IMG/VR virus record: IMGVR_UViG_3300046747_000409
Length of the DNA stretch: 64,000 bases
Direction: 5' to 3' (one strand)
From: an uncultured virus (IMG/VR IMGVR_UViG_3300046747_000409)
Lineage: Duplodnaviria; Heunggongvirae; Uroviricota; Caudoviricetes
This document shows positions 1 to 64,000 of this stretch, one piece after another. The stretch's first letter is position 1, and each line of letters starts with the position of its first letter. Both the position numbers and the translations under genes were made by a program. The notes under the pieces were generated by a model, which was given only the letters and a program-made list of their open reading frames with translations, did no database searches and was not told where the DNA came from.

Positions 1-1
1 C

Positions 2-346
2 TTGCGCACCACCGGGACAGCCGGGGGCAAGTACACGCGCTATCTCGAACGCACGGCCCACAAGCCCAAGGCACGAAAGGGTCGCCCTTCGTTCAAGGGC
101 GGTAAACGTGGGGAGTTCCGCGCCTCGCGTGCTCAACACCGCAGGGCGGACTTGGTGTGGGCGGGTCGACACGAGTCAATTCGTAAGCGCTCGCACCGGT
201 CCAAGAACCCCCGCAGCGCCCGCCCCGGTGAGAACGACATCCCCACGGTCGTTGTCGTCCGGAAGGGTAAGGGCCGTCGCAATCCGCCGATCACCCCGGC
301 ACAGGCTCGTACCATCAAGCAGGTCTTGCGGATCCACGGGTACTGA
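2..346 (+). CDS. Arg/Lys-rich basic protein (5' partial)
   Basis: Open from window edge; very basic; SKNPR and RRNPP motifs; stop abuts next ATG (TGAcATG). Confidence 0.65.
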   Translation: MRTTGTAGGKYTRYLERTAHKPKARKGRPSFKGGKRGEFRASRAQHRRADLVWAGRHESIRKRSHRSKNPRSARPGENDIPTVVVVRKGKGRRNPPITPAQARTIKQVLRIHGY

Positions 347-347
347 C

Positions 348-1097
348 ATGGCCGGGCGCCCTCGCCGTCGTGCACGTCTGCTCCGCAACCCCCGAGGCAA
401 AGGGAGGCACCGTACCGGAAGAAAAGCCGGGGCGAATGCCGACCGCTACCTAGCTCGCCACGCCAAGAAGACGGTGGTGAGAAAAGGGCGGCGCACGCTC
501 ACACGTCGTGCCTCCGAAAGCCCCTCTCGCCGCCACCGGCGCATGCTGACGCTGGGGGTCAATCCCACGCGCACCGGTGAACCGACGCGTGGTGAGAAGC
601 GCAAGACCAAGTTCCTCGACCACTTGCGTGCTCTTCGCGAGCGAGGCAAGAAAGCCGAACAGGAGCTGAAGCGCCTGACAGGCCGCGGTCGTGATACTTC
701 GGCTCCGGTGCTCACGGCCGACAAGACCGAGACGCAGCTGGCTCACCCTGGCCACTACGCCGCGGAGCTCACCGCCGATCAGCAGTTCCTGAAAGCCCAG
801 GTCGACGAGATCGACCGGACCATGGCCGACGTGCGCGACCAGATCCGCGGCCTCGGGGATGCGGACGAAGCCCTTGCCGATGAATTGAGTGATCAGCTGG
901 TGAAATTGGCCAAGCAGAGGGCAGCGCTCAAGGCCCCGATCGTCGCAACCAACCCTCGGCGCCGTTGCGTGCTAGGTAGCAGGGGGAAACGGGCCTATAG
1001 CCGTGCGTTGCGACGCTGGTGCCACACTCTACGCTCCAACCCGGCAGGCGTGGGTATGCGAAGTGCGAAGCCGGGGACTCGGCGCCGTCGGCGCTGA
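348..1097 (+). CDS. Basic protein with coiled-coil segment and four xNP motifs; putative virion core protein
   Basis: ATG 348 right after upstream stop; LRNP, GVNP, ATNP, RSNP; heptad region FLKAQVDEID...LAKQRAAL. Confidence 0.7.
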   Translation: MAGRPRRRARLLRNPRGKGRHRTGRKAGANADRYLARHAKKTVVRKGRRTLTRRASESPSRRHRRMLTLGVNPTRTGEPTRGEKRKTKFLDHLRALRERGKKAEQELKRLTGRGRDTSAPVLTADKTETQLAHPGHYAAELTADQQFLKAQVDEIDRTMADVRDQIRGLGDADEALADELSDQLVKLAKQRAALKAPIVATNPRRRCVLGSRGKRAYSRALRRWCHTLRSNPAGVGMRSAKPGTRRRRR

Positions 1098-1123
1098 CTT
1101 GGTGATGAGGACGTCTGCTACGC

Positions 1124-1156
1124 GAACCCCTGGGTACTCCGGGGGTTTGTCGTTTC
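1124..1156 (+). terminator. Putative intrinsic terminator
   Basis: AACCCCTGG...CCGGGGGTT imperfect stem followed by TGTCGTTT after stop 1097. Confidence 0.45.
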
Positions 1157-1186
1157 GGGCCGCCTCGGACGAGCTACGATAGCTCC

Positions 1187-2845
1187 ATGGACTTCAATCG
1201 CCCGCGCATGGTCCCAGCGACCCGCATGATCCACACGTCGCGGCCGGGCATGATTCCTGCCACCTCACGGAAGCTCGTCCCCCAGCTGGCAATCGGGTAT
1301 GGTATCGCCCAGCGCGCCACCGGTACCACGTACGTGAATGCCCGCCCCGAGGACCGATTCGCTGTGATGAGCGGCATGGGTGCCCTGGCAGAGTTCGGTG
1401 ACCTCGCAAACGGTGTCGCGGCTCAGGCAGAGTTCCGGACCCTGCTGGAGACCCACATCAGCGCCAAGGCCGGTCCAGCCTACCTCGCCAACGCCAAGGC
1501 CGCCCCGACGCTGGGTGGCGCAATCGGCATGGCCGCCAGCGCGTTCACCCTCGGTGAAGCCAACGGCCTCGACCCGGTGGCGCAGGCCTCCTGGAATCAG
1601 TGGCGTGCAGCCGCCTCGGGCCCCAACAGCGACTACAACATCTACTGGATGTTCGGCCGCATGGTGCAGATGAACAAGGACGCGCTGACGACCGCCTGGG
1701 TCACCGCCAAACAATCTGGTTGGTGGGACGATGTGACCGCCGCTCAGGCCAGCTTCACGTTGCTCGATTCGAGCACCACCGGCACCACGTGGCTGGGCGG
1801 CACCACGGTCACCAGCAAGCTCGATAACAGCCAGTGGTCCTCCGTGTTTGTGAAGGCCTGGGCCGCACTGCAGAAGGGCGTGAACGGGCAAGTGCTGTCG
1901 CTCACGTATCTCGACGTGTTGGTGAAGGGCATGCTCGCGGCTCCTGCTTCGCGCCGCATGCCGATGTTCCAGCCACCTCCCGGTAACCTGCCCGCGAACG
2001 ACCCGGCCGCCGTGGCGTTCCGCGCCATGTTGAAGCAGTTCGGCTGGAACGACGTCGTGCACGAATGGTACACGTACACGGCGCAGGCCTGGGCTGCTCA
2101 GTCGGATGCTCAGGACTCACAGGATTCGACCTACGCCTCCGTGATCACGGGGCTCAACTACCTCAGCGGCAAAGCGATCTACGACCAGATCAACGCGAAG
2201 CTGCAGGATTACTGGAGCGCACGCACCGATGCGGCGGCACAGCTCAAGGTTTTCGACACTCTTGCGAAGGGGCCTCTCAGTGGACAAATTCCGCAAGCCG
2301 ACACCGCGGCAATGGCCGCAATACGTCAATCCTTCCTGGATACAGACTCGCGCGCCGTTGGTACGCTCACGCCCCTCGGCCTTTGGCCCGCTGGGCAAGC
2401 CCAGGGGGCGGCGGCCCTCAACGGACTCCACGGACTGAACGGCCGGGGGCTCAGTGACCTCGGGTTGGTCCAGGTGATCCTCGCCGGCGCCGTCGCGGTT
2501 GCTGCTCTCGGCGTCGTGGCCTACATCGTCGCGACGATGACCAAGACCGCTCGGGACGCTGCAGCTCAGACCAAGGCCACGACCGACAGCATCCTCGCGA
2601 CCGTCGACGCCCTGAAAGCCAGCTGCACGACCACGTACATGGCCTCAGCCAAGGACGCTCCTGCCAACGCGGCATATCAGGACTGCTTGATGAAGACGAA
2701 GACGCTGACCGACACGATCCCGGATGTTCCGGAGTCGAGCTCGGATCCACTCGGTCTCGGCAAGATCGTCATGCTCGCCGGCATCGCCCTGGTCGGCATC
2801 GTCGCCCTCAGCGCCATGAAGAACAAGAAGTCGTCGGCACCGTGA
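1187..2845 (+). CDS. 552-aa membrane-anchored putative virion protein
   Basis: Long ORF; MSGMG and LNGLHGLNG motifs; internal TM (VILAGAVAVAALGVVAYIV) and C-terminal TM followed by KNKK. Confidence 0.8.
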   Translation: MDFNRPRMVPATRMIHTSRPGMIPATSRKLVPQLAIGYGIAQRATGTTYVNARPEDRFAVMSGMGALAEFGDLANGVAAQAEFRTLLETHISAKAGPAYLANAKAAPTLGGAIGMAASAFTLGEANGLDPVAQASWNQWRAAASGPNSDYNIYWMFGRMVQMNKDALTTAWVTAKQSGWWDDVTAAQASFTLLDSSTTGTTWLGGTTVTSKLDNSQWSSVFVKAWAALQKGVNGQVLSLTYLDVLVKGMLAAPASRRMPMFQPPPGNLPANDPAAVAFRAMLKQFGWNDVVHEWYTYTAQAWAAQSDAQDSQDSTYASVITGLNYLSGKAIYDQINAKLQDYWSARTDAAAQLKVFDTLAKGPLSGQIPQADTAAMAAIRQSFLDTDSRAVGTLTPLGLWPAGQAQGAAALNGLHGLNGRGLSDLGLVQVILAGAVAVAALGVVAYIVATMTKTARDAAAQTKATTDSILATVDALKASCTTTYMASAKDAPANAAYQDCLMKTKTLTDTIPDVPESSSDPLGLGKIVMLAGIALVGIVALSAMKNKKSSAP

Positions 2846-3198
2846 ACGACCCGCTGCTCACGGAAGCGTCTGAAACGCCGATCGCTCCTGATGACGTGTT
2901 GGTGCAATTCAGGGACGGCCCTGAAGCCTCTGCCATATGCGCCCCTGGGGAGATCAGCTGGATGTGGTGGTGCCCTGGCTGCAAGTGTGGCCACTGGACC
3001 CGGACCAAGGGCAGGTCGCCGTGCTGGGGCTGGAACGGCTCGAAGGCGAAACCGACGTTCAGCCCGTCCATCCTGGTCACCTCGCAGAACCGCTGCCACA
3101 GCTTCGTGATCGACGGCGTGATTCAGTTCCTGGGCGACTGCACGCACGAGCTGAAGGGTCAACACGTGCCTATGACGTTGAACAAGGACTGGATCTGA
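2842..3198 (+). CDS. DUF6527-like Cys/His metal-binding protein
   Basis: WWCPGCKCGH, WNG..KPTFSPSILV, CHSFVIDG.IQFLGDCTH.LKGQ pattern; GTGA overlap. Confidence 0.75.
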   Translation: MNDPLLTEASETPIAPDDVLVQFRDGPEASAICAPGEISWMWWCPGCKCGHWTRTKGRSPCWGWNGSKAKPTFSPSILVTSQNRCHSFVIDGVIQFLGDCTHELKGQHVPMTLNKDWI

Positions 3199-3211
3199 CA
3201 TAGGCTCCGGC

Positions 3212-3865
3212 ATGGATGCCTTCGTTCCAGACGCCGACGTTCGCTCCGTATTCGCCAGCAAGGAGCTGGTCGGACTCGCCGGCCTCACCCCCGTTCCCAA
3301 GACGACCGACTTCACCTGTGCCGCCGCTGCCGTGGCGACCTGCCTGCGTTACGTCGGTCAGGTGGCAAACGAATACCAATGCGCCGAGGCGCTCGGTACC
3401 AACCGGGTGGTCGGGGCGACGGCCCCCGACATTCTCAAATACCTGTCAGGCCGCGAACTCTACGCCACCGCCTGGAAGAATTACCCAGTGCGCCGCATGA
3501 TCGAGCGCATCGTCCTGGGCAAGCTCGTCATGGTCGACTGGGGCGACTGGGGCGGACACTGGACGGTCGTGGCTGGTTATGACCCCTCCAGTAATGCGAT
3601 TGTTTTCGCTGATCCGGCGCGGCCTCGGGGTCGCTTCAGTGCCTTCACCCTCGATCATTTCACCCGGTGCTGGGTGCGCCCTGAATCCGAGAATACCGCT
3701 CATCAGGCCCGCCAGTTGGTGATCGACATCGACCGCCCCTCCATCGGCAAGTCGCGGGCCGGGGTCGAGCCTGAACACAAGCACCGCACGGACTTCCGCA
3801 TTCAGGATTGGAACAAAGGCGTGCGCATTCAGCGACGGGCTGCCGTGGGAGCGGCACAGGCCTAG
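3212..3865 (+). CDS. Papain-fold C39-like cysteine peptidase
   Basis: TDFTCAAAAVATCL (catalytic Cys), GGHWTVVAGYD (His), FADPA (Asp). Confidence 0.8.
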   Translation: MDAFVPDADVRSVFASKELVGLAGLTPVPKTTDFTCAAAAVATCLRYVGQVANEYQCAEALGTNRVVGATAPDILKYLSGRELYATAWKNYPVRRMIERIVLGKLVMVDWGDWGGHWTVVAGYDPSSNAIVFADPARPRGRFSAFTLDHFTRCWVRPESENTAHQARQLVIDIDRPSIGKSRAGVEPEHKHRTDFRIQDWNKGVRIQRRAAVGAAQA

Positions 3866-3896
3866 AGCCAAGGCCGGAAGAGGGTACCATAGGCAC

Positions 3897-4655
3897 ATGC
3901 CGCGCCTCCTGTGGATCCTATTGCCGATCGCGCTCCTGCTGACCGGGTGCGGCAATGCTCGGCTTGTGGTCCCCCCACCGCTTCCGCCCCTGGTCGAGAT
4001 TGTGACCCCGAAGACGGCGGCCGAACAGAACGTCGTGGATGCTCAGGCGGAGGTCGACAAGGCCCGTAAAGGTGGCGACGCCCTCACCGTCCTGACGGCC
4101 GAACAGAAGTACGCGCGAGCCGCTGCCAAGCTGGCCTTTCAGCAAGCCAAGGAATGGCAGCAGGTCGACGCCGACAAGACCAAGGAGATCACCGACGAGC
4201 GTAATGCCCGGCGGCAGCTCTTCTTGTACGTGCTCAGCGGCGTGGTGGGCCTCCTGGCCATCTTGGCTGCCGTTGGTGCCTTCGCGTGGCCGACTGCCCG
4301 CCCCATCTTCCGCCCGGTCGCTATTTTCCTAGGCCTCCTGGTTCCTGCTCTGCTGTTCGCGGCATGGCTCGTCCCGTACCTGGAGTGGATCGCCGGCGGC
4401 ATCGGCGTGATCATCATCGGGGTGGGTGGTTGGTTCATGGCCGACAACGAGCGGCGCCACAAGCTGAAGGACCGCACCACCGAGCAAGTGGTCGAGGCGG
4501 TCGGCGACGCGAAGAGGCAGATCCCCGAGTTCAACAACCGGTACAAAGACATCTTCCGCGGATGCATCGACACGGACGTCGACCAGCACCTCGATCTCAC
4601 CAGGGCTCGCCTCGCCGATGATGCGCAGGCCGCCGCACGCAAACTGCTCCACTGA
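3897..4655 (+). CDS. Lipoprotein with coiled coil and about 3 TM helices
   Basis: Signal peptide with lipobox LLTGC; helical charged segment; hydrophobic stretches LFLYVLSGVVGLLAILAAVGAF, AIFLGLLVPALLFAAWLV, WIAGGIGVIIIGVGGWF. Confidence 0.75.
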   Translation: MPRLLWILLPIALLLTGCGNARLVVPPPLPPLVEIVTPKTAAEQNVVDAQAEVDKARKGGDALTVLTAEQKYARAAAKLAFQQAKEWQQVDADKTKEITDERNARRQLFLYVLSGVVGLLAILAAVGAFAWPTARPIFRPVAIFLGLLVPALLFAAWLVPYLEWIAGGIGVIIIGVGGWFMADNERRHKLKDRTTEQVVEAVGDAKRQIPEFNNRYKDIFRGCIDTDVDQHLDLTRARLADDAQAAARKLLH

Positions 4656-4662
4656 GGCCCTC

Positions 4663-6150
4663 ATGCGTCGTCAATCCAACGTTCCTCTGGTCGCCGGTCT
4701 CTCTGCGGGCGTCTATCTCGCTGCCGCGGCCGGAGTGTGGGCGTTCTACAAGTTCGCCCAATCCAGCAGTGGCGTTGAAGGCCTCGGTGCGTTCGGTGGT
4801 CCTCGCGTGATGAAGGCCAAGGGTCGCCGGGTCAAGCAAGCGAAGGCTCGCCGCATCAAACGCGCTGGTGCCGTGGATCGGCGCACCCGCCGGGTGATCG
4901 CCAAGCCGATGAACGGCCTCGAAGGCTTGGGCGATCTGGGTTGGGGCGGGAGTATCGGCAAGGCGGTGAGTGGTGCGGCGAAGGCCGCGACCTCGGCCGT
5001 CTCAACGGTCGCCAAGCCCGTCGCGGCAGTTGCCAAGCCCGTCACCGCGGTCGTCTCATCGGTCGTTAAGCCGGTGGTCGCGGTGGCCAAGCCGGTGCTC
5101 GCCACTGGTGGTCGTACCGTCGGTAACACCGCGACCGTGGTGTACTCCGGCGCAAAGGCACGTGGTCCCGTTGCCCTCGCCAAGCCCCTGGCCGCGGTCG
5201 TGAAGCCGGTCGCTGCGGTCGTCAAACCCGTCGCGGTTGCAGCTAAGCCCTTCACCTCGGTCGTCTCCTCGGTGACCAAGCCGCTCGCCGTGGTGACCAA
5301 ACCAGTCACGTCGGTTGTCTCATCGGTAGCCAAGCCGGTGACCAGTACCATTCAGTCGGCAGCGCCCTACGTCTTCAAGGGCGCTGAGACGATCGCCACG
5401 TCGCCGCTGAAGGTCACGCGCGAGGCCATCCGCCCGGTGAAGCCGCTCAACAAGCTGGTCGGTCACCACCTCGATCGTCCGCTCACGGCCGCCGACAAGG
5501 CCACTCAGCAAGCAACGTTGGTTGCCACCGGCAGCAGCCCGAAAACTCCAGCGGCGGGGACCACGACCACGAACGTCGTCACGCAAACGCAGTACGTGGA
5601 CGCGAGCGGTAACCCGATCACCGAGGCGCAGTACCACGAGCTGATGGCCCACGTCAACGACCCGGTCTACCAGGACGCCAGCGGCAACATCATCACGAAG
5701 GCCCAGTACGACGAGTTGATGGCCCATGCCAACGACCCGGTGTATCAGGACGCCAGCGGTAACACGATCACGAAGGCGCAGTACGACGCACTGATGGCCG
5801 AGTACGCCGCGGCGCAAGCCGCACCACAGACGCAGGTATCTGCTCCTGCCGCCCTGACTCCGACGCCGACCATGCAGGTGGCTGCCCCCGCTTCACAATC
5901 GCAGCAGGTGCCGACGGCGCTCGACCCAACGGCTATGGTACAGGGCGGAAGTGGTGCATCATCGCAGTACTCCTCCAGCGCGCTCCCATCCGACGCTGGG
6001 TCAACGTCGACGGGCTCCAGCTCGATCACGTCGCCCTCGACCGCGATGACCCCGGCCGCAGCTGCTCCGGCTCCTGCAAGTTCGGCATCGAAGTACGCCG
6101 CACTGCTGTTGATTCCACTCGCCATCGGGTTCATGCACAAGGACGGTTGA
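4663..6150 (+). CDS. Repeat-rich membrane protein (N- and C-terminal TM), putative virion protein
   Basis: ATG 4663; VEGLG and LEGLGDLG motifs; KP(V/L)xxVx repeats; 3 x 25-aa repeats; C-terminal TM. Confidence 0.8.
   Translation: MRRQSNVPLVAGLSAGVYLAAAAGVWAFYKFAQSSSGVEGLGAFGGPRVMKAKGRRVKQAKARRIKRAGAVDRRTRRVIAKPMNGLEGLGDLGWGGSIGKAVSGAAKAATSAVSTVAKPVAAVAKPVTAVVSSVVKPVVAVAKPVLATGGRTVGNTATVVYSGAKARGPVALAKPLAAVVKPVAAVVKPVAVAAKPFTSVVSSVTKPLAVVTKPVTSVVSSVAKPVTSTIQSAAPYVFKGAETIATSPLKVTREAIRPVKPLNKLVGHHLDRPLTAADKATQQATLVATGSSPKTPAAGTTTTNVVTQTQYVDASGNPITEAQYHELMAHVNDPVYQDASGNIITKAQYDELMAHANDPVYQDASGNTITKAQYDALMAEYAAAQAAPQTQVSAPAALTPTPTMQVAAPASQSQQVPTALDPTAMVQGGSGASSQYSSSALPSDAGSTSTGSSSITSPSTAMTPAAAAPAPASSASKYAALLLIPLAIGFMHKDG
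5593..5805 (+). repeat. Intragenic tandem repeat, 75-bp period, about 3 copies (YxDASGNxITxAQYxxLMA)
   Basis: Units start 5593, 5668, 5743. Confidence 0.9.
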
Positions 6151-6151
6151 A

Positions 6152-7432
6152 GTGACCTATACCCGCCTCAAGGCCCCAGCTCCTCGCCCTGTCTACGCTC
6201 AGCCGATGTATCGGATGACGCCGGCGGCAGTGCGTCGTGTCGCGGGTCTGGGGTCGCTTGGTCAGGACGTCAGCGAGATCTTCGACAAGCTGACCAGTGA
6301 CATGAAGCAGCAGGCGATCGAACGTGCTGGTGCTCAGCTGGGTCTCTCAGTCGCGCTGAACTCCATCCCAGTGGTCGGGCAGGCGGCTTCGATCGTCCTG
6401 GCGGCGGTCTCGACCCTGGTCGGCGGCATGTACGAGCGCGCTGGAAAAGAGGAGATGGCGAGCTTCCAGGTCGAGTGTAATCAGAAGGTCGCAGCGGCGG
6501 ACCTGATCGTCCAGAACGCGCTGACGGCGGCGATCTCGCAGGAAAAAGACGCCGCCATTCAGCTGGCGATGTCGAGCGATCCGCTGGCCGGTCTTGGCAG
6601 CTACGGAGGCTACGGAGGGACGCGGATGCGCCCCGTCCGTCGTCCCCTGCGCCCCGTAGGCATGGGCGACTTCTGGAGCAACGCCGTAGACGCCGCCAAG
6701 AACTCGGTGCAGACCGTGACGAAGGTGGTTGTGCAGGCCGTGCCGACTCCGGTGACGAAGGCCGTCACCAGGGTAACGGCGGTAGCTGCTCCGGTGGTGA
6801 ACCGGGTGAACACGGTGATTCAGCCAGTGACGTCCAAGGTCAACAGCGACTTGGCTCACAACGCCATCAACCCCCTCAAGCCCGCGCGCGCCATCGTGCA
6901 GCTCGCGACCACCGTCGTTCAGCCCCTCGCGTCGACCGCCGCTTCGATCATCCCAGGTCAGGCGATCTACCAACTCACGCCGCTGGCCCCGATCCTCCTC
7001 GCCGCTCAAGCCGCGTCCAAGGTAGCCTCCTACCTCCCGAGCAACGCCGTCACGGACCTGCTCAAGAAGCCGCAGGAGCAGATCGACCGCGCCTCGGGCC
7101 ACGTTGATGAGGGAATCGATGTAGTGTCGGGCCGCTCCGGGTTGGAATCGGTGCGTGCGGCTATCGAGAAGGCGCGCGCCTTGGTCACGCAGCAGCTCGC
7201 CGATCAGGTGCGCACCAATCTCGCCAACATCGCCTCACCGGAGTACCGGCAGCAATTGCGCATTCAGCTGGCGCAGTTGATCCGCAAGAACATGGCGTTC
7301 CAGATGCTCCAGCCTACCCCCGGCAGCATCACATCACCGGTCACCTCCGTCCCCGCCTTGCCCAAGACCGCTAAGAACTCACTCATCATCGCGGGCGCTG
7401 TGGGCGCTGCCTTCCTCTTCTTTGGCCACTGA
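6152..7432 (+). CDS. C-terminally anchored putative virion protein
   Basis: VAGLG, LAGLG, VGMGD motifs; C-terminal LIIAGAVGAAFLFFGH. Confidence 0.8.
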   Translation: MTYTRLKAPAPRPVYAQPMYRMTPAAVRRVAGLGSLGQDVSEIFDKLTSDMKQQAIERAGAQLGLSVALNSIPVVGQAASIVLAAVSTLVGGMYERAGKEEMASFQVECNQKVAAADLIVQNALTAAISQEKDAAIQLAMSSDPLAGLGSYGGYGGTRMRPVRRPLRPVGMGDFWSNAVDAAKNSVQTVTKVVVQAVPTPVTKAVTRVTAVAAPVVNRVNTVIQPVTSKVNSDLAHNAINPLKPARAIVQLATTVVQPLASTAASIIPGQAIYQLTPLAPILLAAQAASKVASYLPSNAVTDLLKKPQEQIDRASGHVDEGIDVVSGRSGLESVRAAIEKARALVTQQLADQVRTNLANIASPEYRQQLRIQLAQLIRKNMAFQMLQPTPGSITSPVTSVPALPKTAKNSLIIAGAVGAAFLFFGH

Positions 7433-7440
7433 GAGCCCAC

Positions 7441-8019
7441 ATGACTACTCCTCTGATCCAGTCCACGGCGGCGTGGTACAACTCGTTGCCGATGTCGGTG
7501 CAGCAGAAGCTCGCGACTCGCTTGGAGTCGATCTACCGCTCACTGCCTCAAACGCTGCAGTCGAAGTACCAACGTGACGTGATCTCACAGGTCGGCGTCG
7601 CTCCGTTTTCCCCTGCCCTCGACGGCATCAACGGAGGCGGGGGCCTCGGCTGGCTGGAGACCCTCGCCACCACGCTCATCAGCGGCGGTATCTCGCTCGG
7701 CGGTCAGACGATCAACAGCGTGCTCAGCGGCCGGTTGCAGAAAGACCTGCAAGCGAACGCCATCGCCAGCAACGAGCAGATCGCCGCAGCCCAGGCCGCC
7801 GCGTCCAAGCAGGCTCAGGATGCGATCAACGCCGCCCAGGCTGATGCGATTCGCGTCGCTGCGCAGGCGACGGTGATCAAGGCCCAGATCGATGCGGATT
7901 CCGCACAGCAGACCAGCCTCATCAACAGTATCCCCGGTGGCGGCCTCACGTTGCTGGCCGTTGGTGGCGTCGCGGTAGCAGGTATCCTATACGTCGTCCT
8001 GCGAAAGGGCCGCAAATGA
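7441..8019 (+). CDS. C-terminally anchored Ala/Gln-rich protein
   Basis: LDGINGGGGLG; helical AQ-rich region; TM + RKGRK. Confidence 0.8.
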   Translation: MTTPLIQSTAAWYNSLPMSVQQKLATRLESIYRSLPQTLQSKYQRDVISQVGVAPFSPALDGINGGGGLGWLETLATTLISGGISLGGQTINSVLSGRLQKDLQANAIASNEQIAAAQAAASKQAQDAINAAQADAIRVAAQATVIKAQIDADSAQQTSLINSIPGGGLTLLAVGGVAVAGILYVVLRKGRK

Positions 8020-8450
8020 AAATTATGCCATACCCTACTGGGAGAGTCTTCGCTCAACCGCCTCAGCCAGCCCAGGCGCAAGCGTGCCGGTGTCCCGTTG
8101 CTGCTCCTTCGCCTCTGTCGCCAGTCCTCCGTGTTCCGGCTCCCGGAGCGGCTACAAATTGGGCGGCGTTGTTGCAACAAACCAATATAAAACCCAATAA
8201 CCCTCTGCTACTCCCTCGGGTCATGCCTCGCCCGGACCTCAAAGGCCTCGACGACATCCCGCCGGCGATCGTCACCGCGACCGACGAGCCCTTCCGCCTC
8301 GCGCTCGATGAGGGTGCGATCTATATTCAGGGCCAGAAGGTGAACATCGTCGGCGCCCTCGTCAGCGCCCTGGTCGTGAAGACCCTCCTGTTCGGCGGCC
8401 AGCACGCGGCACGTGCGGCGAAGGCCGCGTACAAGCGTGCACGCTCATGA
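8016..8450 (+). CDS. Small membrane protein
   Basis: ATGA overlap; LKGLD; TM then basic tail. Confidence 0.7.
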   Translation: MKIMPYPTGRVFAQPPQPAQAQACRCPVAAPSPLSPVLRVPAPGAATNWAALLQQTNIKPNNPLLLPRVMPRPDLKGLDDIPPAIVTATDEPFRLALDEGAIYIQGQKVNIVGALVSALVVKTLLFGGQHAARAAKAAYKRARS

Positions 8451-8758
8451 CCTACATCACCCCGGACCCGGTCGCCATCCATCAGGACTACCTCCGGAAC
8501 ATCAACGGCGGTCGCCTGCCGAAGTGGGCACGCGTCTTGCAGCCCTCGCCGACGCTGAAGCAGGTTCGTCCCATGATGTCGCCGATGTCCGAGGACTGGC
8601 GTGATGGGCTCCCCGGCGCTGGCGGTGGCGGCAACATCACCAGCCTGACCGGGTGGAGAGACCTCACCCCGCACCAGCGGGCCGCGACCTACGGCGTGGT
8701 GGCTCTCGGTCTCTACTGCTTTGTTCGGACGCTCAACAGTACACGATCCCGGAAATGA
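8447..8758 (+). CDS. Small C-terminally anchored protein
   Basis: ATGA overlap; LPGAG; YGVVALGLYCFV + RSRK. Confidence 0.7.
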   Translation: MTYITPDPVAIHQDYLRNINGGRLPKWARVLQPSPTLKQVRPMMSPMSEDWRDGLPGAGGGGNITSLTGWRDLTPHQRAATYGVVALGLYCFVRTLNSTRSRK

Positions 8759-9345
8759 CCCCATCGGACGCGTTCACTGAAGCCCTCGCCATGGTCCCCA
8801 TGGTGCACCTGCCGGTGACGCAGGGTCAGCGCGTCCTCATCGTCGGCAAAGATGCAGTTCCGGCGGCGATCGTGGCCTTGCGGTACCCGACCACGGTCGA
8901 GGTGGTGATTGTCGATCCGGCTCCTCCGGTGCTGCAAGACAAGCGCGTCCGCACGGTGGCCCGCATGGAAGCCCTCGCTCCCGCCTGGAAGGCTGACCTC
9001 GTGGCCGTGGCGATGCCGGTGATTACGGATTCCCTGGTGCAGGCCGTGTACAACCACCACCGCGCCGACACCGGGGTGGCCGTCTTCGCCCTGGCCCGAG
9101 CGCAGCAGGTTCGGGCCAGCAAGGAACAGCTCCGCAAGCTGTGGTCCTCGGTCCAACCCTACCGCGAGCAGGTGGTCGAGGCCGAGGGCGGGGCGGCGTG
9201 GTTCCTGCTGGCTGGTGATCATGGATTCAAGCGCCACCGCCCGGTCCCGGCGTGGTCCAAGCGGTTGACGGACAAATACCTGCCGGCGCTTTTCACCCTG
9301 GCGAAGGATGAATACGTCCAGGCCTACGGAGGAGCTCATGGCTGA
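8755..9345 (+). CDS. Degenerate spermidine-synthase-like (Rossmann fold) protein
   Basis: EALAMVPMVH..QRVLIVG..ALRYPTTVEVVIVD resembles SpeE EMLxHVP..KRVLIIGGGDG..VLKHPxVExVxxVE; GGGDG motif lost. Confidence 0.6.
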   Translation: MTPSDAFTEALAMVPMVHLPVTQGQRVLIVGKDAVPAAIVALRYPTTVEVVIVDPAPPVLQDKRVRTVARMEALAPAWKADLVAVAMPVITDSLVQAVYNHHRADTGVAVFALARAQQVRASKEQLRKLWSSVQPYREQVVEAEGGAAWFLLAGDHGFKRHRPVPAWSKRLTDKYLPALFTLAKDEYVQAYGGAHG

Positions 9346-9817
9346 TTCCATCCAGGACACGCTCCTGATCTCCGTCGCCAACGTGGCGACCAGCAACCCG
9401 GTCGTGATCGACAAGCGTGCTCAGTTGGCCGCGCTGGCCGAAACCTATTATGAGGCGCTGGATACCTACACCGCCGCCAAACCATGGTTGTTCGCTGCCG
9501 GGCTCCTGGGTGCCCTCCTCTCGGCCGCCGCGGTCACCAAGCGCCGGAAGGTCGGCGAAGCCTGCGTGCTGTACAGCCTGACCGGCGTCGCTTCAGCAGG
9601 GCTCGCCTGGGTTGCCCGGCCTGATGCCCTGCGCAGCGCCCCCACAGCTGCCACGGCCGGTCCTTCCTGGCCTGCTGCCCGTGCGGCGGCCCTTTCCGCT
9701 GCCCACCCTGGTTGGGAAGCAGCCACCTGGGGACGACTGGCAACCGACTTTGGAACGGGTACGATGCTGGCGCAGAACCCCGCTGTTCAGGTACTCCTGA
9801 CGCGCAATACGAAGTGA
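9338..9817 (+). CDS. Two-TM membrane protein
   Basis: GGAGGAG SD before ATG 9338; two hydrophobic segments flanking KRRK. Confidence 0.7.
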   Translation: MADSIQDTLLISVANVATSNPVVIDKRAQLAALAETYYEALDTYTAAKPWLFAAGLLGALLSAAAVTKRRKVGEACVLYSLTGVASAGLAWVARPDALRSAPTAATAGPSWPAARAAALSAAHPGWEAATWGRLATDFGTGTMLAQNPAVQVLLTRNTK

Positions 9818-9823
9818 GACCCC

Positions 9824-10153
9824 ATGCTCGGTAACTACGCTGATCAATTCATGATGGCTCAGAAGGCTGAGCGGGTTCTCGCCATTACCCCAAACGGCGG
9901 TGGCCGCAGCATGCCGCTGAATGACCGCGAACGCGCGGGCAGCGCACATGTGATGATGAAGGCCGGTCTGCAACCCGGTCCTCACTCGCAGGTCTCCTCG
10001 GCCTGGATGCCCGGCATGGGCACCGAACCTGTTCCTCCTGCACCTCCGACCTTCCTGCCCGGCATGAACGGCGTCACGGTCGACACCGGCACGTTGCTGG
10101 GCTTCGGCGCAATCGCCGCCGCGGTCTGGTACTTCGGCTTCCGGAAAGCTTGA
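9824..10153 (+). CDS. Small C-terminally anchored protein
   Basis: MPGMG, LPGMNG; TM + RKA. Confidence 0.75.
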   Translation: MLGNYADQFMMAQKAERVLAITPNGGGRSMPLNDRERAGSAHVMMKAGLQPGPHSQVSSAWMPGMGTEPVPPAPPTFLPGMNGVTVDTGTLLGFGAIAAAVWYFGFRKA

Positions 10154-10163
10154 GTAGATCGAC

Positions 10164-10394
10164 ATGTTTGACTCTCACCTCAGCGGCGACCACGTTGGCT
10201 CTCAGGCGCAAGGGCACGTCAGCACTGCCCTGCCCGGCATGAGTGGTATGGGTGACGATGCTGCCAGCGTCCCAGCCGTTTCCGCGCCGATCCAGCCGAT
10301 CTCGCCCCTGGCGCTCAACCTCGCGCTCCTCACCGGTGCCGCACTGATCGCCTTTCTCTTTTTCCGGGCCATGTCGCGCTCGAAAAAGACCTAA
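10164..10394 (+). CDS. Small C-terminally anchored protein
   Basis: LPGMSGMGD; TM + RSKKT. Confidence 0.75.
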   Translation: MFDSHLSGDHVGSQAQGHVSTALPGMSGMGDDAASVPAVSAPIQPISPLALNLALLTGAALIAFLFFRAMSRSKKT

Positions 10395-10424
10395 CCACTC
10401 CCCATCCCGACAAGGAATCGTCTC

Positions 10425-10733
10425 ATGGCCCATAAGAAGCTCACCCGCCGCCAGAAGTCAGCCAAGAACAAGGCCGCCTTCCGCAAGCGCACCGCCACCA
10501 AGCGTAAGTCGACCAAGCGTCGCTCACGCGTTCGCTCGACCAAGCGTCGGACCTCCAAGAGCCGCGGCCGTCGTGGCGTTCGCCGGACTTCCAGCGCCCG
10601 CAAGAGCTCGCGTCGTGGTGTTCGCCGGTCGACGAAGAGCCGTGCACGCAAGTCCACCGCTCGCCGTGGCCGCAAGAGCTCCGCCCGTCGGTCGACCAAG
10701 CGTCGTTCGACGCGCTCACGCGCTCGTCGCTAA
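10425..10733 (+). CDS. Protamine/histone-H1-like DNA-condensing protein
   Basis: 102 aa almost entirely R/K/S/T/A with repeated RRSTK, RRGVRR; AAGGA upstream. Confidence 0.85.
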   Translation: MAHKKLTRRQKSAKNKAAFRKRTATKRKSTKRRSRVRSTKRRTSKSRGRRGVRRTSSARKSSRRGVRRSTKSRARKSTARRGRKSSARRSTKRRSTRSRARR

Positions 10734-10783
10734 TCGGGTCCAAACCCCGGTTGATCGTTATGCCCCGCGGCTAGTCTCGCATC

Positions 10784-11803
10784 ATGCGCGTGACTTCCGC
10801 GGGGCGTCCTTTTCCTGGCACTACCATTCATAGCGATTCGCGCAAGAACCCGCTGCGGCCCGGGCGGTTCAAGAAGGGCGACGCGGATGCGGTGGTCCGC
10901 AGTTCGCACCTCGGTTACGATTGTTACGTTACGGGGCGTGTGAACGACAGTGGCCGCACCCGCATTGTTCTGCGTACTGGTCGCCTCCCTGCGCACTTTA
11001 CCGCTGATGTGATCGCCCACCTCCCCGCAGAGATGTGGTGGCCTACTCGTGATCACACCGCAGCTCACGCCACCATCGACGCCGTGCTGCAGTTCGATGT
11101 CGGCTCCCTCCTCCGGTTCAAGGACGCCTACCCGGACCACGAGTTCGGCTTCGAGCGGTACATCGAGTTCTGCCAGCGCCGGGCATCTGCTGCACGTGCC
11201 GCCACCCCCGCGCCGCGCCTCGACCAGCCCGTCCGCAGTTCACCTATAGGTGAGCCCTCGAAAGGCGCGCTTCCTGCTCAGCTCTCGCGCTGGCCGTCGG
11301 CGGTCGAGGACGTGGAGAAGCTGTACGCGGTCGACTACGTGGGCTACGTGCTGAAGACCAACCTCGTGACTTTCGAGGATGGGGCATCGGCGCTCAGTGT
11401 TGAGGTGTGGGGACGTGTAGGTGAGGGTCGCCAGCTCTGCAGCCGCGCCTACATCGACCTGATTACCGGCGAATACGAGATCCGCGCACACCACCCTGGC
11501 CGACTGCAGGCGCTCGCCCTGCCTCTCACCTTGCTGCACGACCACCTGGGGATTCGTACCCGAAGTCGTGTTCGAGCGTCGATCAGGCGGATCGACGTGC
11601 CGACGCCGAAACGCGCTCCCGAGCCGGGCCTGCATTCGGTCATGCGCAACAGCCGGGACGTTGAGGGGGCGATCACCGGCGGGGGCAAGCGTTTCACCGA
11701 GGATCTGAGCACCACCGGACGCACCACCCACGGTCGAGCGGTGCCCGACGCTGAGGACGACATCGTTTCGTTCCCCTCAGCGCCCGGTGGCGCCCCTGCC
11801 TGA
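10784..11803 (+). CDS. Hypothetical protein (RKNP motif near N-terminus)
   Basis: 339-aa ORF; TAGTCT-N6-ATG start. Confidence 0.65.
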   Translation: MRVTSAGRPFPGTTIHSDSRKNPLRPGRFKKGDADAVVRSSHLGYDCYVTGRVNDSGRTRIVLRTGRLPAHFTADVIAHLPAEMWWPTRDHTAAHATIDAVLQFDVGSLLRFKDAYPDHEFGFERYIEFCQRRASAARAATPAPRLDQPVRSSPIGEPSKGALPAQLSRWPSAVEDVEKLYAVDYVGYVLKTNLVTFEDGASALSVEVWGRVGEGRQLCSRAYIDLITGEYEIRAHHPGRLQALALPLTLLHDHLGIRTRSRVRASIRRIDVPTPKRAPEPGLHSVMRNSRDVEGAITGGGKRFTEDLSTTGRTTHGRAVPDAEDDIVSFPSAPGGAPA

Positions 11804-11821
11804 ACTGGGTACGATGGGGCC

Positions 11822-12202
11822 ATGCTGGGCCACCTTCCTGAGATCAACCGCGCGGTGCAGGGCATCGGCGTCATCGTCGGCACGCAGCGCCCCTTCGTCG
11901 GCTTCCTGCTCAAGAACTGGCCCCTGACCCTGGTCGCCGGCTTCGCCCTGGTCGCCAAGGGTCGCGAGCGGCACAAGAAGGGCGAGCTGACCACGTACAA
12001 CATCCTCGCTGACGCAGGCCTCGTGCTCAGCCCCCTGGTCGGCCTCGCGCTGATCAACCAGCTCGCTGCTGCGGATCACGCTGCATCGAACGGCCTGCCG
12101 ATCCCGGCGAATCCCATGCAGCCCGGTGCGCAGGCCGCTATTCCAGCGCAGCCCGGTACGAACGGATTCCCTCGGTCGGCTACACTGCAAGGCGGCTGGT
12201 AA
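11822..12202 (+). CDS. Two-TM membrane protein
   Basis: TACGAT-N6-ATG; two hydrophobic segments. Confidence 0.7.
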   Translation: MLGHLPEINRAVQGIGVIVGTQRPFVGFLLKNWPLTLVAGFALVAKGRERHKKGELTTYNILADAGLVLSPLVGLALINQLAAADHAASNGLPIPANPMQPGAQAAIPAQPGTNGFPRSATLQGGW

Positions 12203-12855
12203 TGAAACGCCGTTCCCGCCGCGCACGCAACCCCTTCAACCAGCCCAAACCGGCTGAATGGGCCACCATGTCCAAGAGCCTGCGCAAGGCCTGGAACCGG
12301 AAACACTGGCGCCCGCATGACTACATGGTCGTGGTGCCGTTGAAGCGTTACGCCACCCGGAAGGCCAACCAGCGCGACGGCGGGTCAGGCCGCGGCATGC
12401 TGCAGTTGGCCGCCAAGATCGAGAAGCTGAAGGCCTCGAACCCAGGTCGGGACGTCGAACGCCGCTACAACGAAGCCGTCGCCACCGCCGAGCGTCAGAT
12501 CAGCTCGGTCACGGCTCAGTTCCGCAAGGCCGACGTGTTGGAGCGCAAGCGCCTCCGCAGCGAACGGAAGCGGATCGAGCGTGAGGAGACGGTCAGGCCG
12601 CTGCGCTCGAACCCCCGTGGCCGCCGGCGTAATCCGTCCACCGAGCAGCACCTGATCGAAGCCATCGGCGATTGGTTGCAGGCCGAGGACGAACAGGGTG
12701 CCGTGCGCTTCTACGAAAATATCGAGAACAAGCCGCGGAACCGCCTGCTGATTAAGAGCGTGTGGACCATGGCGCACCGCCTGGGTATCACCACGCGTGA
12801 GCAGCTGGACCGATTCAAGGCCAAGCACCACCGCGAATTGGCCGCACTTCTCTGA
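12202..12855 (+). CDS. Basic protein with four xNP motifs
   Basis: TAATG overlap; ARNP, ASNP, RSNP, RRNP. Confidence 0.75.
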   Translation: MKRRSRRARNPFNQPKPAEWATMSKSLRKAWNRKHWRPHDYMVVVPLKRYATRKANQRDGGSGRGMLQLAAKIEKLKASNPGRDVERRYNEAVATAERQISSVTAQFRKADVLERKRLRSERKRIEREETVRPLRSNPRGRRRNPSTEQHLIEAIGDWLQAEDEQGAVRFYENIENKPRNRLLIKSVWTMAHRLGITTREQLDRFKAKHHRELAALL

Positions 12856-12881
12856 TTCACGGAATCTGGTAGGATACTCCC

Positions 12882-13343
12882 ATGCCGCACCTCGATCCTG
12901 TGACCGACGCTCCTGAGTTCACTGGCCCTTCCCGTGACTGGGCAGCCATCACCGCCAAAGAGCCAGTGTACCGCCAGGAGCGCTTCAACATCCGCCCGCA
13001 GCGGATGCCGATCTCGTTCAAGATGACCGAGCGGCCGAAGGTGACCACGAAGCCGGTGGTGACCATCAACCCGTCACGTGTACCCATTCTGATCCGCAGC
13101 TCGAACAACCGCCCGTCTGAAGCAGGCGAGGGCGTGTCCGGGTCGACGTGGGGCGTCAGTGACCCCGGTCAGTACGATGCGCGCACGCTTGCTGGCGTTG
13201 GTGCTGATCCAGCTGTCGCCGCTGATCCGCTCGCGCAGTCGCCGTACGCGATCGACGACAACCTGCGCGTGAAACTCGTGATCGCTGCAGGTATGGGCCT
13301 CGTGATGGCATACCTTCTCTACAAAGACTCGCGCAAGAAGTAA
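12882..13343 (+). CDS. C-terminally anchored protein
   Basis: TAGGAT-N6-ATG; LAGVG; TM + KDSRKK. Confidence 0.75.
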   Translation: MPHLDPVTDAPEFTGPSRDWAAITAKEPVYRQERFNIRPQRMPISFKMTERPKVTTKPVVTINPSRVPILIRSSNNRPSEAGEGVSGSTWGVSDPGQYDARTLAGVGADPAVAADPLAQSPYAIDDNLRVKLVIAAGMGLVMAYLLYKDSRKK

Positions 13344-14036
13344 TCAGAACAGCTGCTTGTCGCCCTCGGCCACCGGGGGCTTCTTCCCCTTCGGTCCCTT
13401 GCCTTCCGTCCCAGGCGGTGGTCCCAGGTCGCTCTTAGGTGGATCAACCACCGGTGCCGGTGATCCCAGCGGAGCCTGCGGAGCATACCCGGCACCCGGT
13501 GCCGAACCCATACCAGCGGCAGCGCTGATCACGGGCGGGAACAAGGCGCCATTACGCTCACGTGAGAGCACCCACGAGTACTTGCTGACGGGGTTCTCGT
13601 GGCGGCCGAGGGCACTGATGTCACCAAGCGGTTGATCAGCGCCCCAGAGGGCGTCCCGGAAGTTCCAGAAGCAGTCGACCAAGGCCGCCGATCGCGCGAC
13701 GACCATGTCGACGTCCTTCTCGACCATGCCTGAGTTGGTGAGGATCTTGAGGGCCTCGGCGAAGCGTGCCTTGTCACCCGAGAGCGTGCCCGTGGGTAGG
13801 CCAATCGCGAGTACCTGACCGAGCTCGTCGCCCTTCGATTTGGTGTCGAGGACATCCAGGACGAGCTTGATCAGCTGACCGTTCGAGGGGAACACGAGGA
13901 CCACGACCAGACAGGCTCCGGCGCCCTCCTCCAACCATCCCGGTGCGCGTGCCTCCATGCCCAGATCCCATGACGGGATGTGCAGGAGGTCGAGCGAGCT
14001 GATGAAGCCCACCGGGTTGCGCGTGAGCAGGTACAT
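13344..14036 (-). CDS. Hypothetical protein with Pro/Gly-rich tail
   Basis: 230 aa; start overlaps stop of 14036..16105; converges on 12882..13343. Confidence 0.7.
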   Translation of the reverse strand: MYLLTRNPVGFISSLDLLHIPSWDLGMEARAPGWLEEGAGACLVVVLVFPSNGQLIKLVLDVLDTKSKGDELGQVLAIGLPTGTLSGDKARFAEALKILTNSGMVEKDVDMVVARSAALVDCFWNFRDALWGADQPLGDISALGRHENPVSKYSWVLSRERNGALFPPVISAAAGMGSAPGAGYAPQAPLGSPAPVVDPPKSDLGPPPGTEGKGPKGKKPPVAEGDKQLF

Positions 14037-16105
14037 CAGGGCTCGTCCGGGTTGTCCAGATGGGAGCCTGATTCACCGGGTGGTGCCGTGGGCGCTTCGA
14101 CGATTTGCTCGGTGGGCGGGATGACCACGGTCGCAGAAACGACCTCGGTGACCGTCGCCAGCACCGGTGCAGGTGCGTCCTGCACGACGGGCTCAGGAGC
14201 AGGGGGCGCACGCAGCGATTCGACGAGCTGCTCACGCTGCTGGTCGGCAGGCCCATGGATCGCTTCGATCGTGGGGATGAGGTTCGGCACGAAGTCCCGG
14301 ACCCACAGCACGACCGAGAAATTCTGCACCCAATCGTTCAACCGCTGATCCTGCTGGATGAACGGGAGCACGATGTTCATGACCTCGGGCTCGTTCTTGT
14401 CGAGCACGGCGACGCGCAGATTCAGCGGCATCTCGGTCACCAGGAACTCGGTGATCTGTTGCTGCTCGGCAGGGCTGCTGAACTGCTTCTGCTGGAGCGA
14501 GTAGAGCGCCCACACGACACCGAGGGTGCTGCGTGGGACGTTCTGCTGAACCCGAGCCCTTTCCTCGTCCGTCATCTGATCGTAGGCGATCTGATCCGGA
14601 GTCCGCTGCTCTCCTGCCTCTGCTGCCGCTCCTGCCGGAGGGGCTGTGGCGGCTGCCGGGGCGGCTGCAGGGGCTCCGGGCTGTGCTGGGGCGGGTTGCT
14701 GAGCGAGACGGCGCTGGTGCTGTGGCTGCGCTGGTTGCGGGGCGCCAGCAGCGGGCAGGAAGCCCTTCACGATGTCGCCGGCACCAGCGAGGGCCTTCAC
14801 GATGTTCTCCAGCATGGATGGCTTATCGCCGTCCCCATCACCGCTGCCGTTGGCGGTCGCGAGATCGAGCGCGCGCTTCATGAGGATCTGGTTGAACTCG
14901 CCAGACTGCGCCATCATCGACTTCATCTGCTCGACACTCATCGTGTTCGAGAGCTTCATCATCTCGCCCATCTGAGCGATCATGTTGGTCGAGCCCTGGT
15001 CGTTGTTCATCTTGTCGAGGATCGACTTGAACAACATCATCTGCATCGCGTCAGGCTCGTTCTTTTCGGGCTTTTCGCTGATTTTAGCGAGCAGGAGGCC
15101 CAGGATCGGGTCGTCCTTCTTCTCGAACAGCTTGGCGACCACGGGAATGACCGCGGTCACAGCTCCCATCATCATCTCCATGCGTTTCATCGCCATGTCG
15201 GACGAGGCCTTCACCTCAGCGAGGTGGCGCGCGGCTTCGGTGGCGCGGCGGTCCGCATCTTCCGAGCGGCGGCGCTCTTCCCGTTCCTCACGGCGTTCGC
15301 GTTCTTCCTTCTCAAGTTTCGCTTCCTGACGCAGGCGCTCCTCCTTGTCCTCCTGGCGCTGCGCTTCCCGTTCCTCCCGACGGACACGTTCGGCGTCGGC
15401 TCGTTCTTCACGGCGCCGATCCTCGTCCGCGCGCGCGGCAGCACTCTGTTGCTGCGTCATCATCATCAAAGAAACCAAGTCGTTTCCTGATTTTGCGACG
15501 GATTGCATTTGCGCGGCGTTCGAGCGGGCGACGGTGCCCATCAGGTCGGCGACATTCGCCCGATTCTGAGGCTCATCGTCATCGTCCTCCCACTCAGTTT
15601 CCGCACGGCGCAAACGACGCTGGCCACGTCCCCCACGCGGTTGGTCGTTACGGTCATCTTGATCATCAGACATGGGATCTCCGGCGGTCACGTACCACGT
15701 GGGGGCTCTGGGAACGCGAATGTTCATCGCGTCATAGACTTCGACCGCATATCGACCATCACCATGCTTTTCAGCGATGTATGACGCGAGCGTATCTTTG
15801 TCCTGTAGGTTCTTTTCCTTCCACTCGGTGACCATGATGGTCTCGACGGGTGTGAAGCTGCTTTTCGCGTCTTGACGATCGTACGCGTAGAAAAGTTTGA
15901 AGCGGTGGTCGGTAGCTTCGGCAGGAAGTAAATCGAGCACCGCCTGCGTTTGCTCGTACTTCTGATCGTTGAGTGCTCGCTGGGCCTCGCTGACTTTGGG
16001 GCGACCTGGACCCTTGGGGGCCTCTAGGCCGGGAGGGAGTCCGAGCGACGCGCCGAGCGTTTCCGATTCCATCGTCATATGGACGCGAACGCTATGAGTC
16101 CGCAC
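14036..16105 (-). CDS. Large Met-rich coiled-coil protein (start may be ATG 16078)
   Basis: 689-aa ORF; E/R charged helix; Met-rich helices; P/A/Q linker. Confidence 0.8.
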   Translation of the reverse strand: MRTHSVRVHMTMESETLGASLGLPPGLEAPKGPGRPKVSEAQRALNDQKYEQTQAVLDLLPAEATDHRFKLFYAYDRQDAKSSFTPVETIMVTEWKEKNLQDKDTLASYIAEKHGDGRYAVEVYDAMNIRVPRAPTWYVTAGDPMSDDQDDRNDQPRGGRGQRRLRRAETEWEDDDDEPQNRANVADLMGTVARSNAAQMQSVAKSGNDLVSLMMMTQQQSAAARADEDRRREERADAERVRREEREAQRQEDKEERLRQEAKLEKEERERREEREERRRSEDADRRATEAARHLAEVKASSDMAMKRMEMMMGAVTAVIPVVAKLFEKKDDPILGLLLAKISEKPEKNEPDAMQMMLFKSILDKMNNDQGSTNMIAQMGEMMKLSNTMSVEQMKSMMAQSGEFNQILMKRALDLATANGSGDGDGDKPSMLENIVKALAGAGDIVKGFLPAAGAPQPAQPQHQRRLAQQPAPAQPGAPAAAPAAATAPPAGAAAEAGEQRTPDQIAYDQMTDEERARVQQNVPRSTLGVVWALYSLQQKQFSSPAEQQQITEFLVTEMPLNLRVAVLDKNEPEVMNIVLPFIQQDQRLNDWVQNFSVVLWVRDFVPNLIPTIEAIHGPADQQREQLVESLRAPPAPEPVVQDAPAPVLATVTEVVSATVVIPPTEQIVEAPTAPPGESGSHLDNPDEP

Positions 16106-16136
16106 GTGGGGTTCAAGGTCTTATCTTTTAGGGGGT

Positions 16137-16146
16137 GATTTGACTC
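16137..16146. promoter_or_regulatory. GATTTGACTC half-site (operator family)
   Basis: Same decamer as at 32878, 40202, 53513; lies between divergent genes. Confidence 0.45.
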
Positions 16147-16186
16147 GCAAAAATCGAGGCACCCTGCGCCTACGCGCGCGCGACCC

Positions 16187-16245
16187 TGGGTGACGCGCAC
16201 GGCCCCTTCGGGGAGCTTGGTCTTTCTCGACCTCCCCAGTAAGCT
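16187..16245 (+). promoter_or_regulatory. Hairpin-promoter element copy 1
   Basis: GGGTGACGCGCACGG-CCCC-TTC-GGGG-N26-TAAGCT. Confidence 0.6.
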
Positions 16246-16251
16246 GACGAG

Positions 16252-16608
16252 ATGGACCGATCCAAACTGGCCATGCCGCCTCGTCCTGCCCGATACGTCG
16301 GGGAGCAGGGCCTGCCCATCTTCCGTGTGTCCTACACGTTAGATGGCAGACCTAAAGTTTCGCTGGTAGAAAAGCCAACGATCATAAACGCCCGCGCGTG
16401 GGCTCAACGCGAGGGTAGGCGTTTTGGGTGGACGGGTATCACGGTAGGTCGATGGCTTGGTGGGATGAACTTTACACCGACCGTGCGAAGCGTACCACAC
16501 GACATACACGTACCACACGACACGCAATGCGATCAATGCACAACACGCCCATTGGGTGACGCAGGCAGTTCCTCTGGAACGGATAGTCCGATTGATGAGC
16601 CCGGTTAG
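16252..16608 (+). CDS. Hypothetical protein (3' end runs into promoter copy 2)
   Basis: ATG 6 nt after -10 of copy 1. Confidence 0.45.
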   Translation: MDRSKLAMPPRPARYVGEQGLPIFRVSYTLDGRPKVSLVEKPTIINARAWAQREGRRFGWTGITVGRWLGGMNFTPTVRSVPHDIHVPHDTQCDQCTTRPLGDAGSSSGTDSPIDEPG

Positions 16609-16611
16609 AAT
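16552..16611 (+). promoter_or_regulatory. Hairpin-promoter element copy 2
   Basis: TTGGGTGACGCAGGCA-GTTCC-TCT-GGAAC-N25-TAGAAT. Confidence 0.75.
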
Positions 16612-16647
16612 GAATGTAGCGAAACAAACCAACCCTCGGAGTTCACC

Positions 16648-17232
16648 ATGAAATACCTTGCCATCACGATCATGCTCGTCATCTGCATGCCGCTCTTTTC
16701 TGCTGACGACGTTCCTCTCCCACCGGATGCCGCCAAACTCGTCGACGGTGCCGCCAAAGCCTTCACTGAGATCGAGACCAAGGCGCTCTTGTCGAAATTG
16801 GACACGCTGACGGCGCTCATCCCTAAGCTCACGAAGGCTCAGGATACGGCGACGAAGGCGGGCAAGCTGGAAGTGTCCCTGGCGATCAAGGCCAAGATCG
16901 ACGAGTACCGGAAACAGGTCGATGAAATCACGGCGTTGCGCCCTGCACCTAAGGTCGTCAGCACGTCGAAAGATGTGGTCCTCTACGCTCAACCGGACTT
17001 CAAAGGGCCGGGCACGATCGTCAAGCAATTCGACACGATTATCGATGCATACAAGATCAGCTTCCCGAACGACGGGCTGCGCTCTGTCCGTCTCCCTGCT
17101 GGTTACGTCCTGGTCACCTATGCCGACAACCTGGGTGCAGGAACGGAATGCACGATTGCGACGGAATCTGCTGATCTGACGGGCACTCAAGCGCTCGGTA
17201 TGACCTCCTTCATGGTGAAGCGGATCAAGTAA
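16648..17232 (+). CDS. Secreted protein with C-terminal beta/gamma-crystallin domain
   Basis: Signal peptide; VVLYAQPDFKG and NDGLRSVRLPAGY.LVTY Greek-key motifs; GGAG SD. Confidence 0.75.
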   Translation: MKYLAITIMLVICMPLFSADDVPLPPDAAKLVDGAAKAFTEIETKALLSKLDTLTALIPKLTKAQDTATKAGKLEVSLAIKAKIDEYRKQVDEITALRPAPKVVSTSKDVVLYAQPDFKGPGTIVKQFDTIIDAYKISFPNDGLRSVRLPAGYVLVTYADNLGAGTECTIATESADLTGTQALGMTSFMVKRIK

Positions 17233-17234
17233 AT

Positions 17235-17897
17235 ATGCAGAGGATCATGCATCAGGTGTGGGTAGGTCCGTATACCATGCCCAAACGGGAGCGCACGTTC
17301 GTAGACCGAATGCGTGCGCTCCATCCCACCTGGGAGCATCGGATGTGGTCGGATGGTACCCTTCCGCCAATGTCTGATTGGGTACGGGAGCGCTTCGAGT
17401 GGCGCATGTCTCAGCGCGAGTACGCCTTCGCTGCTGACGTGCTTCGTGTGGCCGCGGTGTACGCTATCGGAGGCATCTACCTGGACGTGGACACGGAGCC
17501 TCTACGAGAGATTACCGACCTCCATTTAGACTCATTCGCTGCCGTATTCCGACATCATCGTGATCACGATCTGACTCTCTCCAGTGACTTCATTGGAATG
17601 ACCGCTGGGCACCCTTTAGGTGCCTGCCTTCTGGAATCCATGCGTGCTCCAGCCTACGACTTCGGACCTCACTGGCTTGGGTACACCGTTCGATCGTTTT
17701 TCGAGCTAGCGCGAGATGCTGGCCACGCACAGCTTCGCGCTGCTTTCAACACCGAATGCATGCGCTACATGCCAAGCGACGAAGGTGATGCAGAGCGGCT
17801 TCAGGATGTGTCCTGGACGAAGTACTTCGCGAATCACGCCCTCTTTTCATGGCATCCCGACAACGTGAAAAAATTCGCATCCGGAGATTATGAGTAA
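17235..17897 (+). CDS. Glycosyltransferase, GT32/DXD (OCH1-like)
   Basis: IMHQVWVG, HPTWEHRMW, AADVLR..AVY..GGIYLDVD. Confidence 0.85.
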   Translation: MQRIMHQVWVGPYTMPKRERTFVDRMRALHPTWEHRMWSDGTLPPMSDWVRERFEWRMSQREYAFAADVLRVAAVYAIGGIYLDVDTEPLREITDLHLDSFAAVFRHHRDHDLTLSSDFIGMTAGHPLGACLLESMRAPAYDFGPHWLGYTVRSFFELARDAGHAQLRAAFNTECMRYMPSDEGDAERLQDVSWTKYFANHALFSWHPDNVKKFASGDYE

Positions 17898-18586
17898 TGC
17901 ACCCTGACGTCACGCCCGCCCGCAGCACCGCCCCGCTCTCCTTCCAGGAGATCTGGTCCCCCTGGCGCTTCAACCTGGGCGACCACTGGCAGACGGTCAA
18001 CTACCTGATCACGCGCTCGTTCATCCTGCGCGAGGAGCAGCTGCTGTCCCGTTGGCAGCACGGCAGGGATTGCAGTAAGCGATTCAAGGAAATCCTGGCG
18101 TTGATCAAAGGGCCGGAGCGCTCATGCGTCACCCTGGTCGACGCCGTGGGCTCCCGCGAGCCTGACGGCTTCGACGTGTGGGCCGCGCCGTCATGGCCAA
18201 CCCATGAGACGTGGAAGCCGCATGAGCTCATGAACCACGACACCGTCACGTACCAGTTCGACGGTGTCAGTTCAGCGGCCGAAAAGAACCCACCGCGTGA
18301 GGATCAGACGCGGATGCTCGCGGCGATGGAGCGCGGCCTGAACGTCTACAGCGTCAAGCGCCTGGGCTCGGATTCGACCCTAGCTCAGTGCGTCGACGAG
18401 ATGCGCCGGTCAATCGTCTTCGTCGGCTGCGATAGCGGCATGTCCCATATCGCGCATGCCGTCGGGGTGCCGACCATCATCGTCGAGTACGGCTTGCCGA
18501 TCATCACCTGCCACCGCGGGAAGCACTTCGTGCATGTCCGTGGGACAGATGAGGCCGTGAAGGCGATCGAGCGGACGCTGCGTTAA
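17897..18586 (+). CDS. GT9-like (heptosyltransferase-type) glycosyltransferase
   Basis: FVGCDSGMSHIAHAVGVPTI motif. Confidence 0.75.
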   Translation: MHPDVTPARSTAPLSFQEIWSPWRFNLGDHWQTVNYLITRSFILREEQLLSRWQHGRDCSKRFKEILALIKGPERSCVTLVDAVGSREPDGFDVWAAPSWPTHETWKPHELMNHDTVTYQFDGVSSAAEKNPPREDQTRMLAAMERGLNVYSVKRLGSDSTLAQCVDEMRRSIVFVGCDSGMSHIAHAVGVPTIIVEYGLPIITCHRGKHFVHVRGTDEAVKAIERTLR

Positions 18587-18840
18587 AGGTTGATGAGTGC
18601 GGCGTACGCTGCCTTCGACAGAAGTACCACCTCCGCGCCCTCTTCCCCCCGACCCTTAGCGAACACTGGCTTGCTCGTTTTGTCTGCCTTATCCACGGCA
18701 TTGAACAAGTCCTTACGGAGCCCGCTGATCGTGTACGGGTCTGACGACGTGCCCTTGATGGGCTTGGAAACGCCCGCCTTGATACGCGCCTTCGCGCCTT
18801 TGGTGATGCGTACGGTCTTAGGGTGTTTGCTGTGACTCAT
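18583..18840 (-). CDS. Phd/YefM-like antitoxin/DNA-binding protein (orphan)
   Basis: YTISGLRKDLFNAVDKA..SKPV...GAEVVLLSKAAY matches Phd/YefM N-domain pattern; no adjacent toxin. Confidence 0.65.
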   Translation of the reverse strand: MSHSKHPKTVRITKGAKARIKAGVSKPIKGTSSDPYTISGLRKDLFNAVDKADKTSKPVFAKGRGEEGAEVVLLSKAAYAALINL

Positions 18841-18918
18841 GTCACACTTGTACGTATTGCTTGTATATTGCAAACACGTACCTGTTCATCAGATCTTGAG
18901 AAACGCGCAATACGTACG

Positions 18919-18978
18919 TTGGGTGACGCACGCAGTTCCTCCGGAACGAGTCGTCCTTCTCGATAGGGCCGTTATAAT
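18919..18978 (+). promoter_or_regulatory. Hairpin-promoter element copy 3
   Basis: TTGGGTGACGCACGCA-GTTCC-TCC-GGAAC-N25-TATAAT. Confidence 0.85.
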
Positions 18979-19030
18979 GAACCCCGTTGAGACAAACACC
19001 ATCCACCGATCCAAACCCCAGGAAGAGATC

Positions 19031-19210
19031 ATGGCCACTCACGACATCGATAGCCGCTTGGTTCCGAAAGCCAACTGGCAAACGAAGCAACGAGGCTCAA
19101 ACGACGACGAGTACCAGATCTACCTGGACTGCGCCAACGACGGAAAAGGTGGCGACGTCACTCGTGATGGCGCTCCGCTCCTGTCCTACGACGAATGGCT
19201 GGCGTCATGA
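19031..19210 (+). CDS. Small hypothetical protein
   Basis: ATG after AGGAAGAG; ATGA coupled to next gene. Confidence 0.65.
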   Translation: MATHDIDSRLVPKANWQTKQRGSNDDEYQIYLDCANDGKGGDVTRDGAPLLSYDEWLAS

Positions 19211-19422
19211 GACATGACCACGATACCGGCAAACCTCTGGTTGCCTTCGGGCTGAACCTGAATGCCGACGGCTCCCCCATCCGGGGGGCGGTCAACACCC
19301 GGAAGGTCGGGGATCATGGGTGTGATCCCATCGGTGACGGCACCTACCGCATGGTCCCGTCCGGAGACATCGTCAACTTCGAGGAACGCTGCAAGCGCCT
19401 CGCCGCATGGAGAGCGTCATGA
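19207..19422 (+). CDS. Small hypothetical protein
   Basis: ATGA overlaps at both ends. Confidence 0.6.
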   Translation: MRHDHDTGKPLVAFGLNLNADGSPIRGAVNTRKVGDHGCDPIGDGTYRMVPSGDIVNFEERCKRLAAWRAS

Positions 19423-19826
19423 CCCTCACCACACCCATGCTCACAGCCCCTACGTCCCTGAACGATCTGCTGGCTGCTATCAAAGCCGCCGGTTCAATCG
19501 ACGAATGTCCCTACGTCACGACGGGCGAAGGGCGAAACCTCCGGGTGCATCCTCAGTGGACCTGCGTCGTCGGAGGTACGGAGGCGAGTCACTCCGACCT
19601 GTGGCGATTCGATGGGACGGGGAGGGTCACCGTCTGCCGACGCACCGAGTGGGACGCCAAAAAGGGTCACTACGACAGCATCACGCATGCCGCTATGCGA
19701 CTGCATCTGACGCCAGCCAAGCTGCGCAAGATCCGCGACACCATCGGTGAGCGTACGAAAGACATGTACCTGTATCGCTCTGCTAGCTTCAACTGCTGGC
19801 AAACCACCCCTTGGAAGGACCGCTGA
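19419..19826 (+). CDS. Hypothetical protein
   Basis: ATGA overlap; TGATCATG junction downstream. Confidence 0.6.
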   Translation: MTLTTPMLTAPTSLNDLLAAIKAAGSIDECPYVTTGEGRNLRVHPQWTCVVGGTEASHSDLWRFDGTGRVTVCRRTEWDAKKGHYDSITHAAMRLHLTPAKLRKIRDTIGERTKDMYLYRSASFNCWQTTPWKDR

Positions 19827-19828
19827 TC

Positions 19829-20224
19829 ATGCCTAAGTACTTCCCTGGTCCGTACCAGTGCGCGGCGTGCAATCGACTGTTCGACACGCCGATGTACTGC
19901 TTCTGTAGTGGCGGTCCCGGTTACCAAGCTCGTCGAGTGGTGACCTTTCGCTACGCATTCCGTTGCTTCCCCCGTGAAGTCGTCGCACCTGAGGTGCCTC
20001 GCACCTACTGGTTGCTGAACCCGGCAAACGGCCTGGGCTGTTCTTCCAACCCGCACGAAGCGCACTTGTTCTCGTTAGACGAGACTCACACCATGTGCCC
20101 GACGCTCAACGTTGGCATCGCCGTAGGTGTGACTTCCCGATTCTCGGACTTGTACACCTACGAGTGCGTCCCCGTGGACGACGTGCTCACTGCCATACGC
20201 CAGTACGACTTGGAGGCCGCATGA
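19829..20224 (+). CDS. Hypothetical Cys-containing protein
   Basis: CAAC..CFC; coupled junctions. Confidence 0.55.
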   Translation: MPKYFPGPYQCAACNRLFDTPMYCFCSGGPGYQARRVVTFRYAFRCFPREVVAPEVPRTYWLLNPANGLGCSSNPHEAHLFSLDETHTMCPTLNVGIAVGVTSRFSDLYTYECVPVDDVLTAIRQYDLEAA

Positions 20225-20532
20225 CCATCACCGCATCCTCCCACGACCTGGACGAAGAGGTGAAAGCCGCCCGGGGGCTTCACCCGTCAGCCGAGAAGTA
20301 CCTGCCCCTGATCAAGGCGCGGGTCGACCGGTGGGCGAATGCCTCCGGCGCCAACTTGTACTACTGCGCCCGGGACGTACTGGCGGATCAGGCTCCGGGC
20401 TTGACGAACCACCAGCGACTGACCGCCGTGTATTCGGTCCTCCCGCTCCTGCTGGTGCATGTCAACGCCAAGGGGTATAAAAAATTCCAGAATAGTACCG
20501 GAGCTCACGTGTGGTCGGTGCGTCTGGTATGA
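20221..20532 (+). CDS. Hypothetical protein
   Basis: GGAGG + ATGA overlap. Confidence 0.6.
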   Translation: MTITASSHDLDEEVKAARGLHPSAEKYLPLIKARVDRWANASGANLYYCARDVLADQAPGLTNHQRLTAVYSVLPLLLVHVNAKGYKKFQNSTGAHVWSVRLV

Positions 20533-20768
20533 ACATCCATCACACGGTGGGCGTTTACCCGAACGGGCAGTACAAGGAAAACGGCGTACTTCCCGTTCAT
20601 TTGTTCGATCATGTCCAGTACAACATGTTCTGGCGACCGGGTCGCGCGCTCTTCGTGGATGGTACGCTCGTGTATGCTGGAATCATGACTCCTGAGTCAC
20701 TAGCGAATGCAATCAAGACGGTGGCGACGTTGCCTCCCGTAACGCAATGCACGGTTCCCTATCATTAA
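20529..20768 (+). CDS. Small hypothetical protein
   Basis: ATGA overlap; ends just before promoter copy 4. Confidence 0.6.
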   Translation: MNIHHTVGVYPNGQYKENGVLPVHLFDHVQYNMFWRPGRALFVDGTLVYAGIMTPESLANAIKTVATLPPVTQCTVPYH

Positions 20769-20784
20769 ACACGCAATGCGCACG

Positions 20785-20842
20785 TTGGGTGACGCACGTG
20801 GTCCTTCGGACAAGTCGCCACTCTCCAGACCATCGATATAAT
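20785..20842 (+). promoter_or_regulatory. Hairpin-promoter element copy 4
   Basis: TTGGGTGACGCACGTG-GTCC-TTC-GGAC-N25-TATAAT. Confidence 0.85.
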
Positions 20843-20867
20843 GACCCCTATAAGAAAGGAGGCCAAA

Positions 20868-20891
20868 ATGAATTACCCTTACCGTCGCTAA
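20868..20891 (+). CDS. Minigene MNYPYRR with perfect Shine-Dalgarno
   Basis: AGAAAGGAGG-ccaaa-ATG AAT TAC CCT TAC CGT CGC TAA directly downstream of TATAAT. Confidence 0.5.
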   Translation: MNYPYRR

Positions 20892-20928
20892 CACGATAGA
20901 TCGGCATCCGCCACATCTTGAACTGTTC

Positions 20929-20970
20929 GCCGGTCGTCCCTCTCCCCTATAACGGACGACCGGCTTTTCT
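20929..20970 (+). terminator. Intrinsic terminator/attenuator
   Basis: 11-bp perfect stem GCCGGTCGTCC/GGACGACCGGC followed by TTTTCT. Confidence 0.7.
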
Positions 20971-21008
20971 CTCGATCCCTGATCCAAACCCCACGCTCGG
21001 AGTTTCCC

Positions 21009-22067
21009 ATGCACGACCTCAACATCAAATCCAATGGCGACGCCGCCTTCTACAGCCTCCGCGAAAGCGCATGGCACGGCATGGGCACCGTCGTCAACGC
21101 CCCCGTCAGTGACCCTGAAGTGCGCCGCTTGGCCGGGCTCGATTGGAACGTCACCACCGAGCCGCTGTTGCGTCAGGATCTGACCCCTGTCGACGGCTTC
21201 CGGGCCACGGTGCGGAGCGACACCAAGGCAACGCTTGGCGTGGTCGGCCCTTCCTACACCCCTGTTCAGAATGCGGAGCTGTTCGACTGGTTGCGTGGTC
21301 TGGACGGCTACACCGACGTCACCATCGAGACCGCCGGCGCTCTGGGCCGAGGCGAGACCGTGTGGGTGATGGGTCGCTGCAACGACCTCAAGCTCGACCT
21401 CGGTGATGGTGGCATCCAGCCGTACATGTTGCTGAGCAACGGCCACGCTGGAAATCGGCAGGTCACCATCATGCCGACCACGGTCCGGGTTGTATGCTCC
21501 AACACCCTCCGCATGGCCATCGGCAAGGGCGAGCGGAAAAACGACCTGTCCAGTGGCTTCCAGCTGCGCCACACGACGAACGTGGCTGAGGCCATGAAGC
21601 GTGTTCAAGAGGCGTACGTCGCCACTACGAATGCCTGGAAGGTCACCGAGGAGGCCCTCCGGTTCCTGGCCAGCAAGCAGTACTCCACCGAAAAGCTGGT
21701 GAAGCTGATGCTCCGCACCTTCCAGCCGGACGTGTCTGAAGACGAGGCGGAAGACATCACCGACGAGAGCGTACGAGCTAAGCTCATCCGGGAGACCCGC
21801 GAGAATCGTCTGATGACCATCCTGGGCAGCAAGACGTGCAACGCTCCGGCCATCCGTGGCACGATGTACTCCGCCCTCCAAGCGATGACGGAATACATCG
21901 AACATGAGACCTTGGTGACGGTCCGCGAGACGGACGGGAAGCTCGGCCCGGACGAGAAGAAGCGAGCACTGGCAATGGCCCGGTTCCGCTCGGTGAATTT
22001 CGGCGGCAACGGTGACGATGCCAAGGGCCGGGCGTGGGATGCTGCGCTGGAACTTGCTGCGAGCTGA
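21009..22067 (+). CDS. DUF932 family phage/plasmid protein
   Basis: AWHGMG..AGLDWNV..RSDT..LGVVG..YTPVQN..F..ETAGAL.RG..TTVRVVCSNTL..RHT pattern. Confidence 0.85.
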   Translation: MHDLNIKSNGDAAFYSLRESAWHGMGTVVNAPVSDPEVRRLAGLDWNVTTEPLLRQDLTPVDGFRATVRSDTKATLGVVGPSYTPVQNAELFDWLRGLDGYTDVTIETAGALGRGETVWVMGRCNDLKLDLGDGGIQPYMLLSNGHAGNRQVTIMPTTVRVVCSNTLRMAIGKGERKNDLSSGFQLRHTTNVAEAMKRVQEAYVATTNAWKVTEEALRFLASKQYSTEKLVKLMLRTFQPDVSEDEAEDITDESVRAKLIRETRENRLMTILGSKTCNAPAIRGTMYSALQAMTEYIEHETLVTVRETDGKLGPDEKKRALAMARFRSVNFGGNGDDAKGRAWDAALELAAS

Positions 22068-22123
22068 TCGAGACGTACACCTCACCTACACCCGGCGCCT
22101 CCTGGCCGGGTACTGGAGCCCCC

Positions 22124-22411
22124 ATGCACCACTTCGACCACGTCCATGAGGCGATCGGCACGGCACCTAAATACGCCATCGGTGACACAGTGGTTTTCGT
22201 CAATGACTACGGCGTGAACTGGGGCGAGAAAATCGTGTCTGCCTACGAGTGGAACGACGTGCGCGGGCACACCTACCAGTACGAGGGCACACAAACGCCA
22301 TGGTTTCACTCAAGCGAGCGCAGTTTTTTCCGTCCGGAAAACACCGAGTTGATCGCTGAGGCCATGCGTGTCGGTCGCGCTGCGGGAATCACTGAGTATG
22401 GCGAATACTGA
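22124..22411 (+). CDS. Hypothetical protein (SH3-like PKYAIGDTVVF)
   Basis: GGAG SD before ATG 22124. Confidence 0.6.
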   Translation: MHHFDHVHEAIGTAPKYAIGDTVVFVNDYGVNWGEKIVSAYEWNDVRGHTYQYEGTQTPWFHSSERSFFRPENTELIAEAMRVGRAAGITEYGEY

Positions 22412-23027
22412 CATGGAGTTCACCATACAACCGCCCGGCAACTCGCTCCCCCGAGGGCACCGCCCGCTCACACGTGAGGAGGGTCGCATACTCCTCGTCG
22501 AAGTGCAGGAGTCCCAGCGCGAGCTCCTCCGCCACAAGATTGAATCTGGCTCCATCGTCGTCCTTGCCTCCGACCTCATCACCGCCCCCATCCCTAAGGA
22601 AACTCTCGTGAGCATCAACCATTCCCTCCGCGCCCTCGCCGCCGTCGCCCTGGCCGCCACCATCGCCGAGACCGAACGCAACGAAGGTACCTTCGTCCTT
22701 CGCACCGGCGATGAGCCGCCAGATCATGTTCTGGAGGAGCGCGACGCCCGACGGCGTCTACGCGAACGGGAACAGGTTCGGCGTGATGCTGAGTACGAAA
22801 AGAACGCCGCCATCATCCGGGCGGAGCGTCTGAAACGAAAAGCCGAAAATCGCGTGAAACGCCAGCCCTACGGCAAGGGTCACGTCGTCATCAACGGCAT
22901 CAAATGCCCGGCCCAGCAGATGCCTCCGGACGGCAATTTCCGGAAGCGAACGACGCGCTACTTCTACAAGGGCCAGTGGTCGGAGTGGTGCAAGGATGAT
23001 CACGATATTTTCGTGGCTGACGCGTGA
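22398..23027 (+). CDS. Hypothetical protein
   Basis: ORF with charged helix; start uncertain. Confidence 0.55.
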   Translation: MANTDMEFTIQPPGNSLPRGHRPLTREEGRILLVEVQESQRELLRHKIESGSIVVLASDLITAPIPKETLVSINHSLRALAAVALAATIAETERNEGTFVLRTGDEPPDHVLEERDARRRLREREQVRRDAEYEKNAAIIRAERLKRKAENRVKRQPYGKGHVVINGIKCPAQQMPPDGNFRKRTTRYFYKGQWSEWCKDDHDIFVADA

Positions 23028-23184
23028 ACTACCTCACCGTCCACACGTGGCACTTCGTGGAAAAGGTGCGACGCATCAAACACGGCTCACAGGTGTCCTG
23101 GTACGTTCCACACAGCGTCTCCGGCGGCTGGGTCGTGCAGCACTACGTCCAGGCCCGCGCCTTCTACTCACATGAGGGGGATTG

Positions 23185-23463
23185 ATGAACCGCCCCACGC
23201 GCCGCAAGATCCGCCACCCGTCCGAGATCGTGTGGCCAGCTGAGTTGAGCCTCACGGGCTTGTTCGCTGGTCCTGATCGCCCGCTAGGTATGATCTCGTG
23301 TCACGCCGACCTCACGAGGATCGTGCTTGCCGAACACAAGAAAACGACCGTCGTCGGCTGTCACGTCTCAGGGACCGATGACGATCATAATGACGTGTTT
23401 TTGCCCGAGATCACTGAGTACCTCATCACGTACGCGATCAATTGTGCTGAGGCTGAGTGGTAA
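23185..23463 (+). CDS. Hypothetical protein
   Basis: TGATG junction; ends before promoter copy 5. Confidence 0.5.
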   Translation: MNRPTRRKIRHPSEIVWPAELSLTGLFAGPDRPLGMISCHADLTRIVLAEHKKTTVVGCHVSGTDDDHNDVFLPEITEYLITYAINCAEAEW

Positions 23464-23531
23464 TCACGCAACGCATCGCCTTGCGCGTTCATCAGATCAA
23501 AGAGATACGCGCAATGCACTCAATGCACACG

Positions 23532-23591
23532 TTGGGTGACGCACGCAGTTCCTTCGGAACGAGTCGTCCTTCTCGTTAGGTCGCTTATAAT
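23532..23591 (+). promoter_or_regulatory. Hairpin-promoter element copy 5
   Basis: TTGGGTGACGCACGCA-GTTCC-TTC-GGAAC-N25-TATAAT. Confidence 0.85.
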
Positions 23592-23639
23592 GAACCCCGT
23601 TGAGATGAACCAAACGAAACAAACCAACGGAGATAGATC

Positions 23640-24077
23640 ATGGCCAAGTCCTGCACCCTGAGAAAAGATTGCGGCATGTACGATGTGACGGTCGATGGGA
23701 AGCAGACCCGGCTTCCAGTCACGAAACCGATTGTCGTCAACGGTGCCACGGTCATGAAAACCACCTTCATCCCAATGACGGCGATGCTGATCAAGCTGAC
23801 CCATATCAACGGGGGGACGGTGACCTTCAAGCAGACTACCATGGGCAAGCGTACCACGGTGACCCGTGAGACGGACCTGACGAAAGGTACCCGGATCAAC
23901 AAGGAAGCGACTGGCCCGGCGACGATCGAAACCGGCACCAAGCCGATGGGGCTCAAGGTGGATGTGGCGATCGGTCAGGTGCTGCGGATGACCGGGCTCA
24001 ATGCTCTGGAAGCCGCTCAGTTGTTCGACTTCGATGCGGTCCTCGCTGCTGGTATCCTGGTCGAGGCTGTGGCCTAA
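23640..24077 (+). CDS. Hypothetical Thr/Lys-rich protein
   Basis: GGAG SD; first gene after copy 5. Confidence 0.7.
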   Translation: MAKSCTLRKDCGMYDVTVDGKQTRLPVTKPIVVNGATVMKTTFIPMTAMLIKLTHINGGTVTFKQTTMGKRTTVTRETDLTKGTRINKEATGPATIETGTKPMGLKVDVAIGQVLRMTGLNALEAAQLFDFDAVLAAGILVEAVA

Positions 24078-24079
24078 TC

Positions 24080-24364
24080 ATGGATGCCTACACCGTCCCC
24101 CGAGCCGACTACACGGCCAACCTCACCACCCCGTACACTCTCGACAACCTCCTCAAGGGCGGATACACCCTCGCCAATGTGGACGACTTTGTCCACGACG
24201 GCCGCATCTCTGAAGCGCTGGCCAATGAGTTCTTCCAGGTGTGGGTGGTAGGCAAGTGCGAGTTCCGCTGGAATGCAGAATTGCAGCAACCGGAGGAGGC
24301 CATCTACCCAAGACAACATTACGCCGACGAACCGCCTACGTGGCGGAGAATGAGCTGGGGTTGA
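24080..24364 (+). CDS. Hypothetical protein
   Basis: TAATCATG junction. Confidence 0.6.
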   Translation: MDAYTVPRADYTANLTTPYTLDNLLKGGYTLANVDDFVHDGRISEALANEFFQVWVVGKCEFRWNAELQQPEEAIYPRQHYADEPPTWRRMSWG

Positions 24365-24366
24365 TC

Positions 24367-24672
24367 ATGAGCGAAGACACCTACGCCATCCGCATCCCAG
24401 AGCTCCGTACCTCCCAGCGAGATGACGAAAGTGATGCGCAATGGATCAATTACATCATGGGTTTCTACCAGAAAGAACTCCCTAACCTCCCTCAGGCGAC
24501 GATCACGGAATTGACCTGCATGACGTCTAAGTACCTCCGTGGCGACCCGTTCACGAGGCCCGGTGTGCTGTTCCTTGGCTATCACCACTGCCGCGCCGCC
24601 TTCGAGAAGGCCGTCGGCGTGGCCCTCCCTCCTACCATCACAGGCACCATGGCGGTGCTGAACAGGAACTGA
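24367..24672 (+). CDS. Hypothetical protein
   Basis: TGATCATG junction. Confidence 0.6.
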   Translation: MSEDTYAIRIPELRTSQRDDESDAQWINYIMGFYQKELPNLPQATITELTCMTSKYLRGDPFTRPGVLFLGYHHCRAAFEKAVGVALPPTITGTMAVLNRN

Positions 24673-24673
24673 C

Positions 24674-24916
24674 ATGTCCGCCACTAAATTCACCATCGCC
24701 AACGTCGCCAACAAGACCGGCAATTGCAGCGGCCTGTTCGCCCTGCGGGACGCCGACGACACGCTGGTCCCCCTGACGCAGACCACCAAGCGGGGCGAGT
24801 CGTTCACTGATGCCGAGTGGATCGAGATCAAGAAGGCCATGGTCTACATCCGCAACGAGCGTGCTGCCGTGTCGGTCACGATGGAGAGCGGCTTGATTGT
24901 GGAGACGCACAAATGA
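24674..24916 (+). CDS. Hypothetical protein
   Basis: TGACATG junction. Confidence 0.6.
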   Translation: MSATKFTIANVANKTGNCSGLFALRDADDTLVPLTQTTKRGESFTDAEWIEIKKAMVYIRNERAAVSVTMESGLIVETHK

Positions 24917-25167
24917 CATCGAATAGCGATGACACCCAAGCCAGCGGAGTCCATCCCGTCGTCACTCCTGCCCGGAGCATGACCACCGTGCAGCGACGCG
25001 TCGCCGTGATCGGAACGACGCTTTTCTTCACCTTCCTGATCGTCACCAACGCCGTCCTGGCCGTGGTGGCGCTCCGGCGCGGTGACGTGGTCATGACCGC
25101 GGCTCACGGTACGGCGGCGTACGCCGGGATCGTGTGGGCGATCTCCCTCTCCCTCCGTCAACCCTAG
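24913..25167 (+). CDS. Two-TM small membrane protein
   Basis: GGAG + ATGA overlap; two hydrophobic helices. Confidence 0.55.
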   Translation: MTSNSDDTQASGVHPVVTPARSMTTVQRRVAVIGTTLFFTFLIVTNAVLAVVALRRGDVVMTAAHGTAAYAGIVWAISLSLRQP

Positions 25168-25177
25168 GATCATCACC

Positions 25178-25573
25178 ATGTCCCGCACCAAAGCCCCTAA
25201 ATCCCCCGACATCATCCACGCCCTCGGAGCCGCCCTGGCGGCGAGCAAGCTCTACGCGCAGACGATCGACCAGCTGATCACCTGCGAGGACAAGAAGGAC
25301 TTCAAGGGCGCCGCCGATCTCCTGAAGCTCGGACACGAGCAGGTGCTCAAGCTCAAGGACGCGCACAACAACTTGTACGTCCCGGTGAATGCGGCGATCA
25401 AGGCCGCAGCTCCGGCGAAGGCCGAAAAGCCTCCGCGCGAGTCCAAGGAAGAACGCACGTCGCGGAAGCATGCTGCTGCCGGTGAACCGACCGGTAAATG
25501 CGCTAAATCCCTCGCGAAGGCGGTCAAGGAAGCGGATCCCAAAATCACCGAGCAATCAGGCGACGAGCCGTAA
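25178..25573 (+). CDS. Hypothetical protein with K/A/E-rich tail
   Basis: TAGGAT-N7-ATG. Confidence 0.65.
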   Translation: MSRTKAPKSPDIIHALGAALAASKLYAQTIDQLITCEDKKDFKGAADLLKLGHEQVLKLKDAHNNLYVPVNAAIKAAAPAKAEKPPRESKEERTSRKHAAAGEPTGKCAKSLAKAVKEADPKITEQSGDEP

Positions 25574-25707
25574 TAGTACACCACAGTACGTCACATTACG
25601 TAACGCACTACGAAATACGTGGTGCGTTACGTACGTTAATCGCGCAATGCACGCATTACGTCGCGTTGCGTGTTCATCAGATCAAAGAGATACGCGCAAC
25701 GCGTTCA

Positions 25708-25765
25708 TTGGGTGACGCGCACAGTCCTTTGGACAAGTCGTCCTCCTCGTCAGGTCGTTTATAAT
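25708..25765 (+). promoter_or_regulatory. Hairpin-promoter element copy 6
   Basis: TTGGGTGACGCGCACA-GTCC-TTT-GGAC-N25-TATAAT. Confidence 0.85.
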
Positions 25766-25821
25766 GAGGGCATCGAACCAAACCCGGTCCGATAGAAACC
25801 CCCTGACCTAGGAAACGCACC

Positions 25822-26172
25822 ATGAGCAAGTCCACCAAGAGCAAGACCACCAAGCCCATCAAGACCATCGACACCACCGCTGAAGTCGTCCAGACCACGG
25901 CTCTGGCAAAACAGACCGGTGCTCAAGTCCGTGAAGCGATCCTGATCCAAGTCAAGAAGCTGAAAATTCAGTATGTCCCGGTTGTCGGCAACACCTACCC
26001 ACAGAAGAAACTGATCTGGGTGCATGGCGGATACTGGGATAAGGAAGCGAAGGTGCAGATGGTGCCCTCGATCTACGCCGAAAAGATGCAAAAGGCGGTC
26101 GACGAGCTCGACGTCAAGATCCAGGCGAACATCGCCAAGCGTAAGGCCAACCAGGAAGCCGTCGCCGTCTGA
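25822..26172 (+). CDS. Basic protein with GNTYP..GG.WD domain
   Basis: PVVGNTYPQK..GGYWDKEAK; paralogous to a domain in 26296..27264. Confidence 0.7.
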   Translation: MSKSTKSKTTKPIKTIDTTAEVVQTTALAKQTGAQVREAILIQVKKLKIQYVPVVGNTYPQKKLIWVHGGYWDKEAKVQMVPSIYAEKMQKAVDELDVKIQANIAKRKANQEAVAV

Positions 26173-26232
26173 GTCTACACAAGCCGGGTGCCTCCGACCC
26201 GGCTACATCAGGACACGTACGCTAAACGTACC

Positions 26233-26288
26233 TTGCCTGACACACGCAGCCTTCGGCAAGTCGTCCCTCTCCCCCACTTCGATAGGAT
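26233..26288 (+). promoter_or_regulatory. Hairpin-promoter element copy 7
   Basis: TTGCCTGACACACGCA-GCC-TTC-GGC-N25-TAGGAT. Confidence 0.75.
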
Positions 26289-26295
26289 GATCCCC

Positions 26296-27264
26296 ATGAA
26301 CACCACCATCACCCCTCCCTCAGTCAAACACCCGATGACCTGCATCGTCATCACTCCGGTCGAAGGCCCTGGAAAAGACCCGCTGACGTTCTCGACATGG
26401 CGTAAAGCGGAGGAGTACATCAACCGCTTGTGTGCTGATGCGCCGCAAGATGGCAGCTACTGGAAGACGGACTTCAGCATCACCTGGGCCGACGGAGAGA
26501 CGTACGAAGGCCGTTATGACGCGGCCCACCCCCACAGTCGTTCCCACGAGGGTTCACTGGCTCAGCACTGCCTCGACTTCCTCACCTTCCGTGCCGGGTT
26601 GCGCTGCCCGAATCACCTGACGCAAGCTCAGTATGACGACATCATGAGAGACGAGTTTCATGGCCCTGTCGTGATCGCTGAGGCTACTCGGTTCCTGAAG
26701 GCCTACAGCTTCGTCGACAGCATGGTGACCCCTCAGCTGGCCCGTGAGCTGGTGGCCGAGTTGCATCAGTCGGAAGGCCCTACCGTCCCCGAGGGTTCCA
26801 GTGCGTCAGAGTCTGCCGGGTTGCACCGTGCATACGTCGCCAAGCACGCCACCCCGATGCTGCCGGTGGTCGGCAACAGCTACCCGGTGAAAAACGTCCT
26901 GTACGCTTGGGGTGGCCGCTGGGACGGTACCGCCAAGACGTGGCTGGTCCCTGCCTACAAGCACGCTGAAGCCCAGGCGATGGTGGACAAACACACGAAA
27001 CAGCCTGTTGCGAAGGCCGCAGCTGCTCCGCTCCCTCAACCAGCCCCAAAGCCTCAACAGTCCCCCACGAAGGCGCCCCAGCAGGCCCCAACGAAGGCCC
27101 CTGTGAAGGCGAAGCCTGCCGCCCCTGCGAAGAAGTTCCGGACCCCGATCCAGAAACGCTACGATGCGCTGATCGTCGGGATTCAGTTGCTGGCGGAAGA
27201 CCTGCCTCCGGGCTTCATGACCGACGTCCTGATCTACCTGGACGACCGCAAGGATAAGATCTGA
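26296..27264 (+). CDS. LPD25-like domain fused to GNSYP..GGRWD domain
   Basis: SYWKTDFSITWADGETYEGRYD...GSLAQH; PVVGNSYPVK..GGRWD..KTW; ATG 7 nt after -10. Confidence 0.65.
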   Translation: MNTTITPPSVKHPMTCIVITPVEGPGKDPLTFSTWRKAEEYINRLCADAPQDGSYWKTDFSITWADGETYEGRYDAAHPHSRSHEGSLAQHCLDFLTFRAGLRCPNHLTQAQYDDIMRDEFHGPVVIAEATRFLKAYSFVDSMVTPQLARELVAELHQSEGPTVPEGSSASESAGLHRAYVAKHATPMLPVVGNSYPVKNVLYAWGGRWDGTAKTWLVPAYKHAEAQAMVDKHTKQPVAKAAAAPLPQPAPKPQQSPTKAPQQAPTKAPVKAKPAAPAKKFRTPIQKRYDALIVGIQLLAEDLPPGFMTDVLIYLDDRKDKI

Positions 27265-27303
27265 GCTCGCTTCCCCACCCCTCTTCATCCGGTAGGATTC
27301 GTC

Positions 27304-27591
27304 ATGACCATCGTCGAAATGATCCAGGCCAGCCGCCCTCCGGAGTCCCATGCCTGGGATCGGATGCGGCAGACGCCCGGCTCGTGCCCCGCGACTGTCG
27401 CCGGTAATCATCTGGGCTACCATTGGGACATCCCCCGCGATGCCTGGAATGCCCTCTTTCACAAGTTTGGAGAAGCACGTGCGCTCATCGAAATCGAATC
27501 CCCCGAAAGACCATTCTGCGGGACTCCTGTCGAACATCAGCCGCGAGAGTGCCTGGACGCTTGGAAACGCTGGGTCGCCAGTCTTAGCTGA
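27304..27591 (+). CDS. Hypothetical protein
   Basis: TAGGAT-N5-ATG. Confidence 0.55.
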   Translation: MTIVEMIQASRPPESHAWDRMRQTPGSCPATVAGNHLGYHWDIPRDAWNALFHKFGEARALIEIESPERPFCGTPVEHQPRECLDAWKRWVASLS

Positions 27592-28231
27592 GCCTGATCC
27601 GGTTCCGCGCGTCCTGTTCGATGTCTTAGAGCCGGGTACCGGAAAAGAGTGGTCGACCGTCCACTGCGTCGTCAACGGCGTGCAGAAGTCCCTCGCGTGG
27701 CCGCCGGGCATCCGCTCGACCGAGGTACACCTGGGCGAGAAGTATTTCAGCCACTTCGGCGCTGGCGTTTACAGGGACTTGTTCCGCGAGTGTCAGGATC
27801 GGATGATCGCCTCGTCTGACATGGAGCAGCTCGCAGTCGGCGCACACTCCTACGAGCTCTACATCCTGAGCGAGCGCGGTGGCGTCTGGTGGGCTCTCAA
27901 GACCACGGACCGGAGTCCGCGTGTCGCCGGGTGTGGCTTCCTGGCGACCCAAGGCACGAAGCTCATCGTGCAGAGCGCCATGATCTGGCTCGCGAAAGAT
28001 CGCAAGCTCGGTCTCTACCCGATCGTGCTCCAGCGTCTGCGTGAATGGGCTCGCCCTGGTACGGTGTACTCTGACGTGTGCATGTCGGCTCAGGCCGTGA
28101 TGTCGTGGAACGCGGCGGTCGCTAAGGGTGCGGCGACGTTCGACGAGAAGGAAGGCCGGTATCGGAGGAATCCCACCCGATCCCCACGGCGCGTGAAGAT
28201 CGTGCGCTTCTTAAAACGTGCGCGTCATTAA
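27350..28231 (+). CDS. Possible GNAT-like protein with C-terminal RRNP basic tail (true start uncertain, probably downstream)
   Basis: RKLGLY..L...VYSD..MS..A..W resembles the GNAT acetyl-CoA region; GRYRRNP tail. Confidence 0.45.
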   Translation: MPGIGCGRRPARAPRLSPVIIWATIGTSPAMPGMPSFTSLEKHVRSSKSNPPKDHSAGLLSNISRESAWTLGNAGSPVLAEPDPVPRVLFDVLEPGTGKEWSTVHCVVNGVQKSLAWPPGIRSTEVHLGEKYFSHFGAGVYRDLFRECQDRMIASSDMEQLAVGAHSYELYILSERGGVWWALKTTDRSPRVAGCGFLATQGTKLIVQSAMIWLAKDRKLGLYPIVLQRLREWARPGTVYSDVCMSAQAVMSWNAAVAKGAATFDEKEGRYRRNPTRSPRRVKIVRFLKRARH

Positions 28232-28246
28232 TACGCAACGCATGCC

Positions 28247-28304
28247 TTGCGTGACACACGCAGTCCTTCGGACAAGTCGTCTCTCTCGTCACCGTCGATA
28301 GAAT
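28247..28304 (+). promoter_or_regulatory. Hairpin-promoter element copy 8
   Basis: TTGCGTGACACACGCA-GTCC-TTC-GGAC-N25-TAGAAT. Confidence 0.8.
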
Positions 28305-28323
28305 GAGGGCATCGGAGCAGCAA

Positions 28324-28710
28324 ATGATCATCACTCAAATCAAGCCTCAGTTCGGCGCCATCCTCCTCGATTCAGACGTGGCCCTCGACATCCTGAAAGA
28401 GACGGAGTTGATACGGATCGCCAACCGTCCGACCTGCTATGACTTGCCGATCATTCTCGGTCACTTGGATGCACTGAGCCAGATCGTGCATCGCCATGTT
28501 CATCGGATGTCGGCGGAGGCGTACAAGTCCCTGGAGGGTGAGTTGTCGGCTTTCCGTAAGTCATCAGCCGCTCGCTACCATCACGGCTCCTGCCTCGACT
28601 GGTACTTTCGGTATGCCCAGGCGACAATCGCCAATGCCGCTGGTTTCCCTGATCGTGCTTCGTGGTCGTCCTACCTCGTCGAACACATGGGCGTCACGGC
28701 TTCCATCTAA
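28324..28710 (+). CDS. Hypothetical protein
   Basis: GGAG SD before ATG 28324. Confidence 0.6.
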   Translation: MIITQIKPQFGAILLDSDVALDILKETELIRIANRPTCYDLPIILGHLDALSQIVHRHVHRMSAEAYKSLEGELSAFRKSSAARYHHGSCLDWYFRYAQATIANAAGFPDRASWSSYLVEHMGVTASI

Positions 28711-28732
28711 ACCCTCCTGCTCGGAGTTCACC

Positions 28733-29521
28733 ATGCCTGCTACGTTCAACATCCCCGACCACATCGTCACCATCCTCCGCGATGCGACCCTCTACATCCC
28801 AGATAAGCCGAGCCCGGCGAACCTGTACACCCTCAAGCTCAACGGCCAGCTCGACCGCAAGGACTACGTGGCGGTCATGAAGGTGATCGAAGGCGCTGGC
28901 GGGAAGTGGGTCAAAAGGAAAGGGCTCCATGAGTTCCGCGACGATCCGAGCGAAGTGCTCGGTCTCGCCATGGAGACGGGCAAGGGCGTGAACCTGCAGC
29001 AACAGTTCCAGTCGTTCTATACTCCGGCGCATATCGCCGACAGGATGGTGGAGTTGCTGCCCGCTGGGATGAAGCGACTTCTTGAGCCAAGTTGCGGCGA
29101 GGGGTCTCTGGTGCGTGCGGTCCGCAAGGTCCACCCGGACATACGCATCGTCGCTGTCGACATCAACGACAAGGCGCTGGCGAAGATTCCGGTCGAGTAC
29201 AATACCATCGTACTGCAGGGTGACTTCCTGAGCATCAACCCTGACTTCGGTGAACGCTTTGACGCCATCTGCATGAATCCGCCGTTCACCAAGGGGCAGG
29301 ATGCGAAGCACGTCAACCATGCCCTGGACTTCCTGAAGCCCGGCGGCGTGCTGGTGGCCATCATGACTCCGAACGCCATGAACAAGGTGCAAGAGCCGTA
29401 CCGCTCGCTCTGCCTCCGGCTCAAGGCGGAATGCATGATCGACGAAGCGACTCCCCTGCCGAGTGGTACGTTCAAGGACACGGACATCGAAACGCTCATG
29501 GTGCGGATCACCAAAAAATAA
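28733..29521 (+). CDS. N6-adenine DNA methyltransferase
   Basis: FYTP, LLEPSCGEG (motif I), GDFL, MNPPF (motif IV); GGAG SD. Confidence 0.85.
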   Translation: MPATFNIPDHIVTILRDATLYIPDKPSPANLYTLKLNGQLDRKDYVAVMKVIEGAGGKWVKRKGLHEFRDDPSEVLGLAMETGKGVNLQQQFQSFYTPAHIADRMVELLPAGMKRLLEPSCGEGSLVRAVRKVHPDIRIVAVDINDKALAKIPVEYNTIVLQGDFLSINPDFGERFDAICMNPPFTKGQDAKHVNHALDFLKPGGVLVAIMTPNAMNKVQEPYRSLCLRLKAECMIDEATPLPSGTFKDTDIETLMVRITKK

Positions 29522-29523
29522 TC

Positions 29524-29691
29524 ATGACCAACCGCACCGGAAAACTCCTCGCCCTCGTCATCGCCGCCCTCGGTTGCCTCGTCATGGCAATCGTGGGGGC
29601 GGCGAATGGTGACTGGCCCTTCGCTATCGGTTTCATCGTCCTGATGCTGTGCCTCCTGTATGTGTGGAGCGTTGAATATCACGACCTGTGA
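29524..29691 (+). CDS. Small two-TM protein
   Basis: TAATCATG junction; two hydrophobic helices. Confidence 0.55.
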   Translation: MTNRTGKLLALVIAALGCLVMAIVGAANGDWPFAIGFIVLMLCLLYVWSVEYHDL

Positions 29692-29760
29692 TAACGTACG
29701 ACGCGTTTCATTGCGCGTCTCTTGATCTTGAGAAACGCGCAATACGGGCATTACGCATCG

Positions 29761-29820
29761 TTGGGTGACGCGCACAGTTCCTTCGGAACGAGTCGTCATT
29801 CTCGTTAGGGTGTTTATAAT
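29761..29820 (+). promoter_or_regulatory. Hairpin-promoter element copy 9
   Basis: TTGGGTGACGCGCACA-GTTCC-TTC-GGAAC-N25-TATAAT. Confidence 0.85.
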
Positions 29821-29858
29821 GAGGGCATCGAACCACTGAACCAAACTGAAAGGCCATC

Positions 29859-30182
29859 ATGATTCCTGCATCCCTCGCCGTCGGCAATACCCTGACCTTG
29901 ATCGAAGTGCATCATGGTCGAGCCAATGACAACGGCGTTATGGAATGGCAACAGAACACGGCACACAAAGGGCTCAATCGTCCACGTGTGGTGATGTCCA
30001 ACCGGTCGACGTACGCCGAGCTCGGAGAGGAGCTGTCCATGCTTCAGTACCCGAAGAAAAGCCAGTTCACCGAAACGGCTGACACGCTCACCCTCACCTA
30101 CATCGACGCTGGCGACAAGAGCGGGCAGAACGGTAGGGCCATCGGCACCAAACTGGTCTACACGGTCCAGAAAGGCACGTGA
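29859..30182 (+). CDS. Hypothetical protein
   Basis: First ORF after copy 9. Confidence 0.65.
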   Translation: MIPASLAVGNTLTLIEVHHGRANDNGVMEWQQNTAHKGLNRPRVVMSNRSTYAELGEELSMLQYPKKSQFTETADTLTLTYIDAGDKSGQNGRAIGTKLVYTVQKGT

Positions 30183-30186
30183 TCTC

Positions 30187-30495
30187 ATGCTCACCCACTC
30201 GAAAAATCTGATCGCCAAGCATCGTGCTGCTTTCCCTGGAACTGGCTTCACCGCCATCAACGGGGAACGGATGAGCGACCGGGACGACAACCGTCTGTGG
30301 GACATGCTGTGGCGCGTCTTCAAGGCTCGCAACAAGCCGATCCTGAAGCGGTCACCGGATGACATCTGGTGCGAATTAGCTCTGGTACCTCATCCGGAAG
30401 AGGCGCGGAAAAACGCTCGTACGGCGCTGGCTCGGCTCGGCTCCTGGTATCGTGTTCCTTCGTCCCCTCATGCCGCCTTTGCGGAGGTCCACTGA
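30187..30495 (+). CDS. Hypothetical protein
   Basis: Tightly packed ORF. Confidence 0.55.
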   Translation: MLTHSKNLIAKHRAAFPGTGFTAINGERMSDRDDNRLWDMLWRVFKARNKPILKRSPDDIWCELALVPHPEEARKNARTALARLGSWYRVPSSPHAAFAEVH

Positions 30496-30497
30496 CC

Positions 30498-30911
30498 ATG
30501 ATTTATACCGCTGAACGCATTACCGACAACGACGTGGTGATGACTGCTGCCTTACTGCTCTATCAACTGATCGAGGAGCGCGGTCATCAGTTCAAGCAGA
30601 GGCGCTCTGACCTCCGAGACCGCTTGAGTGACCTGAGCAGACGGCTGCGTGACGAAGGCTACGATGGTGAGGATGACCCCCGAGATCCTCTCAAGGCGGA
30701 GATCGACACGCTGACCGTTGAGATCGAGACCTGCTCGAATCAGCTGCAGCTCATCATGGACAAAACTTTCACTGCCGACGAGCTCCACACTCACCTGTGC
30801 TTGGTTGCTGACCTTGAAGAAGCTGCCGCTGACCGTGCCGCGGATCGACGTGTCCGTGCTGCCGAGTGCGGCAACTACGAAGCCGTGGCCCCACTCCATG
30901 AGGATGACTGA
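30498..30911 (+). CDS. Coiled-coil hypothetical protein
   Basis: GGAGG and TGACCATG junction. Confidence 0.6.
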   Translation: MIYTAERITDNDVVMTAALLLYQLIEERGHQFKQRRSDLRDRLSDLSRRLRDEGYDGEDDPRDPLKAEIDTLTVEIETCSNQLQLIMDKTFTADELHTHLCLVADLEEAAADRAADRRVRAAECGNYEAVAPLHEDD

Positions 30912-30913
30912 CC

Positions 30914-31093
30914 ATGAAAATCACCAAAATCGTAATCACCGTCAACCTCGGTAACGACGCGATGCAATCCGAGATCGAGCTCGCTGCGGCCCTTCGTAAT
31001 ACGGCGCGACGCATCGAGCAAAACGGGCTGGAAAAAGTCACCAAGGTCATGGACGTCAACGGCAACAGCGTCGGCACCGTGGAGTGCGAATAG
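30914..31093 (+). CDS. Small phage protein (MKITKIVITVNLGNDA...MDVNGNSVG), not in ORF track
   Basis: Translated by hand; TGACCATG junction; 59 aa. Confidence 0.6.
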   Translation: MKITKIVITVNLGNDAMQSEIELAAALRNTARRIEQNGLEKVTKVMDVNGNSVGTVECE

Positions 31094-31094
31094 C

Positions 31095-32065
31095 ATGCCA
31101 CTCAACCCCGGTCATTGGATGGTCGTGATCAGCTTCGCCGACCAGAGCACCTACAAAGAGCGCGCCCTGTGGGACGCTCAAGGTGATATTGCCGGGATCG
31201 AAGCTCGGTTATTCAACGCCGACGGTTCACTGCGTCCGCTCGCTGATGGTCGGACCTCACTCGCTGACACCAACCCTGGGATCTGACATGCGCATCACCG
31301 CCACCCTCTCCGTCACCATCACCTATGAAGTCGAGGAGAGAGCTCCGGCTAAGACTGAAATTCAAGACGTGTTAGATCGTGCCTACGGCAAGTTGCAGGA
31401 TGACGGCGACTTGAATATCGACGGGGGTATGATCGTCATGCATACCAGCGAAATCACGTTCAAGGAGTGACCATGAGCGACTTCGACATCTTCTGCCGCA
31501 ACGCCACCGATCGGCAGCTGGCGAACATCATCAACAAGGAGCACGCCAACGGTCACTACACCGACCGCGACGCTGCTGAGCGTGAAGCCCGGAGCCGTGG
31601 CTGGGATGAGGCTCGCATCCGTGACGCTCGGATCGGGGGCTGACATGTTCACCATGCCGCACAAGCTCCTGCACAGCCCGGTCGAGCTCGCCAAGCTCCC
31701 GGACGAGGTGCGTAAAAAATACGAGGAGTTGTCCCTTCGTGTTGAACAGCGGCACAAGGAAAAGGCGCTTTACGAACAGAGTATCGCCGACTGCAACGCG
31801 TTCATTCATTCGGCCGAGATGATACTCGCTGAAATGTACCACGATAGTCTTCGGAGCTGACATGCCCCACTTCACCATCACCTCCCCCAAGGGTCACTGC
31901 CGCATGGCCATCGACCGGAAGACCGGCGAACCCGCCCGCGATCTTGAGACCGCGACAGCTGATGGTCAGCTCATGGCCGAGCTCTTCTACACCACCGTTA
32001 CTGTGCTCGACGAGCGTTTGAACGTCGTCGCCACGCCCTATGGCGGATTGCCGAAAGTAGGCTGA
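31095..32065 (+). CDS. Run of five small coupled hypothetical genes (31095-31286, 31288-31470, 31473-31643, 31645-31860, 31862-32065)
   Basis: Each start 1-2 nt after previous stop. Confidence 0.55.
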
Positions 32066-32067
32066 TC

Positions 32068-32856
32068 ATGCCCTTCCACGAACGATACCCTGAGCCTGCT
32101 CCCCCTGCGAAAAAGGCCGTGAGCAAGGTCGTCGCTAAAGCGGTCAAAACCAAGACCGAACAAAAGCGGGTTGCTGATGCGTCCGCGGTGCGCGTCGCTC
32201 AGGAAGCGCTCTATGCTCCTCCGGGGACTACCAAACCCAAGCCCTTGCCCAATCGTCCGGCGTGGATGAACGATCATGTGGTAGAACCCTACGCACTGAA
32301 GAGCGCTAGCGTCACTCCAAGCCTCTCACCCGATGAGTACCTGCACGTGTGTTTCGACGATCTGCCCGACCGTGTCCTTGAGACACAACTCGATGCGGTC
32401 GTCAAAGCTATCGAACCGGATACGATCAAGACCAAGGGCCGCACGAGTCATTTACTGGAGCCGATGAAGCCTCTCGACGGTCGAAACCTCGCCGACGTGC
32501 TCGATGACTTCGAGATACCTGGAATCAGTACGAAAGATCCGACCCGGTCGGTGCATTGGACGATTCTGGCCCGCTTGATTGCGCCGAACCGCTCCCGTCG
32601 GGAGATCCTGCTTCGCACGGTGATTCAGCTGGTGGCGTTGACCGTCAACTCGGTGAAACAGGATCTGAGCGGCGCGATCGACGGCGAAGCCGCCTATGAC
32701 TTCGACATGGGCACCCTGGCCGAGAGCGTGGCGGAGACGTATCCGTCCGAGCTCCCTGATGATCCGCTCGGTCTGGCCCATCAAGTCGCTGCCTTGTCAC
32801 CTAATGAACGGGCCGCTTTTCAGCGACACCTGGACACCCTCCCGAAAAGCCGCTGA
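32068..32856 (+). CDS. Hypothetical protein
   Basis: 262-aa ORF; TGATCATG junction. Confidence 0.65.
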   Translation: MPFHERYPEPAPPAKKAVSKVVAKAVKTKTEQKRVADASAVRVAQEALYAPPGTTKPKPLPNRPAWMNDHVVEPYALKSASVTPSLSPDEYLHVCFDDLPDRVLETQLDAVVKAIEPDTIKTKGRTSHLLEPMKPLDGRNLADVLDDFEIPGISTKDPTRSVHWTILARLIAPNRSRREILLRTVIQLVALTVNSVKQDLSGAIDGEAAYDFDMGTLAESVAETYPSELPDDPLGLAHQVAALSPNERAAFQRHLDTLPKSR

Positions 32857-32887
32857 GTCATAACCAAGACGCCAGTTGATTTGACTC
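32855..32887. promoter_or_regulatory. Operator-like inverted repeat GAGTCATAAC-N13-GATTTGACTC
   Basis: Recurs at 53490 and 58921 with identical spacing. Confidence 0.7.
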
Positions 32888-32920
32888 ACTAACACGTACA
32901 ACTCCCAAAATCGGATCACC

Positions 32921-33412
32921 ATGCCCTTCGCCGAAAACAACTCACCGATCCCGCCGATCCCACCAAAGGATCGCCCGGAAGTACTGGTGACCTACACCGC
33001 GTCCACCGAGCCGCGCACCGAATCCGATCGCTTCCCGAGTGATCCGTACGAGTACGTCTTCAACGCCCCCGAGAAGATCCCCGGCACCACCCGCGTACTC
33101 CGTGATGGCGAAGGAGGGAGTTTCATCTTCATCATCCTGCCCTATCCGATTCGCTTCCTGGAGTTGACCACCGGCAAGACCCAACTCGTGCTGGCCGCAC
33201 TCCTGCATGATGAGCAGATCCCCTTAGTGGGCGGTGGGACGATGTCGTCAGTCGACGGTTTCCTGGGTGACAACATCGAAGAGGCGCAAGAGCAATGGGA
33301 CACCTTCGTCGAGCAGGACGGTGACCCGCTGCCGCCTCCTGCGTGGTCTGGCGACGACGAGGACTCAGACATGGACCCACACGATGCGCATGATGCGCTC
33401 GGGGGTGACTGA
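32921..33412 (+). CDS. Acidic hypothetical protein
   Basis: 163-aa ORF after operator. Confidence 0.65.
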   Translation: MPFAENNSPIPPIPPKDRPEVLVTYTASTEPRTESDRFPSDPYEYVFNAPEKIPGTTRVLRDGEGGSFIFIILPYPIRFLELTTGKTQLVLAALLHDEQIPLVGGGTMSSVDGFLGDNIEEAQEQWDTFVEQDGDPLPPPAWSGDDEDSDMDPHDAHDALGGD

Positions 33413-33711
33413 TGTTCTCCTGGCTCCGCCGCCTCTTCTGCAAGCACCAGTGGGAAAAGACCGCTGTCGTCGATGCTCCGCCCAATACAGTTTTCGACTT
33501 CGACCTCACCGGCGCGTACGAGGAGACATGCACGAAGTGTTCCTGCGTCCAAGTGGTGCTGCTCTGCGGTCGTAGTCGCTGGCGCAATCTGCACTTCATC
33601 ACCAGTGAGAGCAACGCGCGGAGCTGGCCACGTTCACCGATGAGCCCGGCAGATCGGGAACGATTCGATAACGCCGTTATGTCTCTGGAAACACCACCAT
33701 GGCTAAAATAG
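33412..33711 (+). CDS. Small Cys/His protein (RLFCKHQW..CTKC)
   Basis: TGATG overlap; phage Zn-ribbon-like motif. Confidence 0.55.
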   Translation: MFSWLRRLFCKHQWEKTAVVDAPPNTVFDFDLTGAYEETCTKCSCVQVVLLCGRSRWRNLHFITSESNARSWPRSPMSPADRERFDNAVMSLETPPWLK

Positions 33712-34637
33712 CCTACATCACACGCAAGTTCAAGGACCACTCCCTCGACGTCATCGAGAAGGCGAACGAGATCCTGGAGTCGTACGCTGCTGAGGGGTAC
33801 GACCTAACCCTGCGCCAGCTCTACTACCAGTTCGTCTCCCGCGCACTCATCCCGAACAACCAGCGCGAGTACGACAACCTGGGCGGCATCATCAACGATG
33901 GGAGGCTCGCTGGTCTGATCGACTGGGACCACATCGTGGACCGCACCCGGAACATCCGCGGCAACAGCCACTGGACGTCGCCTGCCGAGATCCTGGAGCA
34001 GTGCGCTCGCCAGTTCGAGATCGACAAGTGGGCGGGCCAGCCCTGGCGCGTCGAATGCTGGATCGAGAAGGATGCCTTGATCGGCGTGGTCGAGCGCGTG
34101 TGTCGGAAGCTGGATATCAGTTACTTCTCCTGCCGCGGCTACGTCAGCCAGTCCGAGATCCATGAAGCGGCCAAGGATCGACTCATCCCGTTCGAGCGCG
34201 CTGGGCAGCGCACCCTAATCCTGCACCTGGGTGATCACGACCCGAGTGGGATCGACATGAGCCGTGACATCCAGGATCGGCTGGCCGTGTTCGGGTGTGC
34301 GGCCGAGGTTTGTCGCATTGCCCTCAACATGGATCAGGTCGAGCAGTACAACCCGCCGCCGAATCCCGCCAAGCTCTCCGACTGCCGCGCCATCAAGTAC
34401 ATCGCCAAGTTCGGCGAAAGCTCATGGGAGCTGGATGCGCTTGAGCCCTCCGTCATCGGCTCGCTGATCACGCACAACGTCGCGCAGGTGCGGGATGACA
34501 ACCTGTGGGCTGCCGCGCAGGAGAAGCAGAAGACGATGAAAAACCAGCTGCGTGTCTGCAGCGACTACTGGGGCTCCGATGTGGTGCCCTTGCTGAATGA
34601 CCTCGCTCCAACCCATGACGATGAAGAGGACTCCTGA
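33699..34637 (+). CDS. Toprim-domain protein (topoisomerase VI-A/DUF2399-like)
   Basis: LTLRQLYYQ, ECWIEKDAL, CRGY.S, LGDHDPSGIDM, WELDAL. Confidence 0.75.
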   Translation: MAKIAYITRKFKDHSLDVIEKANEILESYAAEGYDLTLRQLYYQFVSRALIPNNQREYDNLGGIINDGRLAGLIDWDHIVDRTRNIRGNSHWTSPAEILEQCARQFEIDKWAGQPWRVECWIEKDALIGVVERVCRKLDISYFSCRGYVSQSEIHEAAKDRLIPFERAGQRTLILHLGDHDPSGIDMSRDIQDRLAVFGCAAEVCRIALNMDQVEQYNPPPNPAKLSDCRAIKYIAKFGESSWELDALEPSVIGSLITHNVAQVRDDNLWAAAQEKQKTMKNQLRVCSDYWGSDVVPLLNDLAPTHDDEEDS

Positions 34638-34640
34638 CCC

Positions 34641-35839
34641 ATGTCTTGCTCAACTTGCATCCACCGCAAACCCGACGACGAGCTCGGCCCGTACTGCGAC
34701 CACCCGAAAGCCAAGGAACAGAGCCCGGTCGGGCTCGACCTGAACGTGGCCGTAAATCGCTTCTGCGGCGAGGCGCGGACCGAGAAGGTCGAAGCACCTG
34801 AGGTTGGGTCATGACCCTCAACCTCCATCAATTCCGAGCTCAGATCGAGCATCTCATCCTCGGCTACTCCACCGGCCCTAACCCTATCACCAGGGACCAA
34901 GCGGTGGGCGCGGCTGCTGAGATCGTCTCGATGCTAGAGCGTAGTCTGGCGCCCAAGCCCGAGCGTCTGAAGGAGGCCATCAAGATGAACGAGCTGTCCC
35001 AGGATGACTGGGCCTTTCATCGTGACCACGAGAAGCGCGAGATGTCGTTTCGATCTGGTGTCGAGTTCGCTCTCACCGGCGTACTCCCTGAGGCGGTGCG
35101 TAAGGAAGACGACGACGAAGAGCCGGTGACGCCTCCATGACTGATCGTAAGGTCGGCCGCTGGTTCCGCTCAGATGCCGGCATGGAGCGTGCGCGGGTCT
35201 ACGATAGAGCCCGTTCGCAAGCTCGAACCAAACGAGCCAAGAGCAAAGGACTCTGCCGTACGTGTGTGAGGAACAAGCCCACCAACGGAACGCGCCAGTG
35301 TGATCGCTGCAAGCTCAAGGCCGCGTGTCGTCTCGTCGTTGAATTGCGCAAGTCGAACCCCGCTCTGCTCACCCTCGTCCGCCAACTTCTTTTCACCTAG
35401 GTATCCCATGACCGACCCTACCGAACCAACCTCGAACGCCGTCATGCTCGTCGCCGGCGATCCCGAAAAAGCCTCGGAGCCGCAGCCCTGGTTGCCGCCG
35501 GCCCGCATGACCCCGGAGGCCGTTGCGCAGCTCGCGATGGACTTAGCCGACGGGAAACTGTGGACCGATCGTCACGCTCAGGGGAATGGAATCGAAGCAT
35601 TCAAGATCGTGTTCATGCTCGGGCGTTCGGCGCCGCCGAAAGAGATCGTCAATACGTGGGGGATGCTCTACGAGTACCTGGACAAGGCCGGTGAATACTC
35701 GGTGAACGGTATACCTCAGTTCTTTTCGGTGCAATTCATGCACATCGACGACCACCCGTTGTTGGTGAAAGCGTACGACGCGTACCAAGCCGCCAAGGCG
35801 GCGATCAAAAGCGGCGCCTCTGTCACCTCCCCTACCTGA
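34641..35839 (+). CDS. Four coupled hypothetical genes (34641-34814, 34811-35140, 35137-35400, 35408-35839)
   Basis: ATGA overlaps; 34641 and 35137 products carry CxxC motifs. Confidence 0.55.
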
Positions 35840-35846
35840 GACTTTT

Positions 35847-37925
35847 ATGCACCTCAACGACGCCCTCCACCACCTCATCCCCGACGTTACCCTCCTCGAA
35901 TTGCGCGACGGACGCGTCGCCACCTTTATCGAAATCACCGGTGTCGCGGACAGGAGCGTGGTGGTCTATGAAGTGGACACCTCACCCGATAAAAAGCAGC
36001 GACAGCGACATGGAGTAGGTGCCTCCGGGTTTTGGTCTAGAGATAGTGCTATTCAGCACGCCAACGACGTGGTCGCCGTCAAGTGCATCGACCCTCGACC
36101 TGCGTCACCAAGCGGTGACCTATCCGCCGAGCTCGCTGCCGTACGTCGGGAGCTCGCCAACACGAAGCAGGTCGCCGAGTCCATGACCAATGAGTGCCAG
36201 CGACTGAAGATCGAGCGTGACGAGGCCTATTCCGAAGTGGAGCTACTGACCGCCCGCCTCGACGAGAGAAGCAACGCCGTCGCCACCACGACCCACAACA
36301 TGCAGGAAGCCTGCCGGGTTAAGGCTCTCGAACTCGAAAAGGCGCACTCTGAGCTGACCACGGCCACCTGGGAGCGCGACGAGGCACGACGAGCGAATCA
36401 TGACATCAAGAACGAGCTGAAGGATGCTCGGGTGCGAATCGATGATGCCTACCAGTCTCGTCTCCTCACCTGCATCAACATGCTCAAGAGTGCCCTCTGT
36501 GGTCACGTCAACGCCGACACTGCGCTCGGTGCGGAATGGAATACCCTGCTGGCTCAGGTCCATGAGCTGCGTGCTCGTCCTCTTGCCGATGAGGTCAAGA
36601 GCGCTCGTGACGCTGCGTTCGATCAGGGTGTCGACCGTGTCCTGAGCTATCTCGAAAAGGGCACCGACAACCTCAACATGGGAGACACGGTCACGAAGCG
36701 CTTGGCGGCTGCTCTCGATCAGCGGATGGTTGCTGAGCGGAACTTGTTGAAACTAGCACACAGGAAAGATCTTGATGAGTTGGGCGACGCTCTGCGCAAT
36801 GACATCGCTAATTCTATTGAAAGGTCGTTCAAGGGCGAACGGATTCAATACCATCAACTCCCTCGGTTCAATGATGCGTTGACGAAGATACGCGAGTTGG
36901 CCACCTCATCCACCCAGACGGTCATCGACACCTGCGAAGCCAACCACAAGTTCGTGCGCCTCCCTGGGCCTTTTGATGCTGAGGCTCAGGGGTGCCCTGC
37001 GTGCTTGAAGATCGGGCTCAAGGCGGCGCGGGAAGAACTGGAACAGGTACGGAAAGAGGCACGCGAGGAACGGGTACAGGTACGGAATGACGCGATCAGT
37101 GCCAGTAACGTTTTCTATGACCTAATCTGTCATGCATTGAGGCAAAACCTTGAGGGTATCCACGTCACCCTCGGTGGGCGCGACATCCTCAATGACCTGC
37201 TGGACCGCGTTCGCGTGTTGACTGCGCGGAAGGAGTATTCGGATTCTGCCAATTCTGCCCAGAAGTTAATCGACGTGCAGACATCCCTTTGCTACGGACG
37301 CGCGGCCCAGCTGCTGAGTATGGTGCTGGCCGGGGACTATTCTGAGATCCACTCACTCCCGCCCTGCGCCGATCCGTTCAACAAGGAGCTGTGGGCTCTC
37401 GTCAACCAGCGCACGAACGGGAGTCTACCCACCCCCGCCCTCAAGTCCGTGGCCCTCGAACGCTCCCGCCACCTCGCCCTCGGCAAGACTCCTGCGGTCG
37501 ACGACAAGCACACCGACGGGTTCCTGACCACGCTGGCGATAGCTAAAGCGTGCAGGAGATGCGAGGGTCCAGCACCTCGGTGGGTCGAGGAAGGCATCAG
37601 CCACCTCGGCTCCGCTCACGTGTTCAACGGCACCCCGCGCCAGCTCTTGGTCGAAGCCGCGGCGTGCTTGGTGGCCGACATCGAACGGCTCGACCGCATC
37701 GACGTACGGAAGCAGGAGGAGAAAGTCGTGGCGCTCAAGAAGGAAGTGGCGGCCGGGGAGATGGCCGCGAAGGAGCTGGCTGCGCTCAACCTTGCAGAGC
37801 AGATGGAGGGTCGTGTTCATCGGGTGGGTGTGTGCGGCCTGCTCCTCGCCTTCAAGGACAACAAGCACCTCCAGTGCACACTTCCATTCGGTCACGCGGG
37901 TGGCTGTCAGAGTCGGTTATCATGA
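35847..37925 (+). CDS. Large coiled-coil mosaic protein
   Basis: 692 aa; heptads; C-terminal ER.RH..DD.H...LVEAAA.LVADIERLDR module. Confidence 0.75.
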   Translation: MHLNDALHHLIPDVTLLELRDGRVATFIEITGVADRSVVVYEVDTSPDKKQRQRHGVGASGFWSRDSAIQHANDVVAVKCIDPRPASPSGDLSAELAAVRRELANTKQVAESMTNECQRLKIERDEAYSEVELLTARLDERSNAVATTTHNMQEACRVKALELEKAHSELTTATWERDEARRANHDIKNELKDARVRIDDAYQSRLLTCINMLKSALCGHVNADTALGAEWNTLLAQVHELRARPLADEVKSARDAAFDQGVDRVLSYLEKGTDNLNMGDTVTKRLAAALDQRMVAERNLLKLAHRKDLDELGDALRNDIANSIERSFKGERIQYHQLPRFNDALTKIRELATSSTQTVIDTCEANHKFVRLPGPFDAEAQGCPACLKIGLKAAREELEQVRKEAREERVQVRNDAISASNVFYDLICHALRQNLEGIHVTLGGRDILNDLLDRVRVLTARKEYSDSANSAQKLIDVQTSLCYGRAAQLLSMVLAGDYSEIHSLPPCADPFNKELWALVNQRTNGSLPTPALKSVALERSRHLALGKTPAVDDKHTDGFLTTLAIAKACRRCEGPAPRWVEEGISHLGSAHVFNGTPRQLLVEAAACLVADIERLDRIDVRKQEEKVVALKKEVAAGEMAAKELAALNLAEQMEGRVHRVGVCGLLLAFKDNKHLQCTLPFGHAGGCQSRLS

Positions 37926-38854
37926 CCACCGGCGAATTGAGGGACGCCCTCCTACTCTACGAAACCCGGCTCGCTTTCACCATCAAGACCGACAACGGCA
38001 AGCAGGATCTCCACGAATCTCGCGAGGCGCTGGTCAACCTGCTGATGGAGCACCAGCATCCAGTCCCCCAGGGTACGGGTCGATACGAATGCGGTAGGAC
38101 TGGTGAAGTGATCGGTATTGGAATCATATCATGAACGAGACCGAATTAAACGACGCCTTCCTGCGCTACGAGACCGCACTGCTGTACCAAGCACGGCAGA
38201 TCGCCGAGCACCCTCGCGACCTCGCGCGCCTCAACCACACCAAGCCGGAGCTGGACGATGCACGCACGGCCCTGGTCAGCCTCTTGGGTGGGCACACGCA
38301 CCCGGTTTCACCAACGCCGGTCGCGTACGATTCCAGGATAGTGAAGACCCACCCCGACACGCTGCCGATGGTGACTCACTACAATCCTCCTCGGCCGCCT
38401 CCCGTTCCACCTCCGGTTCCGCCTCAGGTGCGCGTGTGCCTCCACGAGTACGTCAAGACGAGCGCCGACGAGTACCAGTGCATTTATTGCGCCCACACGA
38501 AGCCAGTGAAGCCTTGAGACCCTTATGACCTTCTACCAAATCTACATGACCGCGTTCGGCCTCCTGCTCGGCACCCTGCTCATCTGGCTGCTCAAACGCG
38601 CGTATGCGTCCTTCCGCAAGAAGGAGCCGATGCAATCCCACACGGACGAGAGCGTGCTTCCCTCTGGTCCTACCATCAACGGCGTACCGATCACAGACGC
38701 CCAACACGCTGAGTTCCTGCGCGGCTGGATAGCGAATCAGCGCCGAGACGCGGCCCTGAGCGAGGCATGTCGCCGGCGCAAGCTGCTGACTAAGAAGCGA
38801 GCGCGCATGGCCCGGAACAACCCAAAACACCGCCGTACCCATTTCCCTCGTTAG
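37922..38854 (+). CDS. Three coupled hypothetical genes (37922-38134, 38131-38517, 38525-38854)
   Basis: First two share ELxDAxLxYET N-termini; third has N-terminal TM. Confidence 0.55.
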
Positions 38855-38861
38855 GAACATC

Positions 38862-39206
38862 ATGTCGAATTTAGCTATCTGCCTCGTCGGCGGTTTTCTG
38901 ACCCTTCTCTTCGCCGTTCTGATGGCCTTGCTTGTGAATCGCAAGTCCCGCTCCTCACGCGCTCACGGCGGAAGAGAACGTATGCGTGGCTCAGCGACCA
39001 GCAGTCCTGACGACAGCTCGCCGTCGATGTTCCAGGTGCTCTGGTGGTCGACGTTTTTCTCGTCCTCGGACAGCAGTAGCAGCAGCAGCGACTCCCACTC
39101 GCATCATTCATCGTCTTCGATGGACCATCATCACAGCAGTATCGATCACAGCTCAGGCGGTGACTTTGGTGGCGGTGACTCGGGTGGTTCCAGCAGCTCC
39201 GATTAA
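38862..39206 (+). CDS. TM protein with Ser/His/Gly-rich tail
   Basis: N-terminal TM; GGDFGGGDSGG tail. Confidence 0.6.
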   Translation: MSNLAICLVGGFLTLLFAVLMALLVNRKSRSSRAHGGRERMRGSATSSPDDSSPSMFQVLWWSTFFSSSDSSSSSSDSHSHHSSSSMDHHHSSIDHSSGGDFGGGDSGGSSSSD

Positions 39207-39228
39207 CACCCCTCATCTAGGAAATTCC

Positions 39229-40178
39229 ATGGCCCACATCCTCTGCTTCAGCTCCGGCGTCCGCGAGATCGACGACCTCCACTTCACCCTCCCCAAGAAG
39301 GGCAAGAAAATCGTCCCCACTGAGCTCTGGCAACTCCGCCAAGGCAGCCACAACGTCGTGCTTGCCAAGGTCTCGGACGGTACGGTGTACCTGCTCAGGG
39401 AATCAAACGTCTACGGGGACCAGACCGAGGGCTGCCTCACCGTCTGCAAGAACGTGCTCAAGGAGTACATCACCCCTTTGTTCAAGGCCGGGTTGATCAG
39501 CGAGAAGGCACTGACAGAAGCGACTGAGCGAGTTGCCAAACGCGACCTCCAGGAAAAGAATCGGGAGGCAGCCGCGTCCGTCCTGCGCAACGCTCCGGGT
39601 GTGGTGGTACTCACCGACGAGCAGATCCGCATCCTAGGCGAATACGCCAAGTACGGCTACTCCCCCGTCCCGAAGGCGAAGCCATGATAATCGAGCCCAG
39701 TCACGACGCCCTCATCCTTGCTGCCGTAAAGACGGAGCTCACCAAGCTCGCGGCCACATGGCGGTTCATCGCCGGACCGTGCGACCCGTCCGAGGCCTAC
39801 TGGCGAAGCGTGCACGCCACCCAGCTCGACAAGGTGCTCGCCGATGCGCTCGCTGTGGTAAGCGGCAAGCAACGCACGGGAATCTGCAAGCACTCGGGGC
39901 AGTTCCACTACTTCCTGGAATGGACCGGCTTGAATGACAAGGAAGTGCGCGAGTTTGGCGTCCGCTTCGAGCGCGATCCTCTGCAGCTGAGCCAGTTACC
40001 CTCACCGAACGCGTACGTTTGGACCAGCGTCAGCGACGAGCCGGATGACGGCTCTAATCCGTGCGGCATCTCCGTCGGCGACTTCATCCATAAAATACCG
40101 AGCATCGGCCTTCCGTGCTTTGGCGTCATCCGAGCCCAAGACTTCGAGGATGTGTTTCGCCGCTCCTATTCAGCGTAA
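39229..40178 (+). CDS. Two hypothetical genes (39229-39687, 39684-40178)
   Basis: ATGA overlap. Confidence 0.6.
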
Positions 40179-40179
40179 C

Positions 40180-40211
40180 GAGTCCATTCGCTTACTTGAT
40201 TGATTTGACTC
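40180..40211. promoter_or_regulatory. Degenerate operator GAGTCCATTC-N12-GATTTGACTC
   Basis: Intergenic, upstream of MazG-like gene. Confidence 0.55.
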
Positions 40212-40280
40212 CTTGCGCATCCTCTCCAGCCTCCGATAACACGACCACGCGAACACGTACCACTCACCCCGGATACCCCC

Positions 40281-40976
40281 ATGCACACCGCTGCCTCCCT
40301 CGCCCTCCTCCCCACCCTCGAACGCGTCGCGTTCTTCTCCGCGCCTCCGGTCATCAAGACGGTGCGGGACTACATCAACGCGGTGCTCACCACCGAGAAC
40401 CTCCCCGAGCACTTGCGGAACGTCGTCGGCGCCCCTGCCTGGACCTTCCGCTGGATCCACGCGGTCCTGGGTGTCGGCTCTGAGCAGCAGGAAGTCCTCG
40501 ACGCCACCGAGCCCGTGAATCTGGTCGAAGAGCTGGGCGACCGCTTCTGGTACTCGGCCCTGTGCTCGGATGCGTTGCTGGAAGCGGCTGGCTTGCCTGG
40601 AAACACGTGGCTCTATGTCTGTCCGTTCGAGCTCGCGCTTAATCACGAGATGTCCGCAGGTGATCGAACTTTCTGGACGATGACTCGCGCTGACGCCAGC
40701 TTGGATGACCTCAGTAAGCGCCTGCTGGTCTACACCAAGAAGCCTGCTCTCCAGGTACTCGCCGCCTCAGCGTTCGGGTCCGTGCTGGCCACCCGCATCA
40801 TCGCCGACGCCAACGGCCTCGACTACATCATGATCATGCAGGCCAATATCAACAAGCTCTACGCGCGCCAGCTGGATGCGATCAAGAAGTCGCAGCAGAT
40901 CGGCGACATGAATCGTGACTTGACTACGGAGCGCTCGGTGCTGGAGAAGTCGGTTGCTGAGGCGACCAAGAACTAA
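40281..40976 (+). CDS. MazG-like nucleotide pyrophosphohydrolase
   Basis: HAVLGVGSE..EVLDA, NLVEELGD.FWY, MQANINKL.AR. Confidence 0.7.
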   Translation: MHTAASLALLPTLERVAFFSAPPVIKTVRDYINAVLTTENLPEHLRNVVGAPAWTFRWIHAVLGVGSEQQEVLDATEPVNLVEELGDRFWYSALCSDALLEAAGLPGNTWLYVCPFELALNHEMSAGDRTFWTMTRADASLDDLSKRLLVYTKKPALQVLAASAFGSVLATRIIADANGLDYIMIMQANINKLYARQLDAIKKSQQIGDMNRDLTTERSVLEKSVAEATKN

Positions 40977-41053
40977 ACCACAGAGCACGCTGATGCGATA
41001 CAAGCCCAGGGCGCGTCGTGCGTCCTGGGTTTCGGCGTCAGCAAAGGGACACC

Positions 41054-41458
41054 ATGCGCCTCATCACCGACCACATCATCAACCCGGCCAACGACAAGCT
41101 CGTGATCGAGGCGGTGGACGAGCCGGGTGCTGGCGGGGCGCATCACCGCTACGAAATCTCGGGCTTGGCAGTCCACCGGAATCCGAGCTTGTCGATGACT
41201 GAAGAGGAGACCACGCCGAACGACAAGGTGGTCATCCTGTTCCAGAACGGGGCGATCAGCGAGCACGGCGTCAACGGCGTCACGATCGAGGCCTTCATCG
41301 CGCTCGGCATCGACCGCCTGCGTATGTTCCAGCAAGGACCATACCATTGCAACGCCAACGCCTGCGCCCTGCAGCACCTGCAGGAGGCGCTCATGTGGCT
41401 GCAGCAGCGGACGATTGAGCGCATGCGCCGCGGCGTCGAAGGTACCTCGAAGGTCTAA
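41054..41458 (+). CDS. tad1: Tad1-family anti-Thoeris signal-sponge protein
   Basis: GAGGAHHRYEI..ILFQNG..NGV...DRL..FQQGPY..NACAL.HLQEALMWL..R..ER..RGVEGT follows Tad1 over its full length. Confidence 0.85.
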   Translation: MRLITDHIINPANDKLVIEAVDEPGAGGAHHRYEISGLAVHRNPSLSMTEEETTPNDKVVILFQNGAISEHGVNGVTIEAFIALGIDRLRMFQQGPYHCNANACALQHLQEALMWLQQRTIERMRRGVEGTSKV

Positions 41459-41464
41459 TCCCCC

Positions 41465-41845
41465 ATGGACGCACCCTACCAAAACCAAGCACCTGTTGTT
41501 GGCCAGACGCTCTTCTCCCTGAACGTCAACAACGCGGCTCGTGGGTGTCTCCAGGAACTCACCGAAATGGTCGTCACTACGGTGGGTCGGAAGTACTTCA
41601 CCTGCAAGGCCAAAACGGGATGGCCCGAGTTCACGTACCACATCGACGGCTGGCGCCAGAAGTCCGACTTCAGCCCCGTGAGTGTGTTGTATCTGAACAA
41701 GCTCGAATATGTGCAGCAGGCCGAGCTCGACCAGATGCACGCCACCCTCGCCAAGCACTTCCAATGGCTCGCCCCTCGGCTCCCTGCCGACGTGATCAAG
41801 AAGATGTACGCCTGCCTCCCTCCTGTCTCTGGACCTTCCTCATGA
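41465..41845 (+). CDS. Hypothetical phage protein (VGRKYF motif)
   Basis: ORF in coupled run. Confidence 0.6.
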   Translation: MDAPYQNQAPVVGQTLFSLNVNNAARGCLQELTEMVVTTVGRKYFTCKAKTGWPEFTYHIDGWRQKSDFSPVSVLYLNKLEYVQQAELDQMHATLAKHFQWLAPRLPADVIKKMYACLPPVSGPSS

Positions 41846-42231
41846 GTGGTTTTGATCTCATCAAAGGCCTGTTCGGTTTCTGCTTCCTCGTGTTCCTCGC
41901 GTGGCTCCTCATCGGCTCGATCGGTGTCTGCTTCGTAGCCGGGCCGCTCGTGCCTGCGACGGTGGTGGACCGCGCCTACGCCCCGTCGAGCACCAGCACC
42001 GGCTTCGACTCGAAGGGGAAGATGATCACGACCAGCCACTCGGAATCGTACACGGTGATCGTGGAGATCGCCGGCGGTTTCGACGGAGCTGGCGTCCACT
42101 CGGTCACGACCTCGGGCAGCTGGTATGCGCATACGCAAGCCGGTAACCCGGTCACGGTGATGGTGCGACACTTTCTCGGTTTTACTCGTTACACCCTGGC
42201 CGACACGCCAGCGGTCGAAGGGCCTCGCTAA
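41842..42231 (+). CDS. Membrane-anchored hypothetical protein
   Basis: ATGA overlap; N-terminal TM. Confidence 0.6.
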   Translation: MSGFDLIKGLFGFCFLVFLAWLLIGSIGVCFVAGPLVPATVVDRAYAPSSTSTGFDSKGKMITTSHSESYTVIVEIAGGFDGAGVHSVTTSGSWYAHTQAGNPVTVMVRHFLGFTRYTLADTPAVEGPR

Positions 42232-42233
42232 TC

Positions 42234-42590
42234 ATGGAAATCGATGAAATTAAAAAAATGCTCGCGTCTCCTGACATGGACAAGCTCCTCGCGGAGTTGT
42301 ACCTGAAGAAGGGGACATGGCATGTTACCTCGCCTCGATCCGACAACGTGATCAGCCACGGTGGCCGCCCCTGGATGCCGAGCACCAACATCAAGGACGC
42401 GCTCAGCCTCGTGCCCAAGATCACCGCCAAGGGCCACGAAGTGTGGATGGACGCGTGGAAGGATGGCACCTTCAGCGCCGGGGTGTCCTTGGAGGACGGC
42501 CACGATACCGGCTCGCTCCAGGGCGACACGGTCGAGGCGGCGCTCTGTCGGGCGCTGCTGGTCCTGCCGCTCGTGGGAGGCTGGCCATGA
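42234..42590 (+). CDS. Phage ABA-sandwich-like protein
   Basis: MDKLLAE...PSTNIKDALSLV.K...EAALCRALL. Confidence 0.55.
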   Translation: MEIDEIKKMLASPDMDKLLAELYLKKGTWHVTSPRSDNVISHGGRPWMPSTNIKDALSLVPKITAKGHEVWMDAWKDGTFSAGVSLEDGHDTGSLQGDTVEAALCRALLVLPLVGGWP

Positions 42591-43030
42591 CCATCGACTC
42601 ATTCTCCGGCGAATATGCCTTCCTGAGTAATTTCTACCCGTGCTCCCTGGATCCTGTGCTCGGGGTCTACCCGCAGACTGTTGAGCATGCGTTTCAGGCG
42701 GCCAAGGCGGGCAATCAATCCCAAGCGCTCTCGATCCTGCGCGCACCCACCCCCGCCAAATCGAAAGCCTATGGACGCGCAGTCGCTCGCCCAGCCGACT
42801 GGGACGCGCGCAGACTGAAAGTAATGTTCGCCCTCGTCTCGCAGAAGTTCAGCCAGTTGAACCCGAGCCTTGTCACCCTCTTGCTCGCCACTGGGGATCG
42901 GCCCCTGATCGAGGGCAATCACTGGAACGACACGTTCTGGGGCGTCTGCAAAGGCGTGGGTGAGAATCACCTCGGAAAGCTCTTGTGTGATCGACGCCAG
43001 CTTCTCCGTGCGACCTGGGTGCTGTCATGA
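42587..43030 (+). CDS. NADAR (YbiA-like) family hydrolase
   Basis: FLSNFY, TVEHAFQAAK, KFSQ, LLATG..LIE.N.W.DTFWG..G.GENHLGKLL. Confidence 0.9.
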   Translation: MTIDSFSGEYAFLSNFYPCSLDPVLGVYPQTVEHAFQAAKAGNQSQALSILRAPTPAKSKAYGRAVARPADWDARRLKVMFALVSQKFSQLNPSLVTLLLATGDRPLIEGNHWNDTFWGVCKGVGENHLGKLLCDRRQLLRATWVLS

Positions 43031-44498
43031 TCCCGTTCCTGATCTTCACCGCCTTCCTCTCCCTCACGCTCTTTTGCGTGATGGCAGCGTTCTCCTACGT
43101 CCGCTACACGTCAGTGACCAGCTGGCCCAAATGGGATACCTTCCAGCGCTGGTCTCTGGTGCTCTTGTGGGCGCTCGTTCCGCTGTATCCAACCGGTGCC
43201 TTGCTCACGCTTGCTCTGGAGCGCTACGAGCACGCTCGCTTCCTGGACATCGCCGGGGTGCGCAGCGACTGCCAATTCAAGGCCATGGTGTGGCCGCTGT
43301 ACGTCCCTCTTCGCCTGACGCTGATGCCTGGGCATCCGTGGGAGCAACTATGATCGGCTACTCACACGACGAGATCGAGCCTTCCTGCTCGTGCCGTCCA
43401 CCCGTGTTCTACACGTCATCGCCTCCTCCTCCTACACCGCGGCCTGAGCCGACGGCCTGGGACGCTGCTATTTTACGTGTTCTTTCCCCGACGCCTCTGA
43501 CCGAGGCCGAGTACGTAAACGCGCCGGTGTACCTGGGATGATCACCCGACCACTCACCTCCCTGCAACAGCAGGTCAACCTCCGCGCCAATCTCCGCATC
43601 GGCTCGGGCCGGGTCGACTTCACCACCGGGCGCCGGTGCAAGGACGGCACCGAAGAGGCGCTGCTGGTCGTGACCGCCAATAACGACCGGCAGGCGCTCA
43701 AGAAAGCCCGCACGTTCCTCGACCACGCGCTTGCTGAACAACGACCCTCATGACCGACATCCCGATCCAGGACGTCGGACCCTCTAACCATGATGTGCTC
43801 AAGGTACCCGTCTACCATGTGCATGGCTATCGCCAGTACCTGGGCACCTGCAAACTGCATGCGTCTCCTGATTGCCGCCATTTCGCCCAATGGCGCCCTG
43901 GACTGCTTCTCGGGAAAGTGCGCATGGGGAAGGTGATCATGCGTGATTGGGAGACTTCTTTGGACTCCATTCCACCGGCACTTCGCTGCAAGACGTGTTG
44001 GCCTAAACCGAAAGCAACAAACTCATGAACGACATCGCCCCCAGCATCCGCATCTCCCGCGAGGTCTGGCTCATCACCACGGACGGCGCGCGCTTCCCTG
44101 ATACCGAGTTCGCCAAAGCGAACGCCCACCAGCTCATCACCCATCAGGTCGAGAAGGCGATGGCGCTGCTCCGTCCGAAGCCCAAGGACGACGACGGCAG
44201 CAAGTTCGCCAGCGGTACTGGGCACATTCAGCACACGAGGCAGCAGATTGAAGAGGTCCGTCGAGCCCTGTGGGTAGTCACCGCCCCGCTGGTGAAGTAC
44301 GCGCACAGCGGTCGGGAGGTTGACCCGCTGACCGTCAGCGTCGGTTGGATTCTGCGGGCTGCCTTCGACGGCAGCGGACACGGTCCTTTGGGCGATGCAT
44401 GGAATCGCCTTGCGTGTATCAGCCAGGACACATTTCGCGAGTACGGGTCTGCGTACTACGCCACACGCGAGAGCGAGTCGAAGGGTGGTCCCCTGTGA
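43027..44498 (+). CDS. Five coupled small hypothetical genes (43027-43353, 43350-43541, 43538-43753, 43750-44028, 44025-44498)
   Basis: Consecutive ATGA overlaps. Confidence 0.55.
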
Positions 44499-45124
44499 AC
44501 CCCGACACCGTTACCTCCTACCCGCTCCAGTGGCCCGTCGGCTGGCCGCGCACCAACGACCCGGTCAAGGCCTACGCTAAATTCAAAAACGTCACCATGC
44601 GCCGGGCGCGTTCCGGTCTGATGGACGAGCTGCGGCGCTTGAATGCCAAGAACGTGACCCTCTCCACCAACATCCGGGTGCGCAACGACGGCGAGCCGGT
44701 CGCTGGCTTGGAAAACGCATCTGATGCAGGCGTGACTGTATATTTTACGCTCCGCGGCAAGCAGATGTGCATGGCTCGCGACGCGTACACCACCGTCGCC
44801 GACAACCTGCGCTCGCTGGCTATCGCTATCGAACACCTGCGCGGCATGGAGCGCCACGGTGGGGCCACGATGATGGACCGGGCGTTTGCGGGCTTCGCTC
44901 TGCTGGCGGACCCGCGGGCGCGGTCGTGCTGGGAGGTGCTGGGGCTACGGAGAGAATTGATCGTCGGTGTTGGTTACACTGAGAGTGAACGAGAGGTTGT
45001 CATTACTGGCGCTTTCCGCGATCTCGCCAAAGCCGCGCACCCTGATCGACCGGGCGGCTCGAACGAGAAGCTGGACGAGCTGGTGAAGGCGCGCGACGAA
45101 GCTCTCAAACAAGCAGGTTGCTGA
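44495..45124 (+). CDS. J-domain-containing phage protein
   Basis: YPLQWP.GWPRT N-domain; WEVLGL..AFRDLAKAAHPDRPGG (HPD motif); GTGA overlap. Confidence 0.8.
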   Translation: MNPDTVTSYPLQWPVGWPRTNDPVKAYAKFKNVTMRRARSGLMDELRRLNAKNVTLSTNIRVRNDGEPVAGLENASDAGVTVYFTLRGKQMCMARDAYTTVADNLRSLAIAIEHLRGMERHGGATMMDRAFAGFALLADPRARSCWEVLGLRRELIVGVGYTESEREVVITGAFRDLAKAAHPDRPGGSNEKLDELVKARDEALKQAGC

Positions 45125-45126
45125 TC

Positions 45127-45768
45127 ATGCAAGATTTTCCACAGAAGCACTACATCTGTGTTGCCGGAAACGTGAAGAAGCACGCCGAGGCGTACCGGGA
45201 GGCGCACATGCGTCTGTACGGCAAGCTGATCACGGTCGCCAAGTCAGTGGGCGTCACCTCGATCCACTACGAGCCTTCGATGATGCTCCTGATCAGCCTC
45301 TACTTTAAAGAGGCGCCACCAGCGGGGTGGACGAAGAAGGACAAATACGGACGCTCGCGCCCGCTGCCGACGCTGGCGAACAAGGAGATGCTCACACATT
45401 TCACGCCGGGGGGTAGTCACCAAATCACCACACATCCGGAGCTGCTTGCGTTCCAGACGTGGTTGGGTTGCCCGCTGTCGTACAACTACAAGCAAGGGGA
45501 CACGTGCAGCGGCTGGAGCACGATCGGGCGCCTGTTCTCGGATGGGCTCCTCTACTGGTACAGCGTTACGGGTCCGATCGTGCTCGTGATCCCCGACATG
45601 GTCGCGGCCCGGAAGTACGCCAAAGAGAACAAGCAGATCGTGACCGACAACGTGCTCGACTGGAAGCCGCCCAAGGGCCTGAAGGAGATCCTGCCAGAGG
45701 AGTGGGAGCTGATGGCCGCGAAGCACAAACAAGCACAACAGAAGATGAAAGCGAAAGCGAAATCATGA
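45127..45768 (+). CDS. Hypothetical protein
   Basis: TGATCATG junction. Confidence 0.65.
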   Translation: MQDFPQKHYICVAGNVKKHAEAYREAHMRLYGKLITVAKSVGVTSIHYEPSMMLLISLYFKEAPPAGWTKKDKYGRSRPLPTLANKEMLTHFTPGGSHQITTHPELLAFQTWLGCPLSYNYKQGDTCSGWSTIGRLFSDGLLYWYSVTGPIVLVIPDMVAARKYAKENKQIVTDNVLDWKPPKGLKEILPEEWELMAAKHKQAQQKMKAKAKS

Positions 45769-47816
45769 ACGTCGACACCCTAACCACGTGGCTGAACAAC
45801 ATACGAAGCGGCACCATCCGTGACACGTTCACCGGCGCGGAGCTGATGGGTGTCCTGGAGCTCGCCATCAAGCAGCTGAAGGCGCCCCATCGCCCCGTCA
45901 TTGGCGACAAGCTGCGGCGTCGCCCTGACGAGGAAGAGCGCACGATCATGAGCTTGGATGATTATGGCGTCGTGTATCAGCTTGACGACGGGACGTACAC
46001 TCGCGACGGCGAGTTCACCCTCCTCACCCCGCGGGAGGCCCCTGATGAGTCGCCCTTGACCAAGGCCCTGAACGAAACTACCGCCGACCTGACCATGCAG
46101 CTGAACGCGTCCTTGGATGACGCACGTACGTGGCGGGCTCGGGCCATTGCTGCGGAGACGAAGTTGGAAAAAGTCATCATCCACGCAGCTGACGAACCGA
46201 ACCCCCAGCGCTGGGAGAACGCGGTGCGTTCCATGGTCACGTTCCTGGTCGGACCTGCAGGTAAGTTCGAGATCAAGGACGTGGTCGAGACCGTGCGCGT
46301 ACTGGCCGGATGCAATCACAATGGTGATCGTTTTAACGGGGCGGCACGCTTGGGCTTCCTCACGCTGGAAGGCGACATTGTGGTGAAGGGGTTGGGGCTC
46401 GGGGCGATCGTCCTCGAACGCGATGCGATAGAGCGTGAGCTTCAGTCCGCTAAGGAGCGCATCGACGCGCTCGGCATCGACCTCGCGGATGAACGCAAGC
46501 ACCGCAATAACGTGGTAGAGCAGCTCAACAAGATGATAGGGGAGCGCGACCTTGCAGATAAGTTCCACAAGGTCGCTGTCACCGAGCGCGACCACGAGCG
46601 CAACACGGTGAACGATCTGATCCTCAAGCTCGACGCTGCGGTCAAGGAAGCGAATGCGGCCAAAGGTCAGATCGCACTGAATCGGAGGCAGACCGAGAAA
46701 GTGCTCGCCGACAATCTTGCACACCTCGACGACATCGCTCGATTCCGGGCTGAGATTGGCAAGCTCGCCAGGGACCGCGACCACTGGAAGGACAACCACG
46801 ATAATCAGGTGGCAATCAAGGCCGCCGTGCTCGACCGTCCCGACCTGGGCGACCGGGCGCAGAAGGTGCAGGAGCTGGCCAGAGAAAGCAACTACTGGAA
46901 GGCCGAAGCCTCCCGCCTCGCCGAAGGTATCCACGCCTTGTGCCCTCCGGCGGGCGTCATCGTGGGCACCACCCCGGACATCCTGCGCGGCTTGTTGGAG
47001 CGTATTAAAAACTGGTGCAGGCACGATGCCCGGACCCTCCCCCTCATGGACACCCTGGGGCGCGTGATCGTGTCGCCGGAGTCGGCTGTGACTCCTTCTA
47101 ACGCGCTCGATGTCGACGGTGTGCCTCATGCGGAACGAACGCGCTGCTACGACCACGCTGCTCGGGCGCTGAAGAACATCCTCGACGGGAAGGCCCCAAC
47201 CGATCCTGCCAACTGGCGGACGACACCCGCCGCGCCCCTGTACGTCGTTTTGGAGACGGTCGCGCTGATGGTACAGGAGCTCACACTGCTCAAGGCCCAG
47301 CCGCTCGTTCCTGTTTCGAACCCTGAAGGCCCCGGCTACTGGGAGGAGTTCTGCTGCCCCAAGTGCGGAAGCCATACATTCGGCAGTAATTCCAACGACG
47401 ACGACACCCTGACACGTTACTGCACCGGTAACGAAACCTGGGGGTGTTCGTTCAAGGCGCACCAGTCGCAGGACTCGACGTGCTTCAAGCGCTTCCGCCC
47501 TGCTGGCCCGGCGACGGCTGGCATGGCGACCGTAGGTGCTCGCCGCAGCCCAATCTTCATTGACGGTCAGCCGAAGTGGATTTCGTTCGATGAACGCAAG
47601 CCCGCGGTTGGTCAGGAAGTGTTCGTGGCCCGGTTGGCGAAGACGCTCTCGGGTACCTACCAATTAGATCCCGCTCCCCACATCAATTGCAACGGGATGC
47701 GTTACTGGCTCAGATCCGAACACCTGGACGGCTGGCAGCCGCTGGTGCGTCCGACGGCGCCGGTGCCAAAGGATGCAGGTGGTGACAAGGACGATCCCTC
47801 GGCACACTGCGGCTGA
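45765..47816 (+). CDS. Large coiled-coil protein with Zn ribbon (CPKC..C..C)
   Basis: ATGA overlap at 45765; heptads. Confidence 0.75.
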   Translation: MNVDTLTTWLNNIRSGTIRDTFTGAELMGVLELAIKQLKAPHRPVIGDKLRRRPDEEERTIMSLDDYGVVYQLDDGTYTRDGEFTLLTPREAPDESPLTKALNETTADLTMQLNASLDDARTWRARAIAAETKLEKVIIHAADEPNPQRWENAVRSMVTFLVGPAGKFEIKDVVETVRVLAGCNHNGDRFNGAARLGFLTLEGDIVVKGLGLGAIVLERDAIERELQSAKERIDALGIDLADERKHRNNVVEQLNKMIGERDLADKFHKVAVTERDHERNTVNDLILKLDAAVKEANAAKGQIALNRRQTEKVLADNLAHLDDIARFRAEIGKLARDRDHWKDNHDNQVAIKAAVLDRPDLGDRAQKVQELARESNYWKAEASRLAEGIHALCPPAGVIVGTTPDILRGLLERIKNWCRHDARTLPLMDTLGRVIVSPESAVTPSNALDVDGVPHAERTRCYDHAARALKNILDGKAPTDPANWRTTPAAPLYVVLETVALMVQELTLLKAQPLVPVSNPEGPGYWEEFCCPKCGSHTFGSNSNDDDTLTRYCTGNETWGCSFKAHQSQDSTCFKRFRPAGPATAGMATVGARRSPIFIDGQPKWISFDERKPAVGQEVFVARLAKTLSGTYQLDPAPHINCNGMRYWLRSEHLDGWQPLVRPTAPVPKDAGGDKDDPSAHCG

Positions 47817-47818
47817 TC

Positions 47819-48064
47819 ATGAAAACGCCCCACATGCCCATCTGCGTCTCCAACATCTTCGCACCGATCGGCCTCTGCGTGCCGATGGAGGCGCTCGATG
47901 AGAGCTGGGCTCTCTCGAACCACAGTCAGAGCCTCGCTCGCTTGAAGGAGCGGGGCGGCTTGAGCCTGTGCGAAGCGGCGGCCATCATCGAGAAGCGTCG
48001 TTGGCGGCCGATGCTGGCCGTGGACGCCCTGGCGATCGTGCGACCGTTCTTGTGCATCCCGTAA
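47819..48064 (+). CDS. Small phage protein (NHSQSLARLKERGGLS)
   Basis: TGATCATG junction. Confidence 0.65.
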   Translation: MKTPHMPICVSNIFAPIGLCVPMEALDESWALSNHSQSLARLKERGGLSLCEAAAIIEKRRWRPMLAVDALAIVRPFLCIP

Positions 48065-48116
48065 GCGGCCACTACTGATCTGGCCGCATTCGTCGGATGG
48101 GGTATCATAGCGGCCC

Positions 48117-48845
48117 ATGACGAGCCCGTTTCGGCAGCCAACACCTCCGCCCCTGGTCCCGTTCAAGTACCAAGCGCCGCTGCGGGCCACCTCGACGATC
48201 TACAAGGCCCCGACCCCGGTCATTAATACCCGCGGCGAGGCGCCTCAACTCGACAGCACCGATTCCGTGCGCCTCTCGGTCGTGAACGCCAAGCGCCGGG
48301 CCGACGCCACCACCCAAATCGTTCCCATCCAAGAACAGCCGGAAGGCGACCGCGCGACGAGCCTGCAGGTCGCCTTGCCGTCAGTACCGCCCCACCGGCA
48401 GGTGCAGCACCGGATGCGGGTCTTGGTCTGCGACGATGACATGCTGCGATGCGGGGCGTTCCAGCAGGGCCTCCATGGCGCGTTGGTGGTCGTCTCCGGC
48501 AGTGCGGCGACCTCTCGGCACCTGATCACCCTCGAACGCTGGGACGTGATCTTCCTCGACCTCTGCGACGGCGCCGATGGGACTGCCCTGCAGGTGGCCA
48601 AGGCCGCCGCCGATCATCCGACGCAGGTGGCTTCGACCTTGTTCATCGTACACAGCCTCGACCCCTGCGGTGCCCAGGCGGCTCGACTCCTGCGCTCCTC
48701 CGGCGTGCGGGTGCAGGTTCGAGCCTTTGCGTGGCTGGAGATCCCGTTGCTGCGCCGGTTGGTGCGGGAGCGGCGGTGGCCTCGTCAAGAACGCTTGACT
48801 GCTGATGGCTTCAACCCGCCCTTGGTGCTCCAGCTTCCCTCATAA
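48117..48845 (+). CDS. Receiver-like (cyclic-phosphate-processing REC type) domain protein
   Basis: RVLVCDDD, WDVIFLD, GTALQVA, IVHSLDPCGA. Confidence 0.55.
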   Translation: MTSPFRQPTPPPLVPFKYQAPLRATSTIYKAPTPVINTRGEAPQLDSTDSVRLSVVNAKRRADATTQIVPIQEQPEGDRATSLQVALPSVPPHRQVQHRMRVLVCDDDMLRCGAFQQGLHGALVVVSGSAATSRHLITLERWDVIFLDLCDGADGTALQVAKAAADHPTQVASTLFIVHSLDPCGAQAARLLRSSGVRVQVRAFAWLEIPLLRRLVRERRWPRQERLTADGFNPPLVLQLPS

Positions 48846-48903
48846 TTCGGCGCGCTGGTGGGCCACAGATCCCCAACCAGCCACTTTTCTACCAATCAGG
48901 TGC

Positions 48904-49302
48904 TCAGCGAGGCGTCCAGTTCACTCCGGCCCCTGCCGTCGGGTTGTAGAGCGTCAGCGCCAGGAGCTGGTCGAAGGTGGCATTGTCGGGGCTGAGGTAG
49001 CGCAACCGAGCGCCGGTCGTGAACCCGAGGATGTTCGTGGCGATGAGCGCGGCGATGGCCGTATCGAAGTCGTCGGCGTTGCTCGCCTGGGTCAGCTTGA
49101 CGGCCCATGGGGTGGTGACCACGCCGCCGGTGTTGAGCAGGAAGGTGACCGCGATCTTGGCGTTGAGGCGCTTGGGGACGATGAACGCATCGAACGAGAA
49201 GCCGTCGAAGACCACGTCGGTGGGCAAGGTGGCGAGGTAGGCGTTCAGCTCGGTCTCCAGCGTGTCGCTGGACAGGATGAGCGTTTGGGTCGTCAGGGCC
49301 AT
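48904..49302 (-). CDS. Hypothetical protein divergent from origin
   Basis: GGAG upstream on minus strand; 132 aa. Confidence 0.65.
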   Translation of the reverse strand: MALTTQTLILSSDTLETELNAYLATLPTDVVFDGFSFDAFIVPKRLNAKIAVTFLLNTGGVVTTPWAVKLTQASNADDFDTAIAALIATNILGFTTGARLRYLSPDNATFDQLLALTLYNPTAGAGVNWTPR

Positions 49303-49340
49303 GAAGTACTCCGAGCAAGGCGCGAGGCTGAGGTGTGTAG

Positions 49341-49879
49341 CGTAACGGAATCACGAGAGCGGGCAACTCGATGTTGACGTTCGTAGCGGTTGTGGCATAG
49401 TCCGTGGCTCAGCCCATCTGGACGATCGAATAGACCGTAACAGATTTGAAAATACCACATCTGTTACGCGGTAAGCTCAACAACCACAACGAGTTATGAG
49501 TAAACCGAAAATGAGCGTAACAGATTTTTAAGACGGACGGTGCGAATGTGTTACGCACCTAAGTTTTAGTGGTGCAGGGGCTTATGCTAAACGTAACAGA
49601 TGTAACAGATTTTCAAAGGGGTCCGCGCGTGGCCGGGCGCAGGCGCGCACGCTCGCGCGTGCACGGACGTGCACGCGTCATGCGTGAGGCGTGCGTGTGC
49701 GCATGCGCGTCACATGTAGGGTCATTATAATCTGTTACACTGTTACATAAATATATAAATATATAAATAATAAAGGGTTGTGTCCGTAACAGATCACCGT
49801 AACGGATTTTCGGACCAAAACACGAATCTGTTACGCTTTTTCAAGTCCTTGTGTACTCACTGGTTATAGCGTAACGGAT
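49341..49879. repeat. Putative replication origin: 13 (C)GTAACRGAT-like iterons, AT-rich core, RY tract
   Basis: Copies at 49341, 49436, 49459(-), 49516, 49546(-), 49592, 49602, 49730(-), 49739(-), 49785, 49798, 49826(-), 49870; ATAAATATATAAATATATAAATAATAAA at 49747-49774; upstream of primase. Confidence 0.8.
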
Positions 49880-50186
49880 TTTATTTCCGGCCGGACGAGT
49901 GCCTTATGGACCTATGTTCAAGACCTACACGACCATCAGGGTGTGGTCTGTACGGACCCATCCTCTCTCCTGGTGTGCGCCGTACGGACCTCACCAAGTC
50001 ATCCTTGACGAATCAGCTGAGGCCCTAGCATCCGACTCAGGAACCTCTGCGGGTAATGCCGCAATCCGAGCACGCCACACCCTCAGCTAACCCCTGAGGG
50101 TGTGTCGTTTACAGGCGCTTGACGAACTCGCCCCGGATCGCCAAGGTGACCGACCAGCTGGTGCTCCCCAGCAAGAGGTCATCCCG

Positions 50187-53100
50187 ATGTTTCATAGACC
50201 GCATGTGCCGGCTGTACCGCCGTCGACTCCTTCCGCGCCGCCGTACGCGCCATCGCCGGTCCCTCCCCCACTCCCTCCGTACGTCACCCCGAGCATGCCG
50301 GTCTATGCGGCACCACCGCTCCCACCGTACGCCCCGGCTACGATTCCAGCCGCCGCTCCGGTAGGTCCGCACCCACTGCAGCGCCCGATTACCGGCAACG
50401 TCGTAGGCGTCGATCGGGTTCCCTACGTACTGACCCTGGCGCACCCGAAAGTCCGCGGCTTCGCGATGCTGGACGAGCAGGGCCAGATGGTGAACGACGA
50501 AGGGAAACCCGTCGGGTTGAATCCGACGATGCCGCTCCTGCAGGCCTTCGGCGCCGAGCATGTCCGCGACGAACACATGGTCTGCTACACGGTCTCCGGC
50601 GCTGACGGCCCGACCATGGGCTCGGTGCCGCGCATGACCAAAGGCGCCGTCGCCGCGCTCTTCGACCCGAACGACATTTGCAAATACCGGGAGCGCCTCC
50701 CCGGCATCATGCAGGTCAGCGGCACCATGCTGGCGCTCGACTTCGACCTGCCGGAACACGTACGCTGGACCGACGCGCACCGGGTGACGGTGCAGAACCT
50801 CATCACCGAGTGCGGCGGACGCTGGCCGATGATGACGCAGCCGTCGGTCTTCTACGCCACCAATGGCGGCCTGCGCCTCGTGTGGATCCTCAGCCGCCCG
50901 GTGGACGTCCGCGGCGCTGGCGGTCTCGAAGATCTCCTGCACGGCTTGGTGGCGACGGCGTACATGGCTGGGCTCCTAGTTGATCCCGCCTGCCGCGACT
51001 GGACGCGCCTCTTCCGCCTCCCCCGCGTGATCCGCGAGGACAAGCAGCCAGCGGAGGCGCACACCTCTCGGCAATCGTACTTCGCCCAGAGCTACGGGCG
51101 CATCGACTTCAACGCGAAGGATGCCGCGCCTGCCGACGGCAAGCTGCTGGTGTACGATCCTGACAGCTTCACGCCGCTGAGCGCGATGGCGATCGAGCAC
51201 TTCGAGGTCTCCTCCATCGCGAAGAGCCTCGGCGACAAATGGAAGGGCCGCATCGGTCGAGCTCCACGCGATTGGTCGCACGTGATCGCCGCCATCGAGA
51301 CCGGGGACTGTCCGAACGACGAGCAGGTCCAGCGCATTCTCACCGGCAGTGCGAGCGGCGGCTCAGGACAGAGCGCCCTCTACCGCGCGATGATCACCAC
51401 CCTGCGTGCGAAAGCACAGCCGCGTGATGTCACGAGACAGGTGCCCGAGGCCGCGTACGCCCACGGCATCCTGGCCGAAGAAGCGGACATGCGCGACGAG
51501 GTCGCCGGCAAGAAGCAACTGCACGCCGGGATCATGCGCCTCGCCCGCTCGATCTGCTACGTGATGCAAGATCGTCTCGGTGAAGACGAGCACAGCGTCA
51601 GTCCGCAGGTGGTATACGCCCTCACGATCCAGCCCGCTCGGCGAGCGAACGCCAAGCATCAGGACGAGGGTCAGAAGGTCCGCGATGATACGGCGCTCTG
51701 CCGCGAGGTGTGGGACGTCGTCACGTGGTTCTACACGAGGTGGCGATCGACCGTGATCATGCGCGCCGAGGAAGCACAGGACGACCACGCAGCCCAAGCG
51801 GCGATGCAGGCGACCATGCTGGAGCTGGTCGGCGCCTACCGGGACAAGATCATCAGCTCGATCGAGCAGTGGTCGGGAGGGCTCGGTGCGCCAGATGACC
51901 GCCGACGCTCCTGGCTGAACGAGAACTGGGCGCGCCTCGCCATTCTGCGCGTCGGCAAGAACAAGCACCTGCTGCGCGTGAACCCGACCGGGACCATCGG
52001 CTACGGTGAGCCTGCCCAGGATGTGGCCGACCTCGTCGCTCTCCGCGCGGTCTGCAATCACTCCCTGGTGAAATTCACGAAGCTGAACAAGGAAGGCATC
52101 GAGACCTACCGGGACATGCCGGAGATCGCCGGCGAATCGATGACGATTGCGCGCGACATGCGCCTCAGTCGGTTGGTGTCGAGCAGCAGCGCACGCATCC
52201 GCTTGAACAACGACTCGGCGGTGAACGTGCAGTTCGTGCAGTCGCTCCCGGGGATGAGTACGACGATCGTCCCCGCGTACGATCCACTGGTCGACGAGTG
52301 GCTCTACCTCCTCGCCGGCGGTGACGCCAATCCGAAGGGGTACGACGAGCTCTGCGATTGGCTGGCAGCGTACCCACAGATTGAGAAGCCAGCGCCGGCG
52401 ATGTACATCCAGGCGGACGCGGGCGTCGGCAAAGGAATGCTTGCCCTCGGCCTGCGGCGCATGACCGAGACCGACGTTGCCGGCAAGTTCGACGACTTCC
52501 TCTCCGACTTCCAGGACGTGTTGTACCACACGCCGCTCATCTGGGTCGACGAGGCGGTAACGACCAAGAAGCCGACCAAGCGCGTCCTCGACACCTTCAA
52601 GATGATCGTCACCGGGGAAGCGAACTGCCTGAACCCGAAAGGCACCGCGGCGACCCCGCTCGAAGGCAACTGGCGGATGCTCATCACCGCCAACCACGAC
52701 CACGCGATCCCCTGGGACGAAGAGGTCAGCGGCAACGACTTGAACGCCGTCACGCAGCGCTTGCACCACCTGACGTCCGACAGCGCCGGATGCAAAGCGT
52801 TCCTGGAGCGTATCGGTCAGCGCGAGGGCACCGAAGGGTGGCCAGAAAAGCGCATACCTGGGCACGTGGCCTACCTCGCGCAGACCCGCCAGCTCAAGAA
52901 GAACCAGCGCCTGCTCACGCAACCGACCGCCAACGCCTTCCACGATTCAATCTCGATCAGCAGCGGCCACACCAGCAGCGTGACCGCCCTCATCGGCAAG
53001 CTCATGCTCTCGAACCCGAGCCTGCGCGATTCGGCCCTCGCGATCGAGAACGATCAGGTGTACATCGTCCCGTCCCCGGCCCTGGACGCCCTGCAGCAGA

Positions 53101-53489
53101 TGAACCGCCACGAGGAGTCACTGCCGAAGAACGAGAAGCGCCTGGGCCAGTCGCTCAAACACATCAGCATCGGCGGCGAGAGTGTTCCCAAGCGATTGAA
53201 GCTCGGAAACGAAAAAGAGAAAAGGCCTTTTCGGGCGTGGCAATTGGACATGCCAAAAATCATCGCATGGCTCCACAAGAACGACGTCAAATGTGACCTG
53301 CGCCCGTTCCTGAAGGAGACCCTCTGGAAGCTGTACGCCCCGCCAGAGATCTACGCCGAATACGCCGATCAGCCCGTGGACGCGGTGACACCACCGAAGC
53401 CGCCACCGGTGGTCACGAAGGCACCCCCGAAGCCGCCACCAGTGCCACCGAAGCTAATTCAGTTCCCGACGCAGGTGGCCGTTAAGTAG
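50187..53489 (+). CDS. Primase-helicase: AEP/PrimPol domain + SF3-type (DUF5906-like) helicase
   Basis: LALDFD, YATNGGLRLVW, DPACRDWTRLFRLP; Walker A ADAGVGKG, Walker B IWVDE, LITAN; Pro-rich termini. Confidence 0.85.
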   Translation: MFHRPHVPAVPPSTPSAPPYAPSPVPPPLPPYVTPSMPVYAAPPLPPYAPATIPAAAPVGPHPLQRPITGNVVGVDRVPYVLTLAHPKVRGFAMLDEQGQMVNDEGKPVGLNPTMPLLQAFGAEHVRDEHMVCYTVSGADGPTMGSVPRMTKGAVAALFDPNDICKYRERLPGIMQVSGTMLALDFDLPEHVRWTDAHRVTVQNLITECGGRWPMMTQPSVFYATNGGLRLVWILSRPVDVRGAGGLEDLLHGLVATAYMAGLLVDPACRDWTRLFRLPRVIREDKQPAEAHTSRQSYFAQSYGRIDFNAKDAAPADGKLLVYDPDSFTPLSAMAIEHFEVSSIAKSLGDKWKGRIGRAPRDWSHVIAAIETGDCPNDEQVQRILTGSASGGSGQSALYRAMITTLRAKAQPRDVTRQVPEAAYAHGILAEEADMRDEVAGKKQLHAGIMRLARSICYVMQDRLGEDEHSVSPQVVYALTIQPARRANAKHQDEGQKVRDDTALCREVWDVVTWFYTRWRSTVIMRAEEAQDDHAAQAAMQATMLELVGAYRDKIISSIEQWSGGLGAPDDRRRSWLNENWARLAILRVGKNKHLLRVNPTGTIGYGEPAQDVADLVALRAVCNHSLVKFTKLNKEGIETYRDMPEIAGESMTIARDMRLSRLVSSSSARIRLNNDSAVNVQFVQSLPGMSTTIVPAYDPLVDEWLYLLAGGDANPKGYDELCDWLAAYPQIEKPAPAMYIQADAGVGKGMLALGLRRMTETDVAGKFDDFLSDFQDVLYHTPLIWVDEAVTTKKPTKRVLDTFKMIVTGEANCLNPKGTAATPLEGNWRMLITANHDHAIPWDEEVSGNDLNAVTQRLHHLTSDSAGCKAFLERIGQREGTEGWPEKRIPGHVAYLAQTRQLKKNQRLLTQPTANAFHDSISISSGHTSSVTALIGKLMLSNPSLRDSALAIENDQVYIVPSPALDALQQMNRHEESLPKNEKRLGQSLKHISIGGESVPKRLKLGNEKEKRPFRAWQLDMPKIIAWLHKNDVKCDLRPFLKETLWKLYAPPEIYAEYADQPVDAVTPPKPPPVVTKAPPKPPPVPPKLIQFPTQVAVK

Positions 53490-53522
53490 GAGTCATAACT
53501 CCACCCCTTGCCGATTTGACTC
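53490..53522. promoter_or_regulatory. Operator-like inverted repeat GAGTCATAAC-N13-GATTTGACTC
   Basis: Intergenic; followed by TATAAG and GTG start. Confidence 0.7.
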
Positions 53523-53541
53523 ACCCGTATAAGGTCTGCGC

Positions 53542-56208
53542 GTGCTCATCCTTCCGTCCCCGGTGCCCCTGTCGGTCAACGTCTCTGCCTCGCAGATCAA
53601 GACGGTGGACATGTGCACCCGCAAGTGGTGGTTCGACAAGGTCGCCAACGTCCGCGAGCGCCAGAAGCACCACTTCCATCTGGGACACGCGCTGCACGCC
53701 ATCGGCGAGCACTTCCTCTTGGGACAGTTCACGAACGAGGACGATCTCTACTTCCCCGGCTGGAGCGATGGCCTGGAGGACTTCGAGCAGGTGTGGATGA
53801 AGAAGGTGGTCCGCCGCGCGGTCGCCACCGGCATCTGGAGCGCACTGCCTGAAGCGTACATCGAGTTCCCGATCCTGTACCTGCTGGGCGATCAACACCG
53901 CGACGCCGACGGTCTCCCGCTGATGGCCGCCGCGAACACCTACGTGGACAAGGACAAGGTCCGTCGCCACGGCAAACCGCTGCAACTCATCGACGGACGC
54001 CCGCTTCCCAGGGGCTGGGACGATCTCCCACTCTTCGTCGGCTTCATCGACGTCATGCAGCTGGGTAGATCGCCAGCGATCATCGACCACAAGAGTGCGA
54101 AGAGCCGCAAGTACGCGCTCACCGCCAAGGAACTGGCCGATGACAGTCAGGTGCTGTCGTACGCCGCCGCCGCGTGGCAGCTCTCCGGCGCACGCCAGCC
54201 CATTCGGTTGCGTCATAACGTCTTCATCAAGGCCGAGGTGAAGCCAGAGCTGCAGGTATTCAAGACCGATGCGGTCGCCCCGCTGGAAGCCATCCAGCGT
54301 CAGTGGGAACACAACCGCACGGTCGTGAAGAAGATGATCCTGCTGCGCCAGCAGGCGCCCAAGATCAACGACCCAGACGTCCGCAAGCGCGCGAACAACT
54401 ACCTGAAGGTGCCGAGCGCCCTCGACCAGGGCCGCGTCCGCGAAGCGTGCGACTGCTACGGCGGCTGTCCGTTCCGTGAAGCCTGCTTCGGCCGCGCCCG
54501 CATCGAGACGGTCGTCCAGCAGCTCGACGCTCCAGACCCGTTCGGCGCCGTGATCGCCAGCCGCGACGAAGGTCGCAAGGCCAAGCAGTACGGCGCACTC
54601 ATCCTCACCAACGCGCATCACCCCGTCGTCCCAGGAACTACGCACATGTTCAACAAACCAGCCCCCACCACCCCAGCCCCGGTTACGCTCGGATCCGACG
54701 CGTACGTCCGCGAGCCCGAGAACCCGAAGAAGCAGTACAAGGCGCGCGTCATTGCCTTTGGCGGAGCCCCCGGCTCAGGCGACTTGGTCGTCGCGCTCTG
54801 GCCCGTCCCCAACGTCGCGCCCAATTTCGACACGCTTCCTGCGACGTACGGGACCACCCTGCCGGCGGCGGCGCTGTCGTCCGTACCGCACCCTGATGCT
54901 GAGCTGGTCGGTTATGTGACCGCACTTACCGAGGGGGGCTACCCTCAGGACAAGACCATGTGGGAGCCTGCGCAGGGCGTCGACGCGGTCGCTGCCACCG
55001 TAGGCTCCGCCAAGATCGCCAAGCGCGAGGATGTGGTGAGCCCGTTCGGACCGATGCAGGGGGTGAGTGTCCCGGTGACGGCCCCCAAAGCGGCGCCGGT
55101 GATCAACCCGACCGCCCCCGCGGAACAGGGTGCGCTGGAACACCTCCCAGTGGTCACCACCCCTGCGGCGATCGGCACCGTGCTGCGAGTCGCTGATACG
55201 AAGCACGCGTACTGGGGCAAGCTCAAGGGCAAGCTCGCGAAAGTGATGGCAGTCTCACCCGGTGATGACGGCTCGCTCATGTACGCGGTCGAGATCGAAG
55301 GCTTCCCGTACCCGGACGTTCACGCAGGTCGTTTCGAGCTCATCCCGGTGGCAGGCGGTCCAGCAGGATACAACCCGGCGGCGGACCTGCAGACCCGCGC
55401 CCTGTCCCTCAAGGGCCAGTTGGTGACGATCACGCTCAAGAACGGTGCGTTGTACAACGTCTCGTTGGATGACGTCAACGAGGTCGGTATCAGCGCCATC
55501 GCTGGACAGATCACACCGACCTGGGAGGAGATCGCCGACATCACGCCGCTCACGCAGCAGGGCATCCCGCACCTCGACGTACCCAAAGGTAAGGGGAAGG
55601 TGCTGGCCAACATGGAAGCCGACACCGCAGCGGGCAAGGCGAAGACCGCCAAGCAGCTGGAGAAGGAGGCCAAGGCCGCTGAAAAACAGCGCATCGCAGA
55701 CGAGAAGGCGGCAGCGAAACAGCAAGTCGTAGACGCCAAGGCCGCGGCAGCGAAGGCGGCTGCGGATCTGAAGGCGCTCCTCGACGCCAAGAAGAACAAG
55801 CCAGCGCCGGTGGCCGCAGCAGCACCAGCAGGGGAGCCTGAGGACATCACCGTCCACCCGGTCGTGGCACCCGTACCACCGGTCATCAGTACGACATCGA
55901 CGCTTGCAGCTGCTCAACCGATCACAGCGCAGCCTCCGGCCCAGGCGGTCGCTCTCGCAGCAGCAGCGCAAGCCCAGGCGATCGTCGATCCCCTCACGGT
56001 CGCCGCCGATCTCCTGCGTTCGATCCTGATGAGCGACCGTCTCAACCGGACGCAGCTCGAAGCGCTGGTGCCCTTGATCGAACAGGCTCGCGCCAACCGG
56101 GCTCCGATCACGGTCGGATTCAGCAAGGACGAGTTGCGCACGAAATTCGCAGAAGTGAGCGTCGTGCTGAATCAGTTCGCCAGCATGGCTGAGACCGTCG
56201 GCCGCTGA
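53542..56208 (+). CDS. Cas4/AddB-like PD-(D/E)XK exonuclease with long C-terminal extension
   Basis: SASQI..C.RKWW, GHALH, GFID, IIDHK, C..YGGCPF..C Fe-S motif. Confidence 0.85.
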   Translation: MLILPSPVPLSVNVSASQIKTVDMCTRKWWFDKVANVRERQKHHFHLGHALHAIGEHFLLGQFTNEDDLYFPGWSDGLEDFEQVWMKKVVRRAVATGIWSALPEAYIEFPILYLLGDQHRDADGLPLMAAANTYVDKDKVRRHGKPLQLIDGRPLPRGWDDLPLFVGFIDVMQLGRSPAIIDHKSAKSRKYALTAKELADDSQVLSYAAAAWQLSGARQPIRLRHNVFIKAEVKPELQVFKTDAVAPLEAIQRQWEHNRTVVKKMILLRQQAPKINDPDVRKRANNYLKVPSALDQGRVREACDCYGGCPFREACFGRARIETVVQQLDAPDPFGAVIASRDEGRKAKQYGALILTNAHHPVVPGTTHMFNKPAPTTPAPVTLGSDAYVREPENPKKQYKARVIAFGGAPGSGDLVVALWPVPNVAPNFDTLPATYGTTLPAAALSSVPHPDAELVGYVTALTEGGYPQDKTMWEPAQGVDAVAATVGSAKIAKREDVVSPFGPMQGVSVPVTAPKAAPVINPTAPAEQGALEHLPVVTTPAAIGTVLRVADTKHAYWGKLKGKLAKVMAVSPGDDGSLMYAVEIEGFPYPDVHAGRFELIPVAGGPAGYNPAADLQTRALSLKGQLVTITLKNGALYNVSLDDVNEVGISAIAGQITPTWEEIADITPLTQQGIPHLDVPKGKGKVLANMEADTAAGKAKTAKQLEKEAKAAEKQRIADEKAAAKQQVVDAKAAAAKAAADLKALLDAKKNKPAPVAAAAPAGEPEDITVHPVVAPVPPVISTTSTLAAAQPITAQPPAQAVALAAAAQAQAIVDPLTVAADLLRSILMSDRLNRTQLEALVPLIEQARANRAPITVGFSKDELRTKFAEVSVVLNQFASMAETVGR

Positions 56209-58685
56209 TGTTCCCGAAGCCGCCGCCAGTCCCGCCGCGAGCCCCACCGGTACCTCCTCAGGTGCCGGTGTTCCGGGCGCCTCCGTTGCCTCCACCCCTC
56301 CCGCCTCGGCTTCCGCCACCGGTACCGCCGCGGGCACCTCCAACGCCACCGCCCGTCTACGTGCCGCTCCTCCGGGCACCGTCGGTACCGGTGTCGATGG
56401 CGGCGGTGTTGGCGCAGCAAGCCGGGGGTCGGGTGGCCAAGGCCCCTCCCGTGCCACGGGAAGCACGCATCGGCATTCTGGACCCTGCGTTCCCCCGCGA
56501 CCCAGAGATGTGGCGGCAACAGGTATTGAGCGTCTTGGGTGAGGCCGTCCTGGCTGGTCCTGTGGCGCAGATTGACTTTGCTCGCATCCTCTCACTGCCG
56601 GTGCACCCGCTGGACCGCCCCCGGTGCCCAGACCCGGAGACGTACGCACGCACCTTGGTGAACCCGGCGGCGCCGATGGAGGACGGGAAGGCGTTCGCTC
56701 TCCGCCCGCTCCAGATCGATGCACTCTACGAATACGAGACCCTCGGCGGACTCATCAGCCCGCTCGGCGTCGGTGCAGGCAAGACCGTCTGCTGCGTAGG
56801 ATCGGCCAAGATAGGCCTGCAGCGGCGTGGCCACCGCCGTGCGGTCATCATGGTTCCGCCCGAGGTGATCGACCAGCTCGTGAAGGTAGACATCCCGCGC
56901 ATGCGCTCGCGCCTGTCGCTGGATGGAATCGCCTTCTGGCCGGTGCAGGGAAGTGCCGAGAAGCGTAAGTGGATCTGCGAGCAACCGGGCAGCGGCGTGT
57001 GGATCTACACGTACAGCATGCTGAGCACTCCGACGGGCGAGGAAGAGCTGCGGAGCATCGCCGCCACGCTCCACATCTGCGACGAAGCGCAGCGCATCGC
57101 CAACCGCTCCAGCGCACGCACGAAGCGCTGGCTGGGGGTCGTGGATAAGATCGAGGAAGCACTGCTCGCGGGGCGCCTCGGTCCCGACGTCACCGCCAAG
57201 CACGTCGAGGTGCTGGCACTCAGCGGTACGATCACGCGCAAGAGCGTGAAGGATTACTCACACCTTGCCGAACTGGCGCTCATCAACGCCAGCCCAGTAC
57301 CAATGCACGGGCAGAGTATCTACGAGCTCAGCACCGCCATTGATCAGGACCACGAAGGAACGGGCCTCAGCGAAGAAGAGCAACGCCGCGTCGGCATGTT
57401 CCTGACCTGGGCCAGCCAGAACGGGATCAACTGGTCCGATGAAAAGTATCAGACCTACTCACGGCGGGAGATGCTGCGCGAAGCGTACCAATTGCGGTTG
57501 CGGTCGTCCCCTGGTGTGATCGGCAGCTCGGACGTCGGCGTGGAAGCCAGCTTGATCATCGCCTGGAGCGAGCCGCAGCGTCCGCGCAACGCGTCGACCG
57601 AGCTGATGGTAACCCACATGCAGAATGTGGTCGAGAAGATGCAGACGCCCGACGGCGATGAGATCGACTTTGCCATGCACTCGTTCAAGTGGCTTTGGGA
57701 GCTGTCGAGCGGGTTCTACAATTCGCTGCAGTGGCCAGCGGTGGATGTGGTCGTCCGCACGCAGGCTATGAAAAACAAGCCGGTGTCGACCAGTGAGGCG
57801 ACCGCCATCATCCTCGCCTCCCAGGAGCATCACGCGCTCCTGCAGGCCTACCACGTGCAGCTACGCCGGTTCCTCAAGAACACCTACATTCCGAAGTGTG
57901 ACACGCCGATGCTGGTGGCCGCCGAGATCACCCGCCAGATCGAAGGCAAGGAGCGCAACCACCGACTGCCAAGCGACCTCATCGACGCGTACAAGGTGCA
58001 GAAGGAAGCACGCTTCGACGAGATGATCGAGCGCTTCAGCATGGCGGTACGCATCTGTGACTACAAGCCAGCAGCCGCGGTGCAGTGGGCGGAGGAGCAC
58101 GCGAAGAAAGACGTTGGCGGGTACATCTGGTTCCATCATCCCGAGCTCGGGCGGTGGACGTGCGAGCTCCTGAAAGAGGCCGGGATCGAGCACACGTTCG
58201 CGCCGGCTGGGCACAACGACGCTCCGTTCAAGAGCGGGATCATCGTGGCCAGCTACGCGCATGGCACAGGCAAGAACCTGCAGCATCAGTCGCGCAACCT
58301 GTTCCTGGAGCTGCCGCAGACGGCGCTCACGATGGAGCAGACGATTGGGCGCACCCACCGCAGCGGCCAGAAGGCAGACGACGTGCGGTGTGACGTGTAC
58401 GTCGGCAACGGCTTCGAGCTGGCGCTGTACAACCACTTGTTAGCGCAAGCGGACTACATCCAAGCGACCACCGGCATGGCTCAGCGGTTGTGTTATGCAA
58501 CGCATTCGCCGGTGGTGCCGCCGGTGAACCCTCGCCTCCTGGAACGCCTCGGTATCGTCAAGCGCGGCGATGACGTACCTCGCCGCTCGAACATCGAAGC
58601 CCACCAAGCCCTCACCGAGCCAGATGCGCTCGATTGGACCTCTGCTTTTCGTTCCGCTCTCTACGTTGCTGGAGAAAAGACATGA
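56208..58685 (+). CDS. SF2 (SNF2-like) helicase with Pro-rich N-terminus
   Basis: LRPLQ, GVGAGKT, ICDEAQ, LSGT, GTGKNLQ, EQTIGRTHRSGQ. Confidence 0.85.
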   Translation: MFPKPPPVPPRAPPVPPQVPVFRAPPLPPPLPPRLPPPVPPRAPPTPPPVYVPLLRAPSVPVSMAAVLAQQAGGRVAKAPPVPREARIGILDPAFPRDPEMWRQQVLSVLGEAVLAGPVAQIDFARILSLPVHPLDRPRCPDPETYARTLVNPAAPMEDGKAFALRPLQIDALYEYETLGGLISPLGVGAGKTVCCVGSAKIGLQRRGHRRAVIMVPPEVIDQLVKVDIPRMRSRLSLDGIAFWPVQGSAEKRKWICEQPGSGVWIYTYSMLSTPTGEEELRSIAATLHICDEAQRIANRSSARTKRWLGVVDKIEEALLAGRLGPDVTAKHVEVLALSGTITRKSVKDYSHLAELALINASPVPMHGQSIYELSTAIDQDHEGTGLSEEEQRRVGMFLTWASQNGINWSDEKYQTYSRREMLREAYQLRLRSSPGVIGSSDVGVEASLIIAWSEPQRPRNASTELMVTHMQNVVEKMQTPDGDEIDFAMHSFKWLWELSSGFYNSLQWPAVDVVVRTQAMKNKPVSTSEATAIILASQEHHALLQAYHVQLRRFLKNTYIPKCDTPMLVAAEITRQIEGKERNHRLPSDLIDAYKVQKEARFDEMIERFSMAVRICDYKPAAAVQWAEEHAKKDVGGYIWFHHPELGRWTCELLKEAGIEHTFAPAGHNDAPFKSGIIVASYAHGTGKNLQHQSRNLFLELPQTALTMEQTIGRTHRSGQKADDVRCDVYVGNGFELALYNHLLAQADYIQATTGMAQRLCYATHSPVVPPVNPRLLERLGIVKRGDDVPRRSNIEAHQALTEPDALDWTSAFRSALYVAGEKT

Positions 58686-58894
58686 AAATTCATTGTAGCA
58701 AGCATGACGCCACCACTGAAGTCATCGAGCTGGGTGAGTCGAAGCACCCGAGCCACGTACTCGGGCAGTGCGCGATATGCCTCCACGAGGACGGCATCTC
58801 GTTTGCCAAGCGCCTACACGAGGTGAGGGATCAACGCGACACGCTCGTCAAGGCGATCGACATCGCAAAAACTGTCACCATCCAACAAATTTAG
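58682..58894 (+). CDS. Small Cys/His protein
   Basis: ATGA overlap; CSKH..CAIC. Confidence 0.55.
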   Translation: MKIHCSKHDATTEVIELGESKHPSHVLGQCAICLHEDGISFAKRLHEVRDQRDTLVKAIDIAKTVTIQQI

Positions 58895-58920
58895 ATCACC
58901 CACTTGACTCCGTCTGTTCG

Positions 58921-58953
58921 GAGTCATAACCACCAGTCCCAGCGATTTGACAC
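58921..58953. promoter_or_regulatory. Operator-like repeat GAGTCATAAC-N13-GATTTGACAC
   Basis: Extra TGACTC/GAGTCA half-sites at 58905 and 58958. Confidence 0.7.
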
Positions 58954-58967
58954 ACAGGAGTCAGCTC

Positions 58968-59951
58968 ATGTTCACCCCCCAGCGCCCAGCCGCACCTCCC
59001 ATGCCCGGAGCACCCGCTCCCTTCGGCGCGCCAGCGCAAGCAGCACCACCTGCCTTCGGTGCGCCAGCGGCCCCCGCACCTGCACCTCAGCGCAGCTTCT
59101 GGTGCGCCATCAACGGACAGGCTCAGCTCCTGAACGAGGCGCAAGCGCGGACCATCGATCCGAACACGATGGCGATGGATGAGGCGCAGACCATCGGCTG
59201 GACCCCGATCGGCCAGTTGCTCGGTGCCGCAGCACCTGCCCCGGCTCAGCCCGCGTTTCAGCAACCTGCCTTCCAGCAACCTACTCAACCGGCCTTCCAG
59301 CAACCTGCTCAGCCCGCTTTTCAGCAACCGGCGCAACCGGCGTTCCAGCGGCAGCCTGTGCCAGCGATGCAGCAGCAGCCGTTCGGCCAGCAGCCTCAGC
59401 AGGGCGGATACCCAGCCGCGGCAGCGCCCGCCAACCTGTTCAGCGGCGTCGCTAATGCGTCCGTGACGCGCCGGGGCAACAATCTGACGGGAGGTCAGTA
59501 CGTTGGTCGCTTCGTGAGTGCCGAATACAAGGAAGGTCAGAATGGCATCTACGTGATTGCGGAAGTCGACATCATCATCAGCAATTATATCGAAGGCGAC
59601 CCGATCAACGGCAAGAGCACCCCCGCCGGCCAGCGCGTCAGTATCTTCGTTAAGAAGAACCAGAATTTCGACAGCAACATCAAAGAGATCATGTTGGCGC
59701 TCAGTCCGCACAACCCGGACAACACCATCCGCGAAGACACCGACAACATCCCTCCGCACGAGACTGCCGCGTTGCTGACGCAGCCGTGTCCGTTCGCTGG
59801 CCAGTACGTGTACCTGATGGCCAACGAGACCATGACCAAGGGCGGCCCACAGGCGCCTCCGCATCCGTTCACGCGCATCAACTGGTGGCACTGCCCGAAG
59901 GACGCCGCGGGCAACCCCGACATCGCCAGCATGAACGCGAACTACCGCTGA
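58968..59951 (+). CDS. Putative ssDNA-binding protein with P/Q-rich N-region and GYF_2-like motif
   Basis: AGGAG SD; QPAFQ repeats; beta-rich C-domain; position between helicase and polymerase. Confidence 0.55.
   Translation: MFTPQRPAAPPMPGAPAPFGAPAQAAPPAFGAPAAPAPAPQRSFWCAINGQAQLLNEAQARTIDPNTMAMDEAQTIGWTPIGQLLGAAAPAPAQPAFQQPAFQQPTQPAFQQPAQPAFQQPAQPAFQRQPVPAMQQQPFGQQPQQGGYPAAAAPANLFSGVANASVTRRGNNLTGGQYVGRFVSAEYKEGQNGIYVIAEVDIIISNYIEGDPINGKSTPAGQRVSIFVKKNQNFDSNIKEIMLALSPHNPDNTIREDTDNIPPHETAALLTQPCPFAGQYVYLMANETMTKGGPQAPPHPFTRINWWHCPKDAAGNPDIASMNANYR
59247..59348 (+). repeat. Intragenic QPAFQ(QPA/QPT) tandem repeat, about 5 copies
   Basis: QPAFQQPAFQQPTQPAFQQPAQPAFQQPAQPAFQ. Confidence 0.85.
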
Positions 59952-59960
59952 GCCGTTAGC

Positions 59961-60512
59961 ATGACCCTCCCCTTCCCTGCCTCTATTGCCACAGCCCTGT
60001 CACGTTGCGCCGCTCTCCGGCCGTGCGTCGTGCCGGTGCTGCGGCATGAGGGAAGGGGGAAAGCAAAAACTAAAAGCGACTCGGGGATGATTGACGTATC
60101 GATCTCTCCGATGGGGTGCCTCTCCTACGTGAAGGGTCTTGACGGACGCTATTCACTGGAGGGCGCCCGCATCGCCTTGATCTGCATAGCCACGAGCATG
60201 GTCGAACACCGGACCACTATCCTGGCCGCTGGCCTCAAAGCGCAAATTGACGCGGCGGCCACTGTCGCTGACTTTCAGGCACTCGCGTCTGCGGCTGAGG
60301 GGTGGACAGGGTCCGAACGCAACGACTTTACGGTGATACACGACAACGAGTATCTGCGCATCCATGGCCCCGAGCTCACAGTCAGGTGCGTTGGGCCGTC
60401 CGCGGCCAAAGACGCTCACAAGATCAAGACCGAATGGGAGCGGCTCATCGCTCCTCACCGAGAAGATTGCGAGGCACACTTGCGCGACGCGTTCCTGCAG
60501 GCCCTCGGATGA
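59961..60512 (+). CDS. Hypothetical protein
   Basis: Stop overlaps polymerase ATG. Confidence 0.6.
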   Translation: MTLPFPASIATALSRCAALRPCVVPVLRHEGRGKAKTKSDSGMIDVSISPMGCLSYVKGLDGRYSLEGARIALICIATSMVEHRTTILAAGLKAQIDAAATVADFQALASAAEGWTGSERNDFTVIHDNEYLRIHGPELTVRCVGPSAAKDAHKIKTEWERLIAPHREDCEAHLRDAFLQALG

Positions 60513-62881
60513 TCTTATCCGGGTTCGACTCCGAGACGCACCTCATCAAAGCCGGCGACATCATGCCTCGCTTGGTGTGTGGAACCTGGGACACCGCCGC
60601 GTGGGGCGACCTCGGGGAGGGCTCCAAGGGCGGGTACAGCAACGGCGACCCCGGCCTGATCGAGACCCTGATCTGGATGTTCGAGCAGTGCGCCAATCGC
60701 GCCCTCATTTCCATCATTCAAAACGCGGCCTACGACCTGTGCGTGGTGCTGCGCTACCTCAACGACGTGATGCAAGGTCTGCAGCCCGGTGATCCGGCGC
60801 GAGCGAAGTACTTGTACGAGCTCATCTGGTACGTGCTGGACGTCAGCATGGACGACGAGCTGGCGGGTGGTCGCCCCCTGGTCAGCGACACCATCATCCG
60901 TGAGAAGCTGTTCAACCTGTCGACCCATGGCGGCATCGACAACTGCCGAGGAAAAGACCTCCGCTACGACCTCGCCACCCTGGTCATGAACTACTTCCGA
61001 GTGGACATCAGCAGCCACAAGGTCCAGATGGGCCAGAATGGTCGCGTGTACGACCATCTTGGAAAAGACATCACCGGTAGCGCCCTCGCCGGCAGTCAGT
61101 GGCGCCTGCGCTACAGCGAGCTCGATGGTATCCCGTTTGCGCAGTGGCCAGCAGATGCGTCCGAGTACGCCATCGACGATGCCACGTGGGCGCGCAAGAT
61201 CTACGTCATGCAGGAGGCCAAGCGGGCGCCGCGTGGCTACGGAAGCATGAACTCCGAGAGCCTGCAGGTGTACGCCGACATGGCCCTGCGCCTGTTCAGC
61301 AGCAACGGCTTCCGCATCGACACGCAACAGGTCAACCGGGTGGCCGCGGTCGTCGACCAGATCCTGAACCAATGCGAAGGCGCCCTCAACATCAATGGCA
61401 TCATCCAGAAGGGCTCGGTCAAAATGGCCGCGCTGACGGAGCGGATCGAGCGTGCCTGGAAGTTCAAGAAAGAGGCGGTCATGCTCACCGACGGGGGTGA
61501 GTCGGGAGACAAGAAGACGGCCGCGTCCGCAGAGGTACTGGAAGCCCTCGCCGGCATCGACCCCATCCTCGACTTGTACGCTCGCCGCCAAGAGGTCGTC
61601 AAGCTGCGTGACTCATTCCTCCCGAACCTCCGCAGCGGACACGTCTACACGAACTTCGACGTGCTGAAAGAAACAGGCCGCTGCAGCAGCTACGGCAACT
61701 CGGAGAAGAGCGCCAAGCGCAAACCACTTTATGCTGCGGTCAACATCCAGCAAATCCCGAGAGGGCAAGATGAGAACGTAGAGAAGGGGCACATCGAGAT
61801 TCACGTCCGCGAGTGCTTCCTACCGCCCGAGAACATGATCATGGTCTCGTGCGACTACAGCGCGCTCGAACTGTGTTCGGTCGCGCAGGTCACGTACTCG
61901 TTGTTCGGGCACTCGGTCCACCGCGACAAGAACCTGCTCGGCTACGACCTCCACAGCTTCCTGGGCTCCGGCCTCGCACGCGCACTCCAACCGGCGTTGG
62001 TGGACATGCTGGTCGACCTCGACGAGGCGTACAAGGTTTTCCTGCAGAAGCGTAAGGCAGCCAAAGGAATCAAGGACGAGGACCAGTCGCCTGAGGCCGT
62101 GCGTGCCCGCAAGCTGGTTGACGACATCAAGCTCTTCCGCAATTTCGCCAAGCCGGTAGGCCTGGGCTTCCCCGGGGGGCTGGGGGCCAAGACGCTGGTG
62201 ACGTTCGCCCTCACCACGTACGGCGTGGTCATGACCCTCGATCAGGCGAACGTGTTCCGCGAGCTCTGGCGTGAGATCTACCCGGAGATGCCTGAGTTCT
62301 CCAAGTGGCTCAACAACCAAGTCGACACATCCAACGTCGACTCGAAGGGCGGCGAGACGTACTGGTACGAAACGCAAGGTTTCAACCGGATGCGTGCCGG
62401 AGCGGGTTACTGCGCGGCGATGAACGGCAAGTCGATGCAGTCGCTCTCTTCCGACGGTGCGAAGCGGGGCGTGGCGTGGTTGGCGCGCGCTTGTTACAGC
62501 GGCTACCAGCTCGACCACCCGTACAGCCTCCTGAGTGGATGCGTCCCATCGGCGTTCATTCATGACGAAAATCTCGTCGGCATCGCTGACGACATCATCA
62601 TGACCGAGCGCGCCCTGCTGGTGAGCAAGGTCATGATCGACGCCATGCAGATCAGCATGCCTGACGTCCTGATCGGCTGCGAGCCTGCCGCCATGCGCCG
62701 CTGGACGAAGAAGGCGGAGGCGATCTGGGAAGACGACCACACTCGCGCCAACATGGTCAAGCAGTACCTGTGCGACACGAGCGGCGAGACGTTCTACCGG
62801 AACCTCGTGACCACACTCGGGCCGACGTACAACCCGAACAAGCGCCTGATCCCTTATGACGACGTGCATGCGGTGATCTGA
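60509..62881 (+). CDS. polA: Family A DNA polymerase with 3'-5' exonuclease
   Basis: ExoI FDSET, ExoII NAAYD, ExoIII YAIDD; ETGR.S, NIQQIP, motif A DYSALE, motif B RNFAKPVGLG, motif C IHDE. Confidence 0.95.
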   Translation: MILSGFDSETHLIKAGDIMPRLVCGTWDTAAWGDLGEGSKGGYSNGDPGLIETLIWMFEQCANRALISIIQNAAYDLCVVLRYLNDVMQGLQPGDPARAKYLYELIWYVLDVSMDDELAGGRPLVSDTIIREKLFNLSTHGGIDNCRGKDLRYDLATLVMNYFRVDISSHKVQMGQNGRVYDHLGKDITGSALAGSQWRLRYSELDGIPFAQWPADASEYAIDDATWARKIYVMQEAKRAPRGYGSMNSESLQVYADMALRLFSSNGFRIDTQQVNRVAAVVDQILNQCEGALNINGIIQKGSVKMAALTERIERAWKFKKEAVMLTDGGESGDKKTAASAEVLEALAGIDPILDLYARRQEVVKLRDSFLPNLRSGHVYTNFDVLKETGRCSSYGNSEKSAKRKPLYAAVNIQQIPRGQDENVEKGHIEIHVRECFLPPENMIMVSCDYSALELCSVAQVTYSLFGHSVHRDKNLLGYDLHSFLGSGLARALQPALVDMLVDLDEAYKVFLQKRKAAKGIKDEDQSPEAVRARKLVDDIKLFRNFAKPVGLGFPGGLGAKTLVTFALTTYGVVMTLDQANVFRELWREIYPEMPEFSKWLNNQVDTSNVDSKGGETYWYETQGFNRMRAGAGYCAAMNGKSMQSLSSDGAKRGVAWLARACYSGYQLDHPYSLLSGCVPSAFIHDENLVGIADDIIMTERALLVSKVMIDAMQISMPDVLIGCEPAAMRRWTKKAEAIWEDDHTRANMVKQYLCDTSGETFYRNLVTTLGPTYNPNKRLIPYDDVHAVI

Positions 62882-63021
62882 TGCGCATCGTCTTGCTGCT
62901 CTTTTTCGCTGCCGTGGGTCAGTACCTCTGGCACTTCCTTTGCCGCCCCCGGGTGGTCGCCTTCCTGGCGCGCCGCCGTAGAAAGAATCGAGACGATCAT
63001 GACATTAACCCCAACCCCTGA
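62881..63021 (+). CDS. Small membrane protein (46 aa), not in ORF track
   Basis: TGATG overlap; MRIVLLLFFAAVGQYLWHFL..RRRRK. Confidence 0.45.
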   Translation: MRIVLLLFFAAVGQYLWHFLCRPRVVAFLARRRRKNRDDHDINPNP

Positions 63022-63685
63022 GCAGCAGGCTCGTGACAGCGCACCACAGTGGGTAGGCATGGAAACGTCCCCCGGAGGCATTGCGTACGCTGACGAACCC
63101 ATCCAGAGTAGCGTCAACGACGCTGCGGCGTGCCGGCAACAAGACGCGGACATCGCTGACTGCGTGGCGATGTTGGTCACAGGGCTCACCAAGCCGTGGG
63201 TGATCAAGAACCAGACGCGCTCCGCGTGGATGGGGCAGTACGTGCCCCCGATCCTGTTAGAGGTGGGCTGGCTGTCCTGGCAGTTGAGTACCTGCAACAT
63301 GGCGGTGGCGGACGCCGGAGAGTATCGCAACAACACAGGGCACGGCTCGACCTTCTACGTCAGCGTAGGTACTCAGAAGATCGTGCTGCCCGACAGTAAG
63401 CAGCGGAACAAACTGCAAGGTGAACTGCGTGACTGCCACGAGGCATTCGCAGCTCGTGCACGCAAGATCATCTTGGCCAAGATCGCAGAGTGCCCCGAGG
63501 GCGAACTCGCTCTGGACGAGCAAGTGAGCGGGGTCTGCTGCGGTCAGACTGCGTTCTTCCCGAGCCATCACGACAGCTGCGTGCAACTGATGGCCACGCT
63601 CAACGACGAGCACAAGAAAATCGTCTCGCCGGCTTTCGATCTGCTGAAGGAGCAACTCAAGAGCCTCGCGTTGAGGTCGGCGTGA
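62999..63685 (+). CDS. Hypothetical protein
   Basis: 228-aa ORF; GTGA overlap with next. Confidence 0.6.
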   Translation: MTLTPTPEQQARDSAPQWVGMETSPGGIAYADEPIQSSVNDAAACRQQDADIADCVAMLVTGLTKPWVIKNQTRSAWMGQYVPPILLEVGWLSWQLSTCNMAVADAGEYRNNTGHGSTFYVSVGTQKIVLPDSKQRNKLQGELRDCHEAFAARARKIILAKIAECPEGELALDEQVSGVCCGQTAFFPSHHDSCVQLMATLNDEHKKIVSPAFDLLKEQLKSLALRSA

Positions 63686-64000
63686 CCAGCCTTATCGACC
63701 GCCTCCGCACTACGCCCGTGATCACCTACAAGGTGCGCTTCATCGGCATCGATCCCGACCTGCACAACACCGGGTGGGCGATGGTGACCGCCGAGTGGAC
63801 GACCCCACGCACCGCGGCGACCAAGTACACCGAGCTCAGCGGAGGGCTCCTGAGCGTGAAGTCGTCCCTGCGTGGACTGGACGCGGCCAACGCCTCGATC
63901 ACTCGGCTGGCAGAGCTCATCACCCCGTACGATTTCGATGCAGCGCAGCCCCCGGTGCTGGTCGCTGAAGGACAGCAGGTATACCCAGACCCCGACGCGG
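63682..64000 (+). CDS. RuvC-like Holliday junction resolvase (3' truncated by window)
   Basis: Hand translation: FIGIDPDLHNTGWAMV...VLVAEGQQVY. Confidence 0.75.
   Translation, partial: MTSLIDRLRTTPVITYKVRFIGIDPDLHNTGWAMVTAEWTTPRTAATKYTELSGGLLSVKSSLRGLDAANASITRLAELITPYDFDAAQPPVLVAEGQQVYPDPDA

Follow-up and report, generated by a model that had tools for sequence, protein, structure and literature searches.

A conserved phage module of tail-anchored proteins with a shared glycine motif and a C39-type peptidase

Genes of the module

The window (the whole 64,000-nucleotide stretch of DNA that was analysed) lies in a contig of 117,691 bp. Its DNA is viral, since it contains genes with PHROG matches for PolA, a helicase, a PD-(D/E)XK nuclease, a DUF5906 primase-like protein, MazG and NADAR. 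The block described here (Table 1; genes are named by their starts) forms a module that is conserved in an uncultured, probably tailed, phage lineage. Eleven metagenome loci are syntenic with it, and the order 0108-1187-C39-(3897)-7441-4618like-8016-6152, continued as 8653-9308-9824-10164-10425-10784-11822, recurs in L001, L003, L006, L008 and L009. The C39-like gene adjoins the 1187 homologue on its downstream side in all eight loci that reach past that homologue. This synteny is new in the present analysis, as are the conservation of a glycine motif while its flanks vary and the tailspike, portal, MuF and ART-PolyVal context of relatives.

The module encodes about nine proteins with a C-terminal transmembrane (TM) segment and basic tail, together with a lipoprotein that has TM segments of its own, three Arg-rich proteins of DNA-binding type and a stand-alone C39-type cysteine peptidase. 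TM segments were found by TM scan in 12 of the 18 block proteins, and the nine tail-anchored ORFs (1187, 4663, 6152, 7441, 8016, 8447, 9824, 10164 and 12882) are open frames with a GC3 of 0.71–0.82.

Table 1. Coordinates and features of the module and its upstream neighbour
Position	Strand	Feature	Basis or remark
3..1097	+	Arg-rich protein, coiled-coil C-terminal half	Open at window 5' end; 81 K/R in 329 aa
1187..2845	+	552-aa protein, TM hairpin and basic tail	Sequence, TM scan, AF2 model
2842..3198	+	DUF6527/phrog_3362 small Cys-rich protein	Pfam 42.4 bits; PHROG E 2.2e-27
3212..3865	+	Stand-alone C39-type papain-fold cysteine peptidase	Pfam, model, catalytic columns
3897..4655	+	Lipoprotein-type signal (LLLTGC), ~90 aa helical, three TM segments, cytoplasmic tail	Sequence, TM scan
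4663..6150	+	Protein with N-terminal TM and C-terminal hydrophobic end	Alternative start 4618
6152..7432	+	426-aa tail-anchored protein	Alignment with 5 homologues
7441..8019	+	192-aa tail-anchored protein, tail RKGRK	8 homologues; TM scan
8016..8450	+	144 aa: Pro-rich leader, LKGLD, conserved FRLALDEG..TM..basic tail	Alignment, TM scan
8447..8758	+	103 aa: LPGAGGGG and C-terminal hydrophobic end	Alignment, hydropathy
8755..9345	+	Soluble, Rossmann-like, without motif; module's best-conserved protein	62% identity to L001
9338..9817	+	Conserved, single internal TM, without motif	Longer reading from 9308
9824..10153	+	109 aa: conserved 50-aa N-terminal domain, MPGMG and LPGMN units, TM, RKA	12-member alignment
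10164..10394	+	76 aa: LPGMSGMGDD, TM, basic tail RAMSRSKKT	TM scan, hydropathy
10425..10733	+	Protamine-like protein	50 K/R in 102 residues, zero acidic
10784..11803	+	339-aa soluble conserved protein	Invariant His/Asp/Cys/Glu columns
11822..12202	+	126 aa, one TM	Conserved in L008, L009
12202..12855	+	217-aa basic protein	53 K/R
12882..13343	+	153 aa: LAGVGADP, TM, tail YKDSRKK	TM scan, hydropathy

Several proteins carry glycine motifs at definite places. The product of 3..1097, a conserved neighbour with homologues immediately ahead of the 1187 homologue in L006, L008 and L009, has IRGLGD. The 1187 protein (14 homologues, 41–84% identity) has a disordered basic/Pro leader (residues 1–71), the motif MSGMG..FGD at 61–72 and then a helical body; a second glycine stretch, LNGLHGLNGRGLSDLG, lies at 411–427 ahead of the TM hairpin (430–448 and 522–540), and its model gave no fold match. 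In 4663, the N-terminal TM is followed by VEGLG, a basic stretch, LEGLGDLG, KPV-type short repeats and three 25-aa repeats, and both the C-terminal part and a YxDxxGNxI(T/S)xAQY repeat are conserved in L003, L006 and L009. The 6152 protein runs from a leader through VAGLGSLGQD and a body to LAGLGSYGGYGG, an Arg-rich 12-mer, VGMGD and the C-terminal TM; the alignment places G-x-LG[DEQ] where leader and body meet, and GLG at the second site. In 7441, LDGING..GGLGW lies mid-protein and IPGGG directly ahead of the TM, and its family conserves [AV]DG[LIMY]G and GLG(x)W. The 9824 alignment has invariant P63, G64, G80 and G83, with two to five [LM]PGM[GSN] units in each member, and the L001 homologue of 10164 has LAGMGED. 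The 8447 protein shares its N-terminus, MTYITPD, with the 6152 homologues of relatives.

Other genes are less uniform. No match to 2842..3198 was found by tblastn in the 11 loci and, judged by that search, it is a window-lineage-specific insert; 12202..12855 likewise has no homologue in them. The 3897 protein, whose L001 homologue has LIGC, is built like a unimolecular spanin. The only match of the 8755 protein, to spermidine synthase, is weak and non-significant (E 0.4), and 10784..11803 has no match in Pfam, PHROG or PDB sequences. Homologues of 10425 occur in L001 and L006, and in L003, L008 and L009 that position is occupied by Arg-rich ORFs. GGAGGAG precedes the ATG at 9338.

Tail-anchored ends and the glycine motif

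An earlier, sequence-only reading of this DNA described nine C-terminal hydrophobic ends, most followed by basic residues, and this description holds. Using a 15-residue Kyte-Doolittle window over the last 40 residues, seven of the nine proteins score at least 1.8 and the other two score 1.79 (8447) and 1.71 (9824), while five of nine pass a stricter test (19-residue window, at least 1.6). At least two K/R lie beyond the hydrophobic segment in seven of nine (4618/4663 has one and 6152 none). Such a segment within 20 residues of the C-terminus was found in none of the 35 other window proteins, the nearest being that of 14036-16105(-), which scores 1.64 and is followed by 27 non-basic residues.

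All 13 glycine strings listed in that reading are present, each in its named ORF. The pattern [LIMV]xGxG, which was fixed post hoc on these proteins, occurs 13 times in the nine tail-anchored proteins against 3.4 ± 1.7 expected (0/500 residue shuffles reach 13), and [LIMV]xG[LIMV]G occurs 8 times against 0.8. The independent checks are the rest of the window and the orthologues. In the 35 other window proteins, [LIMV]xGxG is at chance level (12 observed, 12.3 expected), and the nine remaining block proteins have 4 against 2.0. In the relatives (L001, L003, L006 and L008, with near-duplicates L004, L009 and L010 excluded and the TM part cut off), 29 ORFs with a C-terminal TM hold 36 motifs against 12.8 expected (0/500 shuffles), and 45 other ORFs hold 25 against 15.5 (2/500).

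The shared element is a short linear motif, with the consensus [GA]-Φ-x-G-[LM]-G-[ADE]-L-G-D and an LPGMG variant. It is conserved against unconserved flanks and sits in disorder, where a leader meets the body or the body meets the anchor. Leader length in the 1187 family varies between 2 and 60 residues, yet PhixGPhiG is present in 14/15 members and G-D (G71-D72) in 15/15; among the syntenic loci, the motif lies inside the first 41 residues of all nine homologues. The AF2 model of 1187 has its fold beginning directly after the motif, with pLDDT <50 for residues 1–71 and 413–432. Conservation extends to the 6152, 7441 and 10164 families, and to that of 9824, where all 12 members have 2–5 LPGMG units. 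The motif also brackets small basic inserts, one copy per side. For example, the 43 residues from VEGLG to LEGLG in 4618 hold 16 K/R, the Arg-rich 12-mer of 6152 sits between paired motifs, and in P0009, P0011 and P0013 variable Arg-rich insertions separate GLG units. The predicted starts of P0011 and P0013, which are possibly miscalled, lie 5 and 2 residues ahead of the motif.

The C39-type peptidase

The Cys-His-Asp C39-like peptidase previously noted inside the block is confirmed by a Pfam match and by Cys36, His116 and Asp134, with Lys30 replacing the oxyanion Gln. The term "adenain-like" used in the same reading suits the motif but not the enzyme, which belongs to clan CA (C39-like) and is no relative of adenain. 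Its best Pfam family is Peptidase_C39_2 (26.9 bits, cut-off 24), followed by Peptidase_C70 (22.5 bits, cut-off 19), and Peptidase_C39 falls under its cut-off (19.2 bits, cut-off 22). The protein also has a conserved N-terminal LxGLxGL strand and a C-terminal extension of ~60 aa.

Its model (pLDDT 78.6) matches LahT150 (6mpz), ComA (3k8u/5xe8) and PCAT1 best in the PDB (E 6e-7 to 1e-5, TMt ~0.80). In BFVD it best matches a Gordonia phage endolysin, mycobacteriophage Lysin A and cyanophage "lysozyme" proteins, at E 1e-6 to 3e-4. The modelled fold fits phage endolysin domains and leader peptidases about equally well. Alternatively, the protein could be a peptidoglycan endopeptidase (an endolysin, or a LysA N5-type lysin associated with the virion) beside a spanin-like 3897-4655 product, with the motifs unrelated, which we consider improbable. 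Lysis cassettes often sit after tailspike genes, the scanned window ORFs yielded no further lysin, and both the C39_2 assignment and the lipobox plus TM segments of 3897-4655 suit a lysis role. Table 1 of PMC3314691 matches the LysA N5 domain to a B. anthracis C39-like peptidase, and 3erv ranks tenth in our PDB list. However, target coverage in the PDB is highest for leader peptidases (PeiR and 3erv have a TMt of 0.46–0.55), no PHROG family matched at E 0.1 or better, tblastn against 50,697 phage records gave one weak match only, and a lysin would leave the motif unexplained.

The relatives also argue against a lysin. A family-profile search gave 149 representatives, and among the matches listed (the best five families per protein), seven carry portal (P0085, P0116), Mu F (P0116, P0120, P0134) or ART-PolyVal (P0042, P0044, P0052) domains and none carries a peptidoglycan-binding, lysozyme, amidase or ABC-transporter domain; the other fused domains listed are SLH (3), TPR+POTRA (1), and DUF11, DUF5661 and DUF4388 (one each). 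Among 30 close family members, 19 have both Cys and His, 10 lack Cys (P0040 is truncated, and in the alignment P0037 has a Cys one position earlier), His is absent from 6, and 5 have neither residue, while the oxyanion Gln is present in 18. By these residues, about one third of the close homologues are catalytically dead, which is unexpected for a sole endolysin. Loci L001, L007, L008 and L009 have dead copies and still keep the motifs (in 1187, 6152, 7441, 9824 and 10164 homologues), so the motif is independent of C39 enzyme activity.

Proposed trimming or docking at the motif

The sequence-only reading went on to propose a bacterial virus that matures its membrane and core proteins by proteolysis at Gly motifs, as adenoviruses and poxviruses do. 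In full, this model would have an internal membrane and adenain-type cleavage sites that arose convergently. Abundant TM segments, basic peptides bracketed by motifs, agreement with the adenain rule (M/L/I)xGx-G, and basic C-terminal tails and three protamine-like proteins that could face packaged DNA all suit this model, which we nevertheless regard as very unlikely. The replication genes are like those of tailed phages, and the relative L008 has tailspike-like beta-helix genes directly upstream of the module. The peptidase's nearest multi-domain relatives are fused to portal and MuF, i.e., tailed-phage head proteins, and the known membrane-containing phages have genomes several-fold smaller. 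Because of the tailspike-like genes and the portal, MuF and ART-PolyVal fusions, a tailed phage that packages these proteins in its head or ejects them fits better than a membrane-containing virion. That the module's proteins accompany the phage DNA is our inference, drawn only from gene order in one relative and from distant fusions.

The block suggests that such proteins are cut, or dock, at the motif. Our preferred reading, held tentatively, is a phage module whose DNA-accompanying proteins are trimmed at the glycine motif, with the C39-type peptidase as candidate enzyme. The motif would most likely be the recognition site, and trimming would remove leaders and basic spacers and possibly release soluble domains from their membrane anchors. 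For the phage of the window, the adjacent peptidase may act in trans, in the cytoplasm or the head interior. This is supported by synteny, motif enrichment, conservation against variable flanks, placement in disorder, paired motifs around basic inserts, and a triad-bearing fold nearest to that of the double-glycine leader peptidases LahT150, ComA and PCAT1. The module's basic stretches between two motifs are also in keeping with the analogy to adenovirus pre-Mu. According to PMC5512222, phages carry effector proteins in the head and then inject them, and a role for embedded peptidases in processing such effectors there has been put forward.

Against trimming, the catalytic residues are not conserved, motifs persist beside dead copies, Lys30 is present, the P0011 and P0013 starts leave almost no leader to remove, and the best viral matches of the model are endolysins. 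The canonical C39 site has Gly-Gly at P2-P1, unlike the module motif, and Leu or Met between two glycines would not fit the usual S1/S2 pockets of C39 enzymes. The earlier proposal of maturation at glycine motifs thus gains from the conserved module, the motif's position at domain borders and the leader-peptidase fold, and loses from the dead homologues, Lys30 and the endolysin-like fold. We consider cleavage at the motif plausible, and infer it together with the scissile bond and the identity of the cutting enzyme.

A serious rival, though we think it rather unlikely, is that the motif is an uncut docking or loading peptide by which diverse proteins bind one common partner, e.g., the capsid inner face, the portal, or the C39-like protein as an adaptor even if dead. 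Sites at domain borders and pairs around hypervariable basic inserts look more like excised spacers. The proposed docking mode is like that of encapsulin targeting peptides and the T4 capsid-targeting sequence; the encapsulin consensus DGSLGIGSLKG follows the pattern of G-L-G-D-L-G, but this likeness is a five-residue pattern that could be due to chance. Docking would suit the retention of the motif in lineages whose C39-like protein no longer has Cys and His, and in HlyB a C39-like domain that is inactive binds the protein's Gly-rich substrate. The motif's disordered setting in the 1187 model is also consistent with docking, as are the two 1187 homologues that begin almost at the motif, and the two to five copies in the 9824 family would suit avidity.

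Anchored proteins and their glycine motif

Genes of the block are named here by ORF start. The sequence-only reading had singled out nine of them (1187, 4663, 6152, 7441, 8016, 8447, 9824, 10164 and 12882) for their hydrophobic C-terminal ends and shared glycine motifs, and the ORFs, the ends and all 13 motif strings that it quoted are present. With a 15-residue hydropathy test (threshold 1.8), seven of the nine ends pass and the remaining two are borderline (1.79 and 1.71); a stricter 19-residue test is passed by five. Seven proteins carry at least two Lys/Arg residues beyond the hydrophobic segment. No such C-terminal segment occurs in 35 other window proteins, and an N-terminal one is found among the nine in 4618/4663 only (4618 being an alternative start of 4663).

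In the nine proteins, [LIMV]xGxG occurs 13 times against 3.4 expected, a count that none of 500 shuffles reached. The other nine block proteins hold 4 (2.0 expected) and the 35 other window proteins 12 (12.3 expected), so the enrichment anticipated from the sequence is found in the anchored proteins, with the 35 proteins outside the block at chance level. The related pattern [LIMV]xGG is enriched weakly (7 versus 3.3; 20 of 500 shuffles reach that count). The motif was defined post hoc on these nine proteins, and the tests that count are therefore the controls and the relatives.

Homologues of ORF 1187 number 14 (41-84% identity), the longest of their contigs reaching 128 kb. We retrieved 11 metagenome loci with an alignment of the 1187 family and compared the block proteins with them by tblastn. 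Five loci (L001, L003, L006, L008 and L009) share one order: a homologue of the Arg-rich ORF 0108, then 1187, then a C39-like peptidase gene, followed by homologues of 7441, 4618, 8016, 6152, 8653, 9308, 9824, 10164, 10425, 10784 and 11822. The C39-like gene adjoins the 1187 homologue in every locus that reaches beyond that homologue. Each relative has 7-10 ORFs with a hydrophobic C-terminal segment and a basic tail, and these anchored ORFs contain the motif 36 times against 12.8 expected. Judged by gene content and order, the block is a conserved module. No relatives were found in IMG/VR (three single proteins and two alignments as queries), among species-genome contigs, or in 50,697 GenBank phage records (block DNA, 1187 and 8653).

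Taken together, 71 instances of the motif give the consensus [GA]-[LVM]-x-G-[LM]-G-[ADE]-L-G-D, whose core we write PhixGPhiG (Phi, a hydrophobic residue). In the 1187 family it closes, as L-x-G-L-G-[DE]-L-G-D, an unalignable leader of 2 to 60 residues; of the 15 members, 14 have PhixGPhiG and all have the final G-D. The AlphaFold model of 1187 has pLDDT <50 over residues 1-71, its fold starting at residue 72, and a second disordered stretch (413-432) with LNGLHGLNGRGLSDLG lies ahead of the first TM helix. At this second site, three homologues (P0009, P0011 and P0013) have variable Arg-rich insertions between GLG units. The whole model has no PDB match at E <=0.001 by Foldseek, and VIA-align returns generic long-helix matches only (Z <10); profile searches of PDB sequences with the 1187, 8653 and 10784 families likewise gave nothing significant.

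Other families repeat this placement. In the 6152 family, G-x-L-G-[DEQ] marks the border between leader and body, with GLG at a further site; [AV]DG[LIMY]G and GLG(x)W are kept in the 7441 family and [ML][SA]GMG[DE] in the 10164 pair. In the 9824 family (12 sequences), two to five [LM]PGM[GSN] units separate a conserved 50-residue head from the anchor. Basic spacers also lie between motifs: in 4618, VEGLG and LEGLG enclose 43 residues with 16 Lys/Arg, and in 6152 an Arg-rich 12-mer stands between GLGSYGGYGG and VGMGD. Conservation in homologues, on which the earlier proposal depended, thus extends to 1187, 6152, 7441, 9824 and 10164. Given this conservation and these positions, the motif is a short linear motif conserved at the borders between modules, and that it is functional is well supported. 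Such border placement, as read from the alignments, is typical of processing sites; a docking signal would fit it as well.

Several observations on individual block proteins are collected in the table. Arg-rich ORFs stand at the corresponding place in all relatives too; protamine-like proteins of this kind are unusual in a tailed phage. The window has the order 4618-6152-7441-8016-8447 where the relatives have 7441-4618like-8016-6152; together with the start of 8447, this altered order suggests that a rearrangement split or duplicated the head of 6152 in the window lineage. For 8653, the best-conserved module protein, the sole PDB sequence matches are spermidine synthases, non-significant at E 0.4, and a polyamine enzyme next to protamine-like proteins was raised as a possible reading.

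Features of the block and of the genes downstream of it
Feature	Coordinates	Strand	Observation
ORF 0108	3-1097		Protamine-like
CTACGAT	1171-1189		Ahead of 1187, at the same spacing as GTAnnAT elsewhere
C39-type peptidase	3212-3865		Cys36, His116, Asp134
GTAnnAT element	3884-3899		Start of 3897
ORF 3897	3897-4655		Lipobox, three TM segments
ORF 4663	4663-6150		Repeats at 4990-5234 and 5598-5799: short AKPVxxV-type repeats and 2.7 copies of a 75-base (25-aa) unit, YQDASGNxITKAQYDxLMAHxNDPV; repeat core kept in L003, L006, L009
ORF 8447	8447-8758		Starts MTYITPD, the N-terminus of relatives' 6152 homologues
ORF 8653	8755-9345		Rossmann-like
ORF 9308	9338-9817
ORF 10425	10425-10733		Protamine-like: 50 K/R in 102 residues, no acidic residue
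GTAnnAT element	11809-11824		Start of 11822
Arg-rich ORF	12202-12855		Protamine-like
GTAnnAT element	12869-12884		Start of 12882
Two genes closing the block	13344-16105	-	One product of 689 aa
Two glycosyltransferase-like genes	17235-18586		After the block; Gly_transf_sug with DXD motif, 41.5 bits; GT9 at cut-off
Family A DNA polymerase	from 16 kb onward
Helicase	from 16 kb onward
PD-(D/E)XK nuclease	from 16 kb onward
DUF5906 primase-like protein	from 16 kb onward
phrog_6247 'topoisomerase'	from 16 kb onward
MazG-like, NADAR, methyltransferase and DUF932 proteins	from 16 kb onward

The C39-like peptidase and its relatives

A C39-like Cys-His-Asp peptidase had also been proposed within the block, and here Pfam, fold and an intact triad all agree. 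The protein, 3212-3865, passes the Pfam cut-offs for PF13529 (Peptidase_C39_2; 26.9 bits, cut-off 24) and C70 and stays under that for PF03412 (Peptidase_C39; 19.2 bits, cut-off 22), while its close homologues P0017 and P0018 fall in both the PF13529 and PF03412 families. Its model (pLDDT 78.6) belongs to the papain-like C39 fold: the best Foldseek matches are LahT150 (6mpz), ComA (3k8u/5xe8) and PCAT1 (4ry2), at E 6.3e-7 to 1e-5 and TMt 0.79-0.81, and all named structural matches are clan CA. The oxyanion-hole Gln, six residues before the Cys, is replaced by Lys30; this Gln is retained by 18 of the 30 close members and by 114 of another 124 representatives. Two narrower assignments were rejected: the PA2778 family cysteine peptidase (NF033920), which 3212-3865 matches at 15.4 bits against a cut-off of 150, and FapD (NCBIfam), of which it is not a member. 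NF033919 (PA2779) has no match in the rest of the block, of which 16 proteins, all except 10425-10733, were scanned.

A profile search of the peptidase family gave 1,871 matches at E <=0.001, 17 of them at <=1e-30. Of the 30 nearest members, both Cys and His are retained in 19; the Cys is missing from 10 (P0040 being truncated and P0037 having a Cys one position earlier in the alignment), the His from 6 and both residues from 5. In L001, L007, L008 and L009 the C39-like gene is such a dead copy, yet these loci keep the motifs in their homologues of 1187, 6152, 7441, 9824 and 10164. Catalytic residues have been lost repeatedly while the motif was kept. The close family also has an N-terminal strand, L-x-G-L-x-G-[LF] (residues 17-26), confidently folded in the model and retained even in dead copies; its G21 and G24 are present in 25 of 30 close members versus 2 of 124 further representatives. 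A complex prediction of the peptidase (residues 1-160) with residues 40-100 of 1187, run without controls, scored 0.01, which speaks neither for nor against binding.

Sequence clusters of tailed phages commonly include C39-like genes that stand alone, and a Pfam scan of 149 of the 150 listed representatives of the peptidase family found mostly single-domain proteins among the matches listed. Among these same matches, P0085 and P0116 are fused to a portal domain, P0116, P0120 and P0134 to Mu F, and P0042, P0044 and P0052 to the ADP-ribosyltransferase of polyvalent proteins (ART-PolyVal). Other accessory domains in the list are SLH repeats (three relatives), TPR+POTRA (one) and DUF11, DUF5661 and DUF4388 (one each); wall-binding, lysozyme, amidase and ABC-transporter domains are absent from the matches listed for the 149 relatives. 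In the linkers of the two portal fusions, PPGMGE or SGAGDE stands 25-30 residues ahead of C39; no comparable motif is present in the three ART-PolyVal fusions and two of the MuF fusions, and these cases are too few to use.

Portal, MuF and polyvalent proteins are parts of tailed-phage heads or cargo in them. This set of fusion partners favours a head-associated processing role. Polyvalent proteins combine effector and structural domains and are packaged via MuF or portal; in Iyer et al. 2017 (PMC5512222), built-in peptidases are proposed to process this packaged cargo and release it. The peptidases named there are zincin-like, assemblin-like, DD and LonC, and a term search of the text gives neither 'C39' nor 'papain-like'. 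Some relatives of 3212-3865 resemble polyvalent proteins in their portal, MuF and ART-PolyVal fusions. Unlike in polyvalent proteins, the block peptidase is a separate gene and its candidate substrates are separate proteins. We found no description in the literature of C39 fusions to portal, Mu F or ART-PolyVal, nor of a particle role for stand-alone C39-like phage genes or their portal/MuF fusions; 'C39' matches in the Jabs preprint are cysteine residue numbers.

Cleavage, docking or lysis

We infer that the motif may be cut, because it lies at borders and around basic spacers and because a leader-type peptidase adjoins it. Three things weaken the case for 3212-3865 as the cutting enzyme: some homologues are dead, Lys30 replaces the oxyanion Gln, and the residue that separates the two glycines is non-canonical. 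The motif also fits a docking signal rather than a cut site, which would account for both the dead C39-like homologues and the varying copy number of the motif. Docking has a formal parallel in encapsulin targeting peptides (consensus DGSLGIGSLKG), which, according to PMC7925596, bind via two hydrophobic residues separated by Gly. Both are short Gly/Leu motifs in a disordered stretch, terminal in encapsulin cargo; the encapsulin peptides are C-terminal and followed by Lys/Arg, whereas the block motif takes N-terminal or internal positions in most cases, with Asp/Glu after it.

If the motif is cut, another enzyme may have taken over in some lineages. This possibility comes from L001, where a transglutaminase-core (papain-fold) protein (L001:11401-12789) has an intact Cys/His/Asp-type core and, behind it, three GGALPGMG units, then a TM helix and the basic tail RSKRK; the C39-like gene of that locus is without Cys and His. 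The L001 protein has no homologue in the window.

Could 3212-3865 instead be a phage endolysin with a C39-like (LysA N5-type) domain? The modelled fold by itself does not separate a processing peptidase from an endolysin: in a viral structure library (BFVD), the best model matches are endolysins and Lysin A (E 1e-6 to 3e-4), and Table 1 of PMC3314691 lists the mycobacteriophage Lysin A N5 domain as originally matched to a C39-like peptidase. The adjoining ORF 3897 has a layout like that of a unimolecular spanin. However, 3212-3865 has no PHROG match and one weak tblastn match in phage records, wall-binding or other lysin domains are absent from all 149 peptidase relatives among the matches listed, and the triad is frequently lost among homologues. 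The missing PHROG match, the domain partners and the triad loss disfavour a role as sole endolysin, and we consider the endolysin reading unlikely.

For the processing reading, known systems offer partial parallels. PCAT/AMS-type ABC exporters carry C39 domains that act as double-glycine leader peptidases; those of LahT150, ComA and PCAT1 share with 3212-3865 a papain-like fold and a Cys-His-Asp triad, and their site, like the block motif, contains Gly with a preceding hydrophobic residue. Unlike them, 3212-3865 is stand-alone and cytoplasmic, with Lys for the oxyanion Gln; its candidate site is PhixGPhiG(D/E), not Phi-x-G-G, and its candidate substrates are many, large and membrane-anchored rather than small peptides. 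Pfam scans found no ABC transporter domain among 53 window proteins, and a bacteriocin-type double-glycine system was rejected for want of an ABC exporter and for the different motif. Also rejected were a sortase-type LPXTG-like signal (LPGMG, TM segment and basic tail), because the proteins have no signal peptides and Pfam scans found no sortase, and type IV pilin-like or Tat/Sec leaders, since the motif is not followed by a hydrophobic core.

Giant phages (SPN3US and phiKZ type) and T4 co-encode many head-internal proteins whose propeptides are trimmed at a short consensus. Their prohead proteases are serine proteases of the herpesvirus-assemblin/T4 gp21 kind that cut after Glu, whereas the block candidate is a clan CA cysteine peptidase with a Gly-based motif. 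For SPN3US, the PMC5694885 abstract mentions a bolus of ejection proteins.

The motifs had been called adenain-like, a label that suits their pattern and fails for the enzyme. Adenain (MEROPS C5, clan CE) has the consensus (M/L/I)xGx-G, which fits the block strings LAGL-G and MSGM-G, and it processes a number of core and membrane-lytic precursors; one of its products is a basic peptide cut out between two sites. Kinship of 3212-3865 with adenain was rejected: it has no C5 Pfam match at E <=0.1 (C39_2, C70 and C39 only), and its structural matches are clan CA. A membrane-containing particle is possible, with no support from the tests run here. We regard as highly improbable the complete scheme, in which the particle of a ~118-kb bacterial virus would contain tail-anchored membrane proteins and protamine-like core proteins, PhixGPhiG would be the site where a clan CA cysteine peptidase matures them, and Arg-rich peptides would be excised between paired sites, convergently with adenovirus and poxvirus core and membrane maturation. 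Should the motif be a processing or loading signal, the module would yield a sequence rule for recognising proteins delivered into the cell together with phage DNA; to our knowledge, these are found at present by particle proteomics only. It would then also add a bacteriocin-leader-type cysteine peptidase to the enzymes of phage particle maturation.

Surroundings of the module

The window is 64 kb of a 117,691-bp contig, with a G+C content of 58-66%, nearly all genes on the + strand and no tRNA gene. Phage-type replication and nucleotide genes follow the block (see table), and among cultured phages the polymerase comes closest to those of Pseudanabaena and Leptolyngbya phages with 125-143 kb (23-30% identity). 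The lipobox in ORF 3897 indicates that the host is a bacterium. In L008, the 10 kb upstream include two proteins with tailspike-type PHROG matches, one of which has pectate-lyase-like beta-helix Pfam domains.

The two opposite-strand genes that close the block have no homologues in the related loci. One of them encodes 689 aa, with 113 Asp/Glu and 84 Lys/Arg: an acidic coiled-coil protein rich in Glu and Arg. It has a weak head-maturation-protease PHROG match (E 0.0066), probably via low complexity.

Three times in the window, against 0.35 expected, GTAnnAT stands six bases ahead of an ATG, in each case at the start of a block gene. GTAnnAT resembles a -10-type element at a position suited to transcripts with no leader or a very short one. 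Other genes have GGAG-type sites.

Follow-up and report, generated by a model that had tools for sequence, protein, structure and literature searches.

Nine near-identical promoter elements (P1 to P9) head small groups of early genes in this uncultured soil phage. All lie on the + strand, between positions 16186 and 29820 of the window (the whole 64,000-nucleotide stretch of DNA that was analysed), and the cluster sits at 37-51 kb of the 117.5-kb contig, away from its ends. The original prediction had placed nine elements here, and all nine were confirmed at their positions. We found that an nhmmer profile built from the aligned copies gives exactly nine matches in the window, on the + strand only, with E values from 8e-24 to 1.7e-12, the next-best window match being at E 0.065. 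A degenerate 17-mer of the upstream box, allowed at most two mismatches, gives 10 matches (the nine copies and a site at 46113), against 1.58 expected from shuffled sequences, and 10 matches were reached in 0 of 100 shuffles. The layout common to all nine copies is TTGGG-TGAC-N7-hairpin (13, 11, or 9 nt)-N25-TAnnnT-GA, with highly conserved flanks, TTGGGTGAC upstream and GTCGTCC at the -35 position.

Specifically, P1 (16186..16247) consists of the box CTGGGTGAC (16186-16194), a CCCC/GGGG hairpin with loop TTC and an outer G.A (16202-16214), and the -10 hexamer TAAGCT (16240-16245) followed by GA; its ATG at 16252 lies 6 nt past the hexamer, which is a leaderless geometry. The N26 spacing earlier assigned to this copy depends on the counting, P1 having N7/N25 if the outermost G.A is included in the hairpin and N8/N26 if it is not. 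P2 (16552..16613; box 16552-16560, GTTCC/GGAAC hairpin 16568-16580 with loop TCT, TAGAAT 16606-16611, ATG 16648) lies within the 3' end of the ORF at 16252-16608, whose stop codon TAG forms the first bases of the P2 hexamer. P3 (18919..18980) has its box at 18919-18927, a GTTCC/GGAAC hairpin with loop TCC at 18935-18947, TATAAT at 18973-18978, and the ATG at 19031. In P4 (20785..20844), the box (20785-20793), the GTCC/GGAC hairpin with loop TTC (20801-20811), and TATAAT (20837-20842) precede a leader with a 7-codon mini-ORF, 25 nt from the hexamer, and a terminator, and then a DUF932 gene (ATG 21009); the canonical terminator with a T run occupies 20929-20964 plus its tail. P5 (23532..23593; box 23532-23540, GTTCC/GGAAC hairpin 23548-23560 with loop TTC, TATAAT 23586-23591, ATG 23640) is followed by P6 (25708..25767; box 25708-25716, GTCC/GGAC hairpin 25724-25734 with loop TTT, TATAAT 25760-25765, ATG 25822). 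P7 (26233..26290), with the box TTGCCTGAC (26233-26241), a GCC/GGC hairpin with loop TTC (26249-26257), and TAGGAT (26283-26288), again has leaderless geometry, its ATG at 26296 lying 7 nt past the hexamer. The last two copies are P8 (28247..28306; box TTGCGTGAC at 28247-28255, GTCC/GGAC hairpin 28263-28273 with loop TTC, TAGAAT 28299-28304, ATG 28324) and P9 (29761..29822; box 29761-29769, GTTCC/GGAAC hairpin 29777-29789 with loop TTC, TATAAT 29815-29820, ATG 29859). From P1 to P9, the hexamer-to-start distances are 6, 36, 52, 166, 48, 56, 7, 19, and 38 nt, and the eight intergenic gaps longer than 90 nt at 16.1-29.9 kb are all filled by eight of the nine elements.

Inverted repeats stand upstream of some copies. 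At P3 (18850..18917, +), 11-bp arms (18850-18860 and 18907-18917) enclose the conserved TTCATCAGATCTTGAGAA (18885-18902); at P5 (23481..23514, +), 8-bp arms (23481-23488 and 23507-23514) flank the conserved loop TTCATCAGATCAAAGAGAT, which recurs at P6 (25663..25702, +) between 11-bp arms (25663-25673 and 25692-25702); and at P9 (29710..29743, +), 9-bp arms (29710-29718 and 29735-29743) surround CTCTTGATCTTGAGAA. A stem at 29700-29719, adjoining the P9 inverted repeat, was flagged as terminator-like. Alternating purine/pyrimidine runs of at least 9 nt flank the box, with 16 in the 900 nt 5' of the hexamers compared with 2.0 expected from the window density. The copies are mosaic, P6 matching P5 upstream, P4 and P8 in the stem, and P9 downstream. 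The window also holds a second repeat family, GATTTGAC(T/A)CAC, with a class II copy at 58921. Searches of the window ORFs against Pfam (93 ORFs), PHROGs (94), and NCBIfam (84) turned up no RNA polymerase, sigma factor, or DNA-binding regulator.

The TAnnnT hexamer, which is of the sigma-70/SigA type, very probably represents a genuine -10 box. Its T, A, and T are invariant across the nine copies while the middle positions vary, and in two copies (P1 and P7) the predicted start site coincides exactly with the ATG. At 11 of the 92 predicted starts in the window, P1 and P7 included, a TAnnnT ends 5-8 nt ahead of the start codon, at exactly 6 nt in seven of these 11; among all + strand ATG/GTG triplets, used as a control, this geometry occurs in 29 of 2037 (1.4%). 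The nine further starts of this kind have neither a -35 element nor a hairpin. Consequently, the missing -35 is not peculiar to the hairpin family, and, since plain promoters with neither element exist, the hairpin need not substitute for a -35. At a 16-nt spacer, the family carries a TCGTCC-like hexamer that matches TTGACA at three of six positions (four of six in P4 and P9). As such, the earlier remark that no TTGACA sits at -35 was right as to the non-consensus sequence, but the position is not featureless, its T, G, and C being invariant, and its non-consensus state does not set the family apart.

The hairpin measures 13 nt in five copies (P1, P2, P3, P5, P9) and 11 nt in three (P4, P6, P8); P7, whose stem has only 3 bp, has the shortest at 9 nt. 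Its stems are of four types (GTTCC/GGAAC in four copies, GTCC/GGAC in three, GCC/GGC and CCCC/GGGG in one each), no change leaves them unpaired, and all indels are symmetric. The four indels between TGAC and the hexamer all fall within the stem and form two symmetric pairs; TGAC and the hexamer are accordingly 49, 47, or 45 apart, depending on hairpin length, and N25 is kept in 9/9, which bears out the claim that stem length alters the upstream spacing and not the distance from stem to TAnnnT. The flank distances run from the stem base, whatever the stem length, and the 25-nt spacer has transversions in 14 of its 19 variable columns, yet zero indels. In a gapless alignment on the hairpin centre, 85% of cells pair and two of the five pairs are altered on both sides, giving a covariation score of 0.40 versus 0.085 for shuffles (reached in 0 of 500), with slid controls at no more than 0.23. 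The small hairpin stem thus covaries, and the proposal that the stems differ and stay paired holds across its four variants. As paralogues between which segments are exchanged, the nine copies represent few independent compensating events, about four. The outer GAC/GTC (GACG/CGTC) pairing proposed alongside has no support, with 0/9 pairs changed on both sides and a score reached by 491 of 500 shuffles.

The hairpin core CC-YYY-GG is invariant in 9/9, and the loop reads TTC in six copies and TCT, TCC, and TTT in one each. On the template strand, all 27 loop positions are purines; C:G closure and a 3' A, both expected of N4-like C-GNA-G loops, are present in 9/9, but the 5' G in only 7/9. Since AGA and AAA, two of the three variant loops, do not have it, the loop rule is not strict. 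Calculated DNA energies for the 3-5 bp stems are -1.5 to -3.1 kcal/mol under a parameter set that gives no bonus for special triloops, and RNA energies are -2.8 to -5.8 kcal/mol; none of the nine stems contains a G.U pair. With these RNA energies and no T run, the hairpin lacks the strength needed for a terminator.

Our preferred reading, held tentatively and at somewhat less than an even chance, is that the elements are early promoter cassettes for the host polymerase, each with an upstream control module specific to the phage, in which the hairpin would act as a DNA structure. The nine cassettes would be early promoters of a phage of ~118 kb, each heading a short rightward operon of small genes mostly of unknown function. 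Host RNA polymerase with its primary sigma factor would start ~7 nt past the hexamer, so that in P1 and P7 the start would be the A of the ATG and the mRNA leaderless. The module from about -66 to -24 would then be the control unit that separates this class from the plain -35-less promoters. The module's place upstream of the start and its indel-free lock to the hexamer make action on the DNA itself most likely. In the simplest physical picture, the arms would base-pair to form a small hairpin or cruciform, which the negative supercoiling of newly entered DNA would favour; a host factor, a virion-borne factor, or the polymerase itself may read the box, the hairpin, and the GTCGTCC box as one surface, switching the promoters on early or shutting them off later. 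Extrusion and a structure-specific activator may be involved; the suggested activity on single-stranded DNA during genome entry draws no support from these features.

The invariant core could also serve a dimeric phage or host regulator that binds CC-N3-GG near -44 on B-form DNA, without intrastrand pairing, with the TTGGGTGAC box as a second site. Class II-type activators that touch the polymerase, e.g., Mu Mor/C, sit near -44, which is where the hairpin centre lies. Cluster O mycobacteriophages have >30 copies of a 17-bp dyad repeat (7-bp arms, 3-bp spacer) that is considered regulatory (PMC4351075); there, however, the arms are invariant. One protein would expect one half-site, but the outer arms differ between promoters and are complementary within each, and on B-DNA the symmetric arm indels would shift the box against the hexamer by 2 or 4 bp. 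The ORF searches of the window also returned no regulator gene, and we regard such an operator as unlikely. Decidedly unlikely is a tandem arrangement in which the box and N7 (TTGGGTGAC(G/A)CAC...) would serve a phage single-subunit RNA polymerase starting at the invariant G that opens the hairpin, the hairpin would be a protective 5'-terminal RNA stem-loop, and the host-type promoter 38 nt downstream would be a separate second start. This would account for the fixed N7 and for the G in 9/9, even unpaired in P1; the TGAC-N-CAC core, which we take to resemble T7/SP6-type promoter cores, recurs in the GATTTGAC(T/A)CAC family. Phage polymerases can evade family searches, as in the case of P23-45 (PMC10770324), and the window leaves out ~53.5 kb of the contig. 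However, no window ORF matches Pfam RNA_pol or combines a motif B-like with a motif C-like signature, initiation would fall in GC-rich sequence, the same geometry at the class II copy (58921) would remove a ribosome-binding site, and the strong GTCGTCC conservation and fixed N25 to a bona fide -10 would be left unexplained.

The energies bear on a further reading, an RNA element of read-through transcripts (a weak attenuator, processing mark, or 3' stabiliser) whose fixed place is a duplication legacy. The stems are calculated to be somewhat more stable as RNA than as DNA, the cassettes look duplicated and mosaic, and the T4-type PeSL cassettes pair promoters with stem-loops in similar small-gene regions (PMC2839356). 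We consider this improbable: the stems lack a U run and are far from the terminator type at 20929-20964, the bigger upstream inverted repeats fit such a role better, and the hairpin is present even in P1, the first promoter of the block. The indel-free spacer with its many substitutions and the lack of G.U pairs speak against it as well, and the CT-rich box does not pair with downstream ribosome-binding sites (z -1.9 to +1.0). Even less credible is that the hairpin has no function of its own, being an inherited palindrome whose perfection is maintained by template-switch (quasipalindrome) mutation and by gene conversion between the copies; mosaicism with few independent events fits this, and template-switch mutation can also yield symmetric palindrome changes, but the element is kept at one exact position in 9/9, the divergent P1 and P2 included, with an invariant core, an all-pyrimidine loop, and indels only in the stem. 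Finally, the elements might be true N4-type promoters, at which an injected virion polymerase would bind the template hairpin and start ~11 nt downstream, within GTCGTCC, with TAnnnT used by host polymerase at another time. Loop and closing pair obey the N4 rule in 7/9, and conserved sequence directly follows the stem. We nevertheless judge this the most improbable of the readings, given that the distance from loop centre to GTCGTC varies with stem length while N4 fixes loop to start, that a C occupies the equivalent of the N4 -8 G, that 5/9 stems are shorter than those of N4, that the conserved unit is far longer, that the cluster is not terminal, and that the window contains no giant polymerase gene.

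The preferred reading, host-type cassettes with a structured upstream module, describes a family that resembles known phage promoter cassettes and N4 hairpin promoters and is identical to neither. The N4 early promoters (N4 P1-P3) are read by the injected virion RNA polymerase, with a hairpin centred at -11, a 5-7 bp stem, and a conserved unit from -17 to +1, and loop features such as the 5' G are needed for extrusion at physiological supercoiling (PMC4496689). Both kinds precede early genes and share a small hairpin with a 3-nt, C:G-closed loop of template purines (5' G and 3' A together in 7/9 here) and a stem whose sequence is free provided it pairs. The geometry differs, with the middle of the loop 32 nt ahead of the hexamer and at about -44 relative to the inferred start; here an 80-nt conserved unit ends in a host-type -10, the stems have 3-5 bp, there is no -8 G contact base, nine copies lie mid-contig rather than three at the genome end, and the window searches found no virion polymerase. 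Of the hairpin-plus-sigma-70 class originally proposed, the sigma-70-type -10 and a constrained mini-hairpin at a fixed place survive, but the geometry is not that of N4 and the hairpin need not stand in for a -35. The PeSL (promoter-early stem-loop) cassettes of the T4-type phages RB49 and phi1 (Arbiol et al. 2010, PMC2839356) are likewise repeated composites of host-type promoter and stem-loop, set in a plastic early region ahead of small genes whose function is unknown. As described there, their promoters have a full sigma-70 consensus with AT-rich upstream sequence and their stem-loops are strong terminators of variable place in five subclasses, whereas the present family has a non-consensus -35, GC-rich upstream sequence with alternating purine/pyrimidine tracts, and tiny stem-loops that lack a T run and keep to a fixed place. 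In Thermus phage P23-45, a phage factor reportedly switches promoters, including -35-less ones. T4 middle promoters with MotA/AsiA, mentioned in the N4 article (PMC4496689), are also -35-less and dependent on phage factors. Both systems share a good -10, a conserved non-consensus box at -35, and a temporal class with the present family, but they lack a hairpin, the present window showed no homologue of their factors, and its plain promoters likewise have no -35. Among actinobacterial phages, a SigA-type TAnnnT -10 with the start codon at +1 and leaderless mRNAs is a further likeness, as is the genome-repeated Cluster O dyad with its 3-bp spacer (PMC4351075). The 7-bp Cluster O arms are invariant and not locked to a promoter, whereas the arms here covary and keep a fixed distance of 25 nt from the hexamer.

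All nine elements on the + strand between 16186 and 29820 (P1 to P9, in order) share a single fixed layout, and the window contains exactly nine of them, as the original prediction had proposed. When the copies are anchored on TGAC upstream and on the −10 hexamer downstream, each of them reads (T/C)TG(G/C)(G/C)-TGAC, 7 nt, a hairpin of 13, 11 or 9 nt, 25 nt, TAnnnT and GA. Between TGAC and the hexamer, length differs only within the hairpin, and symmetrically, which bears out the earlier observation that stem length alters the upstream spacing and leaves the stem-to-hexamer distance unchanged. Specifically, GTTCC/GGAAC becomes GTCC/GGAC through the loss of one T and one A, GCC/GGC has lost one more of each, and the CCCC/GGGG stem of P1 carries two matched substitutions; the stems measure 5 bp in four copies, 4 bp in four and 3 bp in one. 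The hairpin core CC-YYY-GG is invariant, and the claim that the stems stay paired though their sequences differ holds up, since covariation in a gapless centre alignment of the nine copies lies far above that of shuffled and slid controls. We discarded the outer GAC/GTC helix, said to be kept in all copies, because none of its pairs changes on both sides, unpaired cells occur at five of its nine pairs (at one of these, in four of the nine copies) and its score does not exceed that of shuffles; this pairing extends to GACG/CGTC, plus AC/GT in some copies. Elsewhere in the window, a hairpin followed by N24-26 and TAnnnT is not enriched, with eight occurrences on the + strand (all of them family members) and five on the − strand, versus 2 to 10 in shuffles. 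The nine copies form a mosaic, which hints at exchange between them.

Each element stands just 5' of a start codon with a Shine-Dalgarno-like motif or directly at a start codon, and together the nine fill the sizeable intergenic gaps of the 16.1-29.9 kb region. P2 (16552-16611) lies wholly within the 3' end of an ORF (16252-16608), and the stop codon of this ORF, TAG, is the first three bases of the hexamer. The hexamer reads TAnnnT in all copies and TATAAT in five; its T, A and T are invariant and its middle is variable, an information pattern that is the one of a primary-sigma −10 box. The strongest indirect evidence for a promoter role comes from leaderless geometry, and we infer the transcription starts from the sequence. 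An ATG follows the hexamer after 6 nt at P1, where it is the first ATG of the ORF, and after 7 nt at P7. Across the window, 11 of the 92 predicted + strand starts have a TAnnnT that ends 5-8 nt ahead of the start codon, versus 29 of 2037 (1.4%) for all + strand ATG and GTG codons. Besides P1 and P7, this geometry occurs at the + strand starts 1187, 3212, 3897, 10784, 11822, 12882, 25178, 48117 and 53542, none of which has a TTGACA-like −35, a hairpin or a Shine-Dalgarno motif; the start at 19031 has no TAnnnT at leaderless distance.

These hairpin-free starts bear directly on how the −35 region should be read. The statement that no TTGACA sits at −35 is correct insofar as there is no consensus match, but the position carries a conserved, non-consensus GTCGTCC box. 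In the best register, with a 16-nt spacer, TCGTCC matches TTGACA at three of six positions in seven copies and at four of six in P4 and P9, the box and TTGACA having T, G and C in common at this spacing. The view that the missing −35 is a gap that the hairpin must fill does not survive, because the nine leaderless starts outside the family also have none. A missing −35 is the rule in this genome, which weakens the main argument of the original prediction. Given these leaderless, −35-less starts, the host seems to employ TAnnnT promoters that lack a clear −35 and to translate mRNAs that have no leader. Leaderless mRNAs appear to be widespread, which hints at the type of host. The same leaderless, −35-less style is found in Deinococcus-Thermus. 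It is also described for actinobacterial phages in passages of a paper on Cluster O mycobacteriophages (PMC4351075).

The upstream module, from about −66 to −24, comprises the TTGGGTGAC box, an alternating purine/pyrimidine 9-mer, the hairpin and a GTCGTCC-CT-rich box; it is specific to the early class and locked to the hexamer. Since the module lies upstream of the predicted start, it would be absent from the RNA of its own promoter, and any role in RNA would need read-through transcripts. We rejected the hairpin as a terminator, because it lacks a T run and is too weak, at −2.8 to −5.8 kcal/mol when folded as RNA; a textbook terminator exists in the P4 leader. In this leader (20868-20975), a mini-ORF of 7 codons that has a strong ribosome-binding site (20868-20891) precedes an 11-bp GC-rich stem (20929-20939 / 20954-20964) and a T-rich tail, upstream of the DUF932 gene, and the arrangement looks like a leader-peptide attenuator; one part of its stem repeats GTCGTCCCTCTCCCC of the P7 promoter. 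For insulation, better candidates than the mini-hairpin are the larger inverted repeats farther upstream, at 18850-18917, 23481-23514, 25663-25702 and 29710-29743, just upstream of P3, P5, P6 and P9. Their 8-11-bp arms vary between copies around a conserved loop, TTCATCAGATC(A/T)(A/T)GAGA, and candidate roles for them are insulation, termination or protein binding. No support was found for pairing between the CT-rich box and the ribosome-binding sites downstream (the starts used were 5 nt off at P3 and 1 nt off at P4), and spacing, judged by eye, ruled out recognition of the box or arm by sigma-54 or an ECF sigma factor.

Several readings of the module have to be weighed. The invariant CC-N3-GG core would fit a dimeric regulator that reads the hairpin region as B-form DNA. 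Under such a regulator, however, it would be difficult to see why outer arm positions differ between promoters yet remain complementary within each, or why the box, always equally far from the stem base, is displaced by 2 or 4 bp with respect to the hexamer. Both the arm complementarity and the box shifts are expected from arms that pair with themselves, and we therefore rank a DNA-level hairpin or cruciform first; that the arms act in this way is, on the sequence pattern, a real possibility somewhat short of probable. A further reading takes the box as the promoter of a phage single-subunit RNA polymerase that starts at the G opening the hairpin. All copies have G as the first stem base, the box core appears to resemble T7/SP6-type promoter cores, and a second repeat family in the window has the same core. 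Against this stands the lack of any T7-like polymerase in the window: Pfam RNA_pol gave no match there, no window ORF combines motif B-like and motif C-like patterns, and searches for a polymerase or regulator with Pfam, PHROGs, NCBIfam and motif scans of the window, with PDB sequences for three large ORFs and with a protein atlas for the 785-aa ORF returned nothing useful. We consider a phage polymerase improbable given this lack, and keep it in play because almost half of the genome lies outside the window and phage polymerases can be cryptic, as in passages on phage P23-45 (PMC10770324).

The second repeat family, on the + strand at 32855-32889, 40180-40211, 53490-53524 and 58921-58955, with a partial copy at 16137-16146, reads GAGTC, about 22 nt, GATTTGAC(T/A)C(A)C. 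It lies just upstream of replication-type genes (starts 32921, 40281, 53542 and 58947), shares the core TGAC-N-CAC with the box of the nine early elements, and could represent a further class of promoter or operator. Its ends are inverted repeats of each other, and both are sites of the GANTC type, presumably a methylation motif.

The DNA-level hairpin or cruciform can be developed into a fuller proposal, in which a supercoil-sensing promoter class recruits host polymerase through an extruded mini-cruciform and its boxes, and DNA topology sets the early class. Freshly injected phage DNA would be wound by gyrase, and the 9-13-nt mini-cruciform would extrude about 44 nt upstream of the start, between alternating purine/pyrimidine tracts, with a stable purine triloop in its template strand. 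Cruciform, TTGGGTGAC box and GTCGTCC box would jointly make up a structure-specific docking surface, driving host polymerase onto −35-less promoters that are weak by themselves. We regard this full scheme as rather unlikely. Alternating runs of at least 9 nt occur in most copies, two around the TTGGGTG box (e.g., 18910-18919 and 18926-18934), and the 900 nt made up of about 100 nt upstream of each hexamer contain 16 such runs versus 2.0 expected. The letters vary between copies and the alternation is kept, which would make the tracts prone to Z-DNA; statistical support for selection on the tracts near the box is weak. Within N7, one of six variable columns has a transversion, versus 14 of 19 in the 25-nt spacer, and with few independent events this is only suggestive of selection for alternation. 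Altogether, the interpretation offered in the original prediction is partly supported. A keyword search of the literature, not exhaustive, turned up no account of a mini-hairpin that covaries and is locked upstream of a host-type −10.

The longest alternating run in the window (22 nt, 49689-49710) lies within a 722-nt non-coding region, 49378-50099, before the primase-helicase gene. With about ten GTAACAGATTT-type iterons on both strands and an AT-rich stretch near 49745-49775, this region looks like a replication origin.

The window is 62% G+C, and nearly all of its genes are on the + strand. Very few ORFs have matches in PHROGs, Pfam or NCBIfam; these include a family A DNA polymerase, a D5-type primase-helicase domain, a PD-(D/E)XK nuclease, a helicase, the DUF932 protein, two glycosyltransferases, a DNA methyltransferase, NADAR and a MazG-like protein. 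A 510-aa ORF (4618-6150) contains in-frame tandem repeats at 4955-5340 and 5593-5817, with three 75-nt units and a family of about 57-nt Ala/Lys/Pro/Val-rich units. No Rfam family or tRNA was found in the window. The DNA polymerase has 92 homologues at E ≤ 1e-10; the contig with the window's own copy measures 117,691 nt, and those of relatives with 88, 79 and about 50-60% identity reach up to 133 kb. In one soil-metagenome DNA run, a 117,549-nt contig carries the stretch with the promoter cluster at 37,030-51,530, so that about 21 and 32.5 kb of this contig, at its two ends, lie outside the window; the run contained only that source-like contig and no variant strain. No RNA run was found to contain this DNA. 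In our reading, the source is an uncultured phage, about 118 kb in size, whose lineage has been sampled poorly. GenBank phages include no near match to the window, single-protein scans of IMG/VR with three proteins gave no match, and neither did the primase-helicase against a genome collection. One metagenome scan returned two distant DUF932 loci, both without the promoter element. An alignment of 30 of the 92 polymerase homologues retrieved 77 loci from IMG/VR and 3 from genomes, none of them above 36% identity. A promoter profile and structural pattern run over 87 loci (1.41 Mb) found no element, the best E of 0.021 being a chance pattern match, and two IMG/VR motif scans gave 5 and 46 matches, none with the hairpin or hexamer.

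Should these promoters work through their hairpin together with a host-type −10 box, then small hairpins in DNA would serve promoters more generally than is now supposed. Read conservatively, the results map nine early operons cleanly. They also supply a promoter grammar, leaderless and −35-less, for a lineage of phages of about 118 kb in which nearly every protein is unknown; this grammar helps to annotate relatives and to guess the host of the lineage.

Two known systems invite comparison. Passages of the PeSL paper (PMC2839356) describe cassettes of consensus sigma-70 promoters and terminator-grade stem-loops at variable places, which repeat before small unknown genes in a plastic region and mediate gene shuffling. 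The nine elements likewise combine a promoter and a stem-loop before small unknown early genes; here, however, the −35 is non-consensus and the mini-hairpin is not terminator-grade.

The textbook promoter recognised as an extruded DNA hairpin is that of phage N4, which requires its own exotic polymerase and is, to our knowledge, nearly the sole case. In the parts of a review of N4 that bear on this (PMC4496689), its promoters have a 5-7 bp stem, a 3-nt loop, a C:G closing pair and a centre at −11; extrusion needs the 5' G and 3' A of the template loop, recognition involves the −11 purine, −10 G, −8 G and +1 C, and the promoters depend on gyrase and SSB. The template-strand triloops of our elements are as originally claimed (GAA in six copies, and GGA, AGA and AAA), with C:G closure and a 3' A in all nine and a 5' G in seven. 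In contrast to N4, five copies have stems below 5-7 bp, the base equivalent to the −8 G is C, and the loop centre lies 32 nt before the hexamer, at about −44 from the predicted start rather than −11. Moreover, how far the next conserved box lies from the loop centre depends on stem length, whereas the N4 start is a fixed 11 nt from that centre, and no virion RNA polymerase is seen within the 64-kb window of the 117.5-kb contig, about 53.5 kb of which lies outside. The nine elements are not members of the N4 family, but they may work in an N4-like mode.
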